Origin: a virus
Lineage: Duplodnaviria > Caudoviricetes
Length of the DNA: 53,604 nucleotides
IMG/VR virus record: IMGVR_UViG_3300017782_004909
Span: 1 to 53,604 of that record
Direction: 5' to 3' (one strand)
The position numbers and the translations under genes were made by a program. The notes beneath the pieces were generated by a model, which had not been told where the DNA came from, made no database searches, and saw only the letters and a list, made by a program, of their open reading frames with translations. Shown here piece by piece: positions 1 through 53,604 of this stretch. How positions within the stretch are numbered: the first letter of the stretch is position 1; the number at the start of each line of letters is the position of its first letter.

Positions 1-333
1 CTTTGTGATTCTTGGATTACTTCCGAGAAACGCATTGACTCTTACAAGTCAACCGAGATTGACGACAGAATCGCTCACGACTTAATCGTGCGTGGCTTTC
101 GTAATGGGGCTTGCTCTAAGACTCAAGTGACTGACATTGTCAACCAATGGCACGCACCTCAACACGAGGACTTCGAGGGTCGTGACTTGTGGTCGCTTTC
201 AAACGCTTTCACAAATATCTATCGTGGGAATCTCACGAACACGGCAAAGCGTTCAGCCTCGCTTCACTCTGTGCTTGACACCTATGCGAACTCTCGCACG
301 CCTAAGGTGGCAGAGGTCATAAACGCTTCCTAG
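1..333 (+). CDS. DUF932/DUF945-like phage protein, 5'-truncated by window edge
   Basis: Frame 1 is open from base 1 (LCDSWITSEKRIDSY...) to TAG at 331-333. The C-terminal DLWSLSNAFTN motif is typical of DUF932-type proteins. Confidence 0.6.
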   Translation, partial: LCDSWITSEKRIDSYKSTEIDDRIAHDLIVRGFRNGACSKTQVTDIVNQWHAPQHEDFEGRDLWSLSNAFTNIYRGNLTNTAKRSASLHSVLDTYANSRTPKVAEVINAS

Positions 334-346
334 TCAAAGACTTACG
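318..346. repeat. Degenerate copy of 29-bp palindromic motif
   Basis: cataaacgcttcctagtcaaagacttacg; right half closely matches the copies at 413 and 463. Confidence 0.5.
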
Positions 347-384
347 ACTCGCTCTCCAAAATAACGGAGGGCGAGTTTTTTTTT
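347..384 (+). terminator. Rho-independent terminator
   Basis: actcgctctcc-aaaataac-ggagggcgagt stem followed by a T run, just after the stop at 333. Confidence 0.8.
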
Positions 385-412
385 AAATTTTTTTAAATTT
401 GTGCTTGACATT

Positions 413-441
413 CGTAAGTGCTTGATAGTCAACGACTTGCG
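413..441. repeat. 29-bp imperfect palindrome, copy 1
   Basis: cgtaagtgcttga-tag-tcaacgacttgcg. Confidence 0.8.
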
Positions 442-462
442 TGCGGCGGGCATGGCGCGTTT

Positions 463-491
463 CGCAACTTGTTGATATTCAACGACTTACG
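463..491. repeat. 29-bp imperfect palindrome, copy 2
   Basis: cgcaacttgttga-tat-tcaacgacttacg, starting 50 bp after copy 1. Confidence 0.8.
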
Positions 492-587
492 GAATTTCAC
501 TACCAGAACTTAATAATATGTTATATGTGGTTATGTGCCTTATTAACTCTTTATTTGGTTTGGTGAGGATTGTCGAGCTATTTGCAT

Positions 588-647
588 AAAAAAAGAATCG
601 GCAGGGAATTGTTTGAGATGAATTCGCTCGCACCCTTACCGACTCTT
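588..647 (-). terminator. Terminator-like hairpin with large loop downstream of RuvB-like gene
   Basis: On the minus strand aagagtcggtaaggg pairs with ccctgccgattctt (G-U pairs, one bulge), followed by a T run. Confidence 0.55.
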
Positions 648-670
648 AATATATAATGAAAACAACTACA

Positions 671-1600
671 TTAAATCTTAGTCAACACATTCATACCTTT
701 ACCACTTATCTCACGCTGACCATTTATCTTCATTAGTCCACGCTTGAGTAGATAAAGCTCTGCCTCTTTCTGAATCGCAGTCCTTGACATACCTGTGACT
801 GCTGACAACATCTGAAGAGAACAATTACCTCGCTCTTGGAGAATCTGTAACAACTCTACCTCTAGGTTGGATAATCCCATTGGCTTGATGTCTAGTATGC
901 CACACATCTTTTTCCAATCGGTTAAGCTATATGTGTTTTGATTGCTTCTCTCACAATACAACATAATCTCTTTTGTTCGCATAACTGCTGAACGAGCGTT
1001 GCCCCTTGTGGTTTCTGCTATCTCTGATAACACACCCTCGCCAAATGAAATCTCTGATGCGACAAGCTCGATGATTTGCCCCAACTCCTCGACTGAATAC
1101 GGACGGAAATCCACGATAGTCAGTCTGTCCTTGAACGGAGCGAACAACTTATCCATTTCGGTAGTAGCAAATATAAAACATTGCTTGGTGAAATCGAACG
1201 CAAAAATTTGTTCTGCGTGGTGAAACTCTTTGTAACTACCTTTCTCAGTATTGAATATAGTAAGGAAAGCATTGACTAAATCCTTTGGAAGCATATGTGC
1301 TTCATCAAACAAGATAGTAATCTCATTATTCATTACGATAGGTAGGAATATCTGCTCAAAGAATGAATTGGCATTCTTGATAGTAGAGCAGTTAATCTCA
1401 AGGAAAGCACGAGTGTCTCCGTCCTTGTTCTTGAGTGAAGAAGCGTAACGCTTGGCGAACTCAGTCTTACCCAAGCCCTTTGCCCCACTCAACATTAAGA
1501 ATGGTGCAGTACCTGTTTTGTTTTGTGCTTCTGAATAGAATGTCAGTTGTTTTTTTACTTCGTTCTGACCTACGAGGTTTTTATATGTGGTAGTTTTCAT
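671..1600 (-). CDS. ruvB: RuvB-like Holliday junction branch-migration AAA+ ATPase
   Basis: LVGQNEVKKQL, Walker A GAKGLGKT, Walker B LFDEAH, FATTE, FKDRL, GNARSA, and a C-terminal winged helix (GLSNLE...ELYLLKRGLM...GQREIS) as in RuvB. Confidence 0.8.
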   Translation of the reverse strand: MKTTTYKNLVGQNEVKKQLTFYSEAQNKTGTAPFLMLSGAKGLGKTEFAKRYASSLKNKDGDTRAFLEINCSTIKNANSFFEQIFLPIVMNNEITILFDEAHMLPKDLVNAFLTIFNTEKGSYKEFHHAEQIFAFDFTKQCFIFATTEMDKLFAPFKDRLTIVDFRPYSVEELGQIIELVASEISFGEGVLSEIAETTRGNARSAVMRTKEIMLYCERSNQNTYSLTDWKKMCGILDIKPMGLSNLEVELLQILQERGNCSLQMLSAVTGMSRTAIQKEAELYLLKRGLMKINGQREISGKGMNVLTKI

Positions 1601-1618
1601 AGTTGCGATAATGACAGG

Positions 1619-1888
1619 TTAGGATTGTGTGTCAACAAAATTGTGTACTTTAAATGAGATTTTTTCTTCAACCTCTTTTGGCTCTTGTGAAACAGAAACT
1701 TTTGTTTGGTTAGCTTCTGTGATTGATGCTCCCATCTTCTCTAGCCACACACGACTAATAGGGATAAGAGTAGCTGACCCACAAAATTGTTCTAGGTCTG
1801 CTAGTGTTACATTGGCAAATGAGTTTGCCCCTTTCTTTCTGCCACTACCTTGTTTACGAGGTGTGCCGTCTTTGTTTACTGTTTTCAT
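1619..1888 (-). CDS. Hypothetical protein with basic AT-hook-like N-terminus (possible DNA binding)
   Basis: GTPRKQGSGRKKG. The ATG at 1888 lies 7 nt after a promoter -10 box. Confidence 0.6.
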   Translation of the reverse strand: MKTVNKDGTPRKQGSGRKKGANSFANVTLADLEQFCGSATLIPISRVWLEKMGASITEANQTKVSVSQEPKEVEEKISFKVHNFVDTQS

Positions 1889-1923
1889 ACTACCCAATAT
1901 AGAGATAGTTTTATGTATGTCAA
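1889..1923 (-). promoter_or_regulatory. sigma70-like promoter, probably leaderless
   Basis: TTGACA-N16-TATATT-N7-ATG. Confidence 0.7.
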
Positions 1924-1965
1924 CTTTTTTTTAAATTTATTTAAATTTTTTTAAATTTTGGCATC

Positions 1966-2133
1966 TTATGTTTTTTTTAGTTTGGCTAGGTTCATCATAG
2001 AGTTTGACACTACGGCAAGAAATATTCCGTGCGATACCATACCACAAAAGAACAAGATAATTGATGCGATAAGACAACCGATAGCCATATTTGTCCAAGT
2101 CAATATTTGGCGACTATATTTTTTGGCGAGCAT
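1966..2133 (-). CDS. Small membrane protein
   Basis: Hydrophobic ORF MLAKKYSRQILTWTNMAIGCLIASIILFF..., in operon order. Confidence 0.5.
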   Translation of the reverse strand: MLAKKYSRQILTWTNMAIGCLIASIILFFCGMVSHGIFLAVVSNSMMNLAKLKKT

Positions 2134-2137
2134 TATA

Positions 2138-2209
2138 TTACTTAGCACCCCAAAAGCAGTTGACTACTAGAGCTATAAAGGTGATTACGATTATCATTAT
2201 CTGTTCCAT
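2138..2209 (-). CDS. 23-aa hydrophobic peptide (not in ORF track)
   Basis: MEQIMIIVITFIALVVNCFWGAK*; ATG 7 nt after the -10 box of a consensus promoter. Confidence 0.45.
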   Translation of the reverse strand: MEQIMIIVITFIALVVNCFWGAK

Positions 2210-2244
2210 ACCCTCTATCATACCATATAAAAAGTTCTTGTCAA
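2210..2244 (-). promoter_or_regulatory. sigma70-like promoter, probably leaderless
   Basis: TTGACA-N16-TATGAT-N7-ATG. Confidence 0.7.
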
Positions 2245-2321
2245 GCAATATTTGGATTTTTTTTCGATTGTCGAGCGATTTTTAAATGCCCCAAATTTTT
2301 TTAAATTTATTTAAATTTTGT

Positions 2322-2567
2322 TTAATCTTTCTTATTCTTGTCAAATAGCTTGTTTATTCTGTCCATCTCATCTTGCCAATATCTCTTCTGAAACGACTTA
2401 TCATATTCAAACAACGCTTTCGGTAAGAATGTAGCAGTATCATATAATATATCCCATAAAAAGATAAAAGTTCTTAGTATCGTTATACATACCAAGTATA
2501 TCGGTGTTAGAACCAATGCAGTAAAAAGCGTTATAATATAACCTAACCAATAATTTGAATTCTTCAT
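2322..2567 (-). CDS. Hypothetical membrane protein
   Basis: 81-aa ORF with hydrophobic N-half; upstream TTGCTA-N17-TATAAG. Confidence 0.6.
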   Translation of the reverse strand: MKNSNYWLGYIITLFTALVLTPIYLVCITILRTFIFLWDILYDTATFLPKALFEYDKSFQKRYWQDEMDRINKLFDKNKKD

Positions 2568-2665
2568 AATATCTTATAGAACAACATATTTTATATAGCA
2601 AAGTGGGGCAGTTCCCCATTCATCTCCATTTTGTACCATATATAATATCTTTTGTTTGTTTTCCC

Positions 2666-2884
2666 TTATATATCCTCTCTATGTATGTATCCTACATCTT
2701 TGATGAATTCGTGGGTTGAATTGCGATAAAATAGGGGCTTAGAGGGCTTTTTAGTATCTAATTTAATCTGTAAGTTGATTAGTTTGTCCTCTACCCATAG
2801 TAGAGCGTTGATTAATAGGCTAAGTGCGATATGCACAAATTTTAATAAATTTTTTATAATTTTTTTAAATAATTTTAAATTCAT
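2666..2884 (-). CDS. Hypothetical protein
   Basis: 72-aa ORF on the same strand as its neighbours. Confidence 0.5.
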   Translation of the reverse strand: MNLKLFKKIIKNLLKFVHIALSLLINALLWVEDKLINLQIKLDTKKPSKPLFYRNSTHEFIKDVGYIHREDI

Positions 2885-2924
2885 CTTTTTATAATTTATA
2901 ATGGGTTATAATATTGTTTGTAAA

Positions 2925-3383
2925 TTACCAACCATCTGTCTGATTGTTACCATAAGTCTTATCCTCTCTCAAGTCCTCATACTGATTTGTAGCTTCGTGA
3001 TAAGAATGGCTATAATTCCAATCTCTGCTCTCTGTATGTGTGGTCATTGGCATATTGAAAGCATAAGCTCTTAAACCATCTCGCTTGGCAAGTAATGTGC
3101 CTAACTCATCATACAACCCATTTAACTCTGCATAAAAGTCATATTCGGTGTCATACTTATAATACAATTCTTTCTTATCATCAATCTTGCATTTAACGAT
3201 ACGAATATCTTGTTCTGTATCGCTGATAAGTCTGTTTTGTATATCTGTTCTCGTATCAAGAGATTGTTGCCTAGCTTCTGTCTCCATTGCTTCTGCTTCA
3301 GCTTCTGCTTCTTGGATTTTTTTATGCTCTCGCAATTCTTTCATTGTCATTTCTGCTTCTGTCTTTTTTGGTGGTGGTTTCAT
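2925..3383 (-). CDS. Hypothetical coiled-coil protein
   Basis: Glu/Ala-rich helical ORF; ATG at 3383 (MKPPPKK) preferred over the TTG start. Confidence 0.65.
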   Translation of the reverse strand: MKPPPKKTEAEMTMKELREHKKIQEAEAEAEAMETEARQQSLDTRTDIQNRLISDTEQDIRIVKCKIDDKKELYYKYDTEYDFYAELNGLYDELGTLLAKRDGLRAYAFNMPMTTHTESRDWNYSHSYHEATNQYEDLREDKTYGNNQTDGW

Positions 3384-3470
3384 AATTGATACTGATGTTT
3401 GGTGTTTTGGTTGGTAATTTAGTCTGCAAAAAGGTTTCTGCAAAGTGATTATGTAGTGAATTTGATATTC

Positions 3471-3686
3471 TCATCTGATTTCGTAATTTTTAAAAAATTT
3501 TTTTAAATCTCTTTCTATCTTCTTTTTGTCCTCTTTACTTAATCTTTTTATCCATTCTAGGTCAACATCTTTCAAGTGAACACACTCATTAAAGCATATA
3601 CGATTACGCTTGTCAATGGGGAAAACATTATGTGTCTCAAAAAAATAAGCACAAGCTACGGAGTTTAACGAAACATAATTACTCAT
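3471..3686 (-). CDS. Hypothetical protein
   Basis: 71-aa ORF, start overlaps the upstream small ORF. Confidence 0.6.
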   Translation of the reverse strand: MSNYVSLNSVACAYFFETHNVFPIDKRNRICFNECVHLKDVDLEWIKRLSKEDKKKIERDLKKFFKNYEIR

Positions 3687-3780
3687 TCTCTAACTCCTCT
3701 CCCAATGCTTTGAGCCATTTAATGATTGATAAATATAATAAGGTCAAAACCCCAAAAATAATTATAGCACCCCAAATCAT
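3679..3780 (-). CDS. 33-aa membrane peptide (not in ORF track)
   Basis: MIWGAIIIFGVLTLLYLSIIKWLKALGEELENE*; fills the gap and overlaps both neighbours (ATGA junction upstream). Confidence 0.5.
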   Translation of the reverse strand: MIWGAIIIFGVLTLLYLSIIKWLKALGEELENE

Positions 3781-3986
3781 AATAGTTTACCTAAGTCTTT
3801 TCTTGATTTCAAATGTCTCTTGTATGCCCTCTCTTGTCTAGCATATTGTCTACTTTTCTGCCTACATTTGCGAGCGACAAAGTCTTTTTCATTGTCAACC
3901 CACAAACATAGCCACCAACAACTTAAACTAAATATAATAGTTGCTACTATAAAAAACATAACACCATATACTTCTTGAGGAATCAT
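3777..3986 (-). CDS. Small membrane protein
   Basis: One TM segment plus basic tail; upstream TTGAAA-N16-TATTAT-N5-ATG. Confidence 0.6.
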   Translation of the reverse strand: MIPQEVYGVMFFIVATIIFSLSCWWLCLWVDNEKDFVARKCRQKSRQYARQERAYKRHLKSRKDLGKLL

Positions 3987-4015
3987 ACCCTATAATAAAG
4001 GGTAGAATCAATTTT

Positions 4016-4297
4016 TCAATCTGCTTCCTCCCAATATCCATCTTCTTCGTTGTAAACAAACTTTGTACCCTCAGTCAATTCGCTTGGCTCACGATTCTCT
4101 GAGAAACATTCTTGTAAAACATCAACGACTGCCGAATCAGATAATTCGTTTCGTTCCATATCATAAAAGTTCAAGCTACCACCATTGTCATCGTCATCAA
4201 TAACAATGAGGATTTCTTGCCCTTTGTACTTAACATTTAAAGAGTGCAACACTCTTCTGTAAGTTTCTTCTGCTGATTTTGTAATTTCTATACTCAT
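4016..4297 (-). CDS. Acidic hypothetical protein
   Basis: 93-aa Asp/Glu-rich ORF whose start overlaps the upstream stop (ATGA). Confidence 0.65.
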   Translation of the reverse strand: MSIEITKSAEETYRRVLHSLNVKYKGQEILIVIDDDDNGGSLNFYDMERNELSDSAVVDVLQECFSENREPSELTEGTKFVYNEEDGYWEEAD

Positions 4298-4965
4298 AAA
4301 TCTTTTAATGTATCATCAATTTTCTTTTGTGCTTCGTCATCTAAGCCAAATGCAGTAACATCTACCACTTTATTCCAATCTATGTTTGCCATACCTAATT
4401 CTTCGAGAATGTCTGCAAACTCTTCATCTGTCTCAACCAAATTTTTGATTGCTTGAACTTTCTTCTTTCTCTCTATCAATTCAGAACCTTGTTTGTGAAA
4501 CTCATTGTTTGGGTTGTCACTAAAGAATTGTTGAATTTGACTCCTAGTCATAGACCAACACTCTCTAGGGAACGATTTTGGTGGTGGAGGAGCAGAATAA
4601 GTTTTCTTTGGTTGTAGCAACATAGGGTTTTTAAACTCTTCACAAATGACCCTACTGATTGCACATTCTATAAGATATGGTGCTTCAATGTCGCCATCTT
4701 GATATAACTCCATACAATCAGTAAACATCGTTTCTTCCATCAAATACTTGTTGAGGTCAAAGTTGTAGCTCTTATCTTCGCAGTTGTTGTGAAAAACCTT
4801 TTCTTGCATACTTGAGTATGGAATACCAAGATAGTGACCATATACTTTTTTAGAAGAGTTGCGAAAACCTTTGGTTCGTCTTTCCCAAATAGTGTTGAAT
4901 CCCAAGTAATCTTCTTCAAGAACTTGTGGTGCGATGCTGAGTAATTTTAATTTTATATCTTTCAT
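4294..4965 (-). CDS. Hypothetical protein
   Basis: Long ORF; ATG at 4965 (MKDIKLK) avoids overlap with the upstream gene. Confidence 0.7.
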   Translation of the reverse strand: MKDIKLKLLSIAPQVLEEDYLGFNTIWERRTKGFRNSSKKVYGHYLGIPYSSMQEKVFHNNCEDKSYNFDLNKYLMEETMFTDCMELYQDGDIEAPYLIECAISRVICEEFKNPMLLQPKKTYSAPPPPKSFPRECWSMTRSQIQQFFSDNPNNEFHKQGSELIERKKKVQAIKNLVETDEEFADILEELGMANIDWNKVVDVTAFGLDDEAQKKIDDTLKDL

Positions 4966-4982
4966 AATTTTTTTAAATTTTT

Positions 4983-5501
4983 TTAAATTATCCACGAGGG
5001 TTTGTTTTTCTTCCAAGTGGCAAAGGGTTTGTCGTGTTTGTAATACAAGCGATACTTACCGACTTCGTCAACAGAATCAAATGTTGGGTCTTGTCTGCAA
5101 GTCATATGGTCGCTGATAGCGATTGCAAAGGTTGTCTGCTCTATACTCTCGTCTGCCAAGTTGTCAGCACGAAAAGGGTGGTCGAAAGCCCAATGCAAGA
5201 ACTCTGCTGAGAAATGTGGCTTGAAGCCTCTGTCTAACCTCTCGACTTCCATAGCGAGAGAATGTTCAAGAAGCCATCTCATATTCCCAAAGGTAGCTCT
5301 CGCCCAAATAGAGCAAGGGTGCTTGTAGTAAGAGTGCTTGCGAGCAGTACCCTTTTGTGTCTTGGGTGCTGACTCAAGCGTCTCTAGTGAAAAGCAGTTG
5401 GCAACCATCTGTGCTGACTCTAGCACCATTTTGTTACAATGTTGGTCGCACAACCACTTGGCTGATTGAATTGGGTCTTGGTCTATACAAAATATATTCA
5501 T
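4983..5501 (-). CDS. Pyrimidine dimer DNA glycosylase / endonuclease V-like protein
   Basis: MNIFCIDQDP...CDQHCNKMVLESAQM, HPCSIW, YRLYY..K..ATWK: the pattern of the phage Pyr_excise-related family. Confidence 0.7.
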   Translation of the reverse strand: MNIFCIDQDPIQSAKWLCDQHCNKMVLESAQMVANCFSLETLESAPKTQKGTARKHSYYKHPCSIWARATFGNMRWLLEHSLAMEVERLDRGFKPHFSAEFLHWAFDHPFRADNLADESIEQTTFAIAISDHMTCRQDPTFDSVDEVGKYRLYYKHDKPFATWKKNKPSWII

Positions 5502-5956
5502 AGGTGTAGTTTGACTTTCTCCCAATACAAGTCAAGGTTTTTTTGCTTCTTATCGTTCTTTGGGTTATCCACTCGTTTCCAAGCAGAGCCACCACCATTC
5601 CAAATGAAAGCTAAGTGCTTTGCAGTTGGGTTCTCAATCCCTTTCATATAATGAGAAAAGATTTCTTGTGCGACAATGTATGCCATAGCACGATTGTATG
5701 CAACATTATGTGGCAGGTCTTGATTTGTGATTCTGTTATAATCAGCAATCATAATCTCTCGAATCTGTAACGAACCAATAGCATTTTCCTTTATGTTTAT
5801 AGCATAAGGATTATTGTTCGACTCTACCTTTTCGATAGCTACAATAACATCAATGACATCAACGCTACCAAACACTTGAGATGTGCAAGCCCTAACACAC
5901 ATCAAAACAAATGCGATAAGGACAATAACTTGTGCAATTTTTTCTAACTTATACAT
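5498..5956 (-). CDS. Lytic transglycosylase / lysozyme-like protein with N-terminal membrane anchor
   Basis: VES catalytic Glu, AIGSLQI and WNGG motifs; hydrophobic N-terminus. Confidence 0.7.
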   Translation of the reverse strand: MYKLEKIAQVIVLIAFVLMCVRACTSQVFGSVDVIDVIVAIEKVESNNNPYAINIKENAIGSLQIREIMIADYNRITNQDLPHNVAYNRAMAYIVAQEIFSHYMKGIENPTAKHLAFIWNGGGSAWKRVDNPKNDKKQKNLDLYWEKVKLHL

Positions 5957-6248
5957 AATAATCTCTGTTTTTCATTATAACCCAATTACCATTACCCTCA
6001 AGACCTATAACATTGTATTCGGTAAACTCAATGGCTTCATCGTGTTCCATATTGCTTGGCTCTTTCATAAATACTTCTATGATTTTCTCATAGTCGTAAA
6101 CTAGATAACCTAATGATGTTACTCCAACGATTGCATCGTTGAGTCCGTCTAATTTTAAACAATCTTCTGCAAGATATTCTTGCAACTCGATTGGTGCTTC
6201 ATTGTCGCCCTCATCTTCGAGGTATCCGTTTTCGTTCTGTATATTCAT
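5949..6248 (-). CDS. Conserved-looking phage hypothetical protein
   Basis: DGLNDAIVG...VYDYEKII...EAIEFTEYNVIG pattern recalled from phage hypotheticals; start uncertain (6248 or 6293). Confidence 0.6.
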   Translation of the reverse strand: MNIQNENGYLEDEGDNEAPIELQEYLAEDCLKLDGLNDAIVGVTSLGYLVYDYEKIIEVFMKEPSNMEHDEAIEFTEYNVIGLEGNGNWVIMKNRDYYV

Positions 6249-6367
6249 CTTTATAGTAGTTTTTATAAGATTCTTTTTGTGTTTCTTCTTCAAGTTTTGT
6301 TTGAAGCCAATTTAGAAAGTCGTTTTGTTCTTTACCATACGACTCGTTTTCGACAGACTTGTCAACA

Positions 6368-6583
6368 CTAGAAATGTTTTTGCTCAATGTTTTCCTTTGA
6401 TTGTGGGTTAGTAGATAATGGGTGGTGTCTGAATTGATGTAACAGACTTAAAATTTCTCTTTTGTGAGAGACTTCTTGTTTATGCAAAGCATCTTCAATT
6501 TCCATTGTAGGTAAAGACGCTTGTCTTTGGTTTTTGCTCAACCACTTTTCTGTGTCTTTAATTTTCTGATTTAGCCAATCCAT
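6368..6583 (-). CDS. Hypothetical protein
   Basis: 71-aa ORF overlapping its neighbour. Confidence 0.55.
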   Translation of the reverse strand: MDWLNQKIKDTEKWLSKNQRQASLPTMEIEDALHKQEVSHKREILSLLHQFRHHPLSTNPQSKENIEQKHF

Positions 6584-6776
6584 TGTATTCCTCCTCTGTT
6601 AATAGATTATCTTGTCCCTCAACCTTGATGAGAACTTCGTGTTCTCTACCACTTAATGCTTTCATATCTCTGCGACATTCGTGAGCGTAAAGTTTTGCCT
6701 TGGGTATTTTAGTAGAATAGAAATTGACTTCTTTATGAGAGCGACAATCTCTGACAATATAGTTTGCATTTTGCAT
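6558..6776 (-). CDS. Hypothetical protein
   Basis: ORF; ATG at 6776 (MQNANY) preferred, 6878 possible. Confidence 0.55.
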   Translation of the reverse strand: MQNANYIVRDCRSHKEVNFYSTKIPKAKLYAHECRRDMKALSGREHEVLIKVEGQDNLLTEEEYNGLAKSEN

Positions 6777-6852
6777 TTTTTTTAAAATTTTTTTAAATTT
6801 GTTATGGGTTAGTTTTTTGGTGGCTCGAATCGTCAAGCCACCAAATGTAAAA

Positions 6853-7050
6853 CTAATCTGATAAGTCGATAGCTTCATCTATCTCAATACTCTTATCGGA
6901 GAAATCTGTGCCGAACATTACTGAGTGAATGTCCTCAAAGGTGTCTAAGCATTTACGCTCATCTACCTCGCTATTTTTTTGAAAGGTTTTTTGTCCTTTG
7001 AATATAGTTTCGCCATACTCATCTTTGACTTTAAAGTCGAGACTACTCAT
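6853..7050 (-). CDS. Hypothetical protein
   Basis: ORF beginning MSSLDFKVKDEYG. Confidence 0.55.
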   Translation of the reverse strand: MSSLDFKVKDEYGETIFKGQKTFQKNSEVDERKCLDTFEDIHSVMFGTDFSDKSIEIDEAIDLSD

Positions 7051-7110
7051 AATTATAAAACATATAGAAGAGAAAAACAAAAAAACATAGGATAGTTACT
7101 AAACTTGTTA

Positions 7111-7977
7111 TCAATCTTGTTCTTCATCATAATCTTCCTCGTCATTATCGTGGTAGTTATAATCGTTTTCGTCATCATCTCGATGCTCGCCATCTGTATA
7201 AACACTATAATAAGGTGCTTCAATTTCTGATTCCTCTCTTGGAATTTCTTTGATAACCTCATACTTGCACACTCGCAACTTCTGACAAGAGCAATCGCTA
7301 GGCACGCTTACTGCATCTCTTGGGTTGAAACGAACAAGTAACAACTTGCCACCACCTGCCCAATCATTTGCATAATCAAACGAACCAATGTGCAATCCGT
7401 GAGAGCAACCATTTTCACGATTGTCGTCAACACAATTTCTAGCTACCTCAATAGTTGACCCAACAACATTTTTGATTTGACCACGCTCATTGGTTTGACC
7501 TTGTAAAACGATAGTGTGCTTGTTTCCACTCTGACTCCAATAGTCGTTACAAACTCCCTTGTATCCGATAACATATCCGTCATCATCAATCGGTAATTGT
7601 TTATAAGAAAGAAAGTCGTACAACTCTTCAACGGAATTGTTGCTTGGGTTATCTAGTAGATTCTTTACGAACTTAACGAAAGCAGAGCCAACATCTAATC
7701 CACTACCAAGCAAGTCTAACAACTTGTCGATAACTTTTCCGTGTAGTCTCTGTCCGTGATAATAAACTGCACCTTTGTCCACTACCAAGTCTCCATCAGC
7801 AAATGCTTCGACTTGCTTACGAATGTCTAGGTAGTCTATCGCAGTTTCAAAATCCCCACTTATCAATGCCTTTTTAAAAGGCTTAAAGTTTGGTTGTGAG
7901 GATTCAAGAGTATAAGGTTTGCCCTCATACAAAAGAGTCGCAGTTGACTCTGATACTATATATGGATAATTTGCCAT
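7111..7977 (-). CDS. rIIB: rIIB-like protein
   Basis: GYKGV..DY, RNCVDDNRENGCSHGLHIGS, VRFNPRDAVSVP.DC...KLRVCKYEV motifs; near an rIIA gene. Confidence 0.85.
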   Translation of the reverse strand: MANYPYIVSESTATLLYEGKPYTLESSQPNFKPFKKALISGDFETAIDYLDIRKQVEAFADGDLVVDKGAVYYHGQRLHGKVIDKLLDLLGSGLDVGSAFVKFVKNLLDNPSNNSVEELYDFLSYKQLPIDDDGYVIGYKGVCNDYWSQSGNKHTIVLQGQTNERGQIKNVVGSTIEVARNCVDDNRENGCSHGLHIGSFDYANDWAGGGKLLLVRFNPRDAVSVPSDCSCQKLRVCKYEVIKEIPREESEIEAPYYSVYTDGEHRDDDENDYNYHDNDEEDYDEEQD

Positions 7978-8007
7978 AAGAATTTTTTTGTTTTGTTAGT
8001 TAATAAT

Positions 8008-8769
8008 TTATACTTCTATACTAAAAGAACTCTTGTCGTTGTCAAGGACATCAGCCCAATACGAACAATCTTTCTCGCCTTTTTTTCTGTTCCAATATAT
8101 CGCCCTAGCAATAGCACTAGGAACATTATACATTGCCGAAAATTCTGTCCAATGGTTTTCCAACTCACGATACTTTGGTAAGTGTAGTGATTGGTCGTAA
8201 CCATACGCTTGGAATAAATGTGTGTCGCAACAAAATACTCCACAATCAAAAGTGTATATCATTTCTAAAGCGAAAGATACTTTAGCCATACCTAATCCAA
8301 GAATGTCTTTGACAAGGCTATCTCTGAATTCTGACCACTTCTGATTTTTTTTAAATTTAAATAAATTTGGGTTCTGCCAATATTTTCTAGCGAACTCGCT
8401 GATAAACTTTGTTCGGTTGTTGTATAATCCAACACCACTACCTTTAAGTTTGTCGAATAAGACATCATCTTTGTTGAACCATTCTGTAAAGTCCTTAATT
8501 GCAAGATAACCTCGCATATTGGACTCGTAGGAGGTATGGACTGAACAAAAGGCAAACAACCACCTTTGAAATACATCAACATCATTTGTGGGTTTGAGTC
8601 GTTCCCATACAACACTATGGTCAATAATCTCGTCTTCTGTAATTGAAGCGAAGAACTTTTCGACATCTGTCTTGTTATGTTTCTTAATATGTACTCTATT
8701 CTTTTCATCTAGGAATGATAGTTGTTCAGTTGGTTTATTCTCTGTGTAGGATAAAAAATCTAATTGCAT
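8008..8769 (-). CDS. HhH-GPD superfamily DNA glycosylase (OGG2-like)
   Basis: RDSLVKDILGLGMAKVSFAL helix-hairpin-helix followed by CDTH catalytic Asp motif. Confidence 0.7.
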   Translation of the reverse strand: MQLDFLSYTENKPTEQLSFLDEKNRVHIKKHNKTDVEKFFASITEDEIIDHSVVWERLKPTNDVDVFQRWLFAFCSVHTSYESNMRGYLAIKDFTEWFNKDDVLFDKLKGSGVGLYNNRTKFISEFARKYWQNPNLFKFKKNQKWSEFRDSLVKDILGLGMAKVSFALEMIYTFDCGVFCCDTHLFQAYGYDQSLHLPKYRELENHWTEFSAMYNVPSAIARAIYWNRKKGEKDCSYWADVLDNDKSSFSIEV

Positions 8770-8776
8770 AATATTT

Positions 8777-8817
8777 AAAAATTGTGTCGGCTAGGAACTA
8801 CCACACTCCTAGCCGAC
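8777..8817 (-). terminator. Strong hairpin between rIIA and the glycosylase gene
   Basis: Perfect 11-bp stem gtcggctagga / tcctagccgac; on the minus strand followed by acaattttt. Confidence 0.5.
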
Positions 8818-8825
8818 TATGATTA

Positions 8826-10967
8826 CTACTCTCCGATATACGCTAACACATCAGAAATACTTGTCGGTCTGTCGCTAATGCAACCCTCAAGGCAATACTT
8901 TGCCATAGGAAACGCTTTGTCGAACGCTCGCTTCCTCGCTAATGATTCGCCACTTAACTTCTGTGACTTGAGTCTTTCCATCACATAGTCGTGATTGTAA
9001 TTTTGATTGTAAACTTTTGATTGTTTCAATCTCCAACCATTATAATTTTTTAATAAATTTTTTAAAATTTCATTTAGGTTATCTTTTGGGAACTTAGCAA
9101 TATCTTCCATCAAGGTTTTGTCGTACCCATCAAAAAGCTCTTTCTCTTCGTACCACTTAACATAGTTTTGAATACCCTCGTCTTGCTTGACCAAATCTTC
9201 ATAGACATCATCAAGGCAAATCCAATTATCCTTTTTCTCAATTCGACTCTTTAGGTTTTTACGAACACCCCAAATGCTTTCTTTGAAATTAGGAATGTTT
9301 GATAAATAATTTCTAATGAAATTGTAAGGATTAATTTCACATTCGCCACTTGCACCAAGGTGTTTTCTGTAAGGCTCGAAAGTAATTTTGTTCGCATAGT
9401 AATTAACATAATAGAATGTCTTACTATCGTCATCAAAATCTACATCTTGGTTTATTCCCCAAAAGGAATCAAGATTTGCCCACTCGTGTTGAATACTAGA
9501 GTCAAACTTTAGAATATCCATAGCTGATAAAGATTTCACAACACCTTTCTTCCTAGCTTTCTGTGGAGCAATCATTCGCTCGCACTCTGATAGCAGTTTG
9601 ACATTTGGGTGGTTACAATCTTTGACTCGCTGAACACACAACGCTTGGGTGTCGTATGTGCCATCAATACTATCGGCTTTCATACCCTCTGAATTGATAA
9701 GCACAATCTTGGCGAATCCTCTGTCTATCTTATTCTCTTTCTCAAAGTCGTGTAAGAACAGACATCTTGACTTTGGAGAGCGAGGACTTGGAGAATCATC
9801 AACGATATAAATAACTTTATCACTTGGAGAGTTATCATTGTAACTATACCTTGAATGAGAGAAGCTTAAGTTACCATTTTCTCTAGTGGTAATGTGGGTT
9901 TCTTTGGCAATCCATTCTTTAGGAAACAAACAACCATTCACATCTTTGAACTTCTCAGAAGAGACTTTGAGCTTTGTGCCGAATCTCTGTCTGTAAGTTT
10001 CCATAGCTCTGTACATAATCTCACTAGCTTCATAGAAAGTATCAGCCTTGTCCATCTGACTAGCTAACTCTTCATTGAGCTTGGCGAATATCTTATCTGA
10101 TGCTTTCTTGAGAGCTTGTTTGACTGATGGACTATACTCCAATGTCTCACGACTATGGTGCAACTTAAACTCTCCAATCTCTGCTTTGTAAACAAGACCA
10201 TTCTTGAACATAAACCATTCTTCATCTTTGTTTACCTTGTATGGAATACCACCCATAAGAACATAAGGGTCGTCTCCATAGTGAGCGACATCTTCCCAAT
10301 AACTATTCTCTTTATACAAATCAAATACATCATTGGATTCTTGTGGTTTGCCCAATCTTAAATCTCCCCAATCTTCATTGAGTAGTTTAATATCATCTTT
10401 ACGATACCACCAAGTTTTTTTAAAAATTTTAAAAAATTCTTCAATGTCATTTTTTTTGATTCCTACTTGTACATAGATTCCATCAGCTTCTTTAGTTGGC
10501 TGACTTTCAATCTGTGAGACAATGGTATCGTCTTGTTCGTCCACTCTTATAATATAGGAATGTTTGTGACCTTGGTGTACTGACCTTACAATAAAAGAAT
10601 CTGTGTACGATAAGGGTGCGAATCGCCCAATGCCGAAACCACCGATTGATTCGTTGGAGTCACGCTTGGTTGACTTACCATACTTAGTATAAAGACCAAG
10701 CATATCTTCCTCACTCAAACCACACCCAAAATCTCGTACTATAAAGTTTGGTTCAATTTGGGTTGGTAATTGAATATCTACCTTTTTACTTTTACTAACA
10801 TCAAGTGCATTTGCAATAATTTCACGAATGGTAGCCAACAACGGATTAGAATAGTTGTTCCGTAAAAGAGAAGCGATATATCGCATATCCTCTTGGTCAA
10901 TCGAACAAGACCTTTCTTTAAAGTCTGCTGATTTAGTTATGTTTTTGTGGTTGGATTTAATAATCAT
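8826..10967 (-). CDS. rIIA: rIIA-like protein (N-terminal GHKL ATPase)
   Basis: REIIANALD, VRDFGCGLS, YGKSTKRDSNESIGGFGIG, SRETLEY. Confidence 0.85.
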   Translation of the reverse strand: MIIKSNHKNITKSADFKERSCSIDQEDMRYIASLLRNNYSNPLLATIREIIANALDVSKSKKVDIQLPTQIEPNFIVRDFGCGLSEEDMLGLYTKYGKSTKRDSNESIGGFGIGRFAPLSYTDSFIVRSVHQGHKHSYIIRVDEQDDTIVSQIESQPTKEADGIYVQVGIKKNDIEEFFKIFKKTWWYRKDDIKLLNEDWGDLRLGKPQESNDVFDLYKENSYWEDVAHYGDDPYVLMGGIPYKVNKDEEWFMFKNGLVYKAEIGEFKLHHSRETLEYSPSVKQALKKASDKIFAKLNEELASQMDKADTFYEASEIMYRAMETYRQRFGTKLKVSSEKFKDVNGCLFPKEWIAKETHITTRENGNLSFSHSRYSYNDNSPSDKVIYIVDDSPSPRSPKSRCLFLHDFEKENKIDRGFAKIVLINSEGMKADSIDGTYDTQALCVQRVKDCNHPNVKLLSECERMIAPQKARKKGVVKSLSAMDILKFDSSIQHEWANLDSFWGINQDVDFDDDSKTFYYVNYYANKITFEPYRKHLGASGECEINPYNFIRNYLSNIPNFKESIWGVRKNLKSRIEKKDNWICLDDVYEDLVKQDEGIQNYVKWYEEKELFDGYDKTLMEDIAKFPKDNLNEILKNLLKNYNGWRLKQSKVYNQNYNHDYVMERLKSQKLSGESLARKRAFDKAFPMAKYCLEGCISDRPTSISDVLAYIGE

Positions 10968-11002
10968 TCCTCACATAAAATAGATTTATATGAGTATGTC
11001 AA
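10968..11002 (-). promoter_or_regulatory. sigma70-like promoter for rIIA
   Basis: TTGACA-N16-TTTTAT-N7-ATG. Confidence 0.55.
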
Positions 11003-11034
11003 ACAGAAAAAAGCACCACAAGTGTGTGATGCTT

Positions 11035-11063
11035 CGTAAGTCGTTGGTTTTCAACGATTAAAA
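11035..11063. repeat. 29-bp imperfect palindrome, copy 3
   Basis: cgtaagtcgttgg-ttt-tcaacgattaaaa; same consensus as 413 and 463. Confidence 0.7.
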
Positions 11064-11077
11064 ATTTTCATTTTTTT

Positions 11078-11191
11078 TTACTTTTTACCAAGAACCTTGT
11101 TGATAAGAGCCTTACCTTTACTTAAAAGACAACACTTCTTACCTACAAAATATCCAATAAAAAATACTACTAAAAAAGATACAATATCCAT
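11078..11191 (-). CDS. 37-aa membrane peptide (not in ORF track)
   Basis: MDIVSFLVVFFIGYFVGKKCCLLSKGKALINKVLGKK*. Confidence 0.5.
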   Translation of the reverse strand: MDIVSFLVVFFIGYFVGKKCCLLSKGKALINKVLGKK

Positions 11192-11208
11192 AATTTTTTT
11201 AAATTTTT

Positions 11209-11505
11209 TTAATTCTTTTTGGGACTTTTCTTAGGAGTCGTTTTATTGGCAACTCTTTTCTTAGCTACCTTTTTTTTAGCAGTCTTTTTAGTTGCAGTTT
11301 TCTTTGGCGTAGAGGCGATTTTTTCTGCCATTTTCTTAGCTACCTCTTTCTTGCCACTACTTGCGTAGGTTGGCTTGGTTGCGTATGATGTCTTATTTGG
11401 CTCACAAGACTTCGTTGAGCATTTCTTGCCCTTCTTCCATTCAATAATGGATAGGACAACTATAGCACCTACAATGTAGGTTAGTGGGTTTGATAATAAT
11501 TCCAT
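11209..11505 (-). CDS. Membrane-anchored Lys/Ala-rich (histone H1-like tail) protein
   Basis: N-terminal TM followed by KKTATKKTAKKKVAKK repeats. Confidence 0.7.
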   Translation of the reverse strand: MELLSNPLTYIVGAIVVLSIIEWKKGKKCSTKSCEPNKTSYATKPTYASSGKKEVAKKMAEKIASTPKKTATKKTAKKKVAKKRVANKTTPKKSPKKN

Positions 11506-11548
11506 ATATATATACTTATTTGCGATTTATTTTATTTGGTGAGCGATT

Positions 11549-11827
11549 TTAGACTTCGTCTGAGTCTTTATGTTTATCTGTGATGTGACGCTCTTGAATA
11601 AGAATCTTAAGTTTCATATTCAATCTAATCATATCATTATCTAATGATTGTACTTGCTTCTTTAGCTTTCCTAATGAAGCACCCACATCACTTAAAGCAG
11701 GATTTACTTTTGTTGTGACCCATTTCCAAATGTGCCAAACAAAGAATCCGAGTCCGATTAACGCTATTAGCGAGAATCCGAATTTGCTGACTAGGTCAGC
11801 CCAATGTTGAAATTCATATCCACTCAT
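11549..11827 (-). CDS. Single-TM coiled-coil protein, holin-like
   Basis: KFGFSLIALIGLGFFVW TM, then LDNDMIRLN coiled coil; resembles its upstream neighbour. Confidence 0.6.
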   Translation of the reverse strand: MSGYEFQHWADLVSKFGFSLIALIGLGFFVWHIWKWVTTKVNPALSDVGASLGKLKKQVQSLDNDMIRLNMKLKILIQERHITDKHKDSDEV

Positions 11828-11844
11828 AATATCTTATTTGGCTT

Positions 11845-11872
11845 ATACTAACTCGAAAAGTGATTTTGTCAA
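11845..11872 (-). promoter_or_regulatory. sigma70-like promoter
   Basis: TTGACA-N16-TAGTAT. Confidence 0.6.
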
Positions 11873-11873
11873 G

Positions 11874-12158
11874 TTAATCATCTCGACAATCCTCTTTGCC
11901 CTCACTCGCTGCAATTCTATCCATATTTGGCTCACAACCAAACGCACACGAAAATTGTGCATCAATCTTTACTATGTCGTTGTTCATTACATCTACTTTA
12001 TTTTCGAGCGATAGTAACGAGTTTGAAATACTTGAAATCTTGTCTGTTACTTGAGCTAAAAGAAATTTAATAATAATAAACAGAAACCAACCAACTGCCA
12101 ATGCACTTGTAATTGGTACTCCTATTTGTTCTACAAAGTTTAATATATCTCCTATCAT
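11874..12158 (-). CDS. Single-TM coiled-coil protein, holin-like (YvrJ-like GxP motif)
   Basis: QIGVPITSALAVGWFLF TM, then MNNDIVKID coiled coil. Confidence 0.6.
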   Translation of the reverse strand: MIGDILNFVEQIGVPITSALAVGWFLFIIIKFLLAQVTDKISSISNSLLSLENKVDVMNNDIVKIDAQFSCAFGCEPNMDRIAASEGKEDCRDD

Positions 12159-12195
12159 AATGTCTTATTTGGTTTTTTTTTAATCGTCAAGCGAT

Positions 12196-12681
12196 TTATC
12201 CTTTACGTCCTCCTGGTGTGAAGTAGAATCCAATGATTGCCCCCAAAGTGGTGATTGCAACAAGAGAGATGTGTCCCGTCGTAATACTGGTGGTAATATC
12301 TGCTCCACTCGGGAAAGTAATGAGTCCCCAGAGGATTTGGGTGGGTTCTTTATTTTCGGGGGGAGTGAAGGTGACGAGAGTGACTCCAGGGTAGAGGGTG
12401 CAGAGTATCGAGATGATTGCAAAGTTGAGCATCCCCATAAAAGCGATAAGACGACGAGTAGCACGAGTAAACATGCCAGTATCTTTGTCAGTTTCGCCAA
12501 TGAGCATTTTTTGAAATTCAATGTCCATTCCACGGATTTGCATGTCTCTAATAAGTTCACGACGTTCTTTCGCAGCTTTAGACTCTGAAATACCTTGAAA
12601 AGTGCCACCAAGAATCTTAAGCATACTGCCCATCCCAGTCGCCCCAAGTGTCGATAATAGCATCGTGACAAGTCCAAACAT
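12196..12681 (-). CDS. Multi-TM holin-like membrane protein
   Basis: Hydrophobic N-terminus, two further TM segments, C-terminal IIGFYF; start supported by GTGTAA-N8-ATG. Confidence 0.6.
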   Translation of the reverse strand: MFGLVTMLLSTLGATGMGSMLKILGGTFQGISESKAAKERRELIRDMQIRGMDIEFQKMLIGETDKDTGMFTRATRRLIAFMGMLNFAIISILCTLYPGVTLVTFTPPENKEPTQILWGLITFPSGADITTSITTGHISLVAITTLGAIIGFYFTPGGRKG

Positions 12682-12689
12682 AACTTCAT

Positions 12690-12695
12690 TTACAC
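12690..12695 (-). promoter_or_regulatory. GTGTAA motif (putative phage late promoter)
   Basis: GTGTAA-atgaagtt-ATG. Confidence 0.6.
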
Positions 12696-12720
12696 TATAA
12701 TAATACTATTTGGAAATTTT

Positions 12721-12966
12721 TCAACTGTTAGGCGTAAACTGAAAAGCTATTCTGCCATATTGATGCTCTTTATCGCCTATCCAAGCAGAAAATTCAATAA
12801 ATGTTTCTCCTACGATAAATTCAAGCAATTCTACAAAAAACTCCTCATTTTGAAATTTAAGGGTGTAGTTTTTATGAAATTGATAAACCAATTCTCCTTC
12901 ACCAGATTTGTCCATTAGTCTTTTGCAACCATCATTGGTGCCTATTACTTTTAAATGACCTTTCAT
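12721..12966 (-). CDS. Hypothetical protein
   Basis: 81-aa ORF preceded by GTGTAA-N8-ATG. Confidence 0.65.
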   Translation of the reverse strand: MKGHLKVIGTNDGCKRLMDKSGEGELVYQFHKNYTLKFQNEEFFVELLEFIVGETFIEFSAWIGDKEHQYGRIAFQFTPNS

Positions 12967-12974
12967 ACTATATT

Positions 12975-12980
12975 TTACAC
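12975..12980 (-). promoter_or_regulatory. GTGTAA motif (putative phage late promoter)
   Basis: GTGTAA-aatatagt-ATG. Confidence 0.6.
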
Positions 12981-12981
12981 A

Positions 12982-13404
12982 TTATTCTTCGACATTTCTT
13001 CTTTCAATGTCATCTTCTTCGCAGGCAATTCCTCTCTGAATTTCCATCACATAACAAACAGAGTCTCCGTTGTTAGTAGCTTGGTGCCATTGACCCATAT
13101 TAACGTGACAAATTGCACCTCGAGCAAGTGGTCTATAATAAGAATATTGATCTTCACCCTCTGGTTCAGTTAAATACTGCTGTTCCATTAATGGCACTGT
13201 ATTAGAATCAATAGACAATTTCATCTCTAAGCCACCTTCCAATATTATCCAAGTTTCTGCTCTTTTAAAATGCCTTTGATCTGACAAAGATTGACCAGGA
13301 TTTATATAAAGATTTTTAATTTTATAGCTGTCGAAGGAGTCTGCACTACCAGTAACATGTTTAATTACTTCGTAATAACCCCATGATTTATTTACTTGTT
13401 CCAT
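12982..13404 (-). CDS. Mannose-6-phosphate isomerase type II-like cupin
   Basis: KSWGYYEV, INPGQSLSDQRHFKRAETW, WHQATN, EIQRG...EEDDIER. Confidence 0.8.
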   Translation of the reverse strand: MEQVNKSWGYYEVIKHVTGSADSFDSYKIKNLYINPGQSLSDQRHFKRAETWIILEGGLEMKLSIDSNTVPLMEQQYLTEPEGEDQYSYYRPLARGAICHVNMGQWHQATNNGDSVCYVMEIQRGIACEEDDIERRNVEE

Positions 13405-13877
13405 ATTGTGTGTGGTAATTCTAAAATATCTTCCATTTTTATGATTGAGATTAAATCTTTTCTACCTGCTCTTTGATAACCTTTGTAGAGTGCATCACTA
13501 CTATTAGTTACCTTATCTTCAATATTACACTTGACCTTAGCCATGCCTAATAAATAATTCCGTTTTACTAAAACAAAATCGTTTTCTCTTTCAAAAGCTA
13601 TGATATCTACTGCTGATTTAAGCCAACCATTACGACCTTGGACATTTAAAAATTCAACCCACACCAATTCATCTTGCTCGTTACTGTCAGACCTGCTGAT
13701 TCTTTTTTGAGCTTTAACATCTATTGTACCAAAACTTGTGTGGTAATCAATGTGGCGAAATTGATTTTCTCTATTTGCTTTTTTATAATTCGGATCACGT
13801 TTCTTTAAAAGTTTTGTAAACTCTTTTTCTACGCGTTGACCACGATTCCAGCTTTTTGTACCCTTCCAATTACTCAT
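13392..13877 (-). CDS. PD-(D/E)XK endonuclease-like protein
   Basis: G..VEKEF, HIDY, IDVKAQK, WVEFLNVQGRNGWL. Confidence 0.65.
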   Translation of the reverse strand: MSNWKGTKSWNRGQRVEKEFTKLLKKRDPNYKKANRENQFRHIDYHTSFGTIDVKAQKRISRSDSNEQDELVWVEFLNVQGRNGWLKSAVDIIAFERENDFVLVKRNYLLGMAKVKCNIEDKVTNSSDALYKGYQRAGRKDLISIIKMEDILELPHTIWNK

Positions 13878-14035
13878 TTTTTCTTTTCTAAGTTTTTCTT
13901 AATTGCATCATCTATTTTAGGCGTAACCTTACGACCCACATGTTCATTAAAAACCATATCGCCAGATGAACGACCATATAGCTTGCCTATGTTACTCTTA
14001 AACTGAGTTCTTCCTTTAAGTGTCTTTTTTGCCAT
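13874..14035 (-). CDS. 53-aa basic protein (not in ORF track)
   Basis: MAKKTLKGRTQFKSNIGKLYGRSSG...KKNLEKKK*; ATGA overlap with the downstream gene. Confidence 0.55.
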   Translation of the reverse strand: MAKKTLKGRTQFKSNIGKLYGRSSGDMVFNEHVGRKVTPKIDDAIKKNLEKKK

Positions 14036-14219
14036 TGTTTTTAAAAGGTGAATACATTATATAATGCGGGTGTCTGTCTTCTGTTTTAAATTTATTTGGG
14101 AATATCACTATTCTATGTTCAACTCCATCAATTTCAACATAACCAGATAAATAATTACCATTTTTTGCGTTTTTTTTCCATAAAGCGCCTCGTTGTTTTT
14201 CTGTCCATAAACTGCTCAT
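14016..14219 (-). CDS. DUF736-like small protein (possible ssDNA binding)
   Basis: GALWKK..KNGNYLSG...PNK.K...HPHY pattern. Confidence 0.55.
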   Translation of the reverse strand: MSSLWTEKQRGALWKKNAKNGNYLSGYVEIDGVEHRIVIFPNKFKTEDRHPHYIMYSPFKNNGKKDT

Positions 14220-14255
14220 AAAAATACTTATAGACTATAAAATTAAATTTGTCAA
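14220..14255 (-). promoter_or_regulatory. sigma70-like promoter, probably leaderless
   Basis: TTGACA-N17-TATAAG-N7-ATG. Confidence 0.6.
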
Positions 14256-14473
14256 TCATTATCTGGATTATATGGTAAATTAATTCCTGTTAACATATAA
14301 TTAGACAAATCATTTTCAGTATCAGCAGTAACGAGATAGCCAGTGCTATAAATACTTTCATCACCAAATGATCTATCGGGTGGTAAAATAACTCGCTCTA
14401 AATCATATATAGCAAACCATTTATTTGCTTGTAATTGGGTTCCTCCAGTAGGTTGTATTTTTTCTACACTCAT
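14252..14473 (-). CDS. Hypothetical protein, coupled to the large virion-like gene
   Basis: Starts 2 nt after the stop of the 1574-aa gene. Confidence 0.6.
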   Translation of the reverse strand: MSVEKIQPTGGTQLQANKWFAIYDLERVILPPDRSFGDESIYSTGYLVTADTENDLSNYMLTGINLPYNPDND

Positions 14474-14475
14474 AA

Positions 14476-17400
14476 TTAAAGTATTATTGTAAATCCTGCA
14501 GATGTCAATTGTCCTATTATCCCCCCATAAGTTTCTCCATGATAACCAGCATTAAAGGGATTGTCAGCTATAGTGTTGTCAGTATAGGAGGCCCAGAGTA
14601 TGTACGTATCCATATTATTAGTAGGGTGATGGATACGGTCACTAACCGAAGTGATTACAGCACTTTCTCGATTACCATATCTTCTCATATCAATCAATAA
14701 TGGACATGAGTAATTATCTAAATCATTTATTGATGTTTCAATTCCTCTTCCTGTTGCTCTAAGACGTGTATCAGTGCCTGCACCTTGCAGTGGCTCTGCA
14801 AAGTTTCTTCGTCCTCGGAGATGCATAGCATTGTCGTTTCTTAACATACTTATATGAATATTTGGACCGCTACCATAATTAGAGCCATCTCCCTCAGACA
14901 AAACACCTCTAGAGAGGTATTGGGGCGCTTCTGCTCTGTATACATGCTCTTGATCTAGTGGGGATTGATTTCTTCCTGTCATTCCATTAGACCAAAGATT
15001 TTTGTTTGGCCATTCTACTAAATGTCTAGTGCTATTTTCGGTGTAAGTTTTGGTTCCGTTATTTTCAGTTAAGCTATTTATTTCGGTTGTAACTATTTGT
15101 TCTGTGTACGTAGTTTCAACGGTTTTTAAAATATCAAAATTTTGTGCTTCAGTTCCTCCACCAGCCGAAGGTATAGAATCAATTTGCTTAATGTCGCCTT
15201 CTGTTGTTGTAGGTAAATACCGAGTCACATCTAGGCCCAATCCTCTGGGGGTATAAGTGACCGCAGTGTGTCCAAAAATATTATCTTTATTGACCGCAAC
15301 AAGAGGTCTATTTTGAGGAAGAAAGTTTTTGTATGCACCGTTTGGATAATTACTATAATCCCAATAACCAGTTCTTGAATATCTATGTTTGTAATTTGGA
15401 TGACCTTGGTTATACCAACCAAACGCAGAGCCATCTGGTTGGCCACCATTATTTACATCAAGGTTAATAAATCTGTTTTTATTATAATTAGCTCCATCAT
15501 AGTCTGGATTAACTCCATTAAAGCCAGCAAAACGAAAAGGATTGTCAACATTTCTACCATAAAAACCTAGAAGTATACTTAACTTAGCGCCCGTTGTTAA
15601 TGGGCAACCTTTTGCAGAAAAACTACGTAAATTATTTGGGTCGTAGTAACCAGAAACAGTGACGTTTGCTGTGCCGAGCACGCTTGAACCAGGACCGAAC
15701 ATATAAACTGGAGTAGAGAAAGAATGATGCTGATCAGAGTTTGGTAAATGTCTTGATGGCTCAAAGCCAGTGAGGGTTCTACAATTATCTACATTTAAAG
15801 ATTCTAGACTATCTGGAGGAATTGGCAGTTGTGTACCTAATTCATTACCTGTGCCAACTATTTTAAGTGAAGCTATTTTTTGTCTATAATGAAAAAATGG
15901 CATAAAGCCGTCGGGTCTATTTTGAGAATATAATATTGGATCTTTTTGCTCTGAATAAAAGTATTTAGTGAAAGTTTGAAACTCTGCAAAACCATCCCAA
16001 AGCGGGTCGGTGTCGTCATCAGCTACGGATGTTCTAGTCCTTTGTTCTATGCGTGGATCTTCTGTAAGTTTAAGGTGTTTGGGTCTTCTAACATTATATT
16101 GACCAGGATAAACCTCTTCATTAAATACAAAGTTATCCACAAACATACTGTTAAATGTTCGTTCGGTTAATGCACAGAATTGGCCACCAATAGAAAAAGT
16201 TTCTATATTAGTACCTAAAATTGGGAAAGTGCCCCTTAATTTTAGATGAGCAACGCCAGTGTTTAATATATTAGGACTGTCGGTTGCTCTAAAAATATTT
16301 AGACTATTAGTTGTTCTGTTTGTAAAATCTGATTTTCCTGCAGCACCAAATGGCAAGGAGTCGTATCCGATATTTGTACCTCTAAGATCTAAAACCTTTA
16401 GCAGACCTCTTTCAGTTGATTTCGTGGCAAATCCTCCAGCATCTTTAGAATACTGATACCTAGTATAAGTAGTTGATCGAGTATCTAAATTATTTAAACC
16501 TATTACCTGTGTAATCGCTGAACCAAACGCGCTAATTTCTTCCAATCTCATTTTAGTGGGAGTAGCAAGAAAACCTTCTGAAGTAACACCCGCATTTAAG
16601 TCTAGGACGCCACTTAAACCTCTCCTAACATAGTGATAACCACCATATTTATAATCTCGAACTTGATGAAAACTTGTAGCACTGCTAGGAAACACATGGT
16701 TTATATGAGGAGCAGAGGGGTGACTTGTAGCCTTAACCCTATCGAAAAGACCTGTGACTTTATTGTCAATCATAGGATGATTAGCTACACTTGTGAAACT
16801 GGTTTTTTCATTAAAAGAGGCATCTCCAAATTGTGTCCCCATTCTAACTGTGTCTAAAATTTCTGTAACACCATCTTTATTGCTAGCGGGAGAATCAAGG
16901 CTTCTCTGAAAACCTATACCAAATTGAATATCTTCAGCTTCTGGATAAAAAACACCATTAAAAGTAAAGCCTCCTGTGATGGTGACAAACCTTCTATTAT
17001 ATCTTGTTGAAAAATTATTGTGTGGAACAGTACTAGATAAATTATTGTTGGTTAATTTCGGTTGCCAAACAGGACCAAATTTACTGAGTTCAGAATCACC
17101 ACACCAAAGAAATGGAGGCTTTACTTCTCCTCTTGGATTTAAACCACTATTAAAAGGGCCTTTATAATCTTTAATACATTTTGCATAAATGGTATTGGCG
17201 CCAAAATCCCTTGTAGATGCACTTAAATTTGGTATAGGCTCTTCGAAGTCTAATATTTCCCCCAAGTCTTCATATTTGGAATTTTGGTCTCGATTCTCGA
17301 GTTGACAACCCCAAATTAAAGTTTGATCTCCGTCTTTTTTGTACCAAGCGGAAAAAATCATTTCACTAGTTTTCATAAAATCATCATTTTGAATGATATT

Positions 17401-19200
17401 TATTGTACCAATTCCAGTTGGAGAATATGCTTTAAATTGTGCGTGGGTTATTGGAGGATCATCGCCATCGGCAGTAGGGAAACCTGGACCTTTATTTCTT
17501 CTAAAAAGAACTGGATCCCCGTCTCTATCTGTGCCTCTGATTGAACTTGTATTTATTAGTTCTATTTCTCCTGGCGCTCTGGCTAATTGATGTATGGTGT
17601 AAGGATCGAATATTTGTGCATAATCTGGATGTAGACATCTTTCCGAATAATCAACATAATCAGCGCGAGAGCTATAAAGGATAGTTGGTTTAAAGGGAGT
17701 TGCATTTACAAGAGCTGATGGTGCAAAGTTTTGACTGTCTTCGTACTGATGATTGTGAACGGGGTCAACATCTGAACCAGTTGTGCATGAATTTCTAAAA
17801 AATATACCTTGCTCAAGTATTCTTTTTTCGTGCTCGTAATAAACTTTAACGACTCCATCAACAGTCTCTTGAGTTTCGTATTTTCTTTCGGTATTAATTT
17901 CTATCGTTCTAGCTAGCGGATGAGTACTATATCTCCGATTTGCTGATGTAGAATTATATTCTTGAACGGTCTCAGTTCTAAAAAAATTGTGTCTAGTTGT
18001 ATCAAAAAACACTTGATTATTGTTGGTTTTATAATCACCTATCGGTTGTGAAGCAAATTGCATTCTACCAATTTGTCTAAGACCATTTTTTTGTCTATCA
18101 GCTTGAAATTCTAAATAAACTGGATTGTCGGCATATACGTTTTGTCCTTGTTCATCTTGAACAATAATCCTTTCTGCGGGCTGACCATACTCTTGCCAAG
18201 TTCCAGTTAAATCACAACCACTGACATAAAGAGCATTATTAGTTTGTGTCATAATTTGCGCTCTACTATCATCAAAATTACGTCCTTTTATGGTAGTATT
18301 TCCCATATTGTCCAACGAATTTGGCTCTAGTGAATTATAATCATCTATAATTAAGCCCATTTGTTGATTACCTGCATGATGCCAATAAACTAATGGTTTA
18401 TCTCCATAATCACACCAAGGTGTGGTATTTAAAAATGTATCACCTATATGGTCGTTTGCTTTACCTAAAATTTGATTTTTACTACCATCAATCTTAACAT
18501 ATCTAGGATTATAAACTGGGCAAATACTAATTGTATTACTGATAGCTGGTTCAACCGTATCATAACTTCTGCTCATACGTAAAGGAAATGCTAATCTAAC
18601 CCAATCACTAGTTAATTCTGGCAGTTTTCTTAAAAACAAAACAGTTTCTGGAGAATCACTATAGCTTAAGGTAGACCACAAAGCACCAACTGGACTCCTT
18701 TTTGAATCGGTTTGTGGGTAATTTTTATTATATGGAAGGTTTCTTACAAACGATTCATCGGATCTTGTTTTTCTATGAACACCTGTCATAGTTGAATTAC
18801 GCATAAATGCCCAAGTCATATGTGTGAAATTTTTTGCCACAGTCATAGAGGAGCAGGTTGTATTTCCAAATGGATCTACCTTTGCATTGTTTAGATCATA
18901 TTGATTTCTGTGAGCACAGTATTCTCTGGCTTGAAACTCAAACCAAGGATTGGCACAAGGCATATGCTCAAAGTGAGTGGGTAAATGTGGTTTGTCGCTA
19001 TAATAATTATTGACTGTTAGTAAACCCGTTCTAACTCCTTCAACGCCCGCTATACCGTGACCATCTACGGAATCTCCGCGAGCTCTATCTGAAAAGCTCG
19101 GATAGAGAGATGCGTTGTCTTGGTAAGAATAGTCTGCTTCAAAGACTGCTGGCAATCTTAAACTATGAATCTTATCTTTTTGTACGGCTAAATCTGGCAT
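14476..19200 (-). CDS. Large probable virion/receptor-binding protein with LRR-like segments
   Basis: 1574 aa, rich in G/N/T/S/P; LKVLDLRGTNI, LESLNVDNCRTL, LRSFSAKGCPL; adjacent to the tail module. The ORF is certain, the function is inferred. Confidence 0.55.
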   Translation of the reverse strand: MPDLAVQKDKIHSLRLPAVFEADYSYQDNASLYPSFSDRARGDSVDGHGIAGVEGVRTGLLTVNNYYSDKPHLPTHFEHMPCANPWFEFQAREYCAHRNQYDLNNAKVDPFGNTTCSSMTVAKNFTHMTWAFMRNSTMTGVHRKTRSDESFVRNLPYNKNYPQTDSKRSPVGALWSTLSYSDSPETVLFLRKLPELTSDWVRLAFPLRMSRSYDTVEPAISNTISICPVYNPRYVKIDGSKNQILGKANDHIGDTFLNTTPWCDYGDKPLVYWHHAGNQQMGLIIDDYNSLEPNSLDNMGNTTIKGRNFDDSRAQIMTQTNNALYVSGCDLTGTWQEYGQPAERIIVQDEQGQNVYADNPVYLEFQADRQKNGLRQIGRMQFASQPIGDYKTNNNQVFFDTTRHNFFRTETVQEYNSTSANRRYSTHPLARTIEINTERKYETQETVDGVVKVYYEHEKRILEQGIFFRNSCTTGSDVDPVHNHQYEDSQNFAPSALVNATPFKPTILYSSRADYVDYSERCLHPDYAQIFDPYTIHQLARAPGEIELINTSSIRGTDRDGDPVLFRRNKGPGFPTADGDDPPITHAQFKAYSPTGIGTINIIQNDDFMKTSEMIFSAWYKKDGDQTLIWGCQLENRDQNSKYEDLGEILDFEEPIPNLSASTRDFGANTIYAKCIKDYKGPFNSGLNPRGEVKPPFLWCGDSELSKFGPVWQPKLTNNNLSSTVPHNNFSTRYNRRFVTITGGFTFNGVFYPEAEDIQFGIGFQRSLDSPASNKDGVTEILDTVRMGTQFGDASFNEKTSFTSVANHPMIDNKVTGLFDRVKATSHPSAPHINHVFPSSATSFHQVRDYKYGGYHYVRRGLSGVLDLNAGVTSEGFLATPTKMRLEEISAFGSAITQVIGLNNLDTRSTTYTRYQYSKDAGGFATKSTERGLLKVLDLRGTNIGYDSLPFGAAGKSDFTNRTTNSLNIFRATDSPNILNTGVAHLKLRGTFPILGTNIETFSIGGQFCALTERTFNSMFVDNFVFNEEVYPGQYNVRRPKHLKLTEDPRIEQRTRTSVADDDTDPLWDGFAEFQTFTKYFYSEQKDPILYSQNRPDGFMPFFHYRQKIASLKIVGTGNELGTQLPIPPDSLESLNVDNCRTLTGFEPSRHLPNSDQHHSFSTPVYMFGPGSSVLGTANVTVSGYYDPNNLRSFSAKGCPLTTGAKLSILLGFYGRNVDNPFRFAGFNGVNPDYDGANYNKNRFINLDVNNGGQPDGSAFGWYNQGHPNYKHRYSRTGYWDYSNYPNGAYKNFLPQNRPLVAVNKDNIFGHTAVTYTPRGLGLDVTRYLPTTTEGDIKQIDSIPSAGGGTEAQNFDILKTVETTYTEQIVTTEINSLTENNGTKTYTENSTRHLVEWPNKNLWSNGMTGRNQSPLDQEHVYRAEAPQYLSRGVLSEGDGSNYGSGPNIHISMLRNDNAMHLRGRRNFAEPLQGAGTDTRLRATGRGIETSINDLDNYSCPLLIDMRRYGNRESAVITSVSDRIHHPTNNMDTYILWASYTDNTIADNPFNAGYHGETYGGIIGQLTSAGFTIIL

Positions 19201-19201
19201 T

Positions 19202-19714
19202 TTATATATTAAACTCCACTACTGTTTCACCCAGACGCGTTTCAATTATTTCCGTGATGCCAAACACCCTTTTCAGAAATATATGATATTTAGTATTTTT
19301 GTCTCTTTTACCTAATAAAGCTATCACTGGCCGATCCTCTTTATGTTTTACACAAACTTCTCTAAAAACATCACCTAAAGCCTTACAATATGAAACCTTT
19401 TGATATTTAGCTACAAAATGAACTTCAAGAGCGTTTGTAATAATTTTACCTTCGTCTAAAATGATAAATCCAACCATTTTGTCTGTTTCCTCGTCAAAAA
19501 CTGGGTATTTATACATACAATTGTCAATGATAGCTTTAAATTCAAACATAAGAAAATTGTATTTCATTTGATCACTAAGGCCTTTGCAGGGATACTCAAA
19601 TTGATCCAACTTTGCAAGATCTAAAAAATCCAAGAAAATAGCCAACATTTCCATGAAATATTTCTTATCATATTCTTTATATGTAGCTTTGTTGATTTTT
19701 TTGTATTTTTTCAT
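19202..19714 (-). CDS. Hypothetical protein, possible GNAT-fold
   Basis: MVGFIIL...LEVHFV strands resemble GNAT-like proteins of phage tail regions. Confidence 0.5.
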   Translation of the reverse strand: MKKYKKINKATYKEYDKKYFMEMLAIFLDFLDLAKLDQFEYPCKGLSDQMKYNFLMFEFKAIIDNCMYKYPVFDEETDKMVGFIILDEGKIITNALEVHFVAKYQKVSYCKALGDVFREVCVKHKEDRPVIALLGKRDKNTKYHIFLKRVFGITEIIETRLGETVVEFNI

Positions 19715-19720
19715 CTTTCG

Positions 19721-19726
19721 GTGTAA
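19721..19726 (+). promoter_or_regulatory. GTGTAA motif (putative phage late promoter)
   Basis: GTGTAA-tatagtac-ATG in the 20-bp divergent gap before the tail L gene. Confidence 0.65.
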
Positions 19727-19734
19727 TATAGTAC

Positions 19735-20826
19735 ATGGGCAAGGGAATAAATCAAGAATTTAAAAAGGCTATTTTTGACGTAGAACCTACGGCATTACTT
19801 GAATTTTACACTTTATATCACGATTATCAGAATGATTCCCAGGCTCAAATTAATTTTCACGGTGGCACTAATGGAGTAGATGGCAAAATTATATTTGATG
19901 GTCAAGAATACCTACCGCTACCAGTAGAGGCAGATGGTTTTGATATTCTAGGAGATCAAAGACTCCCTAGAGCCAAAATAAGATTTTCTAACGCGGGTAT
20001 GTACGTATCATCACTTTTAAGAAAATTTAACAATTTAAACAACGCCAAATTAGTTAGAAAAAGAACTTTTGCTAAATTTATAGATGGGGCAAATTTCCCA
20101 GATGGTAATAATCCTTGGGGTTCCGCCAATCCAGATGCAAGAATGCCAGATGATAAATATTTTATATCTAGAAAAGTATCAGAAAATAAAGCGATGGTAG
20201 AATTTGAATTAGTCACCACTTTAGAATTAGAGAATATAGATATTCCAGGCAGACAAGTTTCAGCAAGATATTGCCCATGGGTATATCGAGGTTATGGTTG
20301 TAGATATGGATACGACAAAACATCAGCTGGAGAAGATAGACCTGTAGCCAACATTGATGACGAACTTTTCGTCACTGGGTCAGCCTCAGCTGGTTTTAAT
20401 TTAAACGAAGAAGTTGTTGGTGCTGGTAATGTTTTTGTTAACGCTCAAGGTAATATTGACAACAAAGCTACGGTGGCCGCTTGTTTAAATCCTAGAGGAT
20501 TATGGAGCGGATCTTTACAAGGAGGTGGTAACTACGCTTTAGGTGATTATGTTTATACTCTTAGCGACAGAGCTGTAGCTGGTCAAGGTTTAACATCTAA
20601 CTATTATAAACAACATCCAGTCTATTATGTTTGTAAAAAAAGTAACACAAGTCCAACACTGATACCAAAACTAAGCCCAGAAAATTGGGTTAAAGATGCT
20701 TGTTCGAAAAAATTAGGAGCTTGTCAACTAAGATTCGCAAACGATGAATGGACTACAGACACCATTAATCAAAATCAAGCGTTACCATATGGTGGGTTCC
20801 CAGGCACTGAAAAATATAGTTACTAA
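19735..20826 (+). CDS. Minor tail protein L (lambda gpL-like)
   Basis: YLPLPVEADGF, RKRTFAKFID..NF, VEFEL, CPWVYRGYGC, DACSKKLGACQLRF, LPYGGFPG; four Fe-S Cys as in gpL. Confidence 0.9.
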   Translation: MGKGINQEFKKAIFDVEPTALLEFYTLYHDYQNDSQAQINFHGGTNGVDGKIIFDGQEYLPLPVEADGFDILGDQRLPRAKIRFSNAGMYVSSLLRKFNNLNNAKLVRKRTFAKFIDGANFPDGNNPWGSANPDARMPDDKYFISRKVSENKAMVEFELVTTLELENIDIPGRQVSARYCPWVYRGYGCRYGYDKTSAGEDRPVANIDDELFVTGSASAGFNLNEEVVGAGNVFVNAQGNIDNKATVAACLNPRGLWSGSLQGGGNYALGDYVYTLSDRAVAGQGLTSNYYKQHPVYYVCKKSNTSPTLIPKLSPENWVKDACSKKLGACQLRFANDEWTTDTINQNQALPYGGFPGTEKYSY

Positions 20827-20848
20827 AATTTTAATAAATTTTTAAAAA

Positions 20849-21223
20849 ATGAATATCAAAGAAAAAATTATGGCAGACTGCTCTAAAAACATCAAAGAAG
20901 AGGTGTGTGGTTTTGTCTATATGAAGGACGGAGAATTTGATATCATACCCTTAAAAAACAAAGCAGAAAATCCACAAATAACTTTTTATATTCCTTCTAA
21001 GGATTTTTTGTATTATAAAAGAAATTTTGATTTAGTGGCTGTGTACCACTCTCATACGATAGGTGATGCAAAAGAGTCGGACTTTGATATCAAAACATCT
21101 GATTTAATTTGCTACCCTTTTGTGATTTTTTCAATTACAAATTCTGATTTTCATATATACAAACCAGCGATATCTGAAGTGTTAACAGAGAACATAGATT
21201 TGCTAGAAGGGAAACTAAAATGA
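20849..21223 (+). CDS. Tail assembly protein K-like, JAB/MPN domain only
   Basis: EEVCGF and AVYHSHT...S..D JAMM motif; position after L. Confidence 0.8.
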   Translation: MNIKEKIMADCSKNIKEEVCGFVYMKDGEFDIIPLKNKAENPQITFYIPSKDFLYYKRNFDLVAVYHSHTIGDAKESDFDIKTSDLICYPFVIFSITNSDFHIYKPAISEVLTENIDLLEGKLK

Positions 21224-21819
21224 CAGAAATAATACTACACGGAATTTTAGCAAAAAAATTTGGAGCAAATCATAAATTTGCAAACATTAAGAAACCTATG
21301 GACGTTGTAAATGCTATCAATGTTAACAGAGAGGGGTTTAGAAATTTTATAATGCAAAGCGCTCAAGAGGGATCTTACTTTGAATTTATTATAGATGATG
21401 AAAAACCAAAACATCCAGAAGAGCTAGTAAATAAAAAAAACTTTAAAAAAATAGAAATCGTACCATCTTTAAAAGGTCAAGACGAATTCTTAAAAACTGC
21501 TGGTCAGTCACCAGCATTTAAAACTTTTGGTTCTACTTTGTTTTTAAATTCTATGGTAGCTTATTTTGGTGTTAAAGATTTAGCACAACCTACACAAACT
21601 TGGGGCGGAGCGGCTGGTTTGGAAATAGCTGGTAGAAGTTTTAATGTCCATAATCAAGCAAATGTTACAACTCAAGGCGCTAATGTTCCAGTGGGGTATG
21701 GCTTATTGAGAATTGGAAGTAGAGTCGCAGCTCTTAGAACACTTTTTACAGATGCAAGTTCTCAAATCGCTGGTGGGGTAGATGGAATTGGATCAATCGG
21801 AGCAGGGGGAGGATACTAA
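21220..21819 (+). CDS. Tail assembly protein I-like, copy 1
   Basis: IILHGILAKKFG ubiquitin-like N-terminus; QGANVPVGYG..RIGS. Confidence 0.8.
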   Translation: MTEIILHGILAKKFGANHKFANIKKPMDVVNAINVNREGFRNFIMQSAQEGSYFEFIIDDEKPKHPEELVNKKNFKKIEIVPSLKGQDEFLKTAGQSPAFKTFGSTLFLNSMVAYFGVKDLAQPTQTWGGAAGLEIAGRSFNVHNQANVTTQGANVPVGYGLLRIGSRVAALRTLFTDASSQIAGGVDGIGSIGAGGGY

Positions 21820-22556
21820 TGAAAACTATAATTAGACTACACGGTATATTAGGACAAGAGTATGGTGAAGAATTTGAACTGTACAACATCAATAAGCCAA
21901 TGGATATTATTAGTGCTTTAGAAATTAGATGCCCTGGTATAAGAAAAAAAATTATGGAATTTTATCTCGAGAGTTCTGTATATGAATTGATCGTTAACGA
22001 GGAAACAGTGCATTCCAGTAAGTTTAATGAAAATTATGAGGAAGCGATACGAACAGTAGATTTTTGCCCATCCATTTTTGGAGCTAAATCTTTCGTTAAA
22101 GGTATTGGGGCCATTGTTATAGGTGTATTGTTAATAGCCGCATCTTTTGGTGTTGGCCCTCTGGGAGGTTTTGGATTTATGTCAAGTACGTTTGCACAAA
22201 CTTTAGCATTTGGCGCTGGTATAGGACTTGTCACAGCGGGTGTTCAATATCTAACTACCAGTATACCAGAGACAGAACCTGGACAAAGAATTGGAGATCA
22301 AGCTTTATCAACTACGTCAATGAGAAATGCATCTTATGCATTTTCTTCTCCTACAAATACAACACAACAAGGTGTTCCAGTGCCTATTGGTTACGGAAGA
22401 TTGAGAGTTGGATCTAAAGTTGTTGGTACAAAACTTAGCAACTATCAATTGCACGTAGACAGACAACCTGGATACAGTTCTTCTCCCCAATTGGAATCTT
22501 TATTAAAAATTCAAGAAGTTTTTGCTTCTTCAACATCTACGTTTAGAGGCTACTAA
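21819..22556 (+). CDS. Tail assembly protein I-like, copy 2
   Basis: IRLHGILGQEYG, Gly/Ala hydrophobic middle, SYAFSSPTNTTQQGVPVPIGYGRLRVGS. Confidence 0.85.
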   Translation: MKTIIRLHGILGQEYGEEFELYNINKPMDIISALEIRCPGIRKKIMEFYLESSVYELIVNEETVHSSKFNENYEEAIRTVDFCPSIFGAKSFVKGIGAIVIGVLLIAASFGVGPLGGFGFMSSTFAQTLAFGAGIGLVTAGVQYLTTSIPETEPGQRIGDQALSTTSMRNASYAFSSPTNTTQQGVPVPIGYGRLRVGSKVVGTKLSNYQLHVDRQPGYSSSPQLESLLKIQEVFASSTSTFRGY

Positions 22557-25500
22557 TGAATGAATATTATAAAAATAAATTTAAAGAAAAGCACGTTGTA
22601 GGTACTGATGTAAATGCGCAATATGAACAGCAATCAGACGCAATTGCCGACGCTTTAAGTACTAGATATAGTGATAGTATACCTCCACAATCTACGGTTT
22701 TACAAAAATCTTACGTCACATTTAGTGTATTAGATCTATTGTCAGAAGGGCCCGTAGAAGGTTTTGTAGATCAAGCTGGAAGATCAACGATTAATCCACT
22801 AGAAGCAACATATTTAGATGACATTGTTGTGAAATCTACAGAGGATGTAGGTAGGTTTCAAGTAGAGTCTTTAGTAAATTTTCAAAGGACAGATGAGGGT
22901 TTAATTAGACCAAATCTCAATGCTCCAGAAGATGATCAAGTAGCAAACATAAGAAGTTTAGATGTTCTTTGGCGTGGTTGGGAACTTCCAACCACGATGT
23001 CTCACGCTATAGGTTTAAGACTTGGCACTGAGGCTCAAGATACTTCTGATAAAAATGCCGTAAAGTATAGATACTTATCGAATTCTGGCGTCAGTTCTAC
23101 TATGGGTACTGCAGGAAAAGTAGAATACTATCCAGAAGCTTTTGCATCTTATGCGACTTACTCCAGAAGATTCGCACCAAATACACCAATGAATTTACAA
23201 AGCGGTAATTTTACAGGGTCTGACGTTTCTTTAGCATCTTTAGCAGCTAGTAATGCTTATACGTTTCCACTATCCTCATTTAATACTAGTTTGCAAAAAG
23301 TTGTAACCCTACCTGGTTTAAAAGCTGCTATCAAAGCTGGTATTGATAAAGTTTCTGGAGAAATTGATTCTTTTTATTTAGACAAAAAGAAACTTAAATC
23401 AACTAATTTGGCAACGCCACACGAAAAAGATGTTTTCGAAACTCAAGCTGGCACGCTTTCAACTAGAAAGGGTCACAAGGTTTATTATGAATATGGTGCT
23501 AGGGTAAATCATGTAGCAGGTATTGTTATTGATGCTCAAGATGAAAAGTATGATTTTTTCCAAGATCAAAAAGATGACTATAGAGACTCAATAAATAAAA
23601 ATGGTGGTTTTAAATTATCTGCAATGGTTGGATTTAATGTCGTTGATCATCAAAGTTCACGTTATTCGAATAGATCAGCATTATCTAGTAAAAGTTCGCC
23701 TAAAGCCGCGCTATATGCGCCAAACCATGAAAATGGTAGTTATGGTTATACGAGACCTTTGTATTTAATGTTAAGTGTTTACGCTCAAGAAAATTGTTAT
23801 AGTAGAGCTACTTCATACAATCAATTAGAAAGTAAATTATCTGTAAATGGAGCTGGGACACATTCTAATCAAGCACAAAACAATCAAGTCACTGCAGATA
23901 ATCCATTAACATTTAAAGGTAATGTGGTATATGGTTTAGGTATTAATAGTATAGGGTCTTTTGATAGTTTATGGTCGCCGAGAACCACAATGTTTAAAGC
24001 ATATGGACCTAAGGATTTTGACCCTCCTGTATATAATTCTGATTTTTACAAAGATACCGATCGATTAAAATACTATTTAAATTCCGCAATGAGTTCATCG
24101 GACTTTGCAACAAGATTTCCAAACTCAGATAGACCAATTAGGATCCAATATTCGTTTGTGCCAGGAACAGATGAGCCAGATGGTTTAAAAGAGCCATACT
24201 TTAATCAATTACAAAGAGAGCTTAATTCTTTAGACGATGAAGAAGAGTTTAATAAAAACTTTGGTTTTGTTATTTTTGAAGGAGATTTGTTTAACATCTC
24301 TAACTCTCTTAGATTAAGGAGTTTAACTTTTAGATATGGATTGTTGCCAGGGCAAGTATTAAATCCACTGCCTGGAAAAAAATTGGTTTATGCACCAGAG
24401 ACACCAATATATCAATTATATAATGAAGAAAAGATAGACTCTATTGTCAGAAGACAATATTTAGGACCGCAATATTTTGGACGTGAAGATAACCTGGGTA
24501 GAAGAGATGAATACTATAAATCATCTTTTTTAGAACTTAATAGTGATGGTATAGTTAAATATCCTGGTGGGCAAGGTGTTACAGCGGCACAAGTAGGTCT
24601 AGCTACCAACACTTTTCAATATTATAGACATGGAGTTAATTTATCAAAAATTAATACAGCTAATCGAAAAGGCACAATGATTTGGCCTATATATTTAGGC
24701 AAAAATTTTGATCCAGTAAATGCACAAGGAGAAATAGAAGAGAGTAAAGTATTAGTAAATAGAACTGATCCTGCGTTAGCATTGAAAATAGCTGAAGGAG
24801 AGGCAAAAGGTTATGACGTAATGGTTTTTGATACAGAGGGTTTTAGTTATGGATGTTGTGCCAATCCAGTTATTAATGTTCCTACTGGAAGTTTAAAGGG
24901 CAAAACTATTTCTGCAGTTTGGAATTATGAAGATGAGGGTAGATATAATTTTACAAGAGCAAGTGTAGATTTTAGAAATGGTACAGAATTCCAAACAACG
25001 ATGGAAGATAATTTAGAAGTTTCGTATGTTATTAATAAGCATTTATTTGGACCATCCAACCCACAAGCTGACATTGTAGACTCTATAGCAACATCTATTG
25101 ATGATGTAGATGGTTCAGCTGGTGCAATAGGAGTTATAAAAGAATCTGCAGAAGCTGGAACAGCTAGTAAAGACGTAAGAGAAGGTGCGAGTTTTTCAAA
25201 CTGGATGAAGACTATACCTTTAAATCATGATGCTTATACAATCAAACATATCGTGAATTCATTAGAATCAGAAGAAGTTAAGTTACTCGTGTACATTACA
25301 AAACTACAGAGGAAAGTTGTAGAGCAAATTAACCCACAAAGATTTAAATCATCGAACACTACAGAAAGAATTTCAATTGAAATAGAAATCGGTTTTGAAA
25401 ATTTACCAGAATCAGTTGAATATTCCGATAATTACAGCGTAGCCAGATATCAAAAAGAATTTATAGGCGTAGTTGAAGAAGCTTATCTTAATGAAGTTGG

Positions 25501-28500
25501 GCCATATCCGTTACCATCAGTTAAAAATTTAAAAAATCAGTTTCCAAATGAATTTAAAGGTTTGAATGTTTTAGAAATGAAAGATAGGTATCCAAGATAT
25601 GTGAGAGTAAGAAGAACAACTTTTGAAAGTAATTCTATTTTAATTCAAAGAGAAATAAGATTGGGCGCAGTTGTTGAAATGACTAAAAATAATTTTACTT
25701 ATCCTTATTCAGCTTTAGTTAAAATAGATATGGATGGTAGAGGTTTTGATTCAACCCCTAGAAGAAATTACTTAATGAGATTAAGAAGAGTAAAGGTGCC
25801 ATCCAATTATTTCCCGCTTAATGGTTTAGGTAAAGATAAGAGATTTTTAGATAAAAACGAGGCAGCGATGGGTGAAAATTGGTTCGTAAATTTATACCCA
25901 GAAACGTTTGCGGATAACACATATTTACAAGGTGTAGGTAGACAAAATATTTACGTTGGTGATTGGGACGGAACATTTAAAGAAGCTTGGACAGATAATC
26001 CTGCATGGATTTTATATGATATACTCACAAATAAACTTTGGGGATTAGGCCAAAAAATGGATGATGATGAAGACATAGACATTTTCCAATTATATAAGAT
26101 AGGTAGATATTGTGACGCTGTAGATGAAAATGGTGTTTTTGTAGGTGTTGACGATGGTTATGGAGGTCTTGAACCAAGATATTCTTGTAATACGGTTTTA
26201 GACAAATCACAAAGCCCACATAATATTTTAAGAGACATTGCTTCTTGTTTTAACGGCAAGTTATATTGGAATGGTGGAGGTATTTCTTTTTATTGCGACA
26301 TGCCGTCAGAACCTGTTGGTTTATTTAATAATGCAAATGTTAAGGCTGGTTTATTTAATTATTCAACCTCTAGCAGCACTTCTCAATTTAATGTAGCTAG
26401 AGTAAGATTTGTTGATAAGACAGATCATTATAAAATTAAATTTGAAACCGTAGAAGATGAAGAAGGTTTAAGAGTAAATGGCCCGATTGTACAAACAATG
26501 AATGCGAAAGGTGCAACTAGTAGAAAGCAAGCAACGAGAGTGGGTAGATATGCTATTTATACAAATAAGTTAGAAACAGAAATGGTTAACTTTGAAGCTG
26601 GTTTAGAATCATTAACATGCACGGTAGGTGATGTTATTACAGTTAACGATGAACTTAAAAAATTCAAACCAGGATTTAGTAGGGTTTTATCCGCTTTAAA
26701 TGAAAACACTTTAATCATTGAACCTACGTTTGATTTAAGCACATTCAATTCTAATCGTGACGCTTTTATTTACGACACGTCGATACAATCCAGTGGACAA
26801 GCTGAAATGTACGAACACGTTAATTTTGATAACGGAGTAATTGGTGGAAGCTTGACTGGTTATCAAGCTGGTGCAGCACGAGCTTTAGATATAGCTACAA
26901 TTGAAGAAGTAAAAGGTTCTGTTACTACCGTGACTACAACAGAAAGTATCATCGTTGTGGATGACGAGCCAGAAGCAGACCCATCACCAGGAGCACCAGA
27001 AGCGCCAGTTATTCCAGACGCCCAAACCGTTTTAATTGACAAATTTGATTATGGTATAGCATTAACATGCGAAGCGTTAGACGCTGAAAATAATAGGATA
27101 ACTACTCCAGAAGATATTTTAGCATTAAGAGGTACTTATACAAAAATGCCAACCGTTGCAAATGTGCCAGAAAGATGGGTAAAAGGAGATTTTAAAACTT
27201 ATAATTTTCCAACTTCAAATCCGCCACCTAAACCGTACTTTGAAAAAGGACCTCATCTACAAAGCAGTAATGCAAACGCTTGGAAATTTGTTACAGATGG
27301 TGTTGAAATTACTAAAAATATAGTTATAGATAATCTTATACCTGTAAATCGAGTAGCAAGAAGATACTATAGGATACAAGCCAAAGATTCACAAGCAAAT
27401 AGAGGTAATCTTAATAGCAATGCTTCTGGTTACGATAGGTTTCGATTGGCTATTCATGATATTAGTTTTGTTGATGTTTTGGGTAATCAATATCCATCAG
27501 CTTTAACCTCTGATGATGGAGGTAATGTAAAAACATCTACTAGTTCTGAAATCACGAATGGTTCAAGCTATGAAGATTACGCTGCATACCACGCTTTTAA
27601 TAGGCACGACAGTCACCTATGGAATAAAATGTTTTGGACTATTGAGGGGGATGAGAGGACTCATGGTGCATCATACTTACAAATAGATTTTGGAGAGGCT
27701 AAAAGGTTTACGCAATTATTGTATCTGGCAAATGGAAAGAAATCTGGTAATTCTTTCTTTCATACAGCGGTAGAGGTAGAAATTCTAGCTTCTGATGATC
27801 CAACATTTGAAACTTTTGAAGTATTTGGCGAAATTCACTATGACAGCAATTCGACACTAAGCTCTCTTCATCGCTATGGCGTGAATGCGAACGATGGTCC
27901 TTTGTATCAAAGCAAGCACGTCCTTGTTAACGCTGGCGCGATTACTAAAGTTAATGATGGTTACGTACAAGTGCCAGTAGAACAATCAGCACAAACAAGA
28001 GTAGATACAGGTGATGTATCTTTTGAAGTTCAATATGCAATTACAGAGACCGATAACTATCAATCACATTTTGGTTATGATAGTAGATACTATATTGTTA
28101 CTAATACGGAGGATTTTCCAGGATTTGTTGATAGATTACCAGACGATGCTTACATTGGACCAGGTGGAGAATTTTTTGTATACACAAGAATAGTGAGACT
28201 GGGAGGCACTACGGTTGACCCCCAACCAACGCTAGATAGGGGACTATTGATAAGCAATGGGCGTTATGTATATGAGTTCTTTTATAGAACTATTTATACA
28301 AATGAAAGTGGTCTTTCAAGATGGGGTTTTACTTATGGCGGCCCTTCAAACAAATTGATAAGTTTTGATTTTGCTTTATCTCCATCAGTGGCTTGGGCAA
28401 ATGGAGGAACCAGTCCGTTATATGCAGAGTTTCAACCTGCCACAAACCTTGATTCTACTTACTATATAGACGCATTCAACCTAATAAAATCGAGATTAAG

Positions 28501-29554
28501 ATTTTTTAATCCATCAAATGCAGTTCAAGCTCAATTTACGTTTCTAGATGTTCCAGCTATAACAGACAATCAAGTGCCGATAGAAGAAATTCTAGATGTC
28601 GTAGATACTAGAACCATTACTACAAAAGAGTTTTTCTCTGAAGGTGGTTCTCAATTCCCATATGAAGCTACATGGAATACTAACTCTAGTGAGAACCCAG
28701 ATTCCGTACCACCACGAACAGATAATCCAGCAAAGTTGTTTTTTGGTAGTTTTGGAACTCCACCTAGAAGCAATGGTGTATTTACCCCATTCCAAAGTGA
28801 AGAAATTATTCAATCGGCAATTACAAATGGAACTACAGAAGGAGAAACCATTGTCTTACCTCCTCCAGACGAAAATTCATCGTCAACAACTGTACAAATA
28901 GTAACAAGAACCGATAGAGTATCTTTGGGGTCAATAGAAAAGGGTTATCAAGTGAATTTAGTGCCTGGTGGTATGGATGCTAGAAATATACCAACAGGTT
29001 CGTATTTATCTGTTTCTTTGGATACTCAAAATTTAAAACAGTATAGAATTTTATCTATTGAACCATCTAAGAGTAATCTTTATAAAATAACAGCTAATGA
29101 ATACAGACCAGAAAAATATGCAATGATAGAAAGTGCAGGTGACACGGTTTTTGTAGATAGAGATAAAAATTCACTTGGTTATGTACAACAAAATATATTG
29201 GGTGATTCTTCATCATCAAATATAAATACGCAACTTCGACAAGGTTATATAGATATAGGAATACCGCACAACGACATATTAACACCAACTGAACCGCAAA
29301 ATGTTGAAACAACATTAACTACATTGCCAAACGGATCTACTAATTTAACTGTGACAATCACAGCTCAAAGCAACCCAACAGAAGAAGCCTATTCTGTTAG
29401 GTTACTAATACCTAATGGAATGCATAAACAACAAGTGGTTCAGAAAGATCCAAGTAATACAACTACAACTGTTTTTAGAAATATGTATGTTTTTGGTGAT
29501 TATAGTGTAGCCGTTACATCTTTAGGCAAAGGAGCTACTGAAAATGCTTATTAA
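22556..29554 (+). CDS. Tip attachment / host specificity protein J, copy 1
   Basis: LDLLSEGPVEG, YLDD, FTYPYSAL, VKVPSNY, WDGTFKEAWTDNPAWILYD, IGRYCD, EPRYSCN, FN3-like C-terminus. Confidence 0.9.
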   Translation: MNEYYKNKFKEKHVVGTDVNAQYEQQSDAIADALSTRYSDSIPPQSTVLQKSYVTFSVLDLLSEGPVEGFVDQAGRSTINPLEATYLDDIVVKSTEDVGRFQVESLVNFQRTDEGLIRPNLNAPEDDQVANIRSLDVLWRGWELPTTMSHAIGLRLGTEAQDTSDKNAVKYRYLSNSGVSSTMGTAGKVEYYPEAFASYATYSRRFAPNTPMNLQSGNFTGSDVSLASLAASNAYTFPLSSFNTSLQKVVTLPGLKAAIKAGIDKVSGEIDSFYLDKKKLKSTNLATPHEKDVFETQAGTLSTRKGHKVYYEYGARVNHVAGIVIDAQDEKYDFFQDQKDDYRDSINKNGGFKLSAMVGFNVVDHQSSRYSNRSALSSKSSPKAALYAPNHENGSYGYTRPLYLMLSVYAQENCYSRATSYNQLESKLSVNGAGTHSNQAQNNQVTADNPLTFKGNVVYGLGINSIGSFDSLWSPRTTMFKAYGPKDFDPPVYNSDFYKDTDRLKYYLNSAMSSSDFATRFPNSDRPIRIQYSFVPGTDEPDGLKEPYFNQLQRELNSLDDEEEFNKNFGFVIFEGDLFNISNSLRLRSLTFRYGLLPGQVLNPLPGKKLVYAPETPIYQLYNEEKIDSIVRRQYLGPQYFGREDNLGRRDEYYKSSFLELNSDGIVKYPGGQGVTAAQVGLATNTFQYYRHGVNLSKINTANRKGTMIWPIYLGKNFDPVNAQGEIEESKVLVNRTDPALALKIAEGEAKGYDVMVFDTEGFSYGCCANPVINVPTGSLKGKTISAVWNYEDEGRYNFTRASVDFRNGTEFQTTMEDNLEVSYVINKHLFGPSNPQADIVDSIATSIDDVDGSAGAIGVIKESAEAGTASKDVREGASFSNWMKTIPLNHDAYTIKHIVNSLESEEVKLLVYITKLQRKVVEQINPQRFKSSNTTERISIEIEIGFENLPESVEYSDNYSVARYQKEFIGVVEEAYLNEVGPYPLPSVKNLKNQFPNEFKGLNVLEMKDRYPRYVRVRRTTFESNSILIQREIRLGAVVEMTKNNFTYPYSALVKIDMDGRGFDSTPRRNYLMRLRRVKVPSNYFPLNGLGKDKRFLDKNEAAMGENWFVNLYPETFADNTYLQGVGRQNIYVGDWDGTFKEAWTDNPAWILYDILTNKLWGLGQKMDDDEDIDIFQLYKIGRYCDAVDENGVFVGVDDGYGGLEPRYSCNTVLDKSQSPHNILRDIASCFNGKLYWNGGGISFYCDMPSEPVGLFNNANVKAGLFNYSTSSSTSQFNVARVRFVDKTDHYKIKFETVEDEEGLRVNGPIVQTMNAKGATSRKQATRVGRYAIYTNKLETEMVNFEAGLESLTCTVGDVITVNDELKKFKPGFSRVLSALNENTLIIEPTFDLSTFNSNRDAFIYDTSIQSSGQAEMYEHVNFDNGVIGGSLTGYQAGAARALDIATIEEVKGSVTTVTTTESIIVVDDEPEADPSPGAPEAPVIPDAQTVLIDKFDYGIALTCEALDAENNRITTPEDILALRGTYTKMPTVANVPERWVKGDFKTYNFPTSNPPPKPYFEKGPHLQSSNANAWKFVTDGVEITKNIVIDNLIPVNRVARRYYRIQAKDSQANRGNLNSNASGYDRFRLAIHDISFVDVLGNQYPSALTSDDGGNVKTSTSSEITNGSSYEDYAAYHAFNRHDSHLWNKMFWTIEGDERTHGASYLQIDFGEAKRFTQLLYLANGKKSGNSFFHTAVEVEILASDDPTFETFEVFGEIHYDSNSTLSSLHRYGVNANDGPLYQSKHVLVNAGAITKVNDGYVQVPVEQSAQTRVDTGDVSFEVQYAITETDNYQSHFGYDSRYYIVTNTEDFPGFVDRLPDDAYIGPGGEFFVYTRIVRLGGTTVDPQPTLDRGLLISNGRYVYEFFYRTIYTNESGLSRWGFTYGGPSNKLISFDFALSPSVAWANGGTSPLYAEFQPATNLDSTYYIDAFNLIKSRLRFFNPSNAVQAQFTFLDVPAITDNQVPIEEILDVVDTRTITTKEFFSEGGSQFPYEATWNTNSSENPDSVPPRTDNPAKLFFGSFGTPPRSNGVFTPFQSEEIIQSAITNGTTEGETIVLPPPDENSSSTTVQIVTRTDRVSLGSIEKGYQVNLVPGGMDARNIPTGSYLSVSLDTQNLKQYRILSIEPSKSNLYKITANEYRPEKYAMIESAGDTVFVDRDKNSLGYVQQNILGDSSSSNINTQLRQGYIDIGIPHNDILTPTEPQNVETTLTTLPNGSTNLTVTITAQSNPTEEAYSVRLLIPNGMHKQQVVQKDPSNTTTTVFRNMYVFGDYSVAVTSLGKGATENAY

Positions 29555-29954
29555 GGACTTTACATACAAACCTGCGAACAAAAAACTAATATCTTTTAGT
29601 GATTTTAGCTCTGACAATAGTGGTTTGGTGTACAATTCAAAGGAGAAATATGGGCGCTTACATTGTGAAAAATCGCATATATTGGTTAATTTTAATTTGC
29701 ATATTAAAGATATGATTCCATACGGACTTAATTTAAGACAAACCGATTTACATGTGGAGGTGGATTTTTTTGATAAAAATTTTAAAAATTGTTTTTATAC
29801 AGAAAAAGGCATAAAAGATATGGGTTATTACTTCATTGAGGATATAGTAATTGACGGATTAAAAGAAAATGCTAAAGAATTTGGGTTGGTTTTCTATCTT
29901 TTAGATAACGAAGAAATTTTAGACCACGTCAAAATCAAATGTATTAGAGTGTAA
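29544..29954 (+). CDS. Tail-associated protein resembling the C-terminal domain of J copy 2
   Basis: AAAGGAG upstream of ATG; by-eye similarity to the last ~120 aa of 29964..35417. Confidence 0.65.
   Translation: MLIKDFTYKPANKKLISFSDFSSDNSGLVYNSKEKYGRLHCEKSHILVNFNLHIKDMIPYGLNLRQTDLHVEVDFFDKNFKNCFYTEKGIKDMGYYFIEDIVIDGLKENAKEFGLVFYLLDNEEILDHVKIKCIRV
29949..29954 (+). promoter_or_regulatory. GTGTAA motif (putative phage late promoter)
   Basis: GTGTAA-tagtatata-ATG before J copy 2. Confidence 0.5.
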
Positions 29955-29963
29955 TAGTATATA

Positions 29964-32900
29964 ATGGGTAAAAGGGATCAGTATTATAAAACCAAGGTAA
30001 AGGAAAACATTAAAATTGAGGGTGGTGCTGGATTATTGCCCCCAGTTGCTACTGATTCTCTACAATCTTCATCTACTCTCGCTTGTGTAGATTTACTGTG
30101 TGAGGGGCCAACAGAGGGTTTAGTTACCAAAGGAGGTGAAAGAGCTAAAGATTTTTCATTTTTAGAAGCAATATATTTAGACGATATACCTATTAAAGAA
30201 CCACAAAAATATTCTTTCAATAAGAAACCAATCACTATGGAACATGTAGATCTGATTGGCGCTTTGAACTCAAACGTGATGACAAGTGGTTTAGATTTGA
30301 TTAGACTACATCTTAGTGAAGAGCTGAAGCTTTTGTCGGATGGAGCACACCAAAGTATCGTAAGAAACCAAATAACCAAATTAGATTCTGTAAAAACAGA
30401 AATGTCTTCATACATTACTAAAAATCAAGCAAAATTAGGGCATTTAGGGGTAATGTTTTTTAGTTCAGATGGAATATATAGTAGTAGTGATGATGAATTT
30501 TTTAGATACACGTTAGATAGAGCTAACACATATGACACCTCTGCAACAAATGAGGCGTATTTATTGTCTAATTTATCTTTTAACACCTTTTTTAACAACG
30601 ATTTGCAAGAAAGGTTAGTTCAGAAACCAGATGGCGATGTCGTACAAATTCCAGAAAGTTTCTTTTTTATTGCTCCTAGTTTTAGAGGTTTAGATCAAAG
30701 TTTGGAAGCAAACACACAAGATATGACGGGTCGTTATGTTGGTAAAAAATATAGAATTAATGATTTGGTTGGTGGGGGCGTCATGTTCTTCTATATAGGA
30801 GAAAGAGATTATCGTTTATCAAACTCTATGGCTAACGATCAGCCAGGTAATTTCAAAACTGGGGATTTTGTATTTTCTAATAATTCTAATATGTATACAG
30901 AATTTAGGCCTAAAGATGACCGTGACATTTTTATGAGAAATTTTACAAGTGATTCAACATACGCTGGTGATACATCTTTATCTCTTATTGCTACCAATAA
31001 ACAAACAAATCCATCTTTAGGAGACGTAAATCACAAAGACATAAAATTAGGATTTGCTAATGATTTAAGTGGTGTTTACAACTACAACAATATTGCATTT
31101 GATCAGAGAAATGGATACGAACAACAAATAGTTTTAGATCAATATGTAAACGCTTCAAGAGATATACCTGTTAACAAAAGATTATTGGGGCCATTTTCAC
31201 AAGAACAAAATAAAGATATTAGTGAATTGGGAGACTTTGCAGGTTGGAATTTAAAACCTAGCTTAGACCACGATGCATATCCAGTAATTCATTTTATAGA
31301 TGATTATCAAGTTGATGGATATCAATCAACTATAACTGTTAGTGCTTTAAGATCTACACAAAGAGCTGGAGACGATGCTGGTAGAACGCTTCCAGCAAAT
31401 GTTATGGTGAGATTTGTTGCTGGTTATGAATTGTCCGATAGAAGCTTTCAAGAATATGAGAATATTATAGATTATAGACCAGAAATTCTGATAACACAAG
31501 GAGAATTTTTACAAATTGAAGATGAAACAGACGAAACAAGCAATAGGTTTTTAAGATTGTCTGGGGCTATGAATTCTAATGGCAACCCCAAAACCCTGCC
31601 CTCACTCCGTTTGAGAAATATAAATAATGGTAACTTGGAAACCTTAACAACAAATAGTGACATGAGAAATTATGGTTTAACGAAATTTGATGTTAATAAG
31701 GTTTATTATTCTATAGAACATTTTTCTATTACTAATCCATCAGACAATAATAACAAATGGACATATTCTGTAGACGATGCAGTCAATGAGGCTAATATAT
31801 ATTTTGCTCAAGGTTTCGTGCAGGATGTAGAGTGGGGTAACGGTGTTAATCAAGTTAGTAACTATGGTGGAAATGGAGTTTATTTCACACATAGTACCTC
31901 TAAACAAAATACAGACATGGGTAATGGTTTATTGTTAGGTGTTTCTATGGATATAGCTAACGGAGCAAGAGTGTTTTCACCTCCAATATTGGATATAAAT
32001 ATAAACCCACCCACAGTTTCTAGAAGCAATATAGAACAATTTGCTACACTGTCACAAGCTTTAGCTGCTGGTGTATCTTTAAAAGATTATGTTTTAAAGA
32101 ATTACGACAACTTTAGAATAGTGGCAATCAATGGCATTAGTACATCTCAATATAATCAAACTTTTGATTTGACGGATATATTACCTAACCCTAAAGATTT
32201 AAAAAATTTACGCTTAAATTCAACTGACATACCTGGATTAACAGACCAATTAATAGAAAATTATAAATTAGGAAATAAAAATGGATTAATCTTCCCTGGT
32301 AACAGTTGGCAGACACCAAAGAGATACGTTAGTGCTACAAAGATAGATTATGAAACCGATTCTGTTCTCACCGATAAAACGTTAAGTTTAAATTATAACA
32401 CCGAAAGCATTAGTGATAGTTTTACTTATCCGTATTCAGCTTTAGCTTCGTCGATTATAGATGCTAGAGCTTTCAGTAGAGTTCCATCAAGAAGTTTTGA
32501 GATGCGCCTTAAGAAAGTATTAGTGCCAAGTAATTACAATCCTTTAAGAGGAGACGGTACAGATAAAAGATTTCAAGAAAGCAAAATAACATATGGGCAA
32601 AGATACATATTTAACTTTAACCATGATGGTCATGCAAGTAACAACTGCCGTTGGCAACTTAATCAAGAGATCAATTGGGGGCGAAAGAACGTAGAGATAA
32701 GTTTAAAATACAGAGATTCGACCGCGCAAGGTGCTAATCCGTATGCAGGCAGTAATATACAAACTTTATTTATGGCCCAGCACAAGCAAACCAACAGTAA
32801 TGGAATCGCAATAGACGGTGGAACTGCTACTGATGGTATTCATATTTTCTATAAAAAAGATGCAGGACACGGCAATAAAAGATTTGAATGTCAATTTAGG

Positions 32901-35417
32901 GGTAGTAACACATTAACAGTAGCTGTCGATCAAGATTTCTTTGCGTTTGAGTCATCATTTGAAATAACATACAAACACACAAGAACAACCATGACATTAA
33001 CTGTTGTAGCGACCAAAGCGGATGGCACAACAAAAACATTTACTGGCACTAGACAAAAAACAAATAGCAGTATGTATGTAGTAACCACAGGTTCTGCTTT
33101 TGATTCTGATGTAGACAAAAAGGCACTAATGTTTATTGGAGGTAGAAAACTAACTAATACTACTAATCAAGTTAGAACAAACACGCAGATCGCAGATTTA
33201 AAAATAAAAATCAATAATCAACTGATTCATCACTATGACGGAACCTTGATGGACTCTGGTAGTAGAAGAGCGAGAGTTTTTAGAGATAAGGTGGGTGGCT
33301 GTCATGGAATAATGGTCGCAACAAATACGGCTGAAGCTGAAGAAAGAACAAAAGAAAGTAAAACAGTATTAGACGCTAATTCTATATTTGGTCGAAACAA
33401 GGAACGAGTATACATGGGAGAATGGGACGGCACATTTAAATTAGCTTGGACCGATAACCCAGCTTGGGTTTTATACGATTTAATGATAAACCCTGTTTAT
33501 GGTTGTGGCAATCGCATAGATACTAGAGAAGATATTAATATTTTTAAACTATATAATTTGGGTAGGTATTGTGACGCAGTAGATGTGGACGGATTTTTTG
33601 AAGGTGTTACTGACGCATATGGAGGTTTAGAACCTAGATTTTCTTGTAACTTATTAATAGACAGGTCTGAAAACGCGTATCAAGTTTTGTCTAATATTGG
33701 TTCTATATTTAGAGCTATATCATATTGGGACGGCACGGCTTTAACATTTTCCTCTGATAAGCCTAGAACTACGACAGCTATTTTTAATAACAGAAACGTA
33801 AGAGAAGGATTTTTCTCGTACGGGGACATCTTAGCTACCGCCCGCTTTAATAGAGTAGAGGTTCCTTATGCAGACGCAAAAGATAATTATGCAGTCAAAG
33901 TTGAGTATGTGGAAGACGAAGAATCCATAAGAAATTATGGTACTATCACAAACATATCAAATGGTATAGGTTGCACATCAAGATCTCAAGCAAAGAGAGC
34001 AGGAAAGTATATATTACTTAGTAATAAACTAGAAACAGAGACTGTAGCTTTCCAATGCGGTAGTGAAGCCATGTTGTTAACTCCTGGAGATATTATACAA
34101 ATTAATGATGATTTGAAAAATTTTGAATTTAATAATGGTAAGGTTTTAGATTTTCAAACAGGTAATTTCAATACAAACACGCCTTCAGTAACTCACGCTT
34201 ATTTTGATGTGGCTGACCACGACCTTAATAAAGATTCTATATTAATTGGAGCAGGCGGAGGTTTGTACACATACAATAATCGACACCAAAATCAACTTAA
34301 TGCACTGAGAGATATTTTTAAGTATGATTTAACGCACACGGCTGGTTTAGATTCAGATGTTTACGAAGGCGTAATGCCAGTATCAGCAATAGAAAAAATG
34401 GAGGAAGCACAAGTTTCTAAACATCAAATAACTGGTGTAAGAGATTTAGGTAATGGGATTCTTCGAATAGGTACAGATTTTAATTATCCTACACAAAGTG
34501 GTATTTCACATGGAATGCCGTTCTCAACAACATTAAGCAATGGTGGTGACGAAAACTTGTATAAGGTTATAAATGTAAAACCAGAAAAAGACGAACCAGG
34601 TTTGTTTGAAATTAACGCTTTAGAGTATTCGCAAGAAAAATACGACATGATTGAAAATAATGATTTTGATTATGTTAGATCGACACCAAATATTGGTATA
34701 CCGCAAAACACTATTAATGAACCTACACCACCGTCTAGTGTTGTAGTAGGTGCTCCAGTACAACAAGCTAATGGAACTTTTGATATAACAGTAACTATAA
34801 ATGCTGGAGGTGGTTCTACCGAAACTAAATATGTAGTCACTGCAGTAAACAAAACATTCGTTTCGCCTTACTTGCAAGAATTTGTCAGAAAAGATAGTAG
34901 TGGAGCAACCGTGGTTAAATTAAGGGGTTTGGCTGCTGGAGACTATACTGTCACAGTAACATCTTTGAAAAATCCAGAATCTTCTCAACCTTACAAAACG
35001 CAAGTTCACATACCAGTAAAAGAAATAGTATATCACAAAAAATTAATTAAAAACATTACATTAACAAATTCAAATAATCAAAGTTACAATCGGATATCTA
35101 GCACTGGTTATGCATCTGGTCAGTCATTAACAAGCAACTTGAATTACTTATTTGATGTTAGAAGCGAATATGATAATAGTTTAAATTTAAATAATCAGAC
35201 TGGAGTAGGAATAAACATATACGCACAAACTGGTAACAGCTACATACAGTTAGAAACTGGGTATTTGGGCAACCAATTTGATTTCAATGCCATTAGAAAT
35301 ATAAATACATTTGGAGCGATAGAAAATCAACCAGTATTTAAATTTGAATTGACAGACAACGACAAAGTCGTAGACACCACATTTTGCACTGGTTATCTAA
35401 CTGGATATTTGGGATAA
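29964..35417 (+). CDS. Tip attachment / host specificity protein J, copy 2
   Basis: VDLLCEGPTEG, IYLDD, FTYPYSAL, VLVPSNY, WDGTFKLAWTDNPAWVLYD, LGRYCD, EPRFSCN, GCTSRSQAKRAGK. Confidence 0.9.
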   Translation: MGKRDQYYKTKVKENIKIEGGAGLLPPVATDSLQSSSTLACVDLLCEGPTEGLVTKGGERAKDFSFLEAIYLDDIPIKEPQKYSFNKKPITMEHVDLIGALNSNVMTSGLDLIRLHLSEELKLLSDGAHQSIVRNQITKLDSVKTEMSSYITKNQAKLGHLGVMFFSSDGIYSSSDDEFFRYTLDRANTYDTSATNEAYLLSNLSFNTFFNNDLQERLVQKPDGDVVQIPESFFFIAPSFRGLDQSLEANTQDMTGRYVGKKYRINDLVGGGVMFFYIGERDYRLSNSMANDQPGNFKTGDFVFSNNSNMYTEFRPKDDRDIFMRNFTSDSTYAGDTSLSLIATNKQTNPSLGDVNHKDIKLGFANDLSGVYNYNNIAFDQRNGYEQQIVLDQYVNASRDIPVNKRLLGPFSQEQNKDISELGDFAGWNLKPSLDHDAYPVIHFIDDYQVDGYQSTITVSALRSTQRAGDDAGRTLPANVMVRFVAGYELSDRSFQEYENIIDYRPEILITQGEFLQIEDETDETSNRFLRLSGAMNSNGNPKTLPSLRLRNINNGNLETLTTNSDMRNYGLTKFDVNKVYYSIEHFSITNPSDNNNKWTYSVDDAVNEANIYFAQGFVQDVEWGNGVNQVSNYGGNGVYFTHSTSKQNTDMGNGLLLGVSMDIANGARVFSPPILDININPPTVSRSNIEQFATLSQALAAGVSLKDYVLKNYDNFRIVAINGISTSQYNQTFDLTDILPNPKDLKNLRLNSTDIPGLTDQLIENYKLGNKNGLIFPGNSWQTPKRYVSATKIDYETDSVLTDKTLSLNYNTESISDSFTYPYSALASSIIDARAFSRVPSRSFEMRLKKVLVPSNYNPLRGDGTDKRFQESKITYGQRYIFNFNHDGHASNNCRWQLNQEINWGRKNVEISLKYRDSTAQGANPYAGSNIQTLFMAQHKQTNSNGIAIDGGTATDGIHIFYKKDAGHGNKRFECQFRGSNTLTVAVDQDFFAFESSFEITYKHTRTTMTLTVVATKADGTTKTFTGTRQKTNSSMYVVTTGSAFDSDVDKKALMFIGGRKLTNTTNQVRTNTQIADLKIKINNQLIHHYDGTLMDSGSRRARVFRDKVGGCHGIMVATNTAEAEERTKESKTVLDANSIFGRNKERVYMGEWDGTFKLAWTDNPAWVLYDLMINPVYGCGNRIDTREDINIFKLYNLGRYCDAVDVDGFFEGVTDAYGGLEPRFSCNLLIDRSENAYQVLSNIGSIFRAISYWDGTALTFSSDKPRTTTAIFNNRNVREGFFSYGDILATARFNRVEVPYADAKDNYAVKVEYVEDEESIRNYGTITNISNGIGCTSRSQAKRAGKYILLSNKLETETVAFQCGSEAMLLTPGDIIQINDDLKNFEFNNGKVLDFQTGNFNTNTPSVTHAYFDVADHDLNKDSILIGAGGGLYTYNNRHQNQLNALRDIFKYDLTHTAGLDSDVYEGVMPVSAIEKMEEAQVSKHQITGVRDLGNGILRIGTDFNYPTQSGISHGMPFSTTLSNGGDENLYKVINVKPEKDEPGLFEINALEYSQEKYDMIENNDFDYVRSTPNIGIPQNTINEPTPPSSVVVGAPVQQANGTFDITVTINAGGGSTETKYVVTAVNKTFVSPYLQEFVRKDSSGATVVKLRGLAAGDYTVTVTSLKNPESSQPYKTQVHIPVKEIVYHKKLIKNITLTNSNNQSYNRISSTGYASGQSLTSNLNYLFDVRSEYDNSLNLNNQTGVGINIYAQTGNSYIQLETGYLGNQFDFNAIRNINTFGAIENQPVFKFELTDNDKVVDTTFCTGYLTGYLG

Positions 35418-35864
35418 AATTTCTTTATGCAATTCAGATCTTAGTGCCCACAGTTTTTTTCTTTCGTCAATATCTGGACAGTAACTATAGGATTGAAAAT
35501 CTATTGCATAAATTTTGTCAATTTTTCTCTCTACTGGAAAGTTTAAAGTATTGTAATCTAAAAAAGTCCAATCAGAATCTTTAAGAACTATGTCCTCGTA
35601 CACAATTTCTTGATGCGGACTAATTAAAGTACCAAAGGGTTGGCCTTTAATAAATTGCATGTTTTGAACAACTGTATTTTCACTTACAGTAAAATCAAAT
35701 TCTGGTAATCTAATTCTATTAAAGTTTTCTGTTTTTAGTCTCTCTAGTTTTTCAACAAGAATGTTCCGTTGTTCCAAACTTCTACACTCAATAGTTTTAG
35801 TTAATTTAAACTTTATTGGTGCAGAGAAAGTTTGAACACGGTCAATAACATACGTTGTGTACAT
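35397..35864 (-). CDS. Small protein-kinase-like fold protein
   Basis: MQFIKG, DYNTLNF and IYAIDF resemble kinase hinge, catalytic loop and DF motif. Confidence 0.5.
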   Translation of the reverse strand: MYTTYVIDRVQTFSAPIKFKLTKTIECRSLEQRNILVEKLERLKTENFNRIRLPEFDFTVSENTVVQNMQFIKGQPFGTLISPHQEIVYEDIVLKDSDWTFLDYNTLNFPVERKIDKIYAIDFQSYSYCPDIDERKKLWALRSELHKEILSQISS

Positions 35865-36601
35865 TAGATTAGTTTTAAAAGCTTACGGCACTCTTTTGCT
35901 GGAATGTCTTTGAAGCTATTCCAAGTCTTAACTTGGTCGGTGTCGCCATCATATTGACCCTCCTTGTATAAAGCGCGTAACCAGTCCTTAAAGCCTTCAA
36001 AGCTGCTGACGCCTACCTTATCTTGCAAATTCTTTGATAAGATGCCCTGGGGGCTAATATCGGTCGTTTTAGATATATTAGTGGTGTCAATAGGGGCTTT
36101 ATTTTTAGAGCTATCTATTTCATCACCACCAACAATATGTATATTTAAAAAGTTTCTAACACAACGAACAAAAGCACGATTTTCAGCAATACATTCTAAA
36201 AACTTTGCCGCAAAACCATTTGTATTGTTTGTTGTGGCATTTGCAATAGAAGAAAAGGTTTGTGTACCATTGCTTTCGTAGTTACTAATCCAACTAATTA
36301 AACATTGAACTACAACACGAGTGTCAGAAGACTCTGTAATATCATAGGTGACATTATGTAAACCTCTAAGTCTAGCTAATTCTTTAATACCGCTAAGCTT
36401 AATAAGCAACTGATTGTCGTCAAGACCATCAACAGAATCTGGCACTGGCATCTTGCGATACTCAAACCAATCCTTGTTTGGATATAAATGTTCTGGTTTA
36501 ATCATGGCTCTCCAATTAACTGAACCATCTTCATTGAAAACATAATCAACCGATTCTAGGAGACCATGCTCGTTTCTTTTAAATTTTTCTGGATTACTCA
36601 T
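35864..36601 (-). CDS. Probable ssDNA-annealing/recombination protein
   Basis: IKLSGIKELA and IAENRAFVRCVR match the AExRAxxRAxR pattern of phage annealing proteins. Confidence 0.5.
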   Translation of the reverse strand: MSNPEKFKRNEHGLLESVDYVFNEDGSVNWRAMIKPEHLYPNKDWFEYRKMPVPDSVDGLDDNQLLIKLSGIKELARLRGLHNVTYDITESSDTRVVVQCLISWISNYESNGTQTFSSIANATTNNTNGFAAKFLECIAENRAFVRCVRNFLNIHIVGGDEIDSSKNKAPIDTTNISKTTDISPQGILSKNLQDKVGVSSFEGFKDWLRALYKEGQYDGDTDQVKTWNSFKDIPAKECRKLLKLI

Positions 36602-37685
36602 ATAAATATAAACTTTCTAATTCTTGTTTTGATATATCATTTAATACAAAATTTGTGGAATTGTCAAGTCTATCTGCGCAAAATTCTGATATATATTTAT
36701 CTTTTGCGTTAATAAAAGTTTTGTTGGAGATGAATTTGGTGTTTTCATTCACTAACTCACTTATGTCTTTGTGCTGCGACATAAGGACTTGGAAATCAAA
36801 ATACTTTAATCTTAACTCATTAACTATTTCTTCATTTTCAGTTACCAAAACAGAAGGTATATTATATTTTTTTAAATTATTTAAAAAATCTTCATAGTCA
36901 TTTTCTGCAGAATCAACCTTAAGAACAACTTTGCGAGTATTTCTTGAAAGACGTCCAATCTCATCAGCTGGTATTTCTTGTTTTAAGAATAAAACATTTG
37001 GACTACTGTGAGACCAAAAAGATATATTGTCAATATCGTAATGTAAATCTCCGCGAAGAATAACTGTTTTACTGTTCATGTCTTGATTAATGTGAGCCTT
37101 GAAATCTGGTACGATTTCTATCGTTTCTTGATGTGAGTTAGCTCCAATATAGATAGTTTTAAATTTTATTTTTTCATCTATATTTAAAGCATCTAAAACG
37201 CTTTGTGCTATTTCTTCAGCTTTAATTTCATTAACTCGTTTTGGATTCTCTTCTAAAGCGAAGGAAGGTTTGATCTTTGAAAAATCTGGAGAAATCATTT
37301 TACTAGTTGGAGCTGGTTGACAAACCTCTGGATAAGTATTACCAACTATACAAACAGAAGGTTTGCCATAAGCATCTGCTATTTGTGCATAATGGTTAGA
37401 AACACCAAAATAACCAAGCGATTTTCTTAACATAAAGTTTTTTTGTTTAAGGCTTCTGTTGTCTCCGTTGTGGATTTCTATAACATTGATATTATGTTTC
37501 TCTAAAATAGGCTCTAATAGATTAACAACTAAACCCCAATAATCATAATTATGGGCTTTGATTTCATCCTGTGTACCTATTAAGATAAACTTATCTTGCA
37601 ATAAAGGATAAAAGTGTTCTGTAATTTTAGGTTTGCCTATTTTAACCCCTAAATCTTTTGCGTAAACTTCTGCTATATGACTCAT
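36594..37685 (-). CDS. Glycosyltransferase family 9-like protein
   Basis: HNYDYW..VV..L, YFGVSNHYAQIADAYGKPSVCIVG, VNEIKAEEI. Confidence 0.55.
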   Translation of the reverse strand: MSHIAEVYAKDLGVKIGKPKITEHFYPLLQDKFILIGTQDEIKAHNYDYWGLVVNLLEPILEKHNINVIEIHNGDNRSLKQKNFMLRKSLGYFGVSNHYAQIADAYGKPSVCIVGNTYPEVCQPAPTSKMISPDFSKIKPSFALEENPKRVNEIKAEEIAQSVLDALNIDEKIKFKTIYIGANSHQETIEIVPDFKAHINQDMNSKTVILRGDLHYDIDNISFWSHSSPNVLFLKQEIPADEIGRLSRNTRKVVLKVDSAENDYEDFLNNLKKYNIPSVLVTENEEIVNELRLKYFDFQVLMSQHKDISELVNENTKFISNKTFINAKDKYISEFCADRLDNSTNFVLNDISKQELESLYLYE

Positions 37686-37687
37686 AT

Positions 37688-39373
37688 TTAACGTAATGCG
37701 AATTCTGTTTTATCTATTCTGTTGTGAATATAATTTAAATTTCTTTGTGTACCATGATGTGGGAAAAAAGCCATATCAAAAGCACCTTTAATTGTGCCAT
37801 AACCCTCTAAAAATAATGGATTATCTATTTGTGGTGAATATGGTAAAACTTTGTATACGTCGGGATTATCTTCGATATAATCAAAGTATTGAGGATTTGT
37901 GAAAACATACAAAGAATAATTTTTATATAATTTTTTAAAATTTTCAATAAGACTATTTACCCACAAAACATCATTCATACCACCTGGAATTACAATAGCT
38001 ATAGATTTCTCTGTGTCAACTATATCAGCTAAATTAATAGTTTGTCCATCCTCTGGAGTAATTTCTACGGAATCAAAATCTATTGAAGGCATTTCATCAA
38101 TAATCTCTTCTACCTTTTTACCTACAACCTCAACTGAATAATTGTCAATGGTAAATTGTCTAGCTTTTTCGCCCATGGCTTTTCTTTTTTCTGGTTTCAT
38201 TTGCCATACTTTTTTTAGTTGTTTAGCTATGCTAGATGCGTAAGTAGATGCTTTAATAAACTGTGTCCCTGGTTCTCTGTATTCTGCCCACTCTAATGGT
38301 AAGCCACCACTCTCTACGGTGCAAGAATCTTCGCCACAAGAATAGTTTGTGACCAATGTAACAAGCTCTGTTAACTTAGCTTCAAAGATAGGTATTTCCA
38401 TACCGCCACTAGTAAATGGGTGACAATAAACATCCATTAAATTATATATGTGATTTAATTGGTATTCATTAACACCGTGTTGTATATTACTAGTGCTCAT
38501 GCTTTCTTTGACACCACAGGAAGGACAATTTTGTTTTTCGCCAGCAAAATTAGCAACTAAAAAGTGTCCACAAGAAGAACAATAATATGTTGTTAGGATA
38601 TCTGAATTATTAATGTCTTTTTCTTTTAACAATCTAGCGATATCCCAACCCTCTGACCAAGATGTATGAAGCAACAGTTTTGCTTTAGGGCAGTCTTTTT
38701 TGAATAGTTTAAAACCATCTAAAATATTTGGAACGCTCTTACGTAATTGATTTCTAAAAACAAAACCCACAATGTAAGTATCCTCTAAACCAAAAGCTTT
38801 TTTAAGATTGGCTCTCTGATTATCTGGTAATCTGTAAAAATCACTAGTTTCAATGGAACCGTGTAAAGTTTTAACATGGTCGTGTCCAGCTTTTGCCATA
38901 TCTCTTTCTGCAAAAGAAGCCCATGTATAAAAGTTTTTAGTTTTAGGCGCCGCTTCTAAAGCTAGTGGTAAAATCGGTTGACTGTCTAGTGTTGTCCAAA
39001 TCATGTGATTGATTTTATTCCACCAGAATCTATCCCAAAAACCATTGAAAGCCCAAATGTCTTCAACGCCCATATACACATCTGGCTTATATGTTTTGAT
39101 TGCTTCATCAATCATTTCTCCACCATAACCAGCGGCACGAGCTCTTTCTGGGTTTTGGTTTAGCTCTTGTACAAGTGCAGGATTGTTGGGTAAAGACCCT
39201 TGGCAGGTCCAAGGTTTCATCTTTAAATTTGGGTCTCCCCAAGTAGAGCCGTTACAAAATTCTATAATCTTGTATTTGCCAGTTTTTTGTAGGTACTTTA
39301 AAATATTTTTACAGTGTTTACCAAACCCAGTAAAAGCTTTAGAGTTATTAGAGTGATAGAGTATAGTTTTCAT
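37688..39373 (-). CDS. GT-B glycosyltransferase (GT4-like) with zinc ribbon and GT9-like C-terminal extension
   Basis: TGFG, RNQLRKSVP, YNLMDVYCHPFTSGGMEIPIFEA; CSSC...CPSC insert; GGMNDVLW. Confidence 0.8.
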   Translation of the reverse strand: MKTILYHSNNSKAFTGFGKHCKNILKYLQKTGKYKIIEFCNGSTWGDPNLKMKPWTCQGSLPNNPALVQELNQNPERARAAGYGGEMIDEAIKTYKPDVYMGVEDIWAFNGFWDRFWWNKINHMIWTTLDSQPILPLALEAAPKTKNFYTWASFAERDMAKAGHDHVKTLHGSIETSDFYRLPDNQRANLKKAFGLEDTYIVGFVFRNQLRKSVPNILDGFKLFKKDCPKAKLLLHTSWSEGWDIARLLKEKDINNSDILTTYYCSSCGHFLVANFAGEKQNCPSCGVKESMSTSNIQHGVNEYQLNHIYNLMDVYCHPFTSGGMEIPIFEAKLTELVTLVTNYSCGEDSCTVESGGLPLEWAEYREPGTQFIKASTYASSIAKQLKKVWQMKPEKRKAMGEKARQFTIDNYSVEVVGKKVEEIIDEMPSIDFDSVEITPEDGQTINLADIVDTEKSIAIVIPGGMNDVLWVNSLIENFKKLYKNYSLYVFTNPQYFDYIEDNPDVYKVLPYSPQIDNPLFLEGYGTIKGAFDMAFFPHHGTQRNLNYIHNRIDKTEFALR

Positions 39374-39845
39374 TGACTATTGTTTTAAGTTGATCGAATG
39401 ATAATTCATCTTTGTTTAGAAAAAATTCACAAGAAAAAAGTAATCTAGGTTTATCAAAATTAATTACCGTATGAGGAACTTGTGGATTAAATAAATATAT
39501 TTGATTAAGTTCATAATCTAACTGTTGTATATCTGCTTGATGAGAATCTTCTTGAAAAATGTTTTCAGAGAACAATGTAACTGAGGGGGAGTCGCTAATT
39601 AAAGCGTTAATTGAAACACCTCTACGTCCGTCTGTATGCCACTTATATGTTTTAAATGGCTCAAGGTTTAAAAGCCCAGCACGAAATGGATGCTTTTCGT
39701 ATAACCATTTTAAAAATGGATTACTTTCTAATACTTTCTCTATATCTAAAACATCAATAGAGAATCCAAAATACTCCATCTCTGCTTGTTTAGTAGCAGA
39801 GGATAAATCTAGTTTATCGGTTTCTACTTTGCAATATGGGGTCAT
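39348..39845 (-). CDS. Cupin / 2OG-Fe(II) oxygenase-like protein
   Basis: WHTD ... PHTVIN ... R facial-triad pattern. Confidence 0.6.
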   Translation of the reverse strand: MTPYCKVETDKLDLSSATKQAEMEYFGFSIDVLDIEKVLESNPFLKWLYEKHPFRAGLLNLEPFKTYKWHTDGRRGVSINALISDSPSVTLFSENIFQEDSHQADIQQLDYELNQIYLFNPQVPHTVINFDKPRLLFSCEFFLNKDELSFDQLKTIVNENYTLSL

Positions 39846-40306
39846 TTATTGTAGCTAAAAAATGTATTTAAATAAAACTCTAGTAATGATTTTAAAACCC
39901 TAGCTTCACCTAATTCTATGCCTATGCCGAATTTAAGTGCGGAGTTTTTAATCACTCCAAGTGACCAAGCTTGTACTCCATTATTTTTTGTGTACGGTTT
40001 TAAGGAGAGGCTGGTTTTATCATCGTTGTAAGTATGATAAGCTGTCCATTCTGTATATTTCTCAATAGAGTGTAATATAGCTCCAGCTTCATTTTCATTA
40101 ATTTTACAGTAAATATTTTTTTCTGGGTCTTTGGCGTTAGCGCTAAAAGATCCAGTTTTTTTATTAGAGTCCCAACTTGCTTGTTTAATAGCCTGCATCA
40201 GAAAGGTTGGTTTAGATGGGTTGCCCTCCTTATCTTTAGTGATAACTTTAAAAGAAAAAGCACAACCAGTGTTTTTGGTGTTTGGTTTGTAAAGATTATA
40301 TTGCAT
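39842..40306 (-). CDS. Probable ssDNA-binding protein (Whirly/PC4-like)
   Basis: Two repeats of beta strands plus helix (KINENEAGAIL, IELGEARVL); LYKPN..GCAFSF start. Confidence 0.45.
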   Translation of the reverse strand: MQYNLYKPNTKNTGCAFSFKVITKDKEGNPSKPTFLMQAIKQASWDSNKKTGSFSANAKDPEKNIYCKINENEAGAILHSIEKYTEWTAYHTYNDDKTSLSLKPYTKNNGVQAWSLGVIKNSALKFGIGIELGEARVLKSLLEFYLNTFFSYNK

Positions 40307-40329
40307 ATGGAACTATTATATAGTAAAAA

Positions 40330-40335
40330 GTGTAA
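40330..40335 (+). promoter_or_regulatory. GTGTAA motif (putative phage late promoter)
   Basis: Lies in the 58-bp divergent gap, 29 nt before the lone plus-strand gene. Confidence 0.45.
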
Positions 40336-40364
40336 AATTCTATATATAATTTATAATATTTTAA

Positions 40365-41021
40365 ATGCCTTATTTAACTCATAATTTACCCACGTTTACT
40401 TGTTTAATTAGAAACGAGTATCTTTACAATCATAAAAAAGGATATGGAGATTATACCATGTGTGACGTGCATTCTGTTACATCAATGGAAAAGAGAGTGC
40501 CTTTGTTTGAATGTTACCTAGATAATGGAGTTAACTGGACAAGACGACCGATTACAGCTTTGTGCTGGAAAGAGTGTGAGCCAGTTCCTTTAGAAGAAGC
40601 TATGTATTGGGATTGTTTTTCTCCATATGTAGATGTAGGTATCAGATCTAGATTAAAAGGTTTAAGAGCTATACTTATAACTCCATCAAATAAACGAGAA
40701 TGGGGCGAGTATATGTTTACAATAGACTGGGGTTGGGAGAACAAAGCTATATTAGATACTAATTTTTCAGAGCATCCAGAACATAAATGTGCGCATATGT
40801 TTAAAATGCAAAACGGTAATTTTTATGCTTACCCAAATAATAGAATTGTGTGGCATGATGATGCATGGGTCGAAGAACCACTAAAGAAAAATCCTGGGTA
40901 CGAAATAGATCAAAACTTTTATAGCGTAGAAAATAAACGTATAAAATACACAGATAACTCTTTTATGACAGAGTTTAAAGATTTGGATTATACTGAGAAC
41001 GAGTCAAAAAATGAGCCGTAA
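40365..41021 (+). CDS. Conserved-looking phage hypothetical protein
   Basis: 218-aa ORF rich in W/H/C; HPEHKCAH, GNFYAYPNNR. Confidence 0.7.
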   Translation: MPYLTHNLPTFTCLIRNEYLYNHKKGYGDYTMCDVHSVTSMEKRVPLFECYLDNGVNWTRRPITALCWKECEPVPLEEAMYWDCFSPYVDVGIRSRLKGLRAILITPSNKREWGEYMFTIDWGWENKAILDTNFSEHPEHKCAHMFKMQNGNFYAYPNNRIVWHDDAWVEEPLKKNPGYEIDQNFYSVENKRIKYTDNSFMTEFKDLDYTENESKNEP

Positions 41022-41752
41022 GAATCAGTTAAATCTTCCACAGAAGTTATTTCTTCATCTTTGCGCAATAAACCAAAGTATTTTGATTCATCACTACACC
41101 ATTTTCTACCTGTCCAAAACTCGAATCCTGGAAATGAGCTTTTGTATTTTGCATAATTTTCGTAACTGGGCCCAAGATATAAATATTTTAAACCTAAGTC
41201 TTTAGCTAGTTTTATTTCTCTATATGTAGAAAACCTACCTAAACCTAAGACTTTATCTTCGTAGCCCCAACAAAATTGATAAGCCAATAAGCTTTGTCCA
41301 ACTTTTTCTACCACACTAAAAGCTACATCTCCGTAAATTAAAAAAATATTATTACCTTTTTCGTAAACATTTATAAATTCTTTTTGAGAAAGCACTGAAG
41401 AAAAGTTTTTGTAACCAACATAGTTTCTATAAATTTTATAAAGTTTTACAAAATTTGGGTCTGTTGTTACCTCTATTTCAAGATTGGCTTTTGCTATTTT
41501 TTTCCAGGCTTTTTTTTCGTTTTTTGTTTCTGTATACTTGCTTAAGTCTAACCTAGATTGGCGACTTTGATACCAGATAATTTTGTTGTCTTTCATAAAG
41601 TTGGTGTCTTGGTTATACCATATGCTTGAGGGACACCATCCATTATTCAAAGCCTCTTGCTCCTCATCTCTTTCTACCGTAGCACTAACTAAAGTGTGTA
41701 TAAAGTCGGTGTCAGCTTGTTTGCCGCAGATGTGGTCAAAAAATAATTTCAT
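40988..41752 (-). CDS. Aminoacyl-tRNA--protein transferase (ATE1/Bpt-like)
   Basis: ALNNGW, WYQSRQSR, LYKIYRNY, LGLGRFSTYREIKLAKDLGLKYLYLG, KYKSSF..FEFW: C-terminal ATE domain pattern. Confidence 0.75.
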   Translation of the reverse strand: MKLFFDHICGKQADTDFIHTLVSATVERDEEQEALNNGWCPSSIWYNQDTNFMKDNKIIWYQSRQSRLDLSKYTETKNEKKAWKKIAKANLEIEVTTDPNFVKLYKIYRNYVGYKNFSSVLSQKEFINVYEKGNNIFLIYGDVAFSVVEKVGQSLLAYQFCWGYEDKVLGLGRFSTYREIKLAKDLGLKYLYLGPSYENYAKYKSSFPGFEFWTGRKWCSDESKYFGLLRKDEEITSVEDLTDSYGSFFDSFSV

Positions 41753-42852
41753 TATCCAAATTGGTAAAACACATCATCAGAAAACATTAAATAACCTGGC
41801 ATTTCAGATTCTATATAAGGTCTTAATTGCTGATACTTAATAAACAAATCTAGTAAGTTGTCTTGGTCTTGCACCAAAAAAGCTTTATATATATAGTCGC
41901 AAATTAATTTATAGAACTGCAACTTAAACGCTAGACTTTTATAATTTAAAAATAAATCATAGGGGACTTTTTTATTAAATTTTGAATACTCTTGGTACTT
42001 ATTAAAGAACTGTTCTTGCAAGATTGGGAATTCATGAAAATTATAATTGATACAGAAAAACGCTAAATCCCACATAGGGTTTAAGTTATAAGAATTTGTA
42101 AAATTAATAAATCTATAATTACCAGACCTATATAAAATATTTTTTAGATTTAAATTTAAATGACACAATGTAGTTTCATTCTCTGGAAAATCAGAGTGCA
42201 TTATGTAATTTTCTTTAATGTTTTTTAGTGCTGATATTAAAGTCTGTATTTTTTTATCTCTTAAACATTTGTAATATAAATCTTTACCCATGATATATTC
42301 AAAATTACCGTACGCAAAAAAATCTTCTTCAAACTGTTTTCTTTGATTTTGTTTGTACTCAAAAGAATTATGGAAGTTAGATAGATATTTTGCAAATACA
42401 TCAAGCTGATCTGTGATTTTATCTATGCCTATATTTGATATAGGTATTCCGTGTTGATGTAATGTTAATAAGTAGCAGTAAAAATCACCTTCAGAGTAAC
42501 CAATAGGTTCAAAGGTAAAGTTTTTTTTAGCTACCCTTTTAAGTAATTTGTTTTCTTTTGATAAAAATAAAGCATCATCTTTGTTACCTACTTTAATCTC
42601 ATATATTGTTTGATTAAATTCAAACATATAACAGGTATAGGACATATTTCTTTCAACGATACTCGTATTTTTATTGAAATTAAAGTCTTTTAAGAAATCG
42701 CTTAAGAAAGCGTCCTTTTCCTTAATTTCATTTAAATTAAGGATGTCAGCCTCAGAAATAGTAAGTTGTGTAGCACCTTGAACTACTCTACCCTTTATAA
42801 ACTTAGAGTAATCTATTTTGTTGGTGAATTCTGAAGATTGATTTGCTTCCAT
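41752..42852 (-). CDS. APH/choline-kinase-fold protein, probably inactive
   Basis: YEIKVG, LCHLNLNLKNIL, FINF, PMWDLA; both canonical Asp positions are Asn. Confidence 0.65.
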   Translation of the reverse strand: MEANQSSEFTNKIDYSKFIKGRVVQGATQLTISEADILNLNEIKEKDAFLSDFLKDFNFNKNTSIVERNMSYTCYMFEFNQTIYEIKVGNKDDALFLSKENKLLKRVAKKNFTFEPIGYSEGDFYCYLLTLHQHGIPISNIGIDKITDQLDVFAKYLSNFHNSFEYKQNQRKQFEEDFFAYGNFEYIMGKDLYYKCLRDKKIQTLISALKNIKENYIMHSDFPENETTLCHLNLNLKNILYRSGNYRFINFTNSYNLNPMWDLAFFCINYNFHEFPILQEQFFNKYQEYSKFNKKVPYDLFLNYKSLAFKLQFYKLICDYIYKAFLVQDQDNLLDLFIKYQQLRPYIESEMPGYLMFSDDVFYQFG

Positions 42853-42854
42853 AA

Positions 42855-44228
42855 TTACATAAAACCTATTTTGCCTGGTAAAGGTATATTATTTTTATTT
42901 TTTACATTTTCTACTGTAGTGTTTAATTTTTGAGCAAATATCTCGTATATAGTACTTGTTTTAACAAATTTACCGTTATTTTCTATCTTTGTTTTAGCTC
43001 CAGCTTCGTCAATTATGTCAAAGGCTTTGTCTGGGAATTTTTGGTGAATTAAAAATTCTTCACCTAAATTAACGATAATTTCTAAAATCTTTGTCGTAAA
43101 CTTGACGTCGTGAAATTGTTCATAGGAGGTTTTAGCCTTCTTGATTAAACTTAAGGTTTGTTCCTTTGAAGGTTCGAAAACATCTATTTTCTCAAATCTT
43201 CTGTTTAGTGCAGAATCACCTTTAAAGTATTTTTCATATTCTTCTCTAGTTGTGGCGCCAATACATCTAAAATTACCCCTAGACAAGACTGGTTTTAAAC
43301 TATTCGCTAAGTCTAAGCTACCTTCTGAATTTCCAGATCCAACGATTGTGTGTATTTCATCAATAAACAAAATGTAATCTTCGTTGCTTGTGATTTCATC
43401 AATAATTTTTTTCACCTTTTCTTCCATTTGGCCTCTATACATTGTGCCAGATAACAAAGATGTCATGTCTAACGAAAGGATTTTTTTACCTTGTAAGAAT
43501 GAAGGGCATTTTTTTTGAATGATTTTTTCTACTATACCCTCTACAATAGCTGTTTTACCAACGCCTGCCTCACCAACTAAAATAATATTACTTTTATTTT
43601 TTCTTAATAATATTTCGTAAGCTCTCTTTGTTTCTTCTTCTCTGCCAAAAATTTCAAATGTACCTTTTTCTTGAATTGTGTTATTGATGTTTTCACAAAA
43701 ATCACTAATCGAAGTTTTTGTTTTGGCTTGAGGTTGAACAGTTGGAGCTGCTCCTGCTATTGGTGGTGGTAATTCATCTTCTATACCGTGAACTATTGTA
43801 TGCTCTAACAGAGTGCAAAATTCATCAACATTGCAATCAAGACCGATAAAAAATACTCTTATTTCTCTTCGCATTTTTAAGATAGAAAGTAGTATATGAT
43901 CTAATCCAATATAATCGTTTTTGTGTTTTTTTGATATTTTTTGAGCGTAATCAAGAATTTCAAATATTTCTGGAGAAAAGATTTTTTTCTTTCTTTTGGG
44001 TTCTGTGTATTCTTCTAAAACCATCTCTATAGCTTTTCTAAAACCTCCACGTAACCAACCGTAGGTTTCCATAGCAAAGTCTATGTTGGAATGATTCATT
44101 GTAAATAAAACATAAATCATGTGTATGTCGATCACTTTCAAGTGTCCATATTTTTCTGCACACTTTTGTGATTTGCTTAATAAGCTTTTAGCTGATGGCG
44201 TTAAGTTGTATTTTAAAAAATCGCTCAT
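42855..44228 (-). CDS. ClpA/ClpC-like ATPase, N-domain plus first AAA module only
   Basis: Two Clp-N repeats, GREEE, GEAGVGKT, LFIDEIHTIVG, IGATTREEY, ALNRRF, PDKAFDIIDEA; ends in KIGFM. Confidence 0.9.
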   Translation of the reverse strand: MSDFLKYNLTPSAKSLLSKSQKCAEKYGHLKVIDIHMIYVLFTMNHSNIDFAMETYGWLRGGFRKAIEMVLEEYTEPKRKKKIFSPEIFEILDYAQKISKKHKNDYIGLDHILLSILKMRREIRVFFIGLDCNVDEFCTLLEHTIVHGIEDELPPPIAGAAPTVQPQAKTKTSISDFCENINNTIQEKGTFEIFGREEETKRAYEILLRKNKSNIILVGEAGVGKTAIVEGIVEKIIQKKCPSFLQGKKILSLDMTSLLSGTMYRGQMEEKVKKIIDEITSNEDYILFIDEIHTIVGSGNSEGSLDLANSLKPVLSRGNFRCIGATTREEYEKYFKGDSALNRRFEKIDVFEPSKEQTLSLIKKAKTSYEQFHDVKFTTKILEIIVNLGEEFLIHQKFPDKAFDIIDEAGAKTKIENNGKFVKTSTIYEIFAQKLNTTVENVKNKNNIPLPGKIGFM

Positions 44229-46801
44229 TTAATTTCTGATAATCTAGTATAAATTTTTTCGTCTAATATAGTAAGTTTTTCACCAAAGATAATATCTTCA
44301 CCTTTAGTCCCGTAAATAAAGACTATTTGCCCCTCTTTAGGTTTCTTGCCACCTTCATTGAGGTAATTGTCTAAAGTAGCCGAACGTCTATTATTGGTCA
44401 TCATGAAATTAATCTTGCCATAATCATCTTGTATTTCAACTCTCATATATTTGTTTCCAGCTCTACTTGTTCTAGATACGCAATCTGTAACAACACCAAC
44501 ATACTTTACACGGTCATTTTGTTGAATTGATTTTAATTCTAAACTGTTTACTAAGTTTTGAGTATCTTGAAAAACTTTTTTGATTTCATTTGAGTGGCTG
44601 TAGCCTAAATACTTACGTTCAAAATACCAATTAGCAAACACAAGATGTTGTTTATTTTTGTCGTATATTTGTCTATATTTATCATAATCCCTCTTAAATG
44701 TGTTAAACCTAGACTCTTTAATCAATGGTCTACCATCATCTGCTGGATAGTTTTCTTTTTTAACGTAAGCGATAGAGTTAAGTATATCATAATTAAATCG
44801 CTCACCAAGGCTTGTAAAATTCCTTTTCTCTCTGTCTGTGAGTAAGTTAAAAGCTTGTGCTTCTAAAACCAATCTACAACGATTAGGTACGCCTTTTGAT
44901 ATATCACAGAAAGAATCCATCATGCCACCTTGTATCAAACCAGATAAAACACCAATATTAATACCAGATTGTTTGGCAGATAAAAACACATCATATTTGT
45001 TTTGTTCAAGTAACTCGCACTTTCTAAAGTCTACTACATTTTCTAGTGTTTTTTCAGATACTCCCTTAACACTATTTAAGCCATATCTAATATTATTACC
45101 CTCAATAGCAAACTCCACGTCAGATTTAGATAGATCTGGTGGCAATAATTTCATATCAAAGAGACAGAGTTCTTGACTGATCAAGGCTATTTCCGCATGA
45201 GAATCTGGCTCATGCTTTGTCATTTTAAGCAAGGACAGAAAAAACTCTTTTGAATGATTAAACTTTAGGTAAGTTGTAATAGCTGCTAGAGTAGCGTAGC
45301 TGATAGAGTGCGATTTATTGAATGAATAGTTAGCAGAATCCTCGGCCACCTTCCAAAGAACATCACCAACCTGTTTGGGTAAATTGTTATCCTCTATCTT
45401 TTCTTCGATCCTAGCTTTCCAAGCTGGCATTTGATCTACTTTTTTCTTGCCGACAATACGTCTGAGTTGCTCCGCTTCATCAAGGGTAAACCCAACCTTT
45501 ACGGCCATCTTCATTAACTGCTCTTGATATAGAGGAATACCTCCAGTATAACATAAGATATCATCAAAAAACTCGTGTACAGAACTGAACACGCTTGTTT
45601 TTACATAGCTGGCATAGGTATCTAGGTAATCCAGAGCACCAGGGCGAGCAATAGCGACAACAGCAGAAAGTTCTTCAAGATTTCTGGGAGCAATTTTCCT
45701 AGCTGCCTTAAAGTTTGTATCCGCTTCAATCTGGAAGAGACCCTTTGGTGCCTCAATGAATTTGAAGTTTTCATATATGTTATCTGACTCAACATCTATA
45801 GTTTCGATGTCCATGTTAAGTTGTTTAAGAGTATCGTAAACAACAGATAATGTTCTTAATCCCAAGATGTCGAATTTAACCATCAAAGATGCAACGTCAT
45901 TCATGTCGTACCCAGATACATAATTACCGTCATTGGTTTTCTGCATAGGCATAACTTCTTGTATATTGTAGAAGCTAATAGCAATCCCCGATGGGTGAAC
46001 GCCAGTGTTCTTGTTTAATCCTTCTAGTTTTCTGGCAATTTTAAATACTTTAGGGTTATCATCACAAAACTTTTTAAGTTTCTCGCTTTCATCATAAGCT
46101 TTTTCTAACTTAAATACCTTACCGAACTGTTTTGGAATGGAGGCGCTAATGTCATTTACTTCCTCTTCTGAGAACCCCCCTACGATCTTACCGCACTCCT
46201 TTACACACAATTTACTGCTTAGTGTGTTTAAAGTTAATATCTTACAAGTTTTGCCTTTATGCTTATCTTCGATATATTTGATCACCTCGACTCTTCTATC
46301 GTAACTGATATCATTGTCCACGTCGGCCAACAAAGAGCCGTCTAGGTACGTTATATCGTCAATAATGGTCTTTTTAGCTCTACTTTTGGATACAAATCGC
46401 TCGAAAAACAAATCATACTTGATTGGATCGATATTTGTAACTTTTAATAAAAAAAGTACCAACGAGCCAGCCGCAGAACCTCGGCCTGGCCCAGTTGGTA
46501 TATGATTCTCATGACAAAAATTTAAAATATCCCAGTTTAAGAGTATGTAATCAACAAATCCAAGCTCTTGTAAAACAGATAATTCCATTTTAACTCTATC
46601 GTAATATTCTTGTTTGTTATCTAGCTTATCTATACCTCTTTCCTTAACACCTTTTAAGCATAACTCACGAAGCAGGTCATAATTAGATGATGTGTTTGAA
46701 ATACCTAACTCATCATAAAATCTTTGCTCTACCTCAATCTCTGGTAGTCTAACACCAACTGGCATTGGCTGTTTAAATGATTCTAAATTTCTAATTCCCA
46801 T
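44225..46801 (-). CDS. dnaE: DNA polymerase III alpha subunit, catalytic part lacking the PHP domain
   Basis: GPGRGSAAGSLV, FERF, DVDND, GVHPSG, KFDILGL, YQEQ, YSFNKSHS, C-terminal OB fold. Confidence 0.93.
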   Translation of the reverse strand: MGIRNLESFKQPMPVGVRLPEIEVEQRFYDELGISNTSSNYDLLRELCLKGVKERGIDKLDNKQEYYDRVKMELSVLQELGFVDYILLNWDILNFCHENHIPTGPGRGSAAGSLVLFLLKVTNIDPIKYDLFFERFVSKSRAKKTIIDDITYLDGSLLADVDNDISYDRRVEVIKYIEDKHKGKTCKILTLNTLSSKLCVKECGKIVGGFSEEEVNDISASIPKQFGKVFKLEKAYDESEKLKKFCDDNPKVFKIARKLEGLNKNTGVHPSGIAISFYNIQEVMPMQKTNDGNYVSGYDMNDVASLMVKFDILGLRTLSVVYDTLKQLNMDIETIDVESDNIYENFKFIEAPKGLFQIEADTNFKAARKIAPRNLEELSAVVAIARPGALDYLDTYASYVKTSVFSSVHEFFDDILCYTGGIPLYQEQLMKMAVKVGFTLDEAEQLRRIVGKKKVDQMPAWKARIEEKIEDNNLPKQVGDVLWKVAEDSANYSFNKSHSISYATLAAITTYLKFNHSKEFFLSLLKMTKHEPDSHAEIALISQELCLFDMKLLPPDLSKSDVEFAIEGNNIRYGLNSVKGVSEKTLENVVDFRKCELLEQNKYDVFLSAKQSGINIGVLSGLIQGGMMDSFCDISKGVPNRCRLVLEAQAFNLLTDREKRNFTSLGERFNYDILNSIAYVKKENYPADDGRPLIKESRFNTFKRDYDKYRQIYDKNKQHLVFANWYFERKYLGYSHSNEIKKVFQDTQNLVNSLELKSIQQNDRVKYVGVVTDCVSRTSRAGNKYMRVEIQDDYGKINFMMTNNRRSATLDNYLNEGGKKPKEGQIVFIYGTKGEDIIFGEKLTILDEKIYTRLSEIK

Positions 46802-47412
46802 ATTTGTTTTTGAAATATTTCGAAGTTCTTTTCAATATCGTATAACGCATCATGTAGCTTTGTTTCATCAAAGTCAATATTATAATGCTGTAATAAATGT
46901 TTCTGGTTTGTTTTCAAACCACGTTCTCTAAAGTGTAGGTATCTCATCTGCCAAGCAAGTAATTCACCACCTGGATTCTTATCTCCTTTTGCTATTGCTT
47001 TTGCTAAAATATTTGTATCTAAAAGTTCGCCAATAAAGTTTTCATAACTAATTCTTACGCCCATATTTCTAAGCCAAACACCTAATATGTAAATATCGTA
47101 ACCAAGAATATTGTGACCAAGAACAATGTTATTACTATACAAAGCTTTTTCGAAGTCTTTCCAAACAACCATTGGGTCTTCTGCGACAGATTCGTAATGA
47201 TCTCTATCAAATCCAGTAACTCGTGCGGCATCTGGAGAAACGTTTAAGTCTTTCCATTTGATAAAGCGATTATGTTTTTTTATGACCTTTTTGCCTTCGC
47301 ATTCAATCCAAGCTATCTGCCAAGGTTTAGAGGTGATTAAGTTTAATCCCTCTGTCTCGGTATCAAAAACTACGTAGCGCTGTTTAAAGTTGTATCTGAG
47401 TAATTCTTCCAT
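46783..47412 (-). CDS. DEDDh 3'-5' exonuclease (DnaQ-like)
   Basis: FDTETEGL, GHNILGYD, LDT, HDALYD. Confidence 0.88.
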   Translation of the reverse strand: MEELLRYNFKQRYVVFDTETEGLNLITSKPWQIAWIECEGKKVIKKHNRFIKWKDLNVSPDAARVTGFDRDHYESVAEDPMVVWKDFEKALYSNNIVLGHNILGYDIYILGVWLRNMGVRISYENFIGELLDTNILAKAIAKGDKNPGGELLAWQMRYLHFRERGLKTNQKHLLQHYNIDFDETKLHDALYDIEKNFEIFQKQIWELEI

Positions 47413-48065
47413 GATTCGAAACAAAATTCATCACTACCAAAGTGATCTAGTCCAGGGTTTGATAGATCGTAAGTTCTACCTATCCTGCGGTTACAAATTA
47501 ATTTATAAGTTTGAAAAGCCAAAACATCTTCTTTGTCTTTGTAATATATTGACTTTGCATTAAAGTGTTCGTTTAAATGATTCTTGCAATAATTTAATAT
47601 TTTATCTTCAATTAGACAATCAAAAGGGAGATTGTTATCTTCTATTATAAAAGATATATCACGAGGTAAATCAACAACACAGTTAGAAAAAGTTGTTAAG
47701 TTTTTATGTAAAAACGAATCATAAAAAGGTACAGTATACTGCAAATCTTTTGTAGAATCCCAAGGTCTTGTAATCTTTATGTCTGATTGTTGTGTATAAA
47801 GATTATATAATTCTTTCGCGCCAGAATCACCATTTGCAAAAGCAATCATTTTACTTTCAGATTCTTCGCTATGATCGTCATTATATATAGAGAAACGTAA
47901 TCCAAAACGTAGTCTTTCTCCAAATTTTCTAAAGGCTTCTGGAAAACCCGTCATACTATCTTCAACAAAATAAACCTCTTCAAAGTCTTTTGTTAACTCA
48001 TGTACGTCATCTATTCGTAATATACTTTTACCTATAGATGAATGTGTCTTAAATAGTGGAATCAT
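47370..48065 (-). CDS. Stand-alone PHP domain of Pol III alpha
   Basis: IPLFKTHSSIGKSILRI, VEDSMTGF, FGLRF, AFAN...G.K.L, SIYY: degenerate DnaE N-terminus. Confidence 0.7.
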   Translation of the reverse strand: MIPLFKTHSSIGKSILRIDDVHELTKDFEEVYFVEDSMTGFPEAFRKFGERLRFGLRFSIYNDDHSEESESKMIAFANGDSGAKELYNLYTQQSDIKITRPWDSTKDLQYTVPFYDSFLHKNLTTFSNCVVDLPRDISFIIEDNNLPFDCLIEDKILNYCKNHLNEHFNAKSIYYKDKEDVLAFQTYKLICNRRIGRTYDLSNPGLDHFGSDEFCFESWKNYSDTTLNSAT

Positions 48066-48099
48066 ATCACCAATATAGATGGTAATATTAATTTGTCAA
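48066..48099 (-). promoter_or_regulatory. sigma70-like promoter, probably leaderless
   Basis: TTGACA-N16-TATATT-N6-ATG. Confidence 0.7.
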
Positions 48100-48101
48100 T
48101 A

Positions 48102-48578
48102 CTATATCTTTAATTCTTTGATTAAAATATTATAACAGTCAGATTTAAACTTCCACTTACCATTGCCCCTAGGATCTATCTGCCCTTTTTTACCAAATAC
48201 AGCCTTATCGTAAAAATCTTTCTTTTTCATAAAGCCATAAACATAAGCTACTGTGTTAGATTCGTTGACACCTACAAAACAATAAGCGTCACATTTTTGT
48301 TTGGTATTATAATCAGAAACATTTAAATTCCAATTTTCATTTGGGTGGAATTGGTCTGAAAATTTTTTGGTCTTTATGTCTATTTTGTAATCTTTGATAA
48401 TGGTATCGTAATCATAAGTATTTTCACCTTGACCTTTATAAACATCTTTAACGATAATTTCACCCACTGCTCCAGCAAGATTACCTTCACCTTTTGTGAT
48501 GCTGTTATTTAACTCTTTAAAATCAAAAAGTTTTTTGGCTCTTTCTAGTTGTGATTTTGTAACTATAAATTTTTTCAT
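48102..48578 (-). CDS. PD-(D/E)XK endonuclease-like protein
   Basis: GAVGEII, YDYD, IDIKTK, DAYCFV. Confidence 0.65.
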   Translation of the reverse strand: MKKFIVTKSQLERAKKLFDFKELNNSITKGEGNLAGAVGEIIVKDVYKGQGENTYDYDTIIKDYKIDIKTKKFSDQFHPNENWNLNVSDYNTKQKCDAYCFVGVNESNTVAYVYGFMKKKDFYDKAVFGKKGQIDPRGNGKWKFKSDCYNILIKELKI

Positions 48579-49564
48579 GAATGTTTTGGACAGCCTTTGT
48601 AATATTTTAAAGTATGACTACCGCCTTCTGGCACCATAGATTTTTTGAATTCATTTTGGAAACAAGAAGATACAAAGTTTTTTTCTCTATCGTATATTTG
48701 TACGTGAAAGAAATCAAACTTATATGGACAATGCCACATTAAAGATCCATCTTTTTTCAACTGACCTTTTTCTTTTGCAAAACCGCATTGTAATTTACCA
48801 CCAAAAGAACCATCTTCTGGAAACCCTTTATCGTGTGCAAAGTTAGAATGGGCATCTACTTCGTCAAAGTTTTCTAAATAGTCTTGTATGTTTGCTAGTT
48901 GTATTTCAAAGCCTTCTAAATCTTCTTCATCTAACGGTTTCATTTTCATTAAACCATTTTTATTTAGGTTAAACTTAAGAAATAAAAACTCAGAAGTTCT
49001 ATTTACGTATTCTGGAAACAAGTGTTTGACCGCTAAACAATACATGTAATCTTGAAGGTTGTCTTCCTTTTCTTTACCCTCAAACATTTTTTTACTCGTC
49101 TTATAATCTCTTATGATTGCAATCTTTTTATCTTTGTATAAAAACAACTGGTCTATAAAGCCCCTAATGTGATAACCGTTTTTTTCTATATCAAAATCTA
49201 GTTCTGCATGTGCTTCATCTGGTATACCTAGATCCTCTCCATGAAAATTACAACTTAAACCATTGAGAATCATTTGTTTAATAAGGGTCATGTTATCCTC
49301 ATCAGTAACACCAAGCTCTGTAGCATCAGACATAATTAAGTCCTTAACTGCTTTGGCTGCAAACGGGTCTTTAGCTTTTACAATTTTATTAAATTGAGTT
49401 TTTGTTTTTTGTTTTGATAGGTGTTCAAATACATTATGACAAACAGTGCCTCGTCTAGCTCCGTCATTATTAGTATCTGGTAGTTTTTGAACATATTTAT
49501 TCCAATATATCCAACTACATGATTGCGCAGTTTTTATACGGCTTGCTGATAATTTAACTTCCAT
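48575..49564 (-). CDS. RecB/Cas4-like PD-(D/E)XK exonuclease
   Basis: LSASRI...C, RGTVCH, RGFIDQL, DYKTSK, Q..MY. Confidence 0.8.
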   Translation of the reverse strand: MEVKLSASRIKTAQSCSWIYWNKYVQKLPDTNNDGARRGTVCHNVFEHLSKQKTKTQFNKIVKAKDPFAAKAVKDLIMSDATELGVTDEDNMTLIKQMILNGLSCNFHGEDLGIPDEAHAELDFDIEKNGYHIRGFIDQLFLYKDKKIAIIRDYKTSKKMFEGKEKEDNLQDYMYCLAVKHLFPEYVNRTSEFLFLKFNLNKNGLMKMKPLDEEDLEGFEIQLANIQDYLENFDEVDAHSNFAHDKGFPEDGSFGGKLQCGFAKEKGQLKKDGSLMWHCPYKFDFFHVQIYDREKNFVSSCFQNEFKKSMVPEGGSHTLKYYKGCPKHS

Positions 49565-50585
49565 TTAAAATTTTTATTAGTTTTTTACAATTACCGTTTT
49601 TAGATAACGCCTCAGTATTTTTAATTTTTTGGATTATCCAATCTTGTGTTGTAGAATCACTTAGATTCCATTTGTCTTTTCTTGCGTCCCAAGAAGTAAA
49701 AATGCTTGTATCAGATGGGTTCTTAGATAACATGTCTCCAAAATCATTGGCGAGTGGAGGGTTGATGCATATTTGATTTAAGTCATATATCTGAGCTAAT
49801 TTAGCAACTGTTTTAATTGTAGCAAGCCCACCAGAATTTGTCTCCTTATCTTTATCGTTATTCATAGACACAATCACCTTATTTAAGGAAAAACTATTTA
49901 TATATGAAATTAATTTTGATGAAGCATCTAAACCAAAAGCAACAAGCACGTTTTTAAATCCTGCTTCGTACAAAGCCAAACAGTCACCAACACTTTCAAC
50001 TATAATAATTTCCTTATCAACTTCTAAAAGTTTATTTGGGAATATCCAATCACTTTTGCGACCCATGTGTTTCCATTTTGGTATGTTTTCTCCTTCTATA
50101 ACAGTACGACCAGAAAAGCCATGTATTTGTCCCTCTAAATTAAAAATAGGGAAAACTATTCTGCGATACATTTTACCATTACCAGCGTATCCACATTGAA
50201 ACTTCTTCTGCGTGTCCGCTGAAATATTTTTCTTTTCGTAGAAACTGGTGATAGGTAAAAGTTTTTCTAAATGTGATGTTGGGTAAATTGTTTCCATCTC
50301 TATCTTTTCTTCTTTTGGTGATGACTCGTAACTCTGATTTAAATCTACACTAATATATTTTTTAAGTATTTCGGGGTCTTCTGTTTTAAGTGTTTCTTTA
50401 ACTAAAGCTTGAAAAGGTTTTGCTGTTCCATCTGCACCAAAATCTTTCCAAACACCACTGTCTTTATATATCATAAGAGAAGTTTTTGTTTTTCCACTTC
50501 TATATAAAGCTTGAGCTCTCCAATGGTCGCCCCTATCTTGAAGTTGATAACCTAAATTTTCTAATGTATTTCTATATGTCATCAA
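49554..50585 (-). CDS. DnaG-like DNA primase
   Basis: RRIVFPI, GFSGR, PKWKH, TOPRIM IIVESVGD, NDFGD; directly downstream of DnaB. Confidence 0.85.
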   Translation of the reverse strand: MMTYRNTLENLGYQLQDRGDHWRAQALYRSGKTKTSLMIYKDSGVWKDFGADGTAKPFQALVKETLKTEDPEILKKYISVDLNQSYESSPKEEKIEMETIYPTSHLEKLLPITSFYEKKNISADTQKKFQCGYAGNGKMYRRIVFPIFNLEGQIHGFSGRTVIEGENIPKWKHMGRKSDWIFPNKLLEVDKEIIIVESVGDCLALYEAGFKNVLVAFGLDASSKLISYINSFSLNKVIVSMNNDKDKETNSGGLATIKTVAKLAQIYDLNQICINPPLANDFGDMLSKNPSDTSIFTSWDARKDKWNLSDSTTQDWIIQKIKNTEALSKNGNCKKLIKILNGS

Positions 50586-52089
50586 AAGAAGGTAAATCGT
50601 CTTGATTGGTAATTAAGTCACCACCAGAGTCTCTAAAGGCAATAATGTCTCGAAGGTCTCCGCATTCAGTAATATTAAAGTTCTCAAATTTTAGATTGAT
50701 AAAGTTTCTTCTAAAGGTGTCGCCAACTTGTACGGGTTCGCAAGCTCCTACAATATCTTTACCTAAGTGTCTTGATTTTACATTAATCAGCTTGTGTGAA
50801 CCAAAAGACGAACCATCATCTACAATTTCATCTGTTGTTTTTGCTCTTAATATAAACATATGGGAACAAAATTGAGTGATCCTATCTGAAAGAGAGACGA
50901 TAGACTCATCATCAACAATGTTTTGTGCATTACGATTATTTGTAATACCACTACGATTAGATTGAACTGATGTAATCATTGGTATAACTGGCAATCCGTC
51001 TTCTAGGATTTCTTTTTGTATGCATTTTTTAAATTTATCAACCATTTCTCCAACCATTTGCCACTCCGATTTGTTACTAGATTGTTTGTCAGAAGATGTT
51101 TTAATATAGTCAAAAGAAAAAATCATTTTGTTACCACGACCAACTTTTGAATAATAAAATCTTTTTAAAGTGTTAATCATAGAATCAACATCCAAACCTC
51201 CTACATTGTAATAGTAGAATTTTAAGTTTGATATTTTGTTCCAAACAGATCGAACTTTATTCACCACTTCTTCGCCAGACTGTCTCCATTTACCGCTTTC
51301 TAACAAATAAGAAGGGACGCCAGACATAGCGGCACATTGTCTAATAATCAATTCTTCTTTACTCATTTCACCATTGTCAAAGTGCAGAACGGGAACGTCG
51401 TATTTCAGTGCTACTTTTGTAGCATAGTCCATACAAAACTGAGTTTTACCAACACCAGAACGGGCAACTATAACTGTAATATTACCAGGCCTCAACAATG
51501 AACCATATATCCCATTGACTTTTTCGTGTGGACCCATCATCCCAAACTCTTCTATGGGATTGTTGCCACGCTCCTCGATAAAACTTTCCATTTCATCGTA
51601 AATGTTTTGTGGTACATCATCACCTACTTCAAACAAATTAATTTTTTCATTGTACAGTTGGTCTGCTAGATCAATGATGTCTGTGTAAGAAATATCTGTG
51701 CCTAAATTTTTCATCTTATCTGATATTTGTTTACCAGTCGCAGATATTTCTCTTCGAACACTAAGCTTTTTTAACTCTTTGACAGAAGACTGAATATTGC
51801 CATCTGAATGAATCTTACGCATAGACAAAGATCGGATGTAATCTAGGAGGTTGATATCCTCTTCAAACTTAATACCCAAGTCTTTAATTCTTTGGACAAT
51901 GACAACCTCATCAATGCTTTCACTTTTTTCAAGTGACTTTTTGAGAATCAAAAATAAAGTTTTGTGTAGTAGTGAATTTTTATCATAAAAATCCTTTTCG
52001 CTTAACACATTAATGTAATCAACGAACAAGTTAGGTTTTTGTAAAAATGCAGATAACACCTGCTTTTCTATTTCATAGCTATAAATCAT
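50572..52089 (-). CDS. dnaB: Replicative DNA helicase
   Basis: EKQVLSAFL N-terminus, ARSGVGKT, GEMS, FDYI, QSNR, KSRH. Confidence 0.88.
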   Translation of the reverse strand: MIYSYEIEKQVLSAFLQKPNLFVDYINVLSEKDFYDKNSLLHKTLFLILKKSLEKSESIDEVVIVQRIKDLGIKFEEDINLLDYIRSLSMRKIHSDGNIQSSVKELKKLSVRREISATGKQISDKMKNLGTDISYTDIIDLADQLYNEKINLFEVGDDVPQNIYDEMESFIEERGNNPIEEFGMMGPHEKVNGIYGSLLRPGNITVIVARSGVGKTQFCMDYATKVALKYDVPVLHFDNGEMSKEELIIRQCAAMSGVPSYLLESGKWRQSGEEVVNKVRSVWNKISNLKFYYYNVGGLDVDSMINTLKRFYYSKVGRGNKMIFSFDYIKTSSDKQSSNKSEWQMVGEMVDKFKKCIQKEILEDGLPVIPMITSVQSNRSGITNNRNAQNIVDDESIVSLSDRITQFCSHMFILRAKTTDEIVDDGSSFGSHKLINVKSRHLGKDIVGACEPVQVGDTFRRNFINLKFENFNITECGDLRDIIAFRDSGGDLITNQDDLPSFDDI

Positions 52090-52124
52090 ACAGCATATAC
52101 TGTGTATTTATTTCAAAATGTCAA
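52090..52124 (-). promoter_or_regulatory. sigma70-like promoter, probably leaderless
   Basis: TTGACA-N16-CAGTAT-N7-ATG. Confidence 0.6.
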
Positions 52125-52125
52125 G

Positions 52126-52365
52126 TTATTCTTCTTCAATTTCTTGAGGATCTGTATTATATTCTGTTAAATAGTCGTTTAAGCTCTTCATTAAGCCGTA
52201 TTCTGTAATTTGACTATCGCATTTTGTATAAACAACAGGTGTACCTTTTTCTGTAGAAAAAGCAATGATAAAACCTTTAAAAGCTTCTTTGCCCCCAGTT
52301 AACTCATATAGTTCGTTTAATAATTTGGAGGGTATTTCGAAGTCTTGAAACTTAGGATCACTCAT
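52126..52365 (-). CDS. Acidic hypothetical protein
   Basis: 79-aa ORF preceded by GTGTAA-N8-ATG. Confidence 0.7.
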   Translation of the reverse strand: MSDPKFQDFEIPSKLLNELYELTGGKEAFKGFIIAFSTEKGTPVVYTKCDSQITEYGLMKSLNDYLTEYNTDPQEIEEE

Positions 52366-52373
52366 ATAATGAT

Positions 52374-52379
52374 TTACAC
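52374..52379 (-). promoter_or_regulatory. GTGTAA motif (putative phage late promoter)
   Basis: GTGTAA-atcattat-ATG. Confidence 0.6.
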
Positions 52380-52781
52380 CTACCCTAATAGGTTTTCAAA
52401 ATATTCTTCTGATAATTCGTCATCTGGGTAAATTTCGATCAATTTAATCTGATTTAGTTCACAAAACTCCATTTTTTTGTTGTCTCTGCGTATTTGACGT
52501 ACAAAATTAGCCCTAGTTTTATGAAAATGTTTGACAAATTTAAGATGTTGTGCTCCCTGCACCTCTATGGCTATCTTTTTAGTGTGGTTGTAGAAGTCTA
52601 AGCTAAGTTGCGTGCCTGCAACCTTAAACTCCTCATATACGGCATCGTAGCGCCAATGCTTGTACAAATAAGATCTTACTGTACGTTGGAATTTGCTTCT
52701 ACATTTGCCATTCCATTTGATTTTGTACCTGTGTGGATTCCTAACAGGTTTTTCTTTGCCGTATAAAGTTATAAAATTCAT
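52380..52781 (-). CDS. Vsr/DUF559-like endonuclease
   Basis: LDFY, IAIEVQGAQH, RDNKK..FC...IKLIEI. Confidence 0.75.
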   Translation of the reverse strand: MNFITLYGKEKPVRNPHRYKIKWNGKCRSKFQRTVRSYLYKHWRYDAVYEEFKVAGTQLSLDFYNHTKKIAIEVQGAQHLKFVKHFHKTRANFVRQIRRDNKKMEFCELNQIKLIEIYPDDELSEEYFENLLG

Positions 52782-52812
52782 AAAAAAGCCCTCTCTTATT
52801 ATAGAGAGGGCT
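52782..52812 (-). terminator. Rho-independent terminator
   Basis: agccctctct / agagagggct 10-bp stem followed by a T run on the minus strand. Confidence 0.8.
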
Positions 52813-52826
52813 CGGTTATTTTCAAG

Positions 52827-53537
52827 TTAAAAGTTGAAAGCGACCCCAAAGTCGGCGGTTGATTCCCACTCTCCGTTAGTGCCTTGAGCTGTATTTAAAT
52901 CATTGTTTAGATAATTTAAATTAGCGAACACTGCAAGCTGATCTAGTGTTGTTTGAACACCAATTGTAGCTAAAGTGTAGCTGTAGTCTGTTTCGTATTG
53001 AAATGACTGACCATACTCTAATCCAACTGCAATAGCGAAATGCTCAGTGATGTCTAGGTCTGTTCCCACTGCAATATCTGCTGTATATTGACCACCTTCC
53101 TCTGTTGTGACAGAAACAAGTGAATCGATACCAAACAAGTTTACAGCATAAGAACTAACTAACTCATAAGCATTTACATCATCAATAGAAGTAACGTATA
53201 GTTCTGTAGCAATATCACCGATAAATGTAGAGAGGTTAGTACCAATAGTACCATATAACTCCTCTTCATCAGCCTTTACTTGCTCAATCGAACCAATAAG
53301 TGATAAACCACCAATTACTCCTAATTCTGAAGACGCTTTAACGTATTCTACGTCTGAAGCTCCGTAAAGCCCGCCATCAATACGTTTTTCGTAGTTACCT
53401 ACTTCAACGTCGATATCCCATGACTTCACCGTTTGTTCTAGGTCTTGTGCTTCTGCTTTGCCTCCAAAAAGGAAGAAAGCCGCAATAGCTGCGACAACAA
53501 GTCCCACTTTAATCTTATTATTTTTTAGTATTTCCAT
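52827..53537 (-). CDS. Outer-membrane beta-barrel (porin-like) protein
   Basis: Signal peptide ending AEA, alternating amphipathic strands, C-terminal FGVAFNF with terminal Phe. Confidence 0.75.
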   Translation of the reverse strand: MEILKNNKIKVGLVVAAIAAFFLFGGKAEAQDLEQTVKSWDIDVEVGNYEKRIDGGLYGASDVEYVKASSELGVIGGLSLIGSIEQVKADEEELYGTIGTNLSTFIGDIATELYVTSIDDVNAYELVSSYAVNLFGIDSLVSVTTEEGGQYTADIAVGTDLDITEHFAIAVGLEYGQSFQYETDYSYTLATIGVQTTLDQLAVFANLNYLNNDLNTAQGTNGEWESTADFGVAFNF

Positions 53538-53573
53538 AACTTAAATCAACCCCTACTGAGGGCTAGGTAGCCT

Positions 53574-53579
53574 TTACAC
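53574..53579 (-). promoter_or_regulatory. GTGTAA motif (putative phage late promoter)
   Basis: 36 nt upstream of the beta-barrel ATG. Confidence 0.4.
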
Positions 53580-53604
53580 TAGTTCGGCTATATTTGTTTT
53601 GAAA

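Follow-up and report, generated by a model that had tools for sequence, protein, structure and literature searches.

An 11.7-kb block of early-type genes kept free of a set of short words in an uncultured marine tailed phage

The stretch of DNA analysed here, hereafter the window, comprises 53,604 nt (IMGVR_UViG_3300017782_004909, positions 1 to 53,604; Duplodnaviria; Caudoviricetes) and derives from the genome, roughly 120-136 kb in size, of an uncultured marine tailed phage. Gene annotation describes a phage with a large genome, siphovirus-like tail genes and DnaE-type replication. No nucleotide match of the window is present among 50,697 phage records. Among the matches listed, TerL comes closest, in cultured phages, to proteins of Bacillus, Clostridium and Lactococcus siphoviruses (22-28% identity), and the matches of TerL and rIIA together belong to other phage groups, all at no more than 32% identity; by the nucleotide, TerL and rIIA comparisons, among the matches listed, the window is not a member of the Tequintavirus/Demerecviridae lineage. 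Six close relatives from other metagenomes (G001, G002, G004, L001, L003 and L005; rIIA 87-94% identical) and a more distant one (G003, ~70% identical), whose homologous block is syntenic with the island described below, were available for comparison. When G001 and G003 are combined, their map closes into a circle; the related contigs are all classed as linear fragments, with no end repeats reported. The features that matter here are as follows (coordinates, strand, description).

1-333 (+), 3' portion of the gene that closes an array of small plus-strand gene cassettes; the array lies beyond the window's left end and is oriented towards the island (ORF list)
346-400 (+), intrinsic-terminator-like hairpin and T-run of the plus-strand gene (terminator scan), overlapping the A-tract motif copy at 378-400
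410-497 (-), ~85-nt element in which two 27-nt palindromes flank a GC-rich hairpin, marking the island's left edge
378-11216 (+), 23-nt phased A-tract motif TTTTTTTAAATTTTTTTAAATTT, 11 matches in the same orientation, A-rich on the coding strand
504-12204, site-free island of 11,701 bp, both strands purged (word counts), common to six close relatives
671-1600 (-), clamp-loader/RuvB-like AAA ATPase (family matches, as for the next six lines)
4983-5525 (-), Pyr_excise-like DNA glycosylase
5498-5956 (-), SLT-like transglycosylase
7111-7977 (-), rIIB
8008-8769 (-), Ogg-HhH-like protein (DNA-glycosylase-like)
8826-10967 (-), rIIA
11549-11827 and 11874-12158 (-), two paralogous small membrane proteins, phrog_18771
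12159-12204 (-), right-edge spacer with a TTGACG box, between the stop codon of the gene for a conserved 161-aa membrane protein and the first island gene
12205-13148 (-), remainder of the interval 1-13148, with the purged words at ordinary density
12196-19714 (-), unpurged genes immediately upstream of the island and co-oriented with it (ORF list, family matches)
12982-13404 (-), cupin-like protein in the non-purged flank
14476-19200 (-), 1574-aa N/T/S/G-rich protein with no family match

The island holds about 22 ORFs, all on the minus strand (671-12158), and many of those outside the list above encode small membrane proteins or proteins without an assigned function. The match between the depleted zone and a region of small, early-type genes, which the earlier note had proposed, is thus borne out. 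The flanking genes at 12196-19714 and the tail genes, which begin at 19735, are transcribed in divergent directions. The plus-strand gene at 1-333 has no Pfam match; the region homologous to the cassette array reaches 4.7 kb further left in G002 and ~2 kb further in G004. In G003, a gene for an HNH/endonuclease VII-like protein adjoins the array.

The island has regulatory elements of its own. Several promoter-like sites of host type (TTGACA-N16-17) accompany genes that all lie on one strand, and the terminator scan places strong terminators on the minus strand at 11035-11010 and 8817-8786. The motif TTTTTTTAAATTTTTTTAAATTT is matched 12 times in the window, against 0.01 by chance; 11 of these matches lie within 378-11216 (with an overlapping pair at 6777/6778), and some copies sit just 5' of TTGACA boxes or ATG start codons. 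The half-site of the 27-nt palindrome has four matches in the window, confined to 327-491 and 11035-11054, against 0.03 by chance. Copies of the ~85-nt element number about 10 in G003 and three in G002; no Rfam family was found in the related array locus L016, which the scan covered rather than the window copy.

What sets the island apart is the complete loss of a defined set of short words. The window contains 88 GATC sites, the first at 13149 and the next at 13278, 13793 and 14370, and 30 GGCC sites, the first at 14590; these positions are exactly those that the earlier note had read by eye. Its estimate that a few dozen GATC sites would be expected in 1-13148 also holds: none is present, where base composition predicts 43.1, a maximal-order Markov model 40.0 and the density over the remaining window 28.6 (for GGCC, none against 14.2, 11.0 and 9.7, respectively). 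These two words under-describe the depletion, as seven further tetramers or tetramer pairs, as well as pentamers, are also missing. Within the island the count is zero for GATC, ACGT, CATG, GGCC, GCGC, CGCG, CCGG, CCGC/GCGG, CCCG/CGGG and CCAG/CTGG, and for the pentamers ACCGT/ACGGT, CACTG/CAGTG, ACAGC/GCTGT and CATCC/GGATG. The density outside the island, where 88 GATC and 283 CCAG/CTGG occur, predicts 80.0 CCAG/CTGG (binomial p 5e-31), 24.9 GATC, 22.3 ACGT, 21.5 CATG, 18.9 CCGC/GCGG, 9.3 CCCG/CGGG, 9.3 GCGC, 8.5 GGCC and 3.7 CGCG; the five commonest purged words have binomial p values between 5e-31 and 4e-8.

The purge is word-specific and not compositional. Nine of the 16 tetramer palindromes occur at normal levels in the island, with TCGA, AGCT, TGCA, CTAG and GTAC near or above expectation, and other words made only of G and C are likewise normal (GCCC/GGGC 25 against 24, CGCC/GGCG 18 against 23.7, CGGC/GCCG 11 against 15.5). 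CCAG and CTGG are each absent from the same strand of the island, while outside segments carry them at 27/27, 64/62 and 44/59. Since these asymmetric words are purged in both orientations, the constraint acts on double-stranded DNA. Avoidance comes in two tiers, with nine tetramers purged only in the island, and CCGG and CCTGA/TCAGG absent from whole contigs: CCGG from the window, G001, G003, G004 and G005 (Markov expectation 15-88), and CCTGA/TCAGG from the window, G001 and G002 (Markov expectation 28-53). Outside the island, the ratio of observed counts to Markov expectation is mildly low for GATC (0.62) and CATG (0.66), and 1.0 for GCGC.

Both edges are sharp, with a step of ~20 bp, and fall at gene boundaries. 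On the left, sites of the purged words cluster at 443-503, including a cluster at 443-456 carried by the ~85-nt element; on the right, the first sites are ACGT at 12205, CAGG at 12212 and CCAG at 12213. The limit at 13148 given in the earlier note for its ~13-kb zone lies ~950 bases too far to the right of the edge at 12204. Seven CCAG/CTGG sites fall in 12205-13000, and three ACGT and two CATG also precede 13149. The 944 bases at 12205-13148 lack GATC by chance only (~2 sites expected, P ~0.13, by arithmetic from the GATC density of the window). In an alignment of seven relatives, the density of sites shifts at the same intergenic spot, within a spacer of 31-110 nt, and in relatives the purged zone extends beyond the left end of the window.

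Could the boundary be an assembly chimera, or another artefact? We give this next to no probability. The island is common to all six close relatives from other metagenomes, and the right edge is spanned, with conserved coding sequence on either side, by seven independent assemblies, which refutes a chimera; the stretch is present in 20 runs from 13 studies among the matches listed.

The island is also maintained while its sequence changes. For divergences of 15.6, 11.1 and 9.8%, the number of new forbidden words predicted in the island by a substitution model is 103, 84 and 75, and the number observed is 2, 3 and 2; all other words have an observed/expected ratio of 0.86. In the flanks, the same forbidden words arise at 119 of 178, 93 of 124 and 85 of 104 predicted. 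That only 2-3 new sites stand against 75-103 expected at 10-16% divergence shows selection to be current; judged from these alignments, purifying selection against the words is an ongoing process confined to the island block, in keeping with the selected purge of the earlier proposal. The same counts contradict the idea that the island is a historical relic, imported from a lineage that avoided these words genome-wide and no longer selected. This idea would fit the tetranucleotide signature of the island, which, with forbidden words removed, correlates with other segments at r 0.37-0.59 while these correlate among themselves at 0.74-0.81, and would also fit the edges at gene boundaries and the lower aligned divergence of the island parts (10-16%, against 21-23% in the flanks). 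The signature and the lower divergence suggest that a partly separate history of the island is possible. Nonetheless, the block is syntenic in the 70%-identical relative with another purged set, and contains the core genes for rIIA, rIIB and the clamp loader, so that a relic is very improbable.

The homologous block is purged of partly different word sets in different lineages. In G003, it lacks GTAC (0 against 10.4) and GGCC (0 against 9.2) and is partially depleted of CCAG (29 against 79), CCGC (21 against 52) and GCGC (5 against 19.5), and GATC, ACGT and CATG are not purged. In a third clade, a GTAC-free run of 10.2 kb spans the cassette array.

What selects against these words in this block only? 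Host restriction endonucleases with short recognition sites are most likely the selecting agents, and a local, maintained purge at the level of double-stranded DNA is what restriction avoidance by early-exposed DNA predicts. We put at about even odds (roughly 0.5) the explanation that the island is early-exposed DNA kept site-free against host restriction before the phage is protected, with the rest of the genome entering or becoming exposed later. The purged words would then be restriction targets and the island would belong to a leading, possibly terminal, part of the genome. A point against it is that, to our knowledge, no enzyme recognises plain CCAG.

The closest parallel is the first-step-transfer (FST) region of T5, like the island a block of ~10 kb that holds small early genes behind strong promoters of host type. 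According to the available text of two sources, T5 and BF23 are restricted only if sites fall in this region, restriction and CRISPR act on T5 only at FST targets, and pre-early functions protect everything outside it (PMC10644984; bioRxiv 10.1101/866236). Such biology would be expected to select for a local purge of the kind found here. The two regions nevertheless have no sequence relationship, and homologues of A1/A2 were not found among the 42 proteins scanned. The T5 region lies in a long direct terminal repeat at the genome end that enters first, in a two-step transfer, which for the island would be predicted by analogy, and it is bounded by a ~1-kb non-coding injection-stop region with repeats, in contrast to the spacer of 31-110 nt at the right edge of the island, which directly follows a stop codon and leaves little room for a terminus or for such a stop. 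The left side of the island has repeated 85-nt palindromic elements. When checked on the T5 sequence, the FST region itself has no tetramer-free signature, so the step from signature to mechanism has no positive control here.

Two other systems resemble the island in part. The early genes of T7-like phages (Autographiviridae) are co-oriented and read by the host polymerase, and the island genes are likewise co-oriented behind TTGACA-type boxes; the sensitivity of T7-like marine phages to a Type I system depends, as far as the available text reports, only on motifs that lie in the part injected early (PMC12455610). That case concerns one Type I motif, whereas the island lacks many 4-bp words, and T7-like phages with Ocr are a different virus type, with no Ocr-like protein recognised among the proteins scanned here. 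The leading region of conjugative plasmids enters first, is rich in anti-defence genes and is depleted of short palindromes in some groups; this depletion is reported, in the part of the source available, as partial and plasmid-group-specific (10.1101/2025.04.03.647016). This DNA enters single-stranded and its depletion is partial, whereas removal from the island is complete, with edges sharp to 20 bp. Classical genome-wide avoidance is matched by CCGG and CCTGA/TCAGG but not by the nine other tetramers, which are purged locally and common elsewhere. Earlier avoidance surveys, as the Discussion of PMC12455610 puts it, ignored the genomic position of sites.

In a competing view, the whole genome enters at once and the island is set apart by immediate transcription, or by shielding of the rest alone through co-injected DNA-binding proteins, a compartment, or modification by enzymes outside the recognised families. 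The map that closes as a circle, the end repeats that are not reported, the right edge without room for a terminus or stop signal and the island's own regulatory motifs, which fit a distinct temporal class, are all compatible with it, as is a weak glycosyltransferase-like match at 37688-39373, within the replication module (E 6.7e-5, which falls short of the Pfam cut-off). With equal exposure, however, any single cut is lethal, and uniform selection would be expected instead of 0 against 80 across a 20-bp step. We know of no region-specific DNA modification in phages. The earlier note had also implied an anti-restriction or modification function and proposed looking for a Dam-like methyltransferase elsewhere in the genome, and neither was found in the sequences scanned. 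Genes for a DNA methyltransferase (Dam-like or other), TGT or ThyA were not found in five related contigs that jointly cover the map (profiles PF01555, PF02086, PF00145, PF01702 and PF00303, each in 0 of 5), so the rest of the genome is not visibly self-methylated, and known modification genes are missing for a shielded genome as well. PHROG and Pfam recognise no A1/A2-like, Ocr-like or known anti-restriction protein among 22 island, 10 flank and 10 array (G002) proteins. The most acidic small island protein (4016-4297, pI 4.1) has a confidently predicted fold (pLDDT 85.7), no PDB sequence match and no fold match to solved structures at E<=0.001. Overall, entry at once is unlikely.

Alternatively, the forbidden words may be targets of early short-site nucleases of the phage itself, with an island that must survive and a remainder exposed after their shut-off, similar to Davison's hypothesis of own-nuclease immunity for T5 A1, as given in the available text of bioRxiv 10.1101/866236. 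A complete, word-specific purge at the double-strand level would be explained equally well, the island is rich in proteins without an assigned function, and an HNH/endonuclease VII-like gene lies beside the array in G003. Yet at least nine specificities would require many nucleases, none of which is recognisable in the island, and word sets that differ between close clades are better explained by host systems that vary than by phage enzymes that are conserved. Staged entry would still be required as well, and we regard this alternative as quite improbable.

The ~85-nt GC-rich elements, which occur at the left edge and all along the array, contain GCGC, CGCG, CCGC, GGCC and CCGG. Should these words be targets of restriction and the array be early-entering DNA, the elements would be liabilities for restriction avoidance. 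The interpretation offered in the earlier note, first-entering or terminal-repeat DNA purged of sites with the rest protected later, is partly supported.

In conclusion, under restriction avoidance by early-exposed DNA, the island block, probably together with the adjoining cassette array, would be naked in the cell until an early function of the phage neutralises restriction. The remaining DNA would enter or become accessible only later, as for the first-step-transfer DNA of T5 or the early region of T7, and enzymes beyond the reach of this early function may be met by genome-wide avoidance of CCGG and CCTGA/TCAGG.

That the window is free of GATC before 13149 and of GGCC until 14590, as the earlier note had claimed, is borne out by computed counts: the first of 88 GATC sites lies at 13149, the first of 30 GGCC sites at 14590, and no GATC is found in 1-13148, where base composition predicts 43, a maximal-order Markov model 40 and the density of the remaining window 28.6. 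When all strand-symmetrised tetramers are compared between 1-13148 and the remaining window, the strongest contrast is that of the non-palindromic CCAG/CTGG (8 vs 276). A 1-kb site map and the list of missing words delimit a block at about 504-12204, here called the island, from which the following tetramers are missing altogether.

Table. Tetramers with 0 occurrences in the island, and the number expected from their density outside it.
GATC: 24.9
ACGT: 22.3
CATG: 21.5
GGCC: 8.5
GCGC: 9.3
CGCG: 3.7
CCGC/GCGG: 18.9
CCCG/CGGG: 9.3
CCAG/CTGG: 80.0

The pentamers ACCGT/ACGGT, CACTG/CAGTG, ACAGC/GCTGT and CATCC/GGATG, which contain none of these tetramers, are likewise absent. Both edges are abrupt: forbidden words cluster at 443-503 on the left, and on the right ACGT at 12205 and CCAG at 12213 are followed by normal density; over 20 bp the density of CCAG/CTGG climbs from 0 to about 7 per kb. 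The boundary previously drawn at 13148 therefore holds for GATC itself, but the true right edge of the purged block lies at about 12204, and the further 944 GATC-free bases up to 13148 are within chance.

Could base composition or an effect at the RNA level account for these absences? Composition is rejected as the cause, because GC content is 0.358 in the island, against 0.342 elsewhere, and other G+C-only tetramers are normal in the island (GCCC/GGGC, 25 vs 24 expected; CGCC/GGCG, 18 vs 23.7; CGGC/GCCG, 11 vs 15.5). TCGA even exceeds its expected count, and AGCT, TGCA, CTAG and GTAC fall not far short of theirs. Purging of endoribonuclease sites in RNA is rejected because the asymmetric words are missing in both orientations on the same strand: CCAG and CTGG are both at 0 on one strand of the island, while the counts outside are 27/27, 64/62 and 44/59. 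The constraint thus acts on specific words in double-stranded DNA.

All ORFs at 671-12158 lie on the minus strand, and the block holds early-type small genes including rIIA and rIIB, in agreement with the earlier proposal that the depleted zone matches an early-type small-gene region. The features in and next to the island are:

671-1600, minus strand: clamp-loader/RuvB-like AAA ATPase
4983-5525, minus strand: Pyr_excise-type glycosylase
5498-5956, minus strand: SLT-type transglycosylase
7111-7977, minus strand: rIIB
8008-8769, minus strand: Ogg-HhH-like protein (match at the Pfam cut-off)
8826-10967, minus strand: rIIA
directly at the island's right edge, minus strand: two paralogous small membrane proteins
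14476-19200, minus strand: N/T/S/G-rich protein of 1574 aa adjoining the tail genes, with no Pfam or PHROG match
551-583, 2249-2281 and 12165-12197: 33-nt repeat family, 70-73% identity

The remaining small island proteins, about 15, gave no informative family match. Upstream of the island, non-purged genes on the same strand are followed by divergent tail genes and then by a DnaE/DnaB/primase replication module; the 1574-aa protein is probably a fibre or receptor-binding protein. A tRNA scan found no tRNA, and a flanking-repeat test for a mobile element listed near both edges only the one weak 33-nt family. AAGGAG/CTCCTT is also absent from the island (0 vs 23 outside), and start regions inside and outside it are without a clear Shine-Dalgarno sequence.

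Several promoter-like TTGACA-N16-17 sites and two strong terminators lie inside the island. Two further elements are almost confined to it. The first is a 23-nt phased A-tract motif with 12 matches in the window (0.01 expected), 11 of them at 378-11216 (two overlap) in one orientation; the twelfth, outside this interval, is weak. The second is a 27-nt palindrome half-site with four matches in the window, at 327-491 and 11035-11054. Some A-tract copies directly precede TTGACA boxes and others ATG codons, so some predicted ORF starts in the island may be wrong. A strict UP-element-plus-TTGACA scan gave one site only, and the motif is therefore not simply a promoter element.

The island is shared by related phages. 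A search of IMG/VR with rIIA returned seven loci, and the six at 87-94% protein identity all carry the same island; at the seventh, at 65% identity, it was not seen for GATC. In the whole contigs compared (G001, 82.9 kb; G002, 64.6 kb; G004, 40.5 kb) the island is the sole such zone in each, with longest CCAG/CTGG-free runs of 10.4-11.9 kb (approximate log10 P -25 to -32). Seven sequences aligned over the right edge have conserved coding sequence on both sides of it, and site density changes at the same intergenic spot in all seven (spacer 31-110 nt), which excludes the assembly chimera that the earlier note had named as an alternative. Of the 24 marine or viral metagenome runs listed, 20, from 13 studies, contain the stretch. 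Among cultured phages the window's phage has no close relative: megablast of the first 14 kb against 50,697 phage records gave no match, and the protein matches listed for rIIA, DnaE and TerL are at or below 32% identity. A search of an atlas with rIIA returned viral clusters only and no host clue.

A genome size of about 136 kb follows from CheckV completeness values. At its right end G001 matches G003, a relative of about 70% nucleotide identity, in a place 35-41 kb left of the window, which closes the map into a circle; about 26 kb separate TerL from the island. Several long contig ends (those of G001, G002, G004, the further related contigs G008 and G009, and the window) fall within a few kb of the junction between the island and the gene array to its left, which either marks a hot spot of assembly breaks due to variable cassettes or hints at real ends.

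The absence of forbidden words is maintained now, and inside the block only. We aligned the island by blastn with three relatives (9.0-9.9 kb aligned; divergence 15.6, 11.1 and 9.8% for G001, G002 and G004) and computed expected new tetramers from a base-substitution matrix estimated on these alignments.

Table. New sites of ten forbidden words, observed/expected, in the island and, for the same words, in the flanks.
G001: island 2/103; flanks 119/178
G002: island 3/84; flanks 93/124
G004: island 2/75; flanks 85/104

The model ignores codon position, with the flanks and all other words serving as calibration, the latter at an observed/expected ratio of 0.86 in the island in each of the three comparisons. 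Where the island can be aligned, it has diverged less from these relatives (10-16%) than the alignable flanks have (21-23%), and the tetranucleotide signature of the island differs somewhat from that of the rest of the window. Such low divergence is unusual for an early region and may reflect recent block exchange between strains.

In G003, the homologous block lies at 18700-30470.

Table. Words in the G003 block, observed and expected.
GTAC: 0, 10.4
GGCC: 0, 9.2
GCAGC/GCTGC: 0, 13
CCAG/CTGG: 29, 79
CCGC/GCGG: 21, 52
GCGC: 5, 19.5

GATC, ACGT and CATG are not purged in this block, which is covered by a GTAC-free run at 17666-33899 and a GGCC-free run at 16524-30580; in a third clade, a GTAC-free run of 10.2 kb extends over the array. 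Different lineages have thus purged the same region of the genome, but of word sets that differ in part. Alongside this local purge there is classical genome-wide avoidance: CCGG occurs nowhere in the window, nor in G001, G003, G004 or G005, another related contig (Markov expectation 15-88), and the non-palindromic CCTGA/TCAGG is missing from the window, G001 and G002 (28-53).

Left of the window, G002 and G004 continue into an array of small plus-strand cassettes that converges on the island. The cassettes are separated, about every 1-1.5 kb, by elements of about 85 nt in which a GC-rich hairpin lies between two 27-nt palindromes:

window, 410-497: one copy
array locus L016 of G002, 530-613, 2578-2612 and 2920-3002: one copy each
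array locus L018 of G003, 10537-19998: about ten copies

An Rfam scan of the elements in L016 found no family; they could combine a terminator with operator sites. The most conserved array gene (L016 1080-1781, minus strand, in G002) encodes a protein of 233 aa, 44-100% identical across clades, that belongs to PF17338 (GP88) and phrog_1617, both of unknown function. GATC is still missing where G002 extends 4.67 kb past the window, and the GATC-free runs of G002 (18,249 bp) and G004 (15,289 bp) reach the contig end. Outside the GC-rich elements, which hold most of the GCGC, CGCG, CCGC, GGCC and CCGG sites of the array, G002 beyond the window has about 7 forbidden words where about 79 are expected from outside density. 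This puts the length of the purged zone, with its interruptions by the GC-rich elements, at 16-18 kb or more, a lower bound as both contigs end inside the array. Searches with an array protein, a neighbouring protein and TerL for the far-left edge in the window's clade gave other clades or contigs that break in the array.

What would confine such selection to one block? Equal exposure of the whole genome would give uniform selection, and the step in CCAG/CTGG density therefore argues for unequal exposure, for which staged or slow DNA entry would be known biology. Passages in PMC10644984 and 10.1101/866236 describe T5 and BF23 as restricted only if sites lie in the first-step-transfer region, passages in PMC12455610 limit the effect of motifs in T7-like marine phages to the early-injected region, and 10.1101/2025.04.03.647016 mentions evidence of palindrome depletion in the leading regions of certain plasmid groups. 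Given unequal exposure and these precedents, we take as the best explanation the idea of the earlier note that first-entering DNA is purged of restriction sites: the island would be exposed to host restriction before protection, and the remaining genome would be protected later. We give the complete chain about even odds. Two polarities are conceivable: with a physical end at the right edge, the island genes would be transcribed in the same direction as the DNA enters, as in T7; with the right edge as an inner stop point, the array would lead, as in T5.

Several observations weaken this explanation. The right edge has no stop-signal-like region, forbidden words occur inside the GC-rich elements of the array, and the island differs from its surroundings in tetranucleotide signature and in its lower divergence. 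Nor is there a positive control, since the first-step-transfer DNA of T5 (L135 1-9700), unlike the island, is not free of any tetramer palindrome. That DNA is strongly depleted in AGAG/CTCT (14 vs 72 expected from the rest of the T5 genome, p 8e-18), and several further purine-run words are scarce in it as well. No recognisable anti-restriction gene was found either. A small, very acidic protein considered as a candidate DNA mimic (4016-4297, minus strand; 93 aa, pI 4.1, invariant DDDDNGG motif) has a confident predicted fold (pLDDT 85.7) with no PDB sequence match and no fold match at E<=0.001, and homologues in close relatives only. As to later protection, the Dam-like methyltransferase that the earlier note had proposed to look for elsewhere in the genome did not appear: five contigs jointly covering the map, which are fragments of related phages rather than the window's own complete genome and in which unknown enzyme families would escape, gave no match to PF02086 (Dam-type methyltransferases), PF01555 (N6/N4 DNA methyltransferases), PF00145 (C5 methyltransferases), PF01702 (TGT/DpdA) or PF00303 (thymidylate-synthase-like hydroxymethylase).

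The principle that only first-entering DNA need be free of restriction targets is established from experiments with T5-like and T7-like phages. As a genomic signature, this principle has hardly been described: we found, in the open-access literature searched, no phage genome reported to contain a site-free island with sharp bounds and several missing words, and passages of a 2025 paper (PMC12455610) describe earlier avoidance surveys as ignoring the position of sites. Apparently undescribed in that literature are the full removal of nine tetramers and several pentamers, its sharp bounds, its maintenance by selection, its lineage-specific words and the second, genome-wide tier, in a lineage unrelated to T5 and T7.

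The signature is extreme, conserved and shifting between lineages. It could serve as a sequence-only marker of staged DNA entry in uncultivable phages, as a catalogue of the restriction specificities that act among the hosts, and as a pointer to a broad anti-restriction function among the roughly 15 small island proteins of unknown family. Taken together, and as a tentative reading that we consider rather doubtful in its entirety, staged genome delivery may have evolved in a marine siphovirus-like lineage that is abundant, uncultured and unrelated to T5 and T7. The island edges would then mark the amount of DNA exposed before protection, the local words would be host restriction specificities, and local as against genome-wide words (CCGG, TCAGG) would separate the enzymes that a putative island-encoded broad anti-restriction function neutralises from those that it does not. 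If this reading is true, first-entering DNA, injection polarity and host restriction repertoires could become readable from sequence alone across viromes.

Follow-up and report, generated by a model that had tools for sequence, protein, structure and literature searches.

UP elements are described as A/T-rich tracts located at −40 to −60, and T4 early promoters as UP/−35/TGn/−10 promoters (PMC6501063, PMC2988021), and A-rich leaders are described as favouring Shine-Dalgarno-independent initiation (PMC6847099). Repeats at gene borders have also been described in phages, such as the start-associated sequences (SAS) of Cluster K mycobacteriophages (Pope et al, 2011; PMC3203893) and the PeSL (promoter-early stem-loop) cassettes of T4-type phages (Arbiol et al, 2010; PMC2839356). 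Here, we describe an A/T-only repeat that partly resembles each of these, found in the genome record of an uncultured marine caudoviricete phage (IMG/VR IMGVR_UViG_3300017782_004909), of which the whole stretch of 53,604 nt analysed is referred to as the window. The repeat most likely helps to start gene expression.

Results

The repeat is a 21-letter motif consisting of A and T only, which is internally repeated with a phase of about 10 bp and has the core ATTTAAAAAAATTTAAAAAAA when read on the minus strand. An earlier note had listed 11 copies as a phased, strand-polar T-tract motif, and all of them were found by scanning the window with the plus-strand query TTTTTTTAAATTTTTTTAAAT, allowing up to four mismatches and collapsing overlapping matches (Table 1). 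In region 1–12000, the collapsed counts on the plus strand were 6, 7, and 10 at up to one, two, and three mismatches, respectively, against none on the minus strand at each threshold; in region 12001–53604, neither strand held a match at up to one or two mismatches, and each held one at up to three. For each Markov order, 200 sequences of 12 kb were simulated from a model trained on this same region; the mean numbers at three mismatches were 0.01 (order 1), 0.02 (order 3), and 0.29 (order 5; maximum 3), indicating that the motif is real and neither equally dense over the genome nor accounted for by randomized AT-rich sequence. An independent repeat search of the window also recovered the motif family, as repeats D1–D4. 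Late weak copies start at 36574 (4 mismatches), 36867 (3), and 37920 (4), and the only opposite-strand matches to TTTTTTTAAATTTTTTTAAAT in the window at up to four mismatches were those at 20829, 21431, 22569, and 10417, with 3–4 mismatches each.

The motif is confined to one block, toward one end of the minus-strand gene block. Its polarity was borne out and follows the genes: minus is the coding strand for every gene in 671–19714, so that copies are A-rich when read in sense. The gaps between copies, previously noted as never much above 1.8 kb and in several cases near 1.5 kb, range from 370 to 1810 nt without periodicity and correspond to gene and cassette lengths. Gene boundaries hold 8 of the 11 listed copies. 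We assigned copies to class S when they abutted a start codon, to class U when they lay just upstream of a −35 box, and to class "other" when neither an ATG nor a −35 box adjoined them.

Table 1. Copies of the motif and associated elements in the window
Feature	Positions	Strand	Plus-strand match start (mismatches)	Description
Copy	378–398	minus	378 (0)	Perfect 21-mer, class "other"; no gene start downstream
Sigma-70-type promoter	1886–1923	minus		Consensus, leaderless-type, set against start codon
Array	1925–1959	minus	1926 (1)	Three units, class U
Copy	2293–2319	minus	2296 (1)	Two units, class "other"
Copy	2837–2880	minus	2850 (2)	Four degenerate units, class "other"
Copy	3484–3508	minus	3488 (3)	Overlaps last codons of ORF 3471–3686
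Copy	4966–4990 (core 4968–4988)	minus	4968 (0)	Perfect 21-mer, class S
Copy	6777–6800 (core 6778–6798)	minus	6778 (1)	Class S
GC-rich hairpin	6819–6842	minus		Between preceding gene's stop and 6778 copy
Look-alike	8345–8368	minus	8346 (3)	In Ogg-like glycosylase gene 8008–8769
Look-alike	9043–9070	minus	9048 (3)	In rIIA (8826–10967); encodes ILKNLLKN
Look-alike	10415–10439	minus	10415 (4)	In rIIA; encodes EFFKIFKK
Copy	11192–11214 (core 11194–11214)	minus	11194 (1)	Class S

The class S copies occupy stop/start junctions. The 4968 copy contains the TAA (4983–4985) of a denV-like gene and lies 2 nt before the ATG (4963–4965) of a 223-aa gene (4294–4965), which is an insertion relative to L002–L005 placed directly after the copy. 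The 11194 copy likewise contains the TAA (11209–11211) of a lysine-rich 98-aa gene, with the ATG (11189–11191) of a 37-aa membrane peptide gene 2 nt past it, and the ATG (6774–6776) of a conserved 72-aa gene is 1 nt past the 6778 copy. The hairpin preceding the latter copy has no U-tract and is maintained in the aligned L003, L007, and L013 through compensatory changes. Of 58 gene starts, the four poorest in G+C include all three class S starts of the window (0–1 of 25 nt), which also carry the most A (16–17 of 25 nt). When sense copies with up to two mismatches were collected from nine sequences (the window, L002–L007, L020, and L023), an ATG opening at least 30 codons followed, at −1 to +8 nt, 24 of the 45 copies, many of which are orthologous and hence not independent, compared with 5–8% of random positions. 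By manual reading of the comparisons, these copies precede genes of at least 12 unrelated families, and at many junctions the upstream ORF terminates at a TAA within the motif.

The motif was found in the same block and orientation in seven related viral contigs (rIIA 65–94% identical), and in relatives with genes on the other strand, it is also on that strand. Where the 37-aa peptide gene follows the lysine-rich gene, the junction consists of about 21–28 nt of pure or near-pure A/T from stop to ATG in nine phages with rIIA identity down to 44%; the A/T order drifts among them, and a single C is present, in L007. The 72-aa gene is preceded by a junction of the same kind, with drifting A/T order and avoidance of G/C. 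Perfect 21-mers persist, at different junctions, in L007 and L023, contigs of up to 41% G+C in which the homologue of the window's 89-aa protein (gene 1619–1888) is 67% and 61% identical, respectively; this is more conservation than a signal of composition alone needs.

The class U array lies upstream of the promoter of this conserved 89-aa gene, in which TTGACA (1918–1923), a 16-nt spacer, TATATT (1896–1901), and 7 nt lead to the ATG (1886–1888), with 11 of 12 consensus positions matched within 1896–1923. The array spans about −37 to −71, the position of an UP element, and its A8 run (1925–1932) ends 1 nt upstream of the −35 box. TTGACN was present 32–40 nt before the ATG in 30 of 55 distinct upstream regions of homologues of the 89-aa gene, and in 24 of those 30 (24/55 overall) an A-run of at least 5 ended at most 5 nt from it. 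The A/T tract is inverted in L007 and L020, which fits an orientation-tolerant DNA element. Promoters set against starts (TTGA[CA]A, 16–17 nt, [TC]AnnnT, 6–8 nt, ATG) numbered 10 on the minus and 0 on the plus strand, with 0.36 per strand expected from shuffles, and 6 of the 10 were at called starts.

Class "other" comprised 19 of the 45 copies in the nine sequences, including perfect ones. The complementary T-run of the 378–398 copy is the U-tract of a plus-strand terminator hairpin (346–377), and the copy adjoins 31-nt repeats at 411–441 and 461–491, an arrangement also found in L002 and L004. The 2293–2319 copy begins 2 nt past the stop of ORF 2322–2567 and is followed by the conserved letters TTTGGGGCAT, with the promoter (2217–2244) of a 23-codon ORF about 50 nt beyond. 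The 2837–2880 units overlap codons 3–16 of ORF 2666–2884 and are followed by a short hairpin (2824–2836). A conserved 50-codon ORF (3322–3474) has its ATG 13 nt past the 3484–3508 copy, and in L002 and L004 the ATG of its counterpart is 4 nt after a perfect copy. At least two of the 19 (L003 18810, L004 18150) belong to class U arrays as their upstream units; the remainder call for a third explanation, for instance as relics or as promoter DNA lying far upstream.

The earlier note had pointed to three copies inside the Ogg-like glycosylase and rIIA genes as a DNA signal overlaid on coding sequence. They are indeed present, and the 2837–2880 and 3484–3508 copies also overlap the ends of small ORFs, but the three are the weakest members of the set (3–4 mismatches). 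The K/F/L/N-rich peptides at these copies, rather than being absent from homologues, are conserved in relatives with rIIA 65% and 44% identical, and with the protein fixed and codons resampled, at least one match returned in 47% of resamples of the Ogg-like gene and a mean of 0.53 matches in rIIA. The in-gene copies are therefore largely explained by conserved K/F/L/N/I peptides and AT-rich codons, and a role at the DNA level is plausible for the 1925–1959 array, at the UP-element position of a strong promoter; a signal overlaid on genes is not supported. Nor is curvature supported as the property that sets the copies apart: their predicted bends ranked high within the window (81st to 99.7th percentile), but the 25 most bent sites included none that overlapped a listed copy, the nearest (11171) being about 20 nt from the copy at 11191–11214. 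Two of the 25 (20834 and 37928) coincide with late weak copies.

Discussion

We consider that the motif may be a stereotyped module, made of A and T only, for the gene junctions of one variable (hyperplastic) block in this phage lineage. It would be an A/U-rich linker associated with starts, serving translation that is independent of a Shine-Dalgarno sequence, would have a second use as an UP-like tract, and would be copied among shuffled gene cassettes, a reading to which we give about an even chance. In polycistronic mRNA, a class S copy would form an unstructured, A-rich, pure A/U leader from the previous stop codon to the next AUG, which could load or re-load ribosomes without a Shine-Dalgarno sequence. 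In DNA just upstream of a −35 box, the A-tracts of class U could serve host RNA polymerase in the manner of an UP element. That copies within a genome are nearly identical would result from copying and recombination between junctions as cassettes come and go, and not from a reader requiring every letter. It counts against this reading that 19 of the 45 copies are of class "other", that perfect 21-mers persist in L007 and L023, and that strong Shine-Dalgarno sequences precede a few phage genes, so that the host probably can use them.

It is also conceivable, though unlikely, that the motif is a promoter for host RNA polymerase with a phage factor, which would predict transcripts starting at or just after it; class S genes would then have leaderless mRNAs, and class U sites would hold tandem promoters. 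Consensus promoters set against start codons are already present in this phage, a directional signal is in keeping with the strict sense polarity, and one reading would cover class S, class U, and the "other" copies trailed by conserved non-coding letters. A candidate for such a factor is a sigma-like protein of 193 aa (phrog_351, E 3.8e-8) encoded by one relative; however, it lies outside the window and scores below the Pfam cut-off (Sigma70_r2, E 0.019), and none of the scanned proteins was identified as a phage RNA polymerase. Moreover, no −35 or −10 match within the motif stands in register with the ATG, and the would-be −10 letters switch from an A-run to a T-run at orthologous junctions.

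That same tolerance of free A/T exchange is not expected of an operator and makes it quite doubtful that the motif is bound by a sequence-specific phage regulator. Such a regulator could be a translational repressor shutting off the genes of the motif block. T4 RegA is an RNA-binding translational repressor of this kind. Alternatively, it could bind DNA, for example the 89-aa product of 1619–1888, whose promoter carries the largest array. The restriction to one block and the persistence of perfect 21-mers at different junctions, despite homologues of the 89-aa protein diverging to 61% identity, are in favor of an operator, as is the protein itself, which carries an invariant basic arm (PRKxGSGRKKG) with two predicted helices after it and is one member of a large family (of 172 candidates, 171 proteins matched at E 0.001 or better). 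Its structure model is of low confidence (pLDDT 69.3, pTM 0.27), and it matched no Pfam or PHROG family.

We regard it as improbable that the copies are mainly recombination scars or linkers without a role of their own in expression, persisting at cassette borders by mediating gene shuffling or expanding by slippage. The block varies between relatives, array length differs from 2 to at least 4 units across genomes, and by manual comparison the 223-aa gene has a perfect copy on one side and a degenerate one (15/24 letters) on the other. About 14 of some 36 alignment break points were read manually within 60 nt of a copy, a closeness confounded by the clustering of break points at gene borders anyway. 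The exclusion of G/C over about 21–28 nt in nine diverged phages, together with the tight distance to the ATG, argues for selection on the sequence itself.

The earlier proposal, in which bent DNA or sites of protein loading would serve DNA entry, protection, or organisation of the chromosome without regard to genes, is very improbable and most likely not the role of the motif, since, for all its A-tracts phased at 10 nt, predicted bends of 24–47 degrees over 21 bp, and restriction to one end of the minus-strand block, strong copies track stop/start junctions and promoters and change strand together with the genes in relatives, the 25 most bent sites overlap no listed copy, and the in-gene copies are largely explained by encoded peptides.

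Among described systems, the SAS, as presented by Pope et al (PMC3203893), are similarly short asymmetric repeats, with 11–19 copies per genome, which are limited to the non-structural genome part, are almost always in one orientation, and lie a few nucleotides from start codons, mostly ATG, of genes of different families, sometimes with the upstream stop codon inside the repeat; a role in translation initiation is putative and unproven for both. The SAS are, however, 13-bp G/C-rich sequences with a Shine-Dalgarno core in unrelated phages and hosts, whereas the motif is 21 nt of pure A/T, has an internal 10-nt repeat and no such core, and also occurs upstream of −35 boxes. The PeSL cassettes, in the account of Arbiol et al (PMC2839356), resemble it as repeated intergenic regulatory modules concentrated in hyperplastic regions rich in small non-essential genes, with insertions, deletions, and replacements between close relatives at the repeats. 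A PeSL comprises a full sigma-70-type promoter and a terminator stem-loop, whereas the motif itself lacks −35 and −10 boxes, a hairpin adjoins only some copies (6819–6842 and 346–377), and recombination between copies is putative. Unlike UP elements and upstream A-tracts as outlined in PMC6501063 and PMC2988021, most copies abut start codons where no core promoter fits, and contact with the alpha subunit is putative; the minority of class U shares their A/T-rich composition and location at about −40 to −60 directly before a consensus −35, a position fitted by the 1925–1959 copy and 24 promoters of relatives. Finally, the A-rich initiation regions of Flavobacterium johnsoniae, as described in PMC6847099, are a statistical tendency and do not share one constant, repeated 21-mer, and a further difference is that some class S copies have U at positions −12 and −13; upstream adenines and low mRNA structure favour initiation there, as they would in class S.

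Occurrence of the motif in the phage and its relatives

The window is a portion of the genome of an uncultured marine tailed phage in which every gene within 671-19714 lies on the minus strand, and all 11 copies of the A/T-only motif listed in the earlier note were confirmed to be present in it. The motif core in gene sense is ATTTAAAAAAATTTAAAAAAA, which comprises two 10-nt units, and the number of units peaks at four in the array at 2837-2880, with three at 1925-1959. When up to 3 mismatches were allowed, positions 1-12000 contained 10 copies on one strand and none on the other, compared with a mean of 0.01, 0.02 and 0.29 copies in simulated sequences trained on the same region (Markov order 1, 3 and 5, respectively); the remaining 41.6 kb contained 1 and 1. 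The motif family was also recovered independently by a repeat search. The gaps of 370-1810 nt between copies correspond to the lengths of genes and cassettes and have no periodicity, and 8 of the 11 copies were counted as gene-boundary copies.

A near-identity search of positions 1-20000 against 50,697 phage records did not find a close cultured phage, and tblastn with rIIA and the DnaE-type polymerase retrieved only relatives of less than 32% identity. In seven viral contigs with rIIA 65-94% identical, the motif was present downstream of rIIA in the sense orientation. The sense/antisense counts at up to 3 mismatches were 10/0, 9/0, 10/1 and 10/0 in the related loci L002, L003, L004 and L006, and 4/1, 1/1 and 3/2 in L005, L001 and L007. 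At up to 2 mismatches, a survey of nine sequences detected no antisense copy in the window and L002-L006, two in L007, one in L020 and one in L023. Perfect 21-mers were also present in L020 and L023, which encode homologues of the 89-aa protein with 68% and 61% identity. On the relatives' whole contigs (40-87 kb), nearly all copies with up to 2 mismatches were located in one block of about 10-12 kb, except for a single weak copy in the contig G001, which is the counterpart of the window's copy at 36867. The sampled-word share in contigs of six sequencing runs, three of them recorded as RNA, was 0.05-0.15 in five and 0.21 in one of unrecorded kind.

The more distant rIIA relatives L013 and L014 (42-44% identity) lie on short contigs assigned to two MAGs of Flavobacteriaceae, one of Candidatus Arcticimaribacter and one of Flavobacterium. 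This binning hints at the host, yet it clashes with the expression signals of the phage, which has promoters of the TTGACA/TATAAT type and a strong Shine-Dalgarno sequence before a few genes. As for other genes, the central region of each of two tandem giant tail proteins matches the central tail fibre J, and the 1574-aa protein is T/G/N/S-rich and fibre-like, having no family match, PDB sequence match or convincing catalytic motif.

Positions of the features considered in the window
Feature	Position	Strand	Remark
Motif copies (start positions)	378, 1926, 2296, 2850, 3488, 4968, 6778, 8346, 9048, 10415, 11194		T-rich on plus, A-rich in gene sense
Clamp-loader-like ATPase	671-1600	minus	
89-aa protein	1619-1888	minus	
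223-aa gene	4294-4965	minus	
denV-like pyrimidine-dimer glycosylase	4983-5501	minus	
SLT-domain protein	5498-5956	minus	
rIIB	7111-7977	minus	
Ogg-like glycosylase	8008-8769	minus	
rIIA	8826-10967	minus	
98-aa lysine-rich protein	11209-11505	minus	
1574-aa protein	14476-19200	minus	
Tail genes	19735-35417	plus	replication genes beyond
Weak motif copy	20825-20849	plus (sense)	4 mismatches
Tail gene after the weak copy	20849-21223	plus	
Giant tail protein, 2332 aa	22556-29554	plus	
Giant tail protein, 1817 aa	29964-35417	plus	
Start-abutting promoters	starts 1600, 1888, 2209, 10967, 12689, 14473, 48065, 52089	minus	10967 and 14473 by eye
Hairpins adjoining copies	346-377, 2824-2836, 6819-6842		
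D5 repeat, about 31 nt	316-346, 411-441, 461-491, 11033-11063		
D6 repeat, about 34 nt	551-584, 2249-2282		also in the motif-free sub-block
Sites in the motif-free sub-block	11505-11550, 11827-11845, 12158-12190		

Motif copies abutting start codons

Copies that abut a start codon are referred to as class S. At 4968 and 11194, the upstream gene terminates at a TAA within the motif, with the next ATG 2 nt further on, and at 6778 an ATG follows 1 nt on. Among the 45 sense copies with up to 2 mismatches in nine sequences, many of which are orthologous, 24 had, at -1 to +8 nt, an ATG that begins a reading frame of 30 codons or more, compared with 5-8% of random positions. By manual reading, at least 12 unrelated families are represented among the genes downstream of class S copies. 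Of the 58 starts in the window, the three of class S have the most A, and their G+C (0-1 of 25 nt) places them within the lowest four.

In nine phages, the orthologous junction that links the lysine-rich gene to the 37-aa peptide gene consists, from stop to ATG, of about 21-28 nt of A and T; the sole break is in L007, where a single C immediately precedes the ATG. A and T are differently ordered among the phages, with T-runs replacing A-runs in L001 and L005, and the junction before the 72-aa gene behaves alike in A/T exchange and G/C exclusion. This exclusion of G/C with free exchange of A and T is more in keeping with a signal that depends on composition than with an operator or a promoter box. 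However, the perfect 21-mers that persist at other junctions argue against a signal of composition only and are not fully explained.

Outside the main block, the weak copy directly before the ATG of a tail gene forms a class S-like leader, in which the 25 nt before the ATG contain no G or C. The 98-aa lysine-rich protein begins with a hydrophobic helix, and its tail, rich in lysine, alanine and proline, resembles that of histone H1; the position of its gene is conserved in the relatives, including L013.

Motif copies upstream of promoters

The array at 1925-1959 lies just upstream of a -35 box (class U). Its A8 run (1925-1932) ends 1 nt before TTGACA (1918-1923), which is followed by a 16-nt spacer, TATATT, 7 nt and the ATG of the conserved 89-aa gene. 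TTGACN was present 32-40 nt before the ATG in 30 of the 55 distinct upstream regions of homologues of this gene, and 24 of these 30 promoters had an A-run of at least 5 nt ending within 5 nt of the TTGACN and, in most cases, a T-tract one turn of the helix further upstream. UP elements are A/T-rich tracts at -40 to -60 (PMC6501063, PMC2988021). The array and the relatives' tracts match UP elements in position and make-up, with putative stimulation via the alpha C-terminal domain; the position directly upstream of a sigma-70-type -35 box fits only this array in the window, whereas the other 10 copies do not fit. In L007 and L020, the tract before the promoter of the 89-aa gene is inverted, and the record containing L007 and L015 also has sense copies ahead of consensus promoters that belong to opposite-strand genes.

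Consensus promoters set directly against start codons (TTGACA, 16 nt, TAnnnT, 7 nt, ATG) occurred ten times on the minus strand and never on the plus strand, as compared with an expectation of 0.36 per strand in shuffles, and six of the ten were at called starts. This layout, judged from sequence, implies leaderless or near-leaderless mRNAs, and the same layout is set against the start codon of rIIA in the distant relative L013.

The motif itself was rejected as a -35/-10 promoter by eye and by a consensus scan, neither box being in register with the start codon within the 21-mer or its flanks. The -7/-33 promoter of Bacteroidota has TAHHTTTG 4-5 nt before the transcription start. Promoters of this type were not enriched, with three exact TAHHTTTG within 80 nt upstream of 59 starts, and the motif followed by TTTG, AAAATTTG, lacks the T at -12.

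Copies within genes and other copies

The in-gene copies deviate from the motif at 3-4 positions; those in rIIA encode ILKNLLKN and EFFKIFKK, and that in the Ogg-like gene encodes a similar peptide. These peptides are kept in L007, and a related one is found in L013, of which rIIA is 44% identical. In resampling with codons drawn from the phage's own usage and proteins fixed, 47% of the 300 resamples had at least one look-alike with up to 4 mismatches in the Ogg-like gene, and rIIA had a mean of 0.53, with two or more in 4.7%. Over the 46 genes tested, 8 hits were observed against a resampled mean of 3.3, and 4 against 0.65 at 3 mismatches. Thus, the coding copies, which had been taken as a signal overlaid on coding sequence, are mostly attributable to peptides rich in K/F/L/N/I and to AT-rich codons, and a modest excess is left unexplained.

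Neither class includes the window's copies at 378, 2296 and 2850 or, overall, 19 of the 45, as counted by a script that undercounts class U where a further array unit intervenes. Several of them precede conserved non-coding letters. The copy at 378-398, read on the plus strand, follows the hairpin at 346-377 with T9, forming an intrinsic terminator in which the motif gives the U-tract; a terminator was rejected for all other copies, and hairpins adjoin only two or three. The GC-rich hairpin at 6819-6842, which lies after a gene stop and ahead of the 72-aa gene junction and is followed by an A-run but no U-tract, has four sequence versions across the relatives with compensatory changes that preserve pairing, and may be an RNA-stabilizing or processing signal.

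Two further repeats were observed in the vicinity. The D5 repeat adjoins the copy at 378 and precedes the rIIA terminator and promoter, and related pairs flank GC-rich cores beside motif-plus-promoter modules in L007 (about 20880-20960), L015 and L013; possible roles are those of an operator, a structured RNA and an origin-like element. The D6 repeat is common to the spacer after copy 2296 and a neighboring motif-free sub-block, in which the junctions have another style with CCAAATAAGAyATT directly before the ATG.

Proposed role of the motif and alternatives

We hold, with moderate confidence, that the motif is a dual-use expression module that is an mRNA leader at starts and a UP-like DNA tract at promoters and is copied between junctions. 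On the mRNA, it would provide an unstructured A/U leader allowing Shine-Dalgarno-independent initiation, or re-initiation right after the previous stop; A-rich leaders favor initiation in F. johnsoniae (PMC6847099). On the DNA, it would act as a UP-like tract where it abuts a -35 box, and the sameness of the copies would be kept up by copying between junctions. Relative to L002-L005, the 223-aa gene is an insertion directly after copy 4968, and about 14 of about 36 alignment break points lie, by manual reading, within 60 nt of a copy, a proximity confounded by the location of both at gene borders.

A stand-alone promoter for a modified RNA polymerase is an unlikely explanation, although the phage does set consensus promoters against starts and a relative encodes a sigma-like protein. 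This 193-aa protein, encoded between the dNMP kinase and SSB genes (L011 6646-7227, on G001 outside the window's span), matches phrog_351 with an E-value of 3.8e-8 and Pfam Sigma70_r2 with one of 0.019, a match that scores too low to pass the cut-off. No phage RNA polymerase was found among the proteins scanned.

It is also doubtful that the 21-mer is a lineage-specific universal gene adaptor, combining a leader that loads ribosomes independently of a Shine-Dalgarno sequence with a homology patch of 21 nt and a stop codon in two of the three frames, and is read in addition by a dedicated phage factor switching the variable block on or off together. That factor might be a RegA-like repressor or the conserved 89-aa protein, and any gene that lands between two copies would then be expressed immediately and could pass between co-infecting phages. 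The 89-aa protein is a candidate binder of A/T-tract DNA; it has an invariant basic arm, PRKxGSGRKKG, two predicted helices, a low-confidence structure model (pLDDT 69.3, pTM 0.27) and, in metagenomes, 171 relatives whose contigs reach 121 kb, and it matched no Pfam or PHROG family. With its invariant arm, it is also one candidate regulator for the motif as the operator of a specific regulator, which is quite unlikely considering the free A/T exchange at the junctions. Recombination linkers with no expression role are improbable. The sites for DNA entry, protection or organization proposed in the earlier note are extremely improbable: the bends predicted by a wedge model with assumed parameters are indeed high (24-47 degrees per 21 bp, 81st to 99.7th percentile), but they do not single out the motif within the window, as none of its 25 most bent sites overlaps a listed copy and the nearest, at 11171, is about 20 nt from that at 11191-11214.

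Comparison with known systems

A large share of the unknown gene content in marine phages resides in variable small-gene blocks, and the expression of newly acquired genes in them is poorly understood beyond T4-type phages, with their PeSL cassettes, and Cluster K mycobacteriophages, with their start-associated sequences (SAS). An A/T-only junction module at both starts and promoters would add a third solution that is simpler than these two. The motif would also be a practical marker of gene starts and cassette borders in a widespread uncultured phage group and, if it is a true Shine-Dalgarno-independent leader, possibly a compact expression part. A full-text literature search with the 13-nt motif core retrieved no phage paper by title, a narrow search after which the motif may still prove to be described.

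The systems closest in behavior are the SAS (PMC3203893) and the PeSL cassettes (PMC2839356). Like the motif, the SAS are asymmetric repeats a few nucleotides upstream of starts, in one orientation, before varied families and in the non-structural region, the motif being confined to one block. They are, however, relatives of GGGATAGGAGCCC with a Shine-Dalgarno core, whereas the motif is purely A/T; thus, it resembles the SAS in working and is not a member of that family. The PeSL holds a sigma-70-like -35/-10 promoter and has a stem-loop terminator as a part, whereas the motif is without such boxes, the consensus promoters lie elsewhere in the block, and hairpins are exceptional beside its copies. 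The hyperplastic region with indels at the PeSL repeats may be paralleled by the variability of the motif block and the insertion at 4968, a comparison that the gene borders confound. Taken together, the motif lacks the defining features of both systems, having no Shine-Dalgarno core, promoter boxes or terminator of its own, and is best described as a variant of known phage gene punctuation.

What the first reader, a model, noticed from the sequence alone, without database searches (positions are those of the whole stretch)
40988..44228. Candidate phage-encoded tag-and-degrade module: mini-ClpA, pseudokinase and aminoacyl-tRNA--protein transferase
Seen: three tightly packed genes directly behind dnaE (ATGA overlap, 2-nt gap, TAATG overlap) encode a ClpA/C-like ATPase, a kinase-fold protein and an ATE1/Bpt-like transferase. 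Known: bacterial Bpt/Aat add destabilising N-terminal residues that route proteins to ClpAP in the N-degron pathway, and Clp N-domains dock adaptors. Inference: the phage may carry its own degron writer, adaptor and unfoldase to redirect host ClpP against host or defence proteins. I do not know of a described phage system with this combination.
Basis: partly seen in the sequence, partly recalled or inferred. Interest (0 to 1): 0.85.

Follow-up and report, generated by a model that had tools for sequence, protein, structure and literature searches.

The report
Phage Clp motor, pseudokinase, aminoacyl transferase
An uncultured marine phage packs a half-size protein-unfolding motor, a dead kinase and an enzyme related to those that tag proteins for destruction into one operon, but related phages show these are separable parts, and the tagging enzyme really travels with a different neighbouring gene.

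Summary
Three minus-strand genes follow dnaE with the stated junctions. They encode a Clp N-domain+D1-only ATPase, an APH/choline-kinase-fold protein lacking catalytic Asp residues, and an ATE/Bpt-like aminoacyl-tRNA transferase.

The "one tag-and-degrade module" reading fails its own linkage test. Of 47 viral loci carrying the transferase, 10 also carry the Clp gene. Six whole records with the transferase have no Clp, one of them rated 100% complete. Six of 6 sibling loci (dnaE 92-95% identical) keep Clp+kinase but lack the transferase.

The transferase's constant neighbour is the convergent gene 40365-41021. It is adjacent in 43 of 44 informative loci, in three different arrangements. That gene is an all-beta, SH3/Tudor-like protein mis-annotated in GenBank phages as PurM or ferredoxin.

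Two points still favour a proteolysis link. First, 118 of 120 one-ring Clp relatives end in Ile-Gly-Phe, the ClpP-docking tripeptide. Second, the transferase keeps ATE1's catalytic Tyr-Lys and its Arg-pocket Glu (64 of 65 each).

The scan noted both the one-ring Clp and the phage ATE-like gene before on other DNA. My verdict: real and novel parts, two separable units, and cooperation that is possible in this lineage but unproven.

The parts
44225..46801 (-). dnaE-type DNA polymerase III alpha (context). Its stop overlaps the clp start (ATGA).
   Evidence: Pfam DNA_pol3_alpha 1.9e-62, finger 2.9e-28, HHH_6 1.5e-13. Junction read. dnaE directly followed by clp in 15 of 15 clp-bearing loci with room upstream.
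42855..44228 (-). One-ring Clp/Hsp100 ATPase: N-domain, D1 AAA+ module, lid, then a short tail. No M-domain and no D2.
   Evidence: Walker A GEAGVGKT, Walker B ILFIDEIH, pore-loop MYRG and RRF are seen in the ORF and align to ClpC. Identity to 10 relatives by region: N-domain 37-58%, D1 large 63-84%.
42861..42869 (-). Codons for Ile454-Gly455-Phe456, one residue before the stop: the putative ClpP-docking tripeptide.
   Evidence: Read (ata ggt ttt atg taa). IGF lies in the last 8 residues of 118 of 120 database relatives; the 2 exceptions are short (412 and 448 aa). It is also present in all 10 locus-derived relatives.
41752..42852 (-). APH/choline-kinase-fold pseudokinase, fast-evolving.
   Evidence: In an alignment of 10 sequences the ATP-site Lys and Glu are kept in 10 of 10. 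The catalytic Asp of HxDxxxxN is Asp in 3 of 10 and Asn in the window. The Mg-binding Asp (LicA 'LIDWE') is Asn in 10 of 10. Identity to relatives is 17-33%, while dnaE is 79-95%.
40988..41752 (-). ATE/Bpt-like aminoacyl-tRNA-dependent transferase (ATE_C core; N-terminal part not recognisable as ATE_N).
   Evidence: AF2 model: pLDDT 81.5, pTM 0.82.
40365..41021 (+). The transferase's conserved partner gene. It is an all-beta SH3/Tudor-like protein of unknown function (phrog_3704, labelled 'PurM'/'ferredoxin' in GenBank phages), convergent with the transferase gene and overlapping its 3' end by 34 nt.
   Evidence: phrog_3704 1.2e-47. 112 phage records match. AF2 pLDDT 90.1. Best PDB Foldseek E 0.014, TM 0.21. 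No Pfam family for 57 of 57 members. Adjacent to the transferase in 43 of 44 informative loci and in L116.

Best explanation
The three genes are real and lie close enough to be co-transcribed, at the tail of the phage's replication operon (DnaB, primase, nuclease, exonuclease, DnaE). They are two separable units that this lineage happens to have placed side by side, not one inherited machine.

Unit 1 is the Clp gene and the kinase-like gene, fixed behind dnaE.
- Shown: the Clp protein is a ClpC/ClpA-type N-domain plus a first AAA+ ring with intact ATPase and pore-loop motifs. It has no second ring, and its tail ends in Ile-Gly-Phe in essentially every relative.
- Inferred: six tails plug into the hydrophobic pockets of the host's ClpP. 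No phage ClpP was found. The motor would then feed proteins chosen by its fast-evolving N-domain into the host protease.
- Shown: the kinase-fold protein keeps its nucleotide-site Lys and Glu but lacks the Mg-binding Asp in all relatives.
- Inferred: it cannot phosphorylate and acts as a binding protein, perhaps a selector or regulator of the motor.

Unit 2 is the ATE/Bpt-like transferase plus the convergent gene 40365-41021.
- Shown: the pair stays adjacent in three arrangements (partner then transferase, transferase then partner, convergent). It flips as a block in one relative. In near-identical siblings it is replaced by a lone, divergent copy of the partner gene.
- Shown: the transferase keeps the catalytic Tyr-Lys of ATE1 and the Glu that ATE1 needs to hold arginine.
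- Inferred: it moves a basic amino acid (Arg or Lys) from charged tRNA onto a protein amino group, acting on or together with the beta-barrel partner.

Because the two units share an operon here, tagged proteins could be fed to the phage motor or to host ClpS-ClpAP. That cooperation would be optional, not built in.
For: Separability.
- tblastn of the window's genes on 47 transferase-bearing IMG/VR loci found Clp in 10 of 47 and the partner gene adjacent in 43 of 47. The 4 misses are L013 and three loci cut at the transferase.
- Whole-record searches for Clp: 0 of 5, including a 59-kb record rated 100% complete and a 50-kb record rated 84%. The 141-kb record G008 also has no match.
- A Clp-seeded search gave 7 loci with dnaE 92-95% identical. 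All 6 with room downstream have clp+kinase, no transferase, and a 23-24%-identical partner-family gene in the same slot.
- In L009 the transferase+partner pair is inverted as a block next to kinase-clp-dnaE.
- L008 has clp and the transferase but only 267 nt between them, so no kinase.
- In other phage types the partner and transferase ORFs overlap by 1-4 nt on the same strand. In L116 the transferase comes first, with a 2-nt gap.

Clp.
- IGF is present in 118 of 120 relatives.
- No ClpP was found in 4 related partial records.

Transferase.
- ATE_C is matched by 20 of 20 family members.
- Using the alignment to the K. lactis Ate1 chain 7wfx and the residues named in PMC9351520 (passages and section 7): K304 maps to K204, Y303 to Y203 and E277 to E179, each kept in 64 of 65 sequences. 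W260 maps to W162, also 64 of 65.

Co-expression in this lineage.
- The kinase and transferase ORFs overlap by 1 nt or are 1-5 nt apart in L001, L003, L004, L007, L014 and L027.
Against: - No experiment exists. ClpP docking, aminoacyl transfer and any partnership are all inferences.
- Most viral records searched are fragments (14-84% complete), so absence of Clp is firm only for the one 100%-complete record.
- The loci were found by seeding with one gene at a time, so the counts are not an unbiased census. Several loci are near-duplicates: L004, L005 and L006; L050 to L054.
- The partner gene often occurs without the transferase. Only 15 of 58 partner-seeded loci have the transferase, and Synechococcus phages DSL-LC02 and S-B05 have none nearby. 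The dependence is therefore one-way at best.
- ATE_N, which holds the pocket for acidic N-termini, is matched by 0 of 20 members at E<=1, so the acceptor is unknown.
- At the position of klAte1 Tyr289 the family has Leu, Val or Ile, like Bpt. The donor amino acid is therefore not settled.
Confidence: 0.55

Rival explanations
1. One reading: a dedicated three-part N-degron hijack. The transferase writes a destabilising N-terminal residue, the pseudokinase is the adaptor on the Clp N-domain, and the one-ring Clp feeds tagged proteins to host ClpP.
For: - All three genes sit in one operon with conserved tight junctions in 8 sequence types of this lineage.
- The IGF tail is conserved in 118 of 120 relatives.
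- The transferase's catalytic Tyr-Lys is kept in 64 of 65 sequences.
- The Clp N-domain is the fastest-evolving part of the motor (37-58% identity against 63-84% for D1), as expected of a substrate- or adaptor-binding surface.
Against: - The transferase is missing from 6 of 6 sibling loci that have clp+kinase.
- Six transferase-bearing records have no Clp.
- L008 lacks the kinase.
- The transferase pairs with another gene in 43 of 44 informative loci.
- ATE_N is not detected in 0 of 20 members.
- No ClpS was found in 4 related records.
- Kinase distances do not track N-domain distances once D1 is controlled for (partial r 0.13, permutation p 0.17, n=10; a weak test).
Confidence: 0.12
2. The transferase does not act on protein N-termini. 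It aminoacylates a lipid, a cell-wall or glycan precursor, or a small molecule, in the manner of FemX, MprF/aa-PG synthases or Sbb17.
For: - The ATE_N acceptor domain is not recognisable (0 of 20).
- The four Zn-finger Cys of klAte1 (PMC9351520) have no conserved counterpart in the alignment.
- Second-tier Foldseek matches are aa-PG synthases, MprF, FemX, Sbb17 and L/F-transferase at E 5e-5 to 3e-4.
- A glycosyltransferase-like gene (37688-39373, Glycos_transf_1 6.7e-5, below the cut-off) lies in the conserved block downstream.
Against: - The best sequence and fold matches are all ATE1/Bpt: NCBIfam arginyltransferase 3.1e-10, PDB ATE1 5.7e-4 with the family profile, and Foldseek ranks 1-10.
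- ATE1's Arg-pocket Glu is kept in 64 of 65 sequences.
- No membrane segment was evident by eye in the 254-aa sequence; none was tested for.
Confidence: 0.15
3. The one-ring Clp works without proteolysis. Either it is a remodelling chaperone for the phage replisome, since it always follows dnaE, or its IGF tails block host ClpP instead of feeding it.
For: - clp overlaps the dnaE stop in the window and follows dnaE in every clp-bearing locus with room upstream.
- From recall: D1 rings of two-ring Clp proteins are the weaker motors, and ClpA and ClpX are known to remodel replication proteins of P1, Mu and lambda.
Against: - A strictly kept IGF in 118 of 120 relatives argues for ClpP contact of some kind.
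- Intact Walker A/B motifs and the pore-loop Tyr argue for active translocation.
Confidence: 0.18

Closest known systems
Bpt (bacterial Leu-tRNA-protein transferase) and ATE1 (eukaryotic arginyltransferase)
   Same: - Size is like Bpt (254 aa; NCBIfam Bpt-type models are 230-256 positions).
- The ATE_C GNAT core passes Pfam's cut-off.
- The best fold match is ATE1.
- The catalytic Tyr-Lys and the Trp near the active site are kept.
- The Glu equivalent to klAte1 Glu277 is kept, as in ATE1; Bpt has Gln there (PMC9351520).
   Different: - No ATE_N match in 0 of 20 members and no Zn-finger cysteines.
- Scores are far below the NCBIfam equivalog cut-offs (39.9 bits against 170).
- It is phage-encoded and always sits beside an SH3/Tudor-like gene.
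- The acceptor and the donor amino acid are unknown.
ClpC/ClpA (class I Clp/Hsp100 partners of ClpP)
   Same: N-domain plus D1, aligning to B. subtilis ClpC residues 7-406 with Walker A/B, the pore-loop Tyr and Arg fingers.
   Different: - No D2 ring. By recall, D2 is where ClpA and ClpC carry their ClpP-docking loop.
- No M-domain in the window's protein. The ~498-aa relatives have a ~45-aa insertion at that place.
- The IGF sits at the extreme C-terminus instead.
ClpX (one-ring ClpP partner with IGF loops) and the C-terminal docking tails of proteasomal ATPases (PAN, Mpa) - both recalled
   Same: A single AAA+ ring and the IGF tripeptide, as in ClpX. Docking through a flexible C-terminal tail would work like the tails of PAN or Mpa.
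   Different: The ring is of the D1 (class I) type, not ClpX-type. The IGF is at the terminus, not in an internal loop. No binding data exist.
Choline kinase LicA and APH(3') aminoglycoside kinases
   Same: Same fold by profile (2.7e-6 and 1e-5) and by Atlas structure search (TM 0.61-0.63). The ATP-site Lys and Glu are kept.
   Different: The Mg-binding Asp is replaced by Asn in 10 of 10. The catalytic Asp is kept in only 3 of 10. The match is below the Pfam APH cut-off.
McsB-ClpC (a protein arginine kinase that tags and delivers substrates to ClpCP) - recalled, as an analogy only
   Same: A kinase-type protein encoded next to a ClpC-like unfoldase, with the N-domain as reader.
   Different: McsB has a phosphagen-kinase fold and is active. 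This protein has an APH fold and lacks catalytic residues.

Membership tests
ATE/Bpt aminoacyl-tRNA-protein transferases | ATE_C (PF04377) domain above the curated cut-off | tested here: met
   27.9 bits against a cut-off of 25. 20 of 20 family members match, best E 2.3e-8.
ATE/Bpt aminoacyl-tRNA-protein transferases | ATE_N (PF04376) domain with the Cys/Zn motif and the basic pocket for acidic N-termini (klAte1 Arg80) | tested here: not met
   0 of 20 members match ATE_N at E<=1. There are no conserved Cys in the N-terminal 70 residues. Invariant Arg64 and Arg67 exist, but their equivalence to Arg80 could not be established. The Bpt/Ate1 alignment is in the paper's supplement, which is closed.
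ATE/Bpt aminoacyl-tRNA-protein transferases | Catalytic Lys (klAte1 Lys304, FemX Lys305) and the preceding Tyr | tested here: met
   The alignment to chain 7wfx_A (chain numbering is native +4) puts Y303/K304 on Y203/K204, each kept in 64 of 65 sequences. The roles of these residues come from PMC9351520 passages.
ATE/Bpt aminoacyl-tRNA-protein transferases | Overall fold like solved ATE1 | tested here: met
   Foldseek PDB ranks 1-10 are all ATE1 (E 4.4e-7 to 2.6e-5, TMq 0.52-0.59), using a model with pLDDT 81.5.
ATE/Bpt aminoacyl-tRNA-protein transferases | Transfers Arg or Leu to N-terminal Asp or Glu of proteins | not testable with these tools
   Needs an enzyme assay. The pocket residues are mixed: Glu179 is ATE1-like, while Leu/Val/Ile191 is Bpt-like.
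Class I Clp/Hsp100 (ClpA/ClpC) | Clp N-domain and D1 AAA+ module | tested here: met
   Matches the NCBIfam ClpA model at positions 4-443 and ClpC residues 7-406. Pfam Clp_N alone is just under its cut-off (19.5 against 20.7).
Class I Clp/Hsp100 (ClpA/ClpC) | Second AAA+ module (D2) carrying the ClpP-binding loop | tested here: not met
   The protein ends 17 residues after the D1 lid. The only D2 alignment to ClpC is noise (0.2 bits). The score is far below the ClpA equivalog cut-off (331 against 993).
ClpP-partner unfoldases in general | An [IL]G[FL] tripeptide available to dock on ClpP | tested here: met
   IGF at residues 454-456 of 457, and in 118 of 120 relatives. Actual binding was not tested.
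APH/choline-kinase phosphotransferases | Fold | tested here: met
   Family profile against the PDB: LicA 2.7e-6, APH(3') 1e-5. Atlas TM 0.61-0.63.
APH/choline-kinase phosphotransferases | Catalytic Asp (HxDxxxxN) and Mg-binding Asp | tested here: not met
   The window has HLNLNLKN and INF. The catalytic Asp is present in 3 of 10 relatives and the Mg-binding Asp in 0 of 10.
Bacterial Leu/N-degron pathway as a gene set (Aat/Bpt, ClpS, ClpA, ClpP) | Writer, N-recognin, unfoldase and protease present and inherited together | tested here: not met
   No ClpS and no ClpP in 4 related records. The writer and the unfoldase are unlinked in relatives.

The most novel reading that the evidence does not exclude
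In this phage lineage two mobile parts have been joined into a working private degradation route. The ATE-like enzyme arginylates chosen host or defence proteins. The fast-evolving Clp N-domain reads the tag, with or without the dead kinase. The one-ring motor then feeds the tagged proteins into host ClpP through six C-terminal IGF tails, a docking mode not described for any Clp. Separately, the transferase plus the SH3/Tudor-like protein would be a new two-gene, tRNA-dependent protein-modification system spread across marine phages.
Probability: 0.12. Interest if true: 0.85.

Novelty: new variant of a known kind. Interest (0 to 1): 0.6.

Why it matters
I found no paper describing a phage-encoded ATE/Bpt-type transferase or a one-ring Clp with a terminal IGF. 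The searches covered only the held open-access library.

If the transferase tags proteins, marine phages would have a tRNA-dependent way to rewrite host protein stability. If the motor docks on ClpP by its tail, it is a new solution to ATPase-protease coupling.

The analysis also corrects a long-standing mis-annotation. The 'PurM'/'ferredoxin' gene matches 112 GenBank phage records and is counted as a purine-synthesis auxiliary gene in surveys such as PMC9599517 (passage). It is predicted to be an all-beta protein unlike any solved structure.

Tried and rejected
- Complex prediction of the transferase (A1) with the partner protein (A2) returned 'no answer', score 0.00. This is not evidence either way.
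I used the loci already held and whole-record searches by handle instead.
- No whole genome is held for the window.
- A single-sequence search for kinase relatives in viral contigs found none.
- Mirror-tree test of kinase against Clp N-domain distances: partial r 0.13, p 0.17, n=10. Uninformative.
- Promoter and terminator scan: at chance level.
- PADLOC: only generic AAA hits for Clp, nothing for the other proteins.
- PHROGs: no family for the kinase or the transferase.
- tblastn of the transferase against 50,697 GenBank phage records: no match.
- blastn of the trio: only short Clp-core matches.
- Two 250-260-aa neighbours of the partner gene in Synechococcus phages DSL-LC02 and S-B05 are not transferase relatives (hhalign probability below 1%).
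- The C-terminal S[YF]MT[EQ]F motif of the partner protein occurs with and without the transferase, so it is not a transferase-specific feature.
- Partner protein: Atlas gave no usable hit, Pfam none for 57 of 57 members, PDB by sequence none, PDB by fold none significant.
- BFVD fold search with the transferase model: one 143-aa fragment relative and a FemAB-family phage protein.
- No tRNA genes in the window.
- Sequencing runs: the DNA is held by marine viral and seawater metagenome runs. No RNA holder is listed.
- The supplements of PMC9351520 (the Bpt/Ate1 alignment) are closed, so the Arg80 equivalent could not be mapped.

Full report
What is there.

The window is a piece of an uncultured marine phage. 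It carries rIIA/rIIB, a minor tail protein and a clamp-loader-like gene. It also has a replication block on the minus strand: DnaB-type helicase, primase, PD-(D/E)XK nuclease, RNase T-type exonuclease and DnaE. No cultured phage is close. DnaE is at most 31% identical to any GenBank phage, Clp at most 40%, and the transferase has no match at all.

The junctions are ATGA, a 2-nt gap and TAATG.

The Clp protein.

It aligns to B. subtilis ClpC residues 7-406, which is the N-domain plus D1. It has Walker A, Walker B, the pore-loop Tyr and the Arg fingers. It covers only positions 4-443 of the 734-position ClpA model. It has no M-domain and no D2.

It ends ...GKIGFM. An earlier first-reader note on this same stretch (e1-6348249) pointed me to that tail. 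I tested it:
- 118 of 120 database relatives (454-503 aa) have IGF within their last 8 residues. The two exceptions are short, at 412 and 448 aa.
- All 10 relatives taken from loci have it too.

The residues before the IGF vary. By recall, IGF/IGL/VGF is the tripeptide with which ClpX, ClpA and ClpC dock on ClpP, and in ClpA and ClpC it lies in the missing D2. I found no ClpP or ClpS gene in four related partial viral records, so any ClpP would be the host's.

The N-domain (37-58% identical to relatives) and the linker (26-50%) evolve much faster than the D1 core (63-84%). The flanking dnaE stays at 79-95%.

The kinase-like protein.

Pfam barely sees it (APH E 0.067). A profile of 10 relatives matches choline kinase LicA and APH(3'), and the Atlas model matches APH/choline-kinase clusters.
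- The ATP-site Lys and Glu are kept in 10 of 10.
- The Asp that aligns with LicA 'LIDWE' is Asn in 10 of 10.
- The catalytic Asp is kept in only 3 of 10 and is Asn in the window.

This agrees with note e1-6348250. The protein is 17-33% identical among relatives. It is missing altogether in L008, where 267 nt separate clp from the transferase.

The transferase.

ATE_C passes Pfam's cut-off and is matched by 20 of 20 family members. ATE_N is matched by 0 of 20. A model with pLDDT 81.5 matches ATE1 structures best (E 4.4e-7). Next come aa-PG synthases, MprF, FemX, Sbb17 and the L/F-transferase.

I mapped residues using the alignment to the K. lactis Ate1 chain and the residues named in PMC9351520 (passages and section 7 read):
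- The catalytic Tyr303/Lys304 map to Y203/K204.
- Glu277 maps to E179. This is the one charged residue of the arginine pocket; it is essential in ATE1 and is Gln in Bpt.
- Each of the three is kept in 64 of 65 sequences.
- Tyr289 maps to Leu/Val/Ile191, which is Bpt-like.
- The Zn-finger cysteines have no counterpart.
- The Arg80 pocket could not be mapped.

So this is a true but aberrant member of the ATE/Bpt superfamily. It is probably active and possibly uses a basic amino acid. Its acceptor is unknown.

Is the trio a unit?

No.
- Seeding with the transferase gave 47 viral loci. Clp is present in 10 of them. The neighbouring plus-strand gene 40365-41021 is adjacent in 43. The four misses are L013 and three loci cut at the transferase.
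- In most of these phages the two ORFs are on one strand and overlap by 1-4 nt. In a MAG contig the order is reversed. In the window's lineage they converge and overlap by 34 nt. In L009 the pair is flipped as a block, so that the partner gene, not the transferase, continues the dnaE-clp-kinase operon.
- Whole-record searches found no Clp in 6 transferase-bearing records, one of them rated 100% complete.
- Seeding with Clp gave 7 loci whose dnaE is 92-95% identical to the window's. All 6 with room have clp and the kinase, no transferase, and a 23-24%-identical member of the partner family in the same slot.

The transferase and its 'type' of partner gene therefore behave as a replaceable two-gene cassette, and clp-kinase stays with dnaE.

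The dependence is one-way. Only 15 of 58 partner-seeded loci have the transferase. That is all 15 loci with a partner at least 85% identical and room to see a neighbour, and none of the rest. Two cultured Synechococcus phages have a 62-66% partner without the transferase.

The partner gene.

It belongs to phrog_3704. It matches 112 GenBank phage records: cyanomyophages, pelagiphages and Flavobacterium phages. They label it PurM, phosphoribosylaminoimidazole synthetase or ferredoxin. In HTVC008M it lies between the two RNR subunit genes.

An AF2 model from 57 diverse relatives has pLDDT 90.1 and is all-beta. Its nearest PDB folds are tandem Tudor/SH3-like barrels at non-significant scores (E 0.014, TM 0.21). 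No Pfam family matches it. It is neither PurM nor a ferredoxin, and its function is unknown. A complex prediction with the transferase gave no answer.

Reading.

The obligate three-part module is not supported.

I read the locus as a ClpP-directed one-ring unfoldase with a dead-kinase companion, next to an independent transferase-plus-barrel cassette. In this lineage the two are co-expressed and may cooperate.

Limits.
- All functions are inferred.
- The counts come from seeded searches over fragmentary contigs with near-duplicates.
- Motif names for Clp and kinases are recalled.
- The literature searches cover only the held library.

The scan had already noted the one-ring Clp with the IGF tail on other DNA (e1-5349459, e1-5978796; e1-5975911 followed up with the same reading). 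It had also noted phage ATE/Bpt-like genes (e1-6204954, e1-5763517, e1-5763521, e1-5875836; none followed up).

Noticed in passing
window 40365-41021 (+); 112 GenBank phage records: The widespread marine-phage gene annotated 'PurM', 'phosphoribosylaminoimidazole synthetase' or 'ferredoxin' is predicted with high confidence (pLDDT 90) to be an all-beta SH3/Tudor-like protein with no solved relative and no Pfam family. The metabolic label looks wrong.
   Followed up: partly
L003, L007, L008, L009, L014, L050 Clp genes: The ~495-503-aa relatives of the one-ring Clp carry a ~45-residue insertion right after the DEAGAK motif, where ClpC has its M-domain. The window's 457-aa form and its closest relatives lack it.
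   Followed up: no
window 44225-48065; L004 1522-2739, L007 1715-2386: The 858-aa DnaE starts with the polymerase core and gave no PHP-domain hit in Pfam. An RNase T-type exonuclease gene overlaps its start. Some relatives have an extra 405-aa or 223-aa ORF inserted between the exonuclease gene and dnaE.
   Followed up: no
window 40328-40364: A GTGTAA hexamer lies about 30 nt upstream of the start of the partner gene. If so, the partner gene and the transferase could be expressed at different times in this lineage.
   Followed up: no
L116 (contig of a MAG labelled Melainabacteria): The only hit in 185,579 species genomes is a 13.8-kb, 34% GC contig with the transferase and partner pair. It is probably a phage contig binned into the MAG, so it is not a reliable host clue.
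   Followed up: partly
window 35864-40306 and the same block in L001-L009, L014, L027, L048-L054: A conserved downstream block (154-aa, 561-aa glycosyltransferase-like, 363-aa and 245-aa genes) accompanies the locus in all relatives. The 363-aa gene is only 39-44% identical while its neighbours are 63-87%.
   Followed up: no
L118 (Pelagibacter phage HTVC008M 122089-122736): In HTVC008M the partner-family gene sits between the RNR alpha and beta subunit genes. From their sequences only (not tested), the large ORFs upstream of the pair in L011 and L020 also look RNR-like. This hints at a link to nucleotide metabolism.
   Followed up: no
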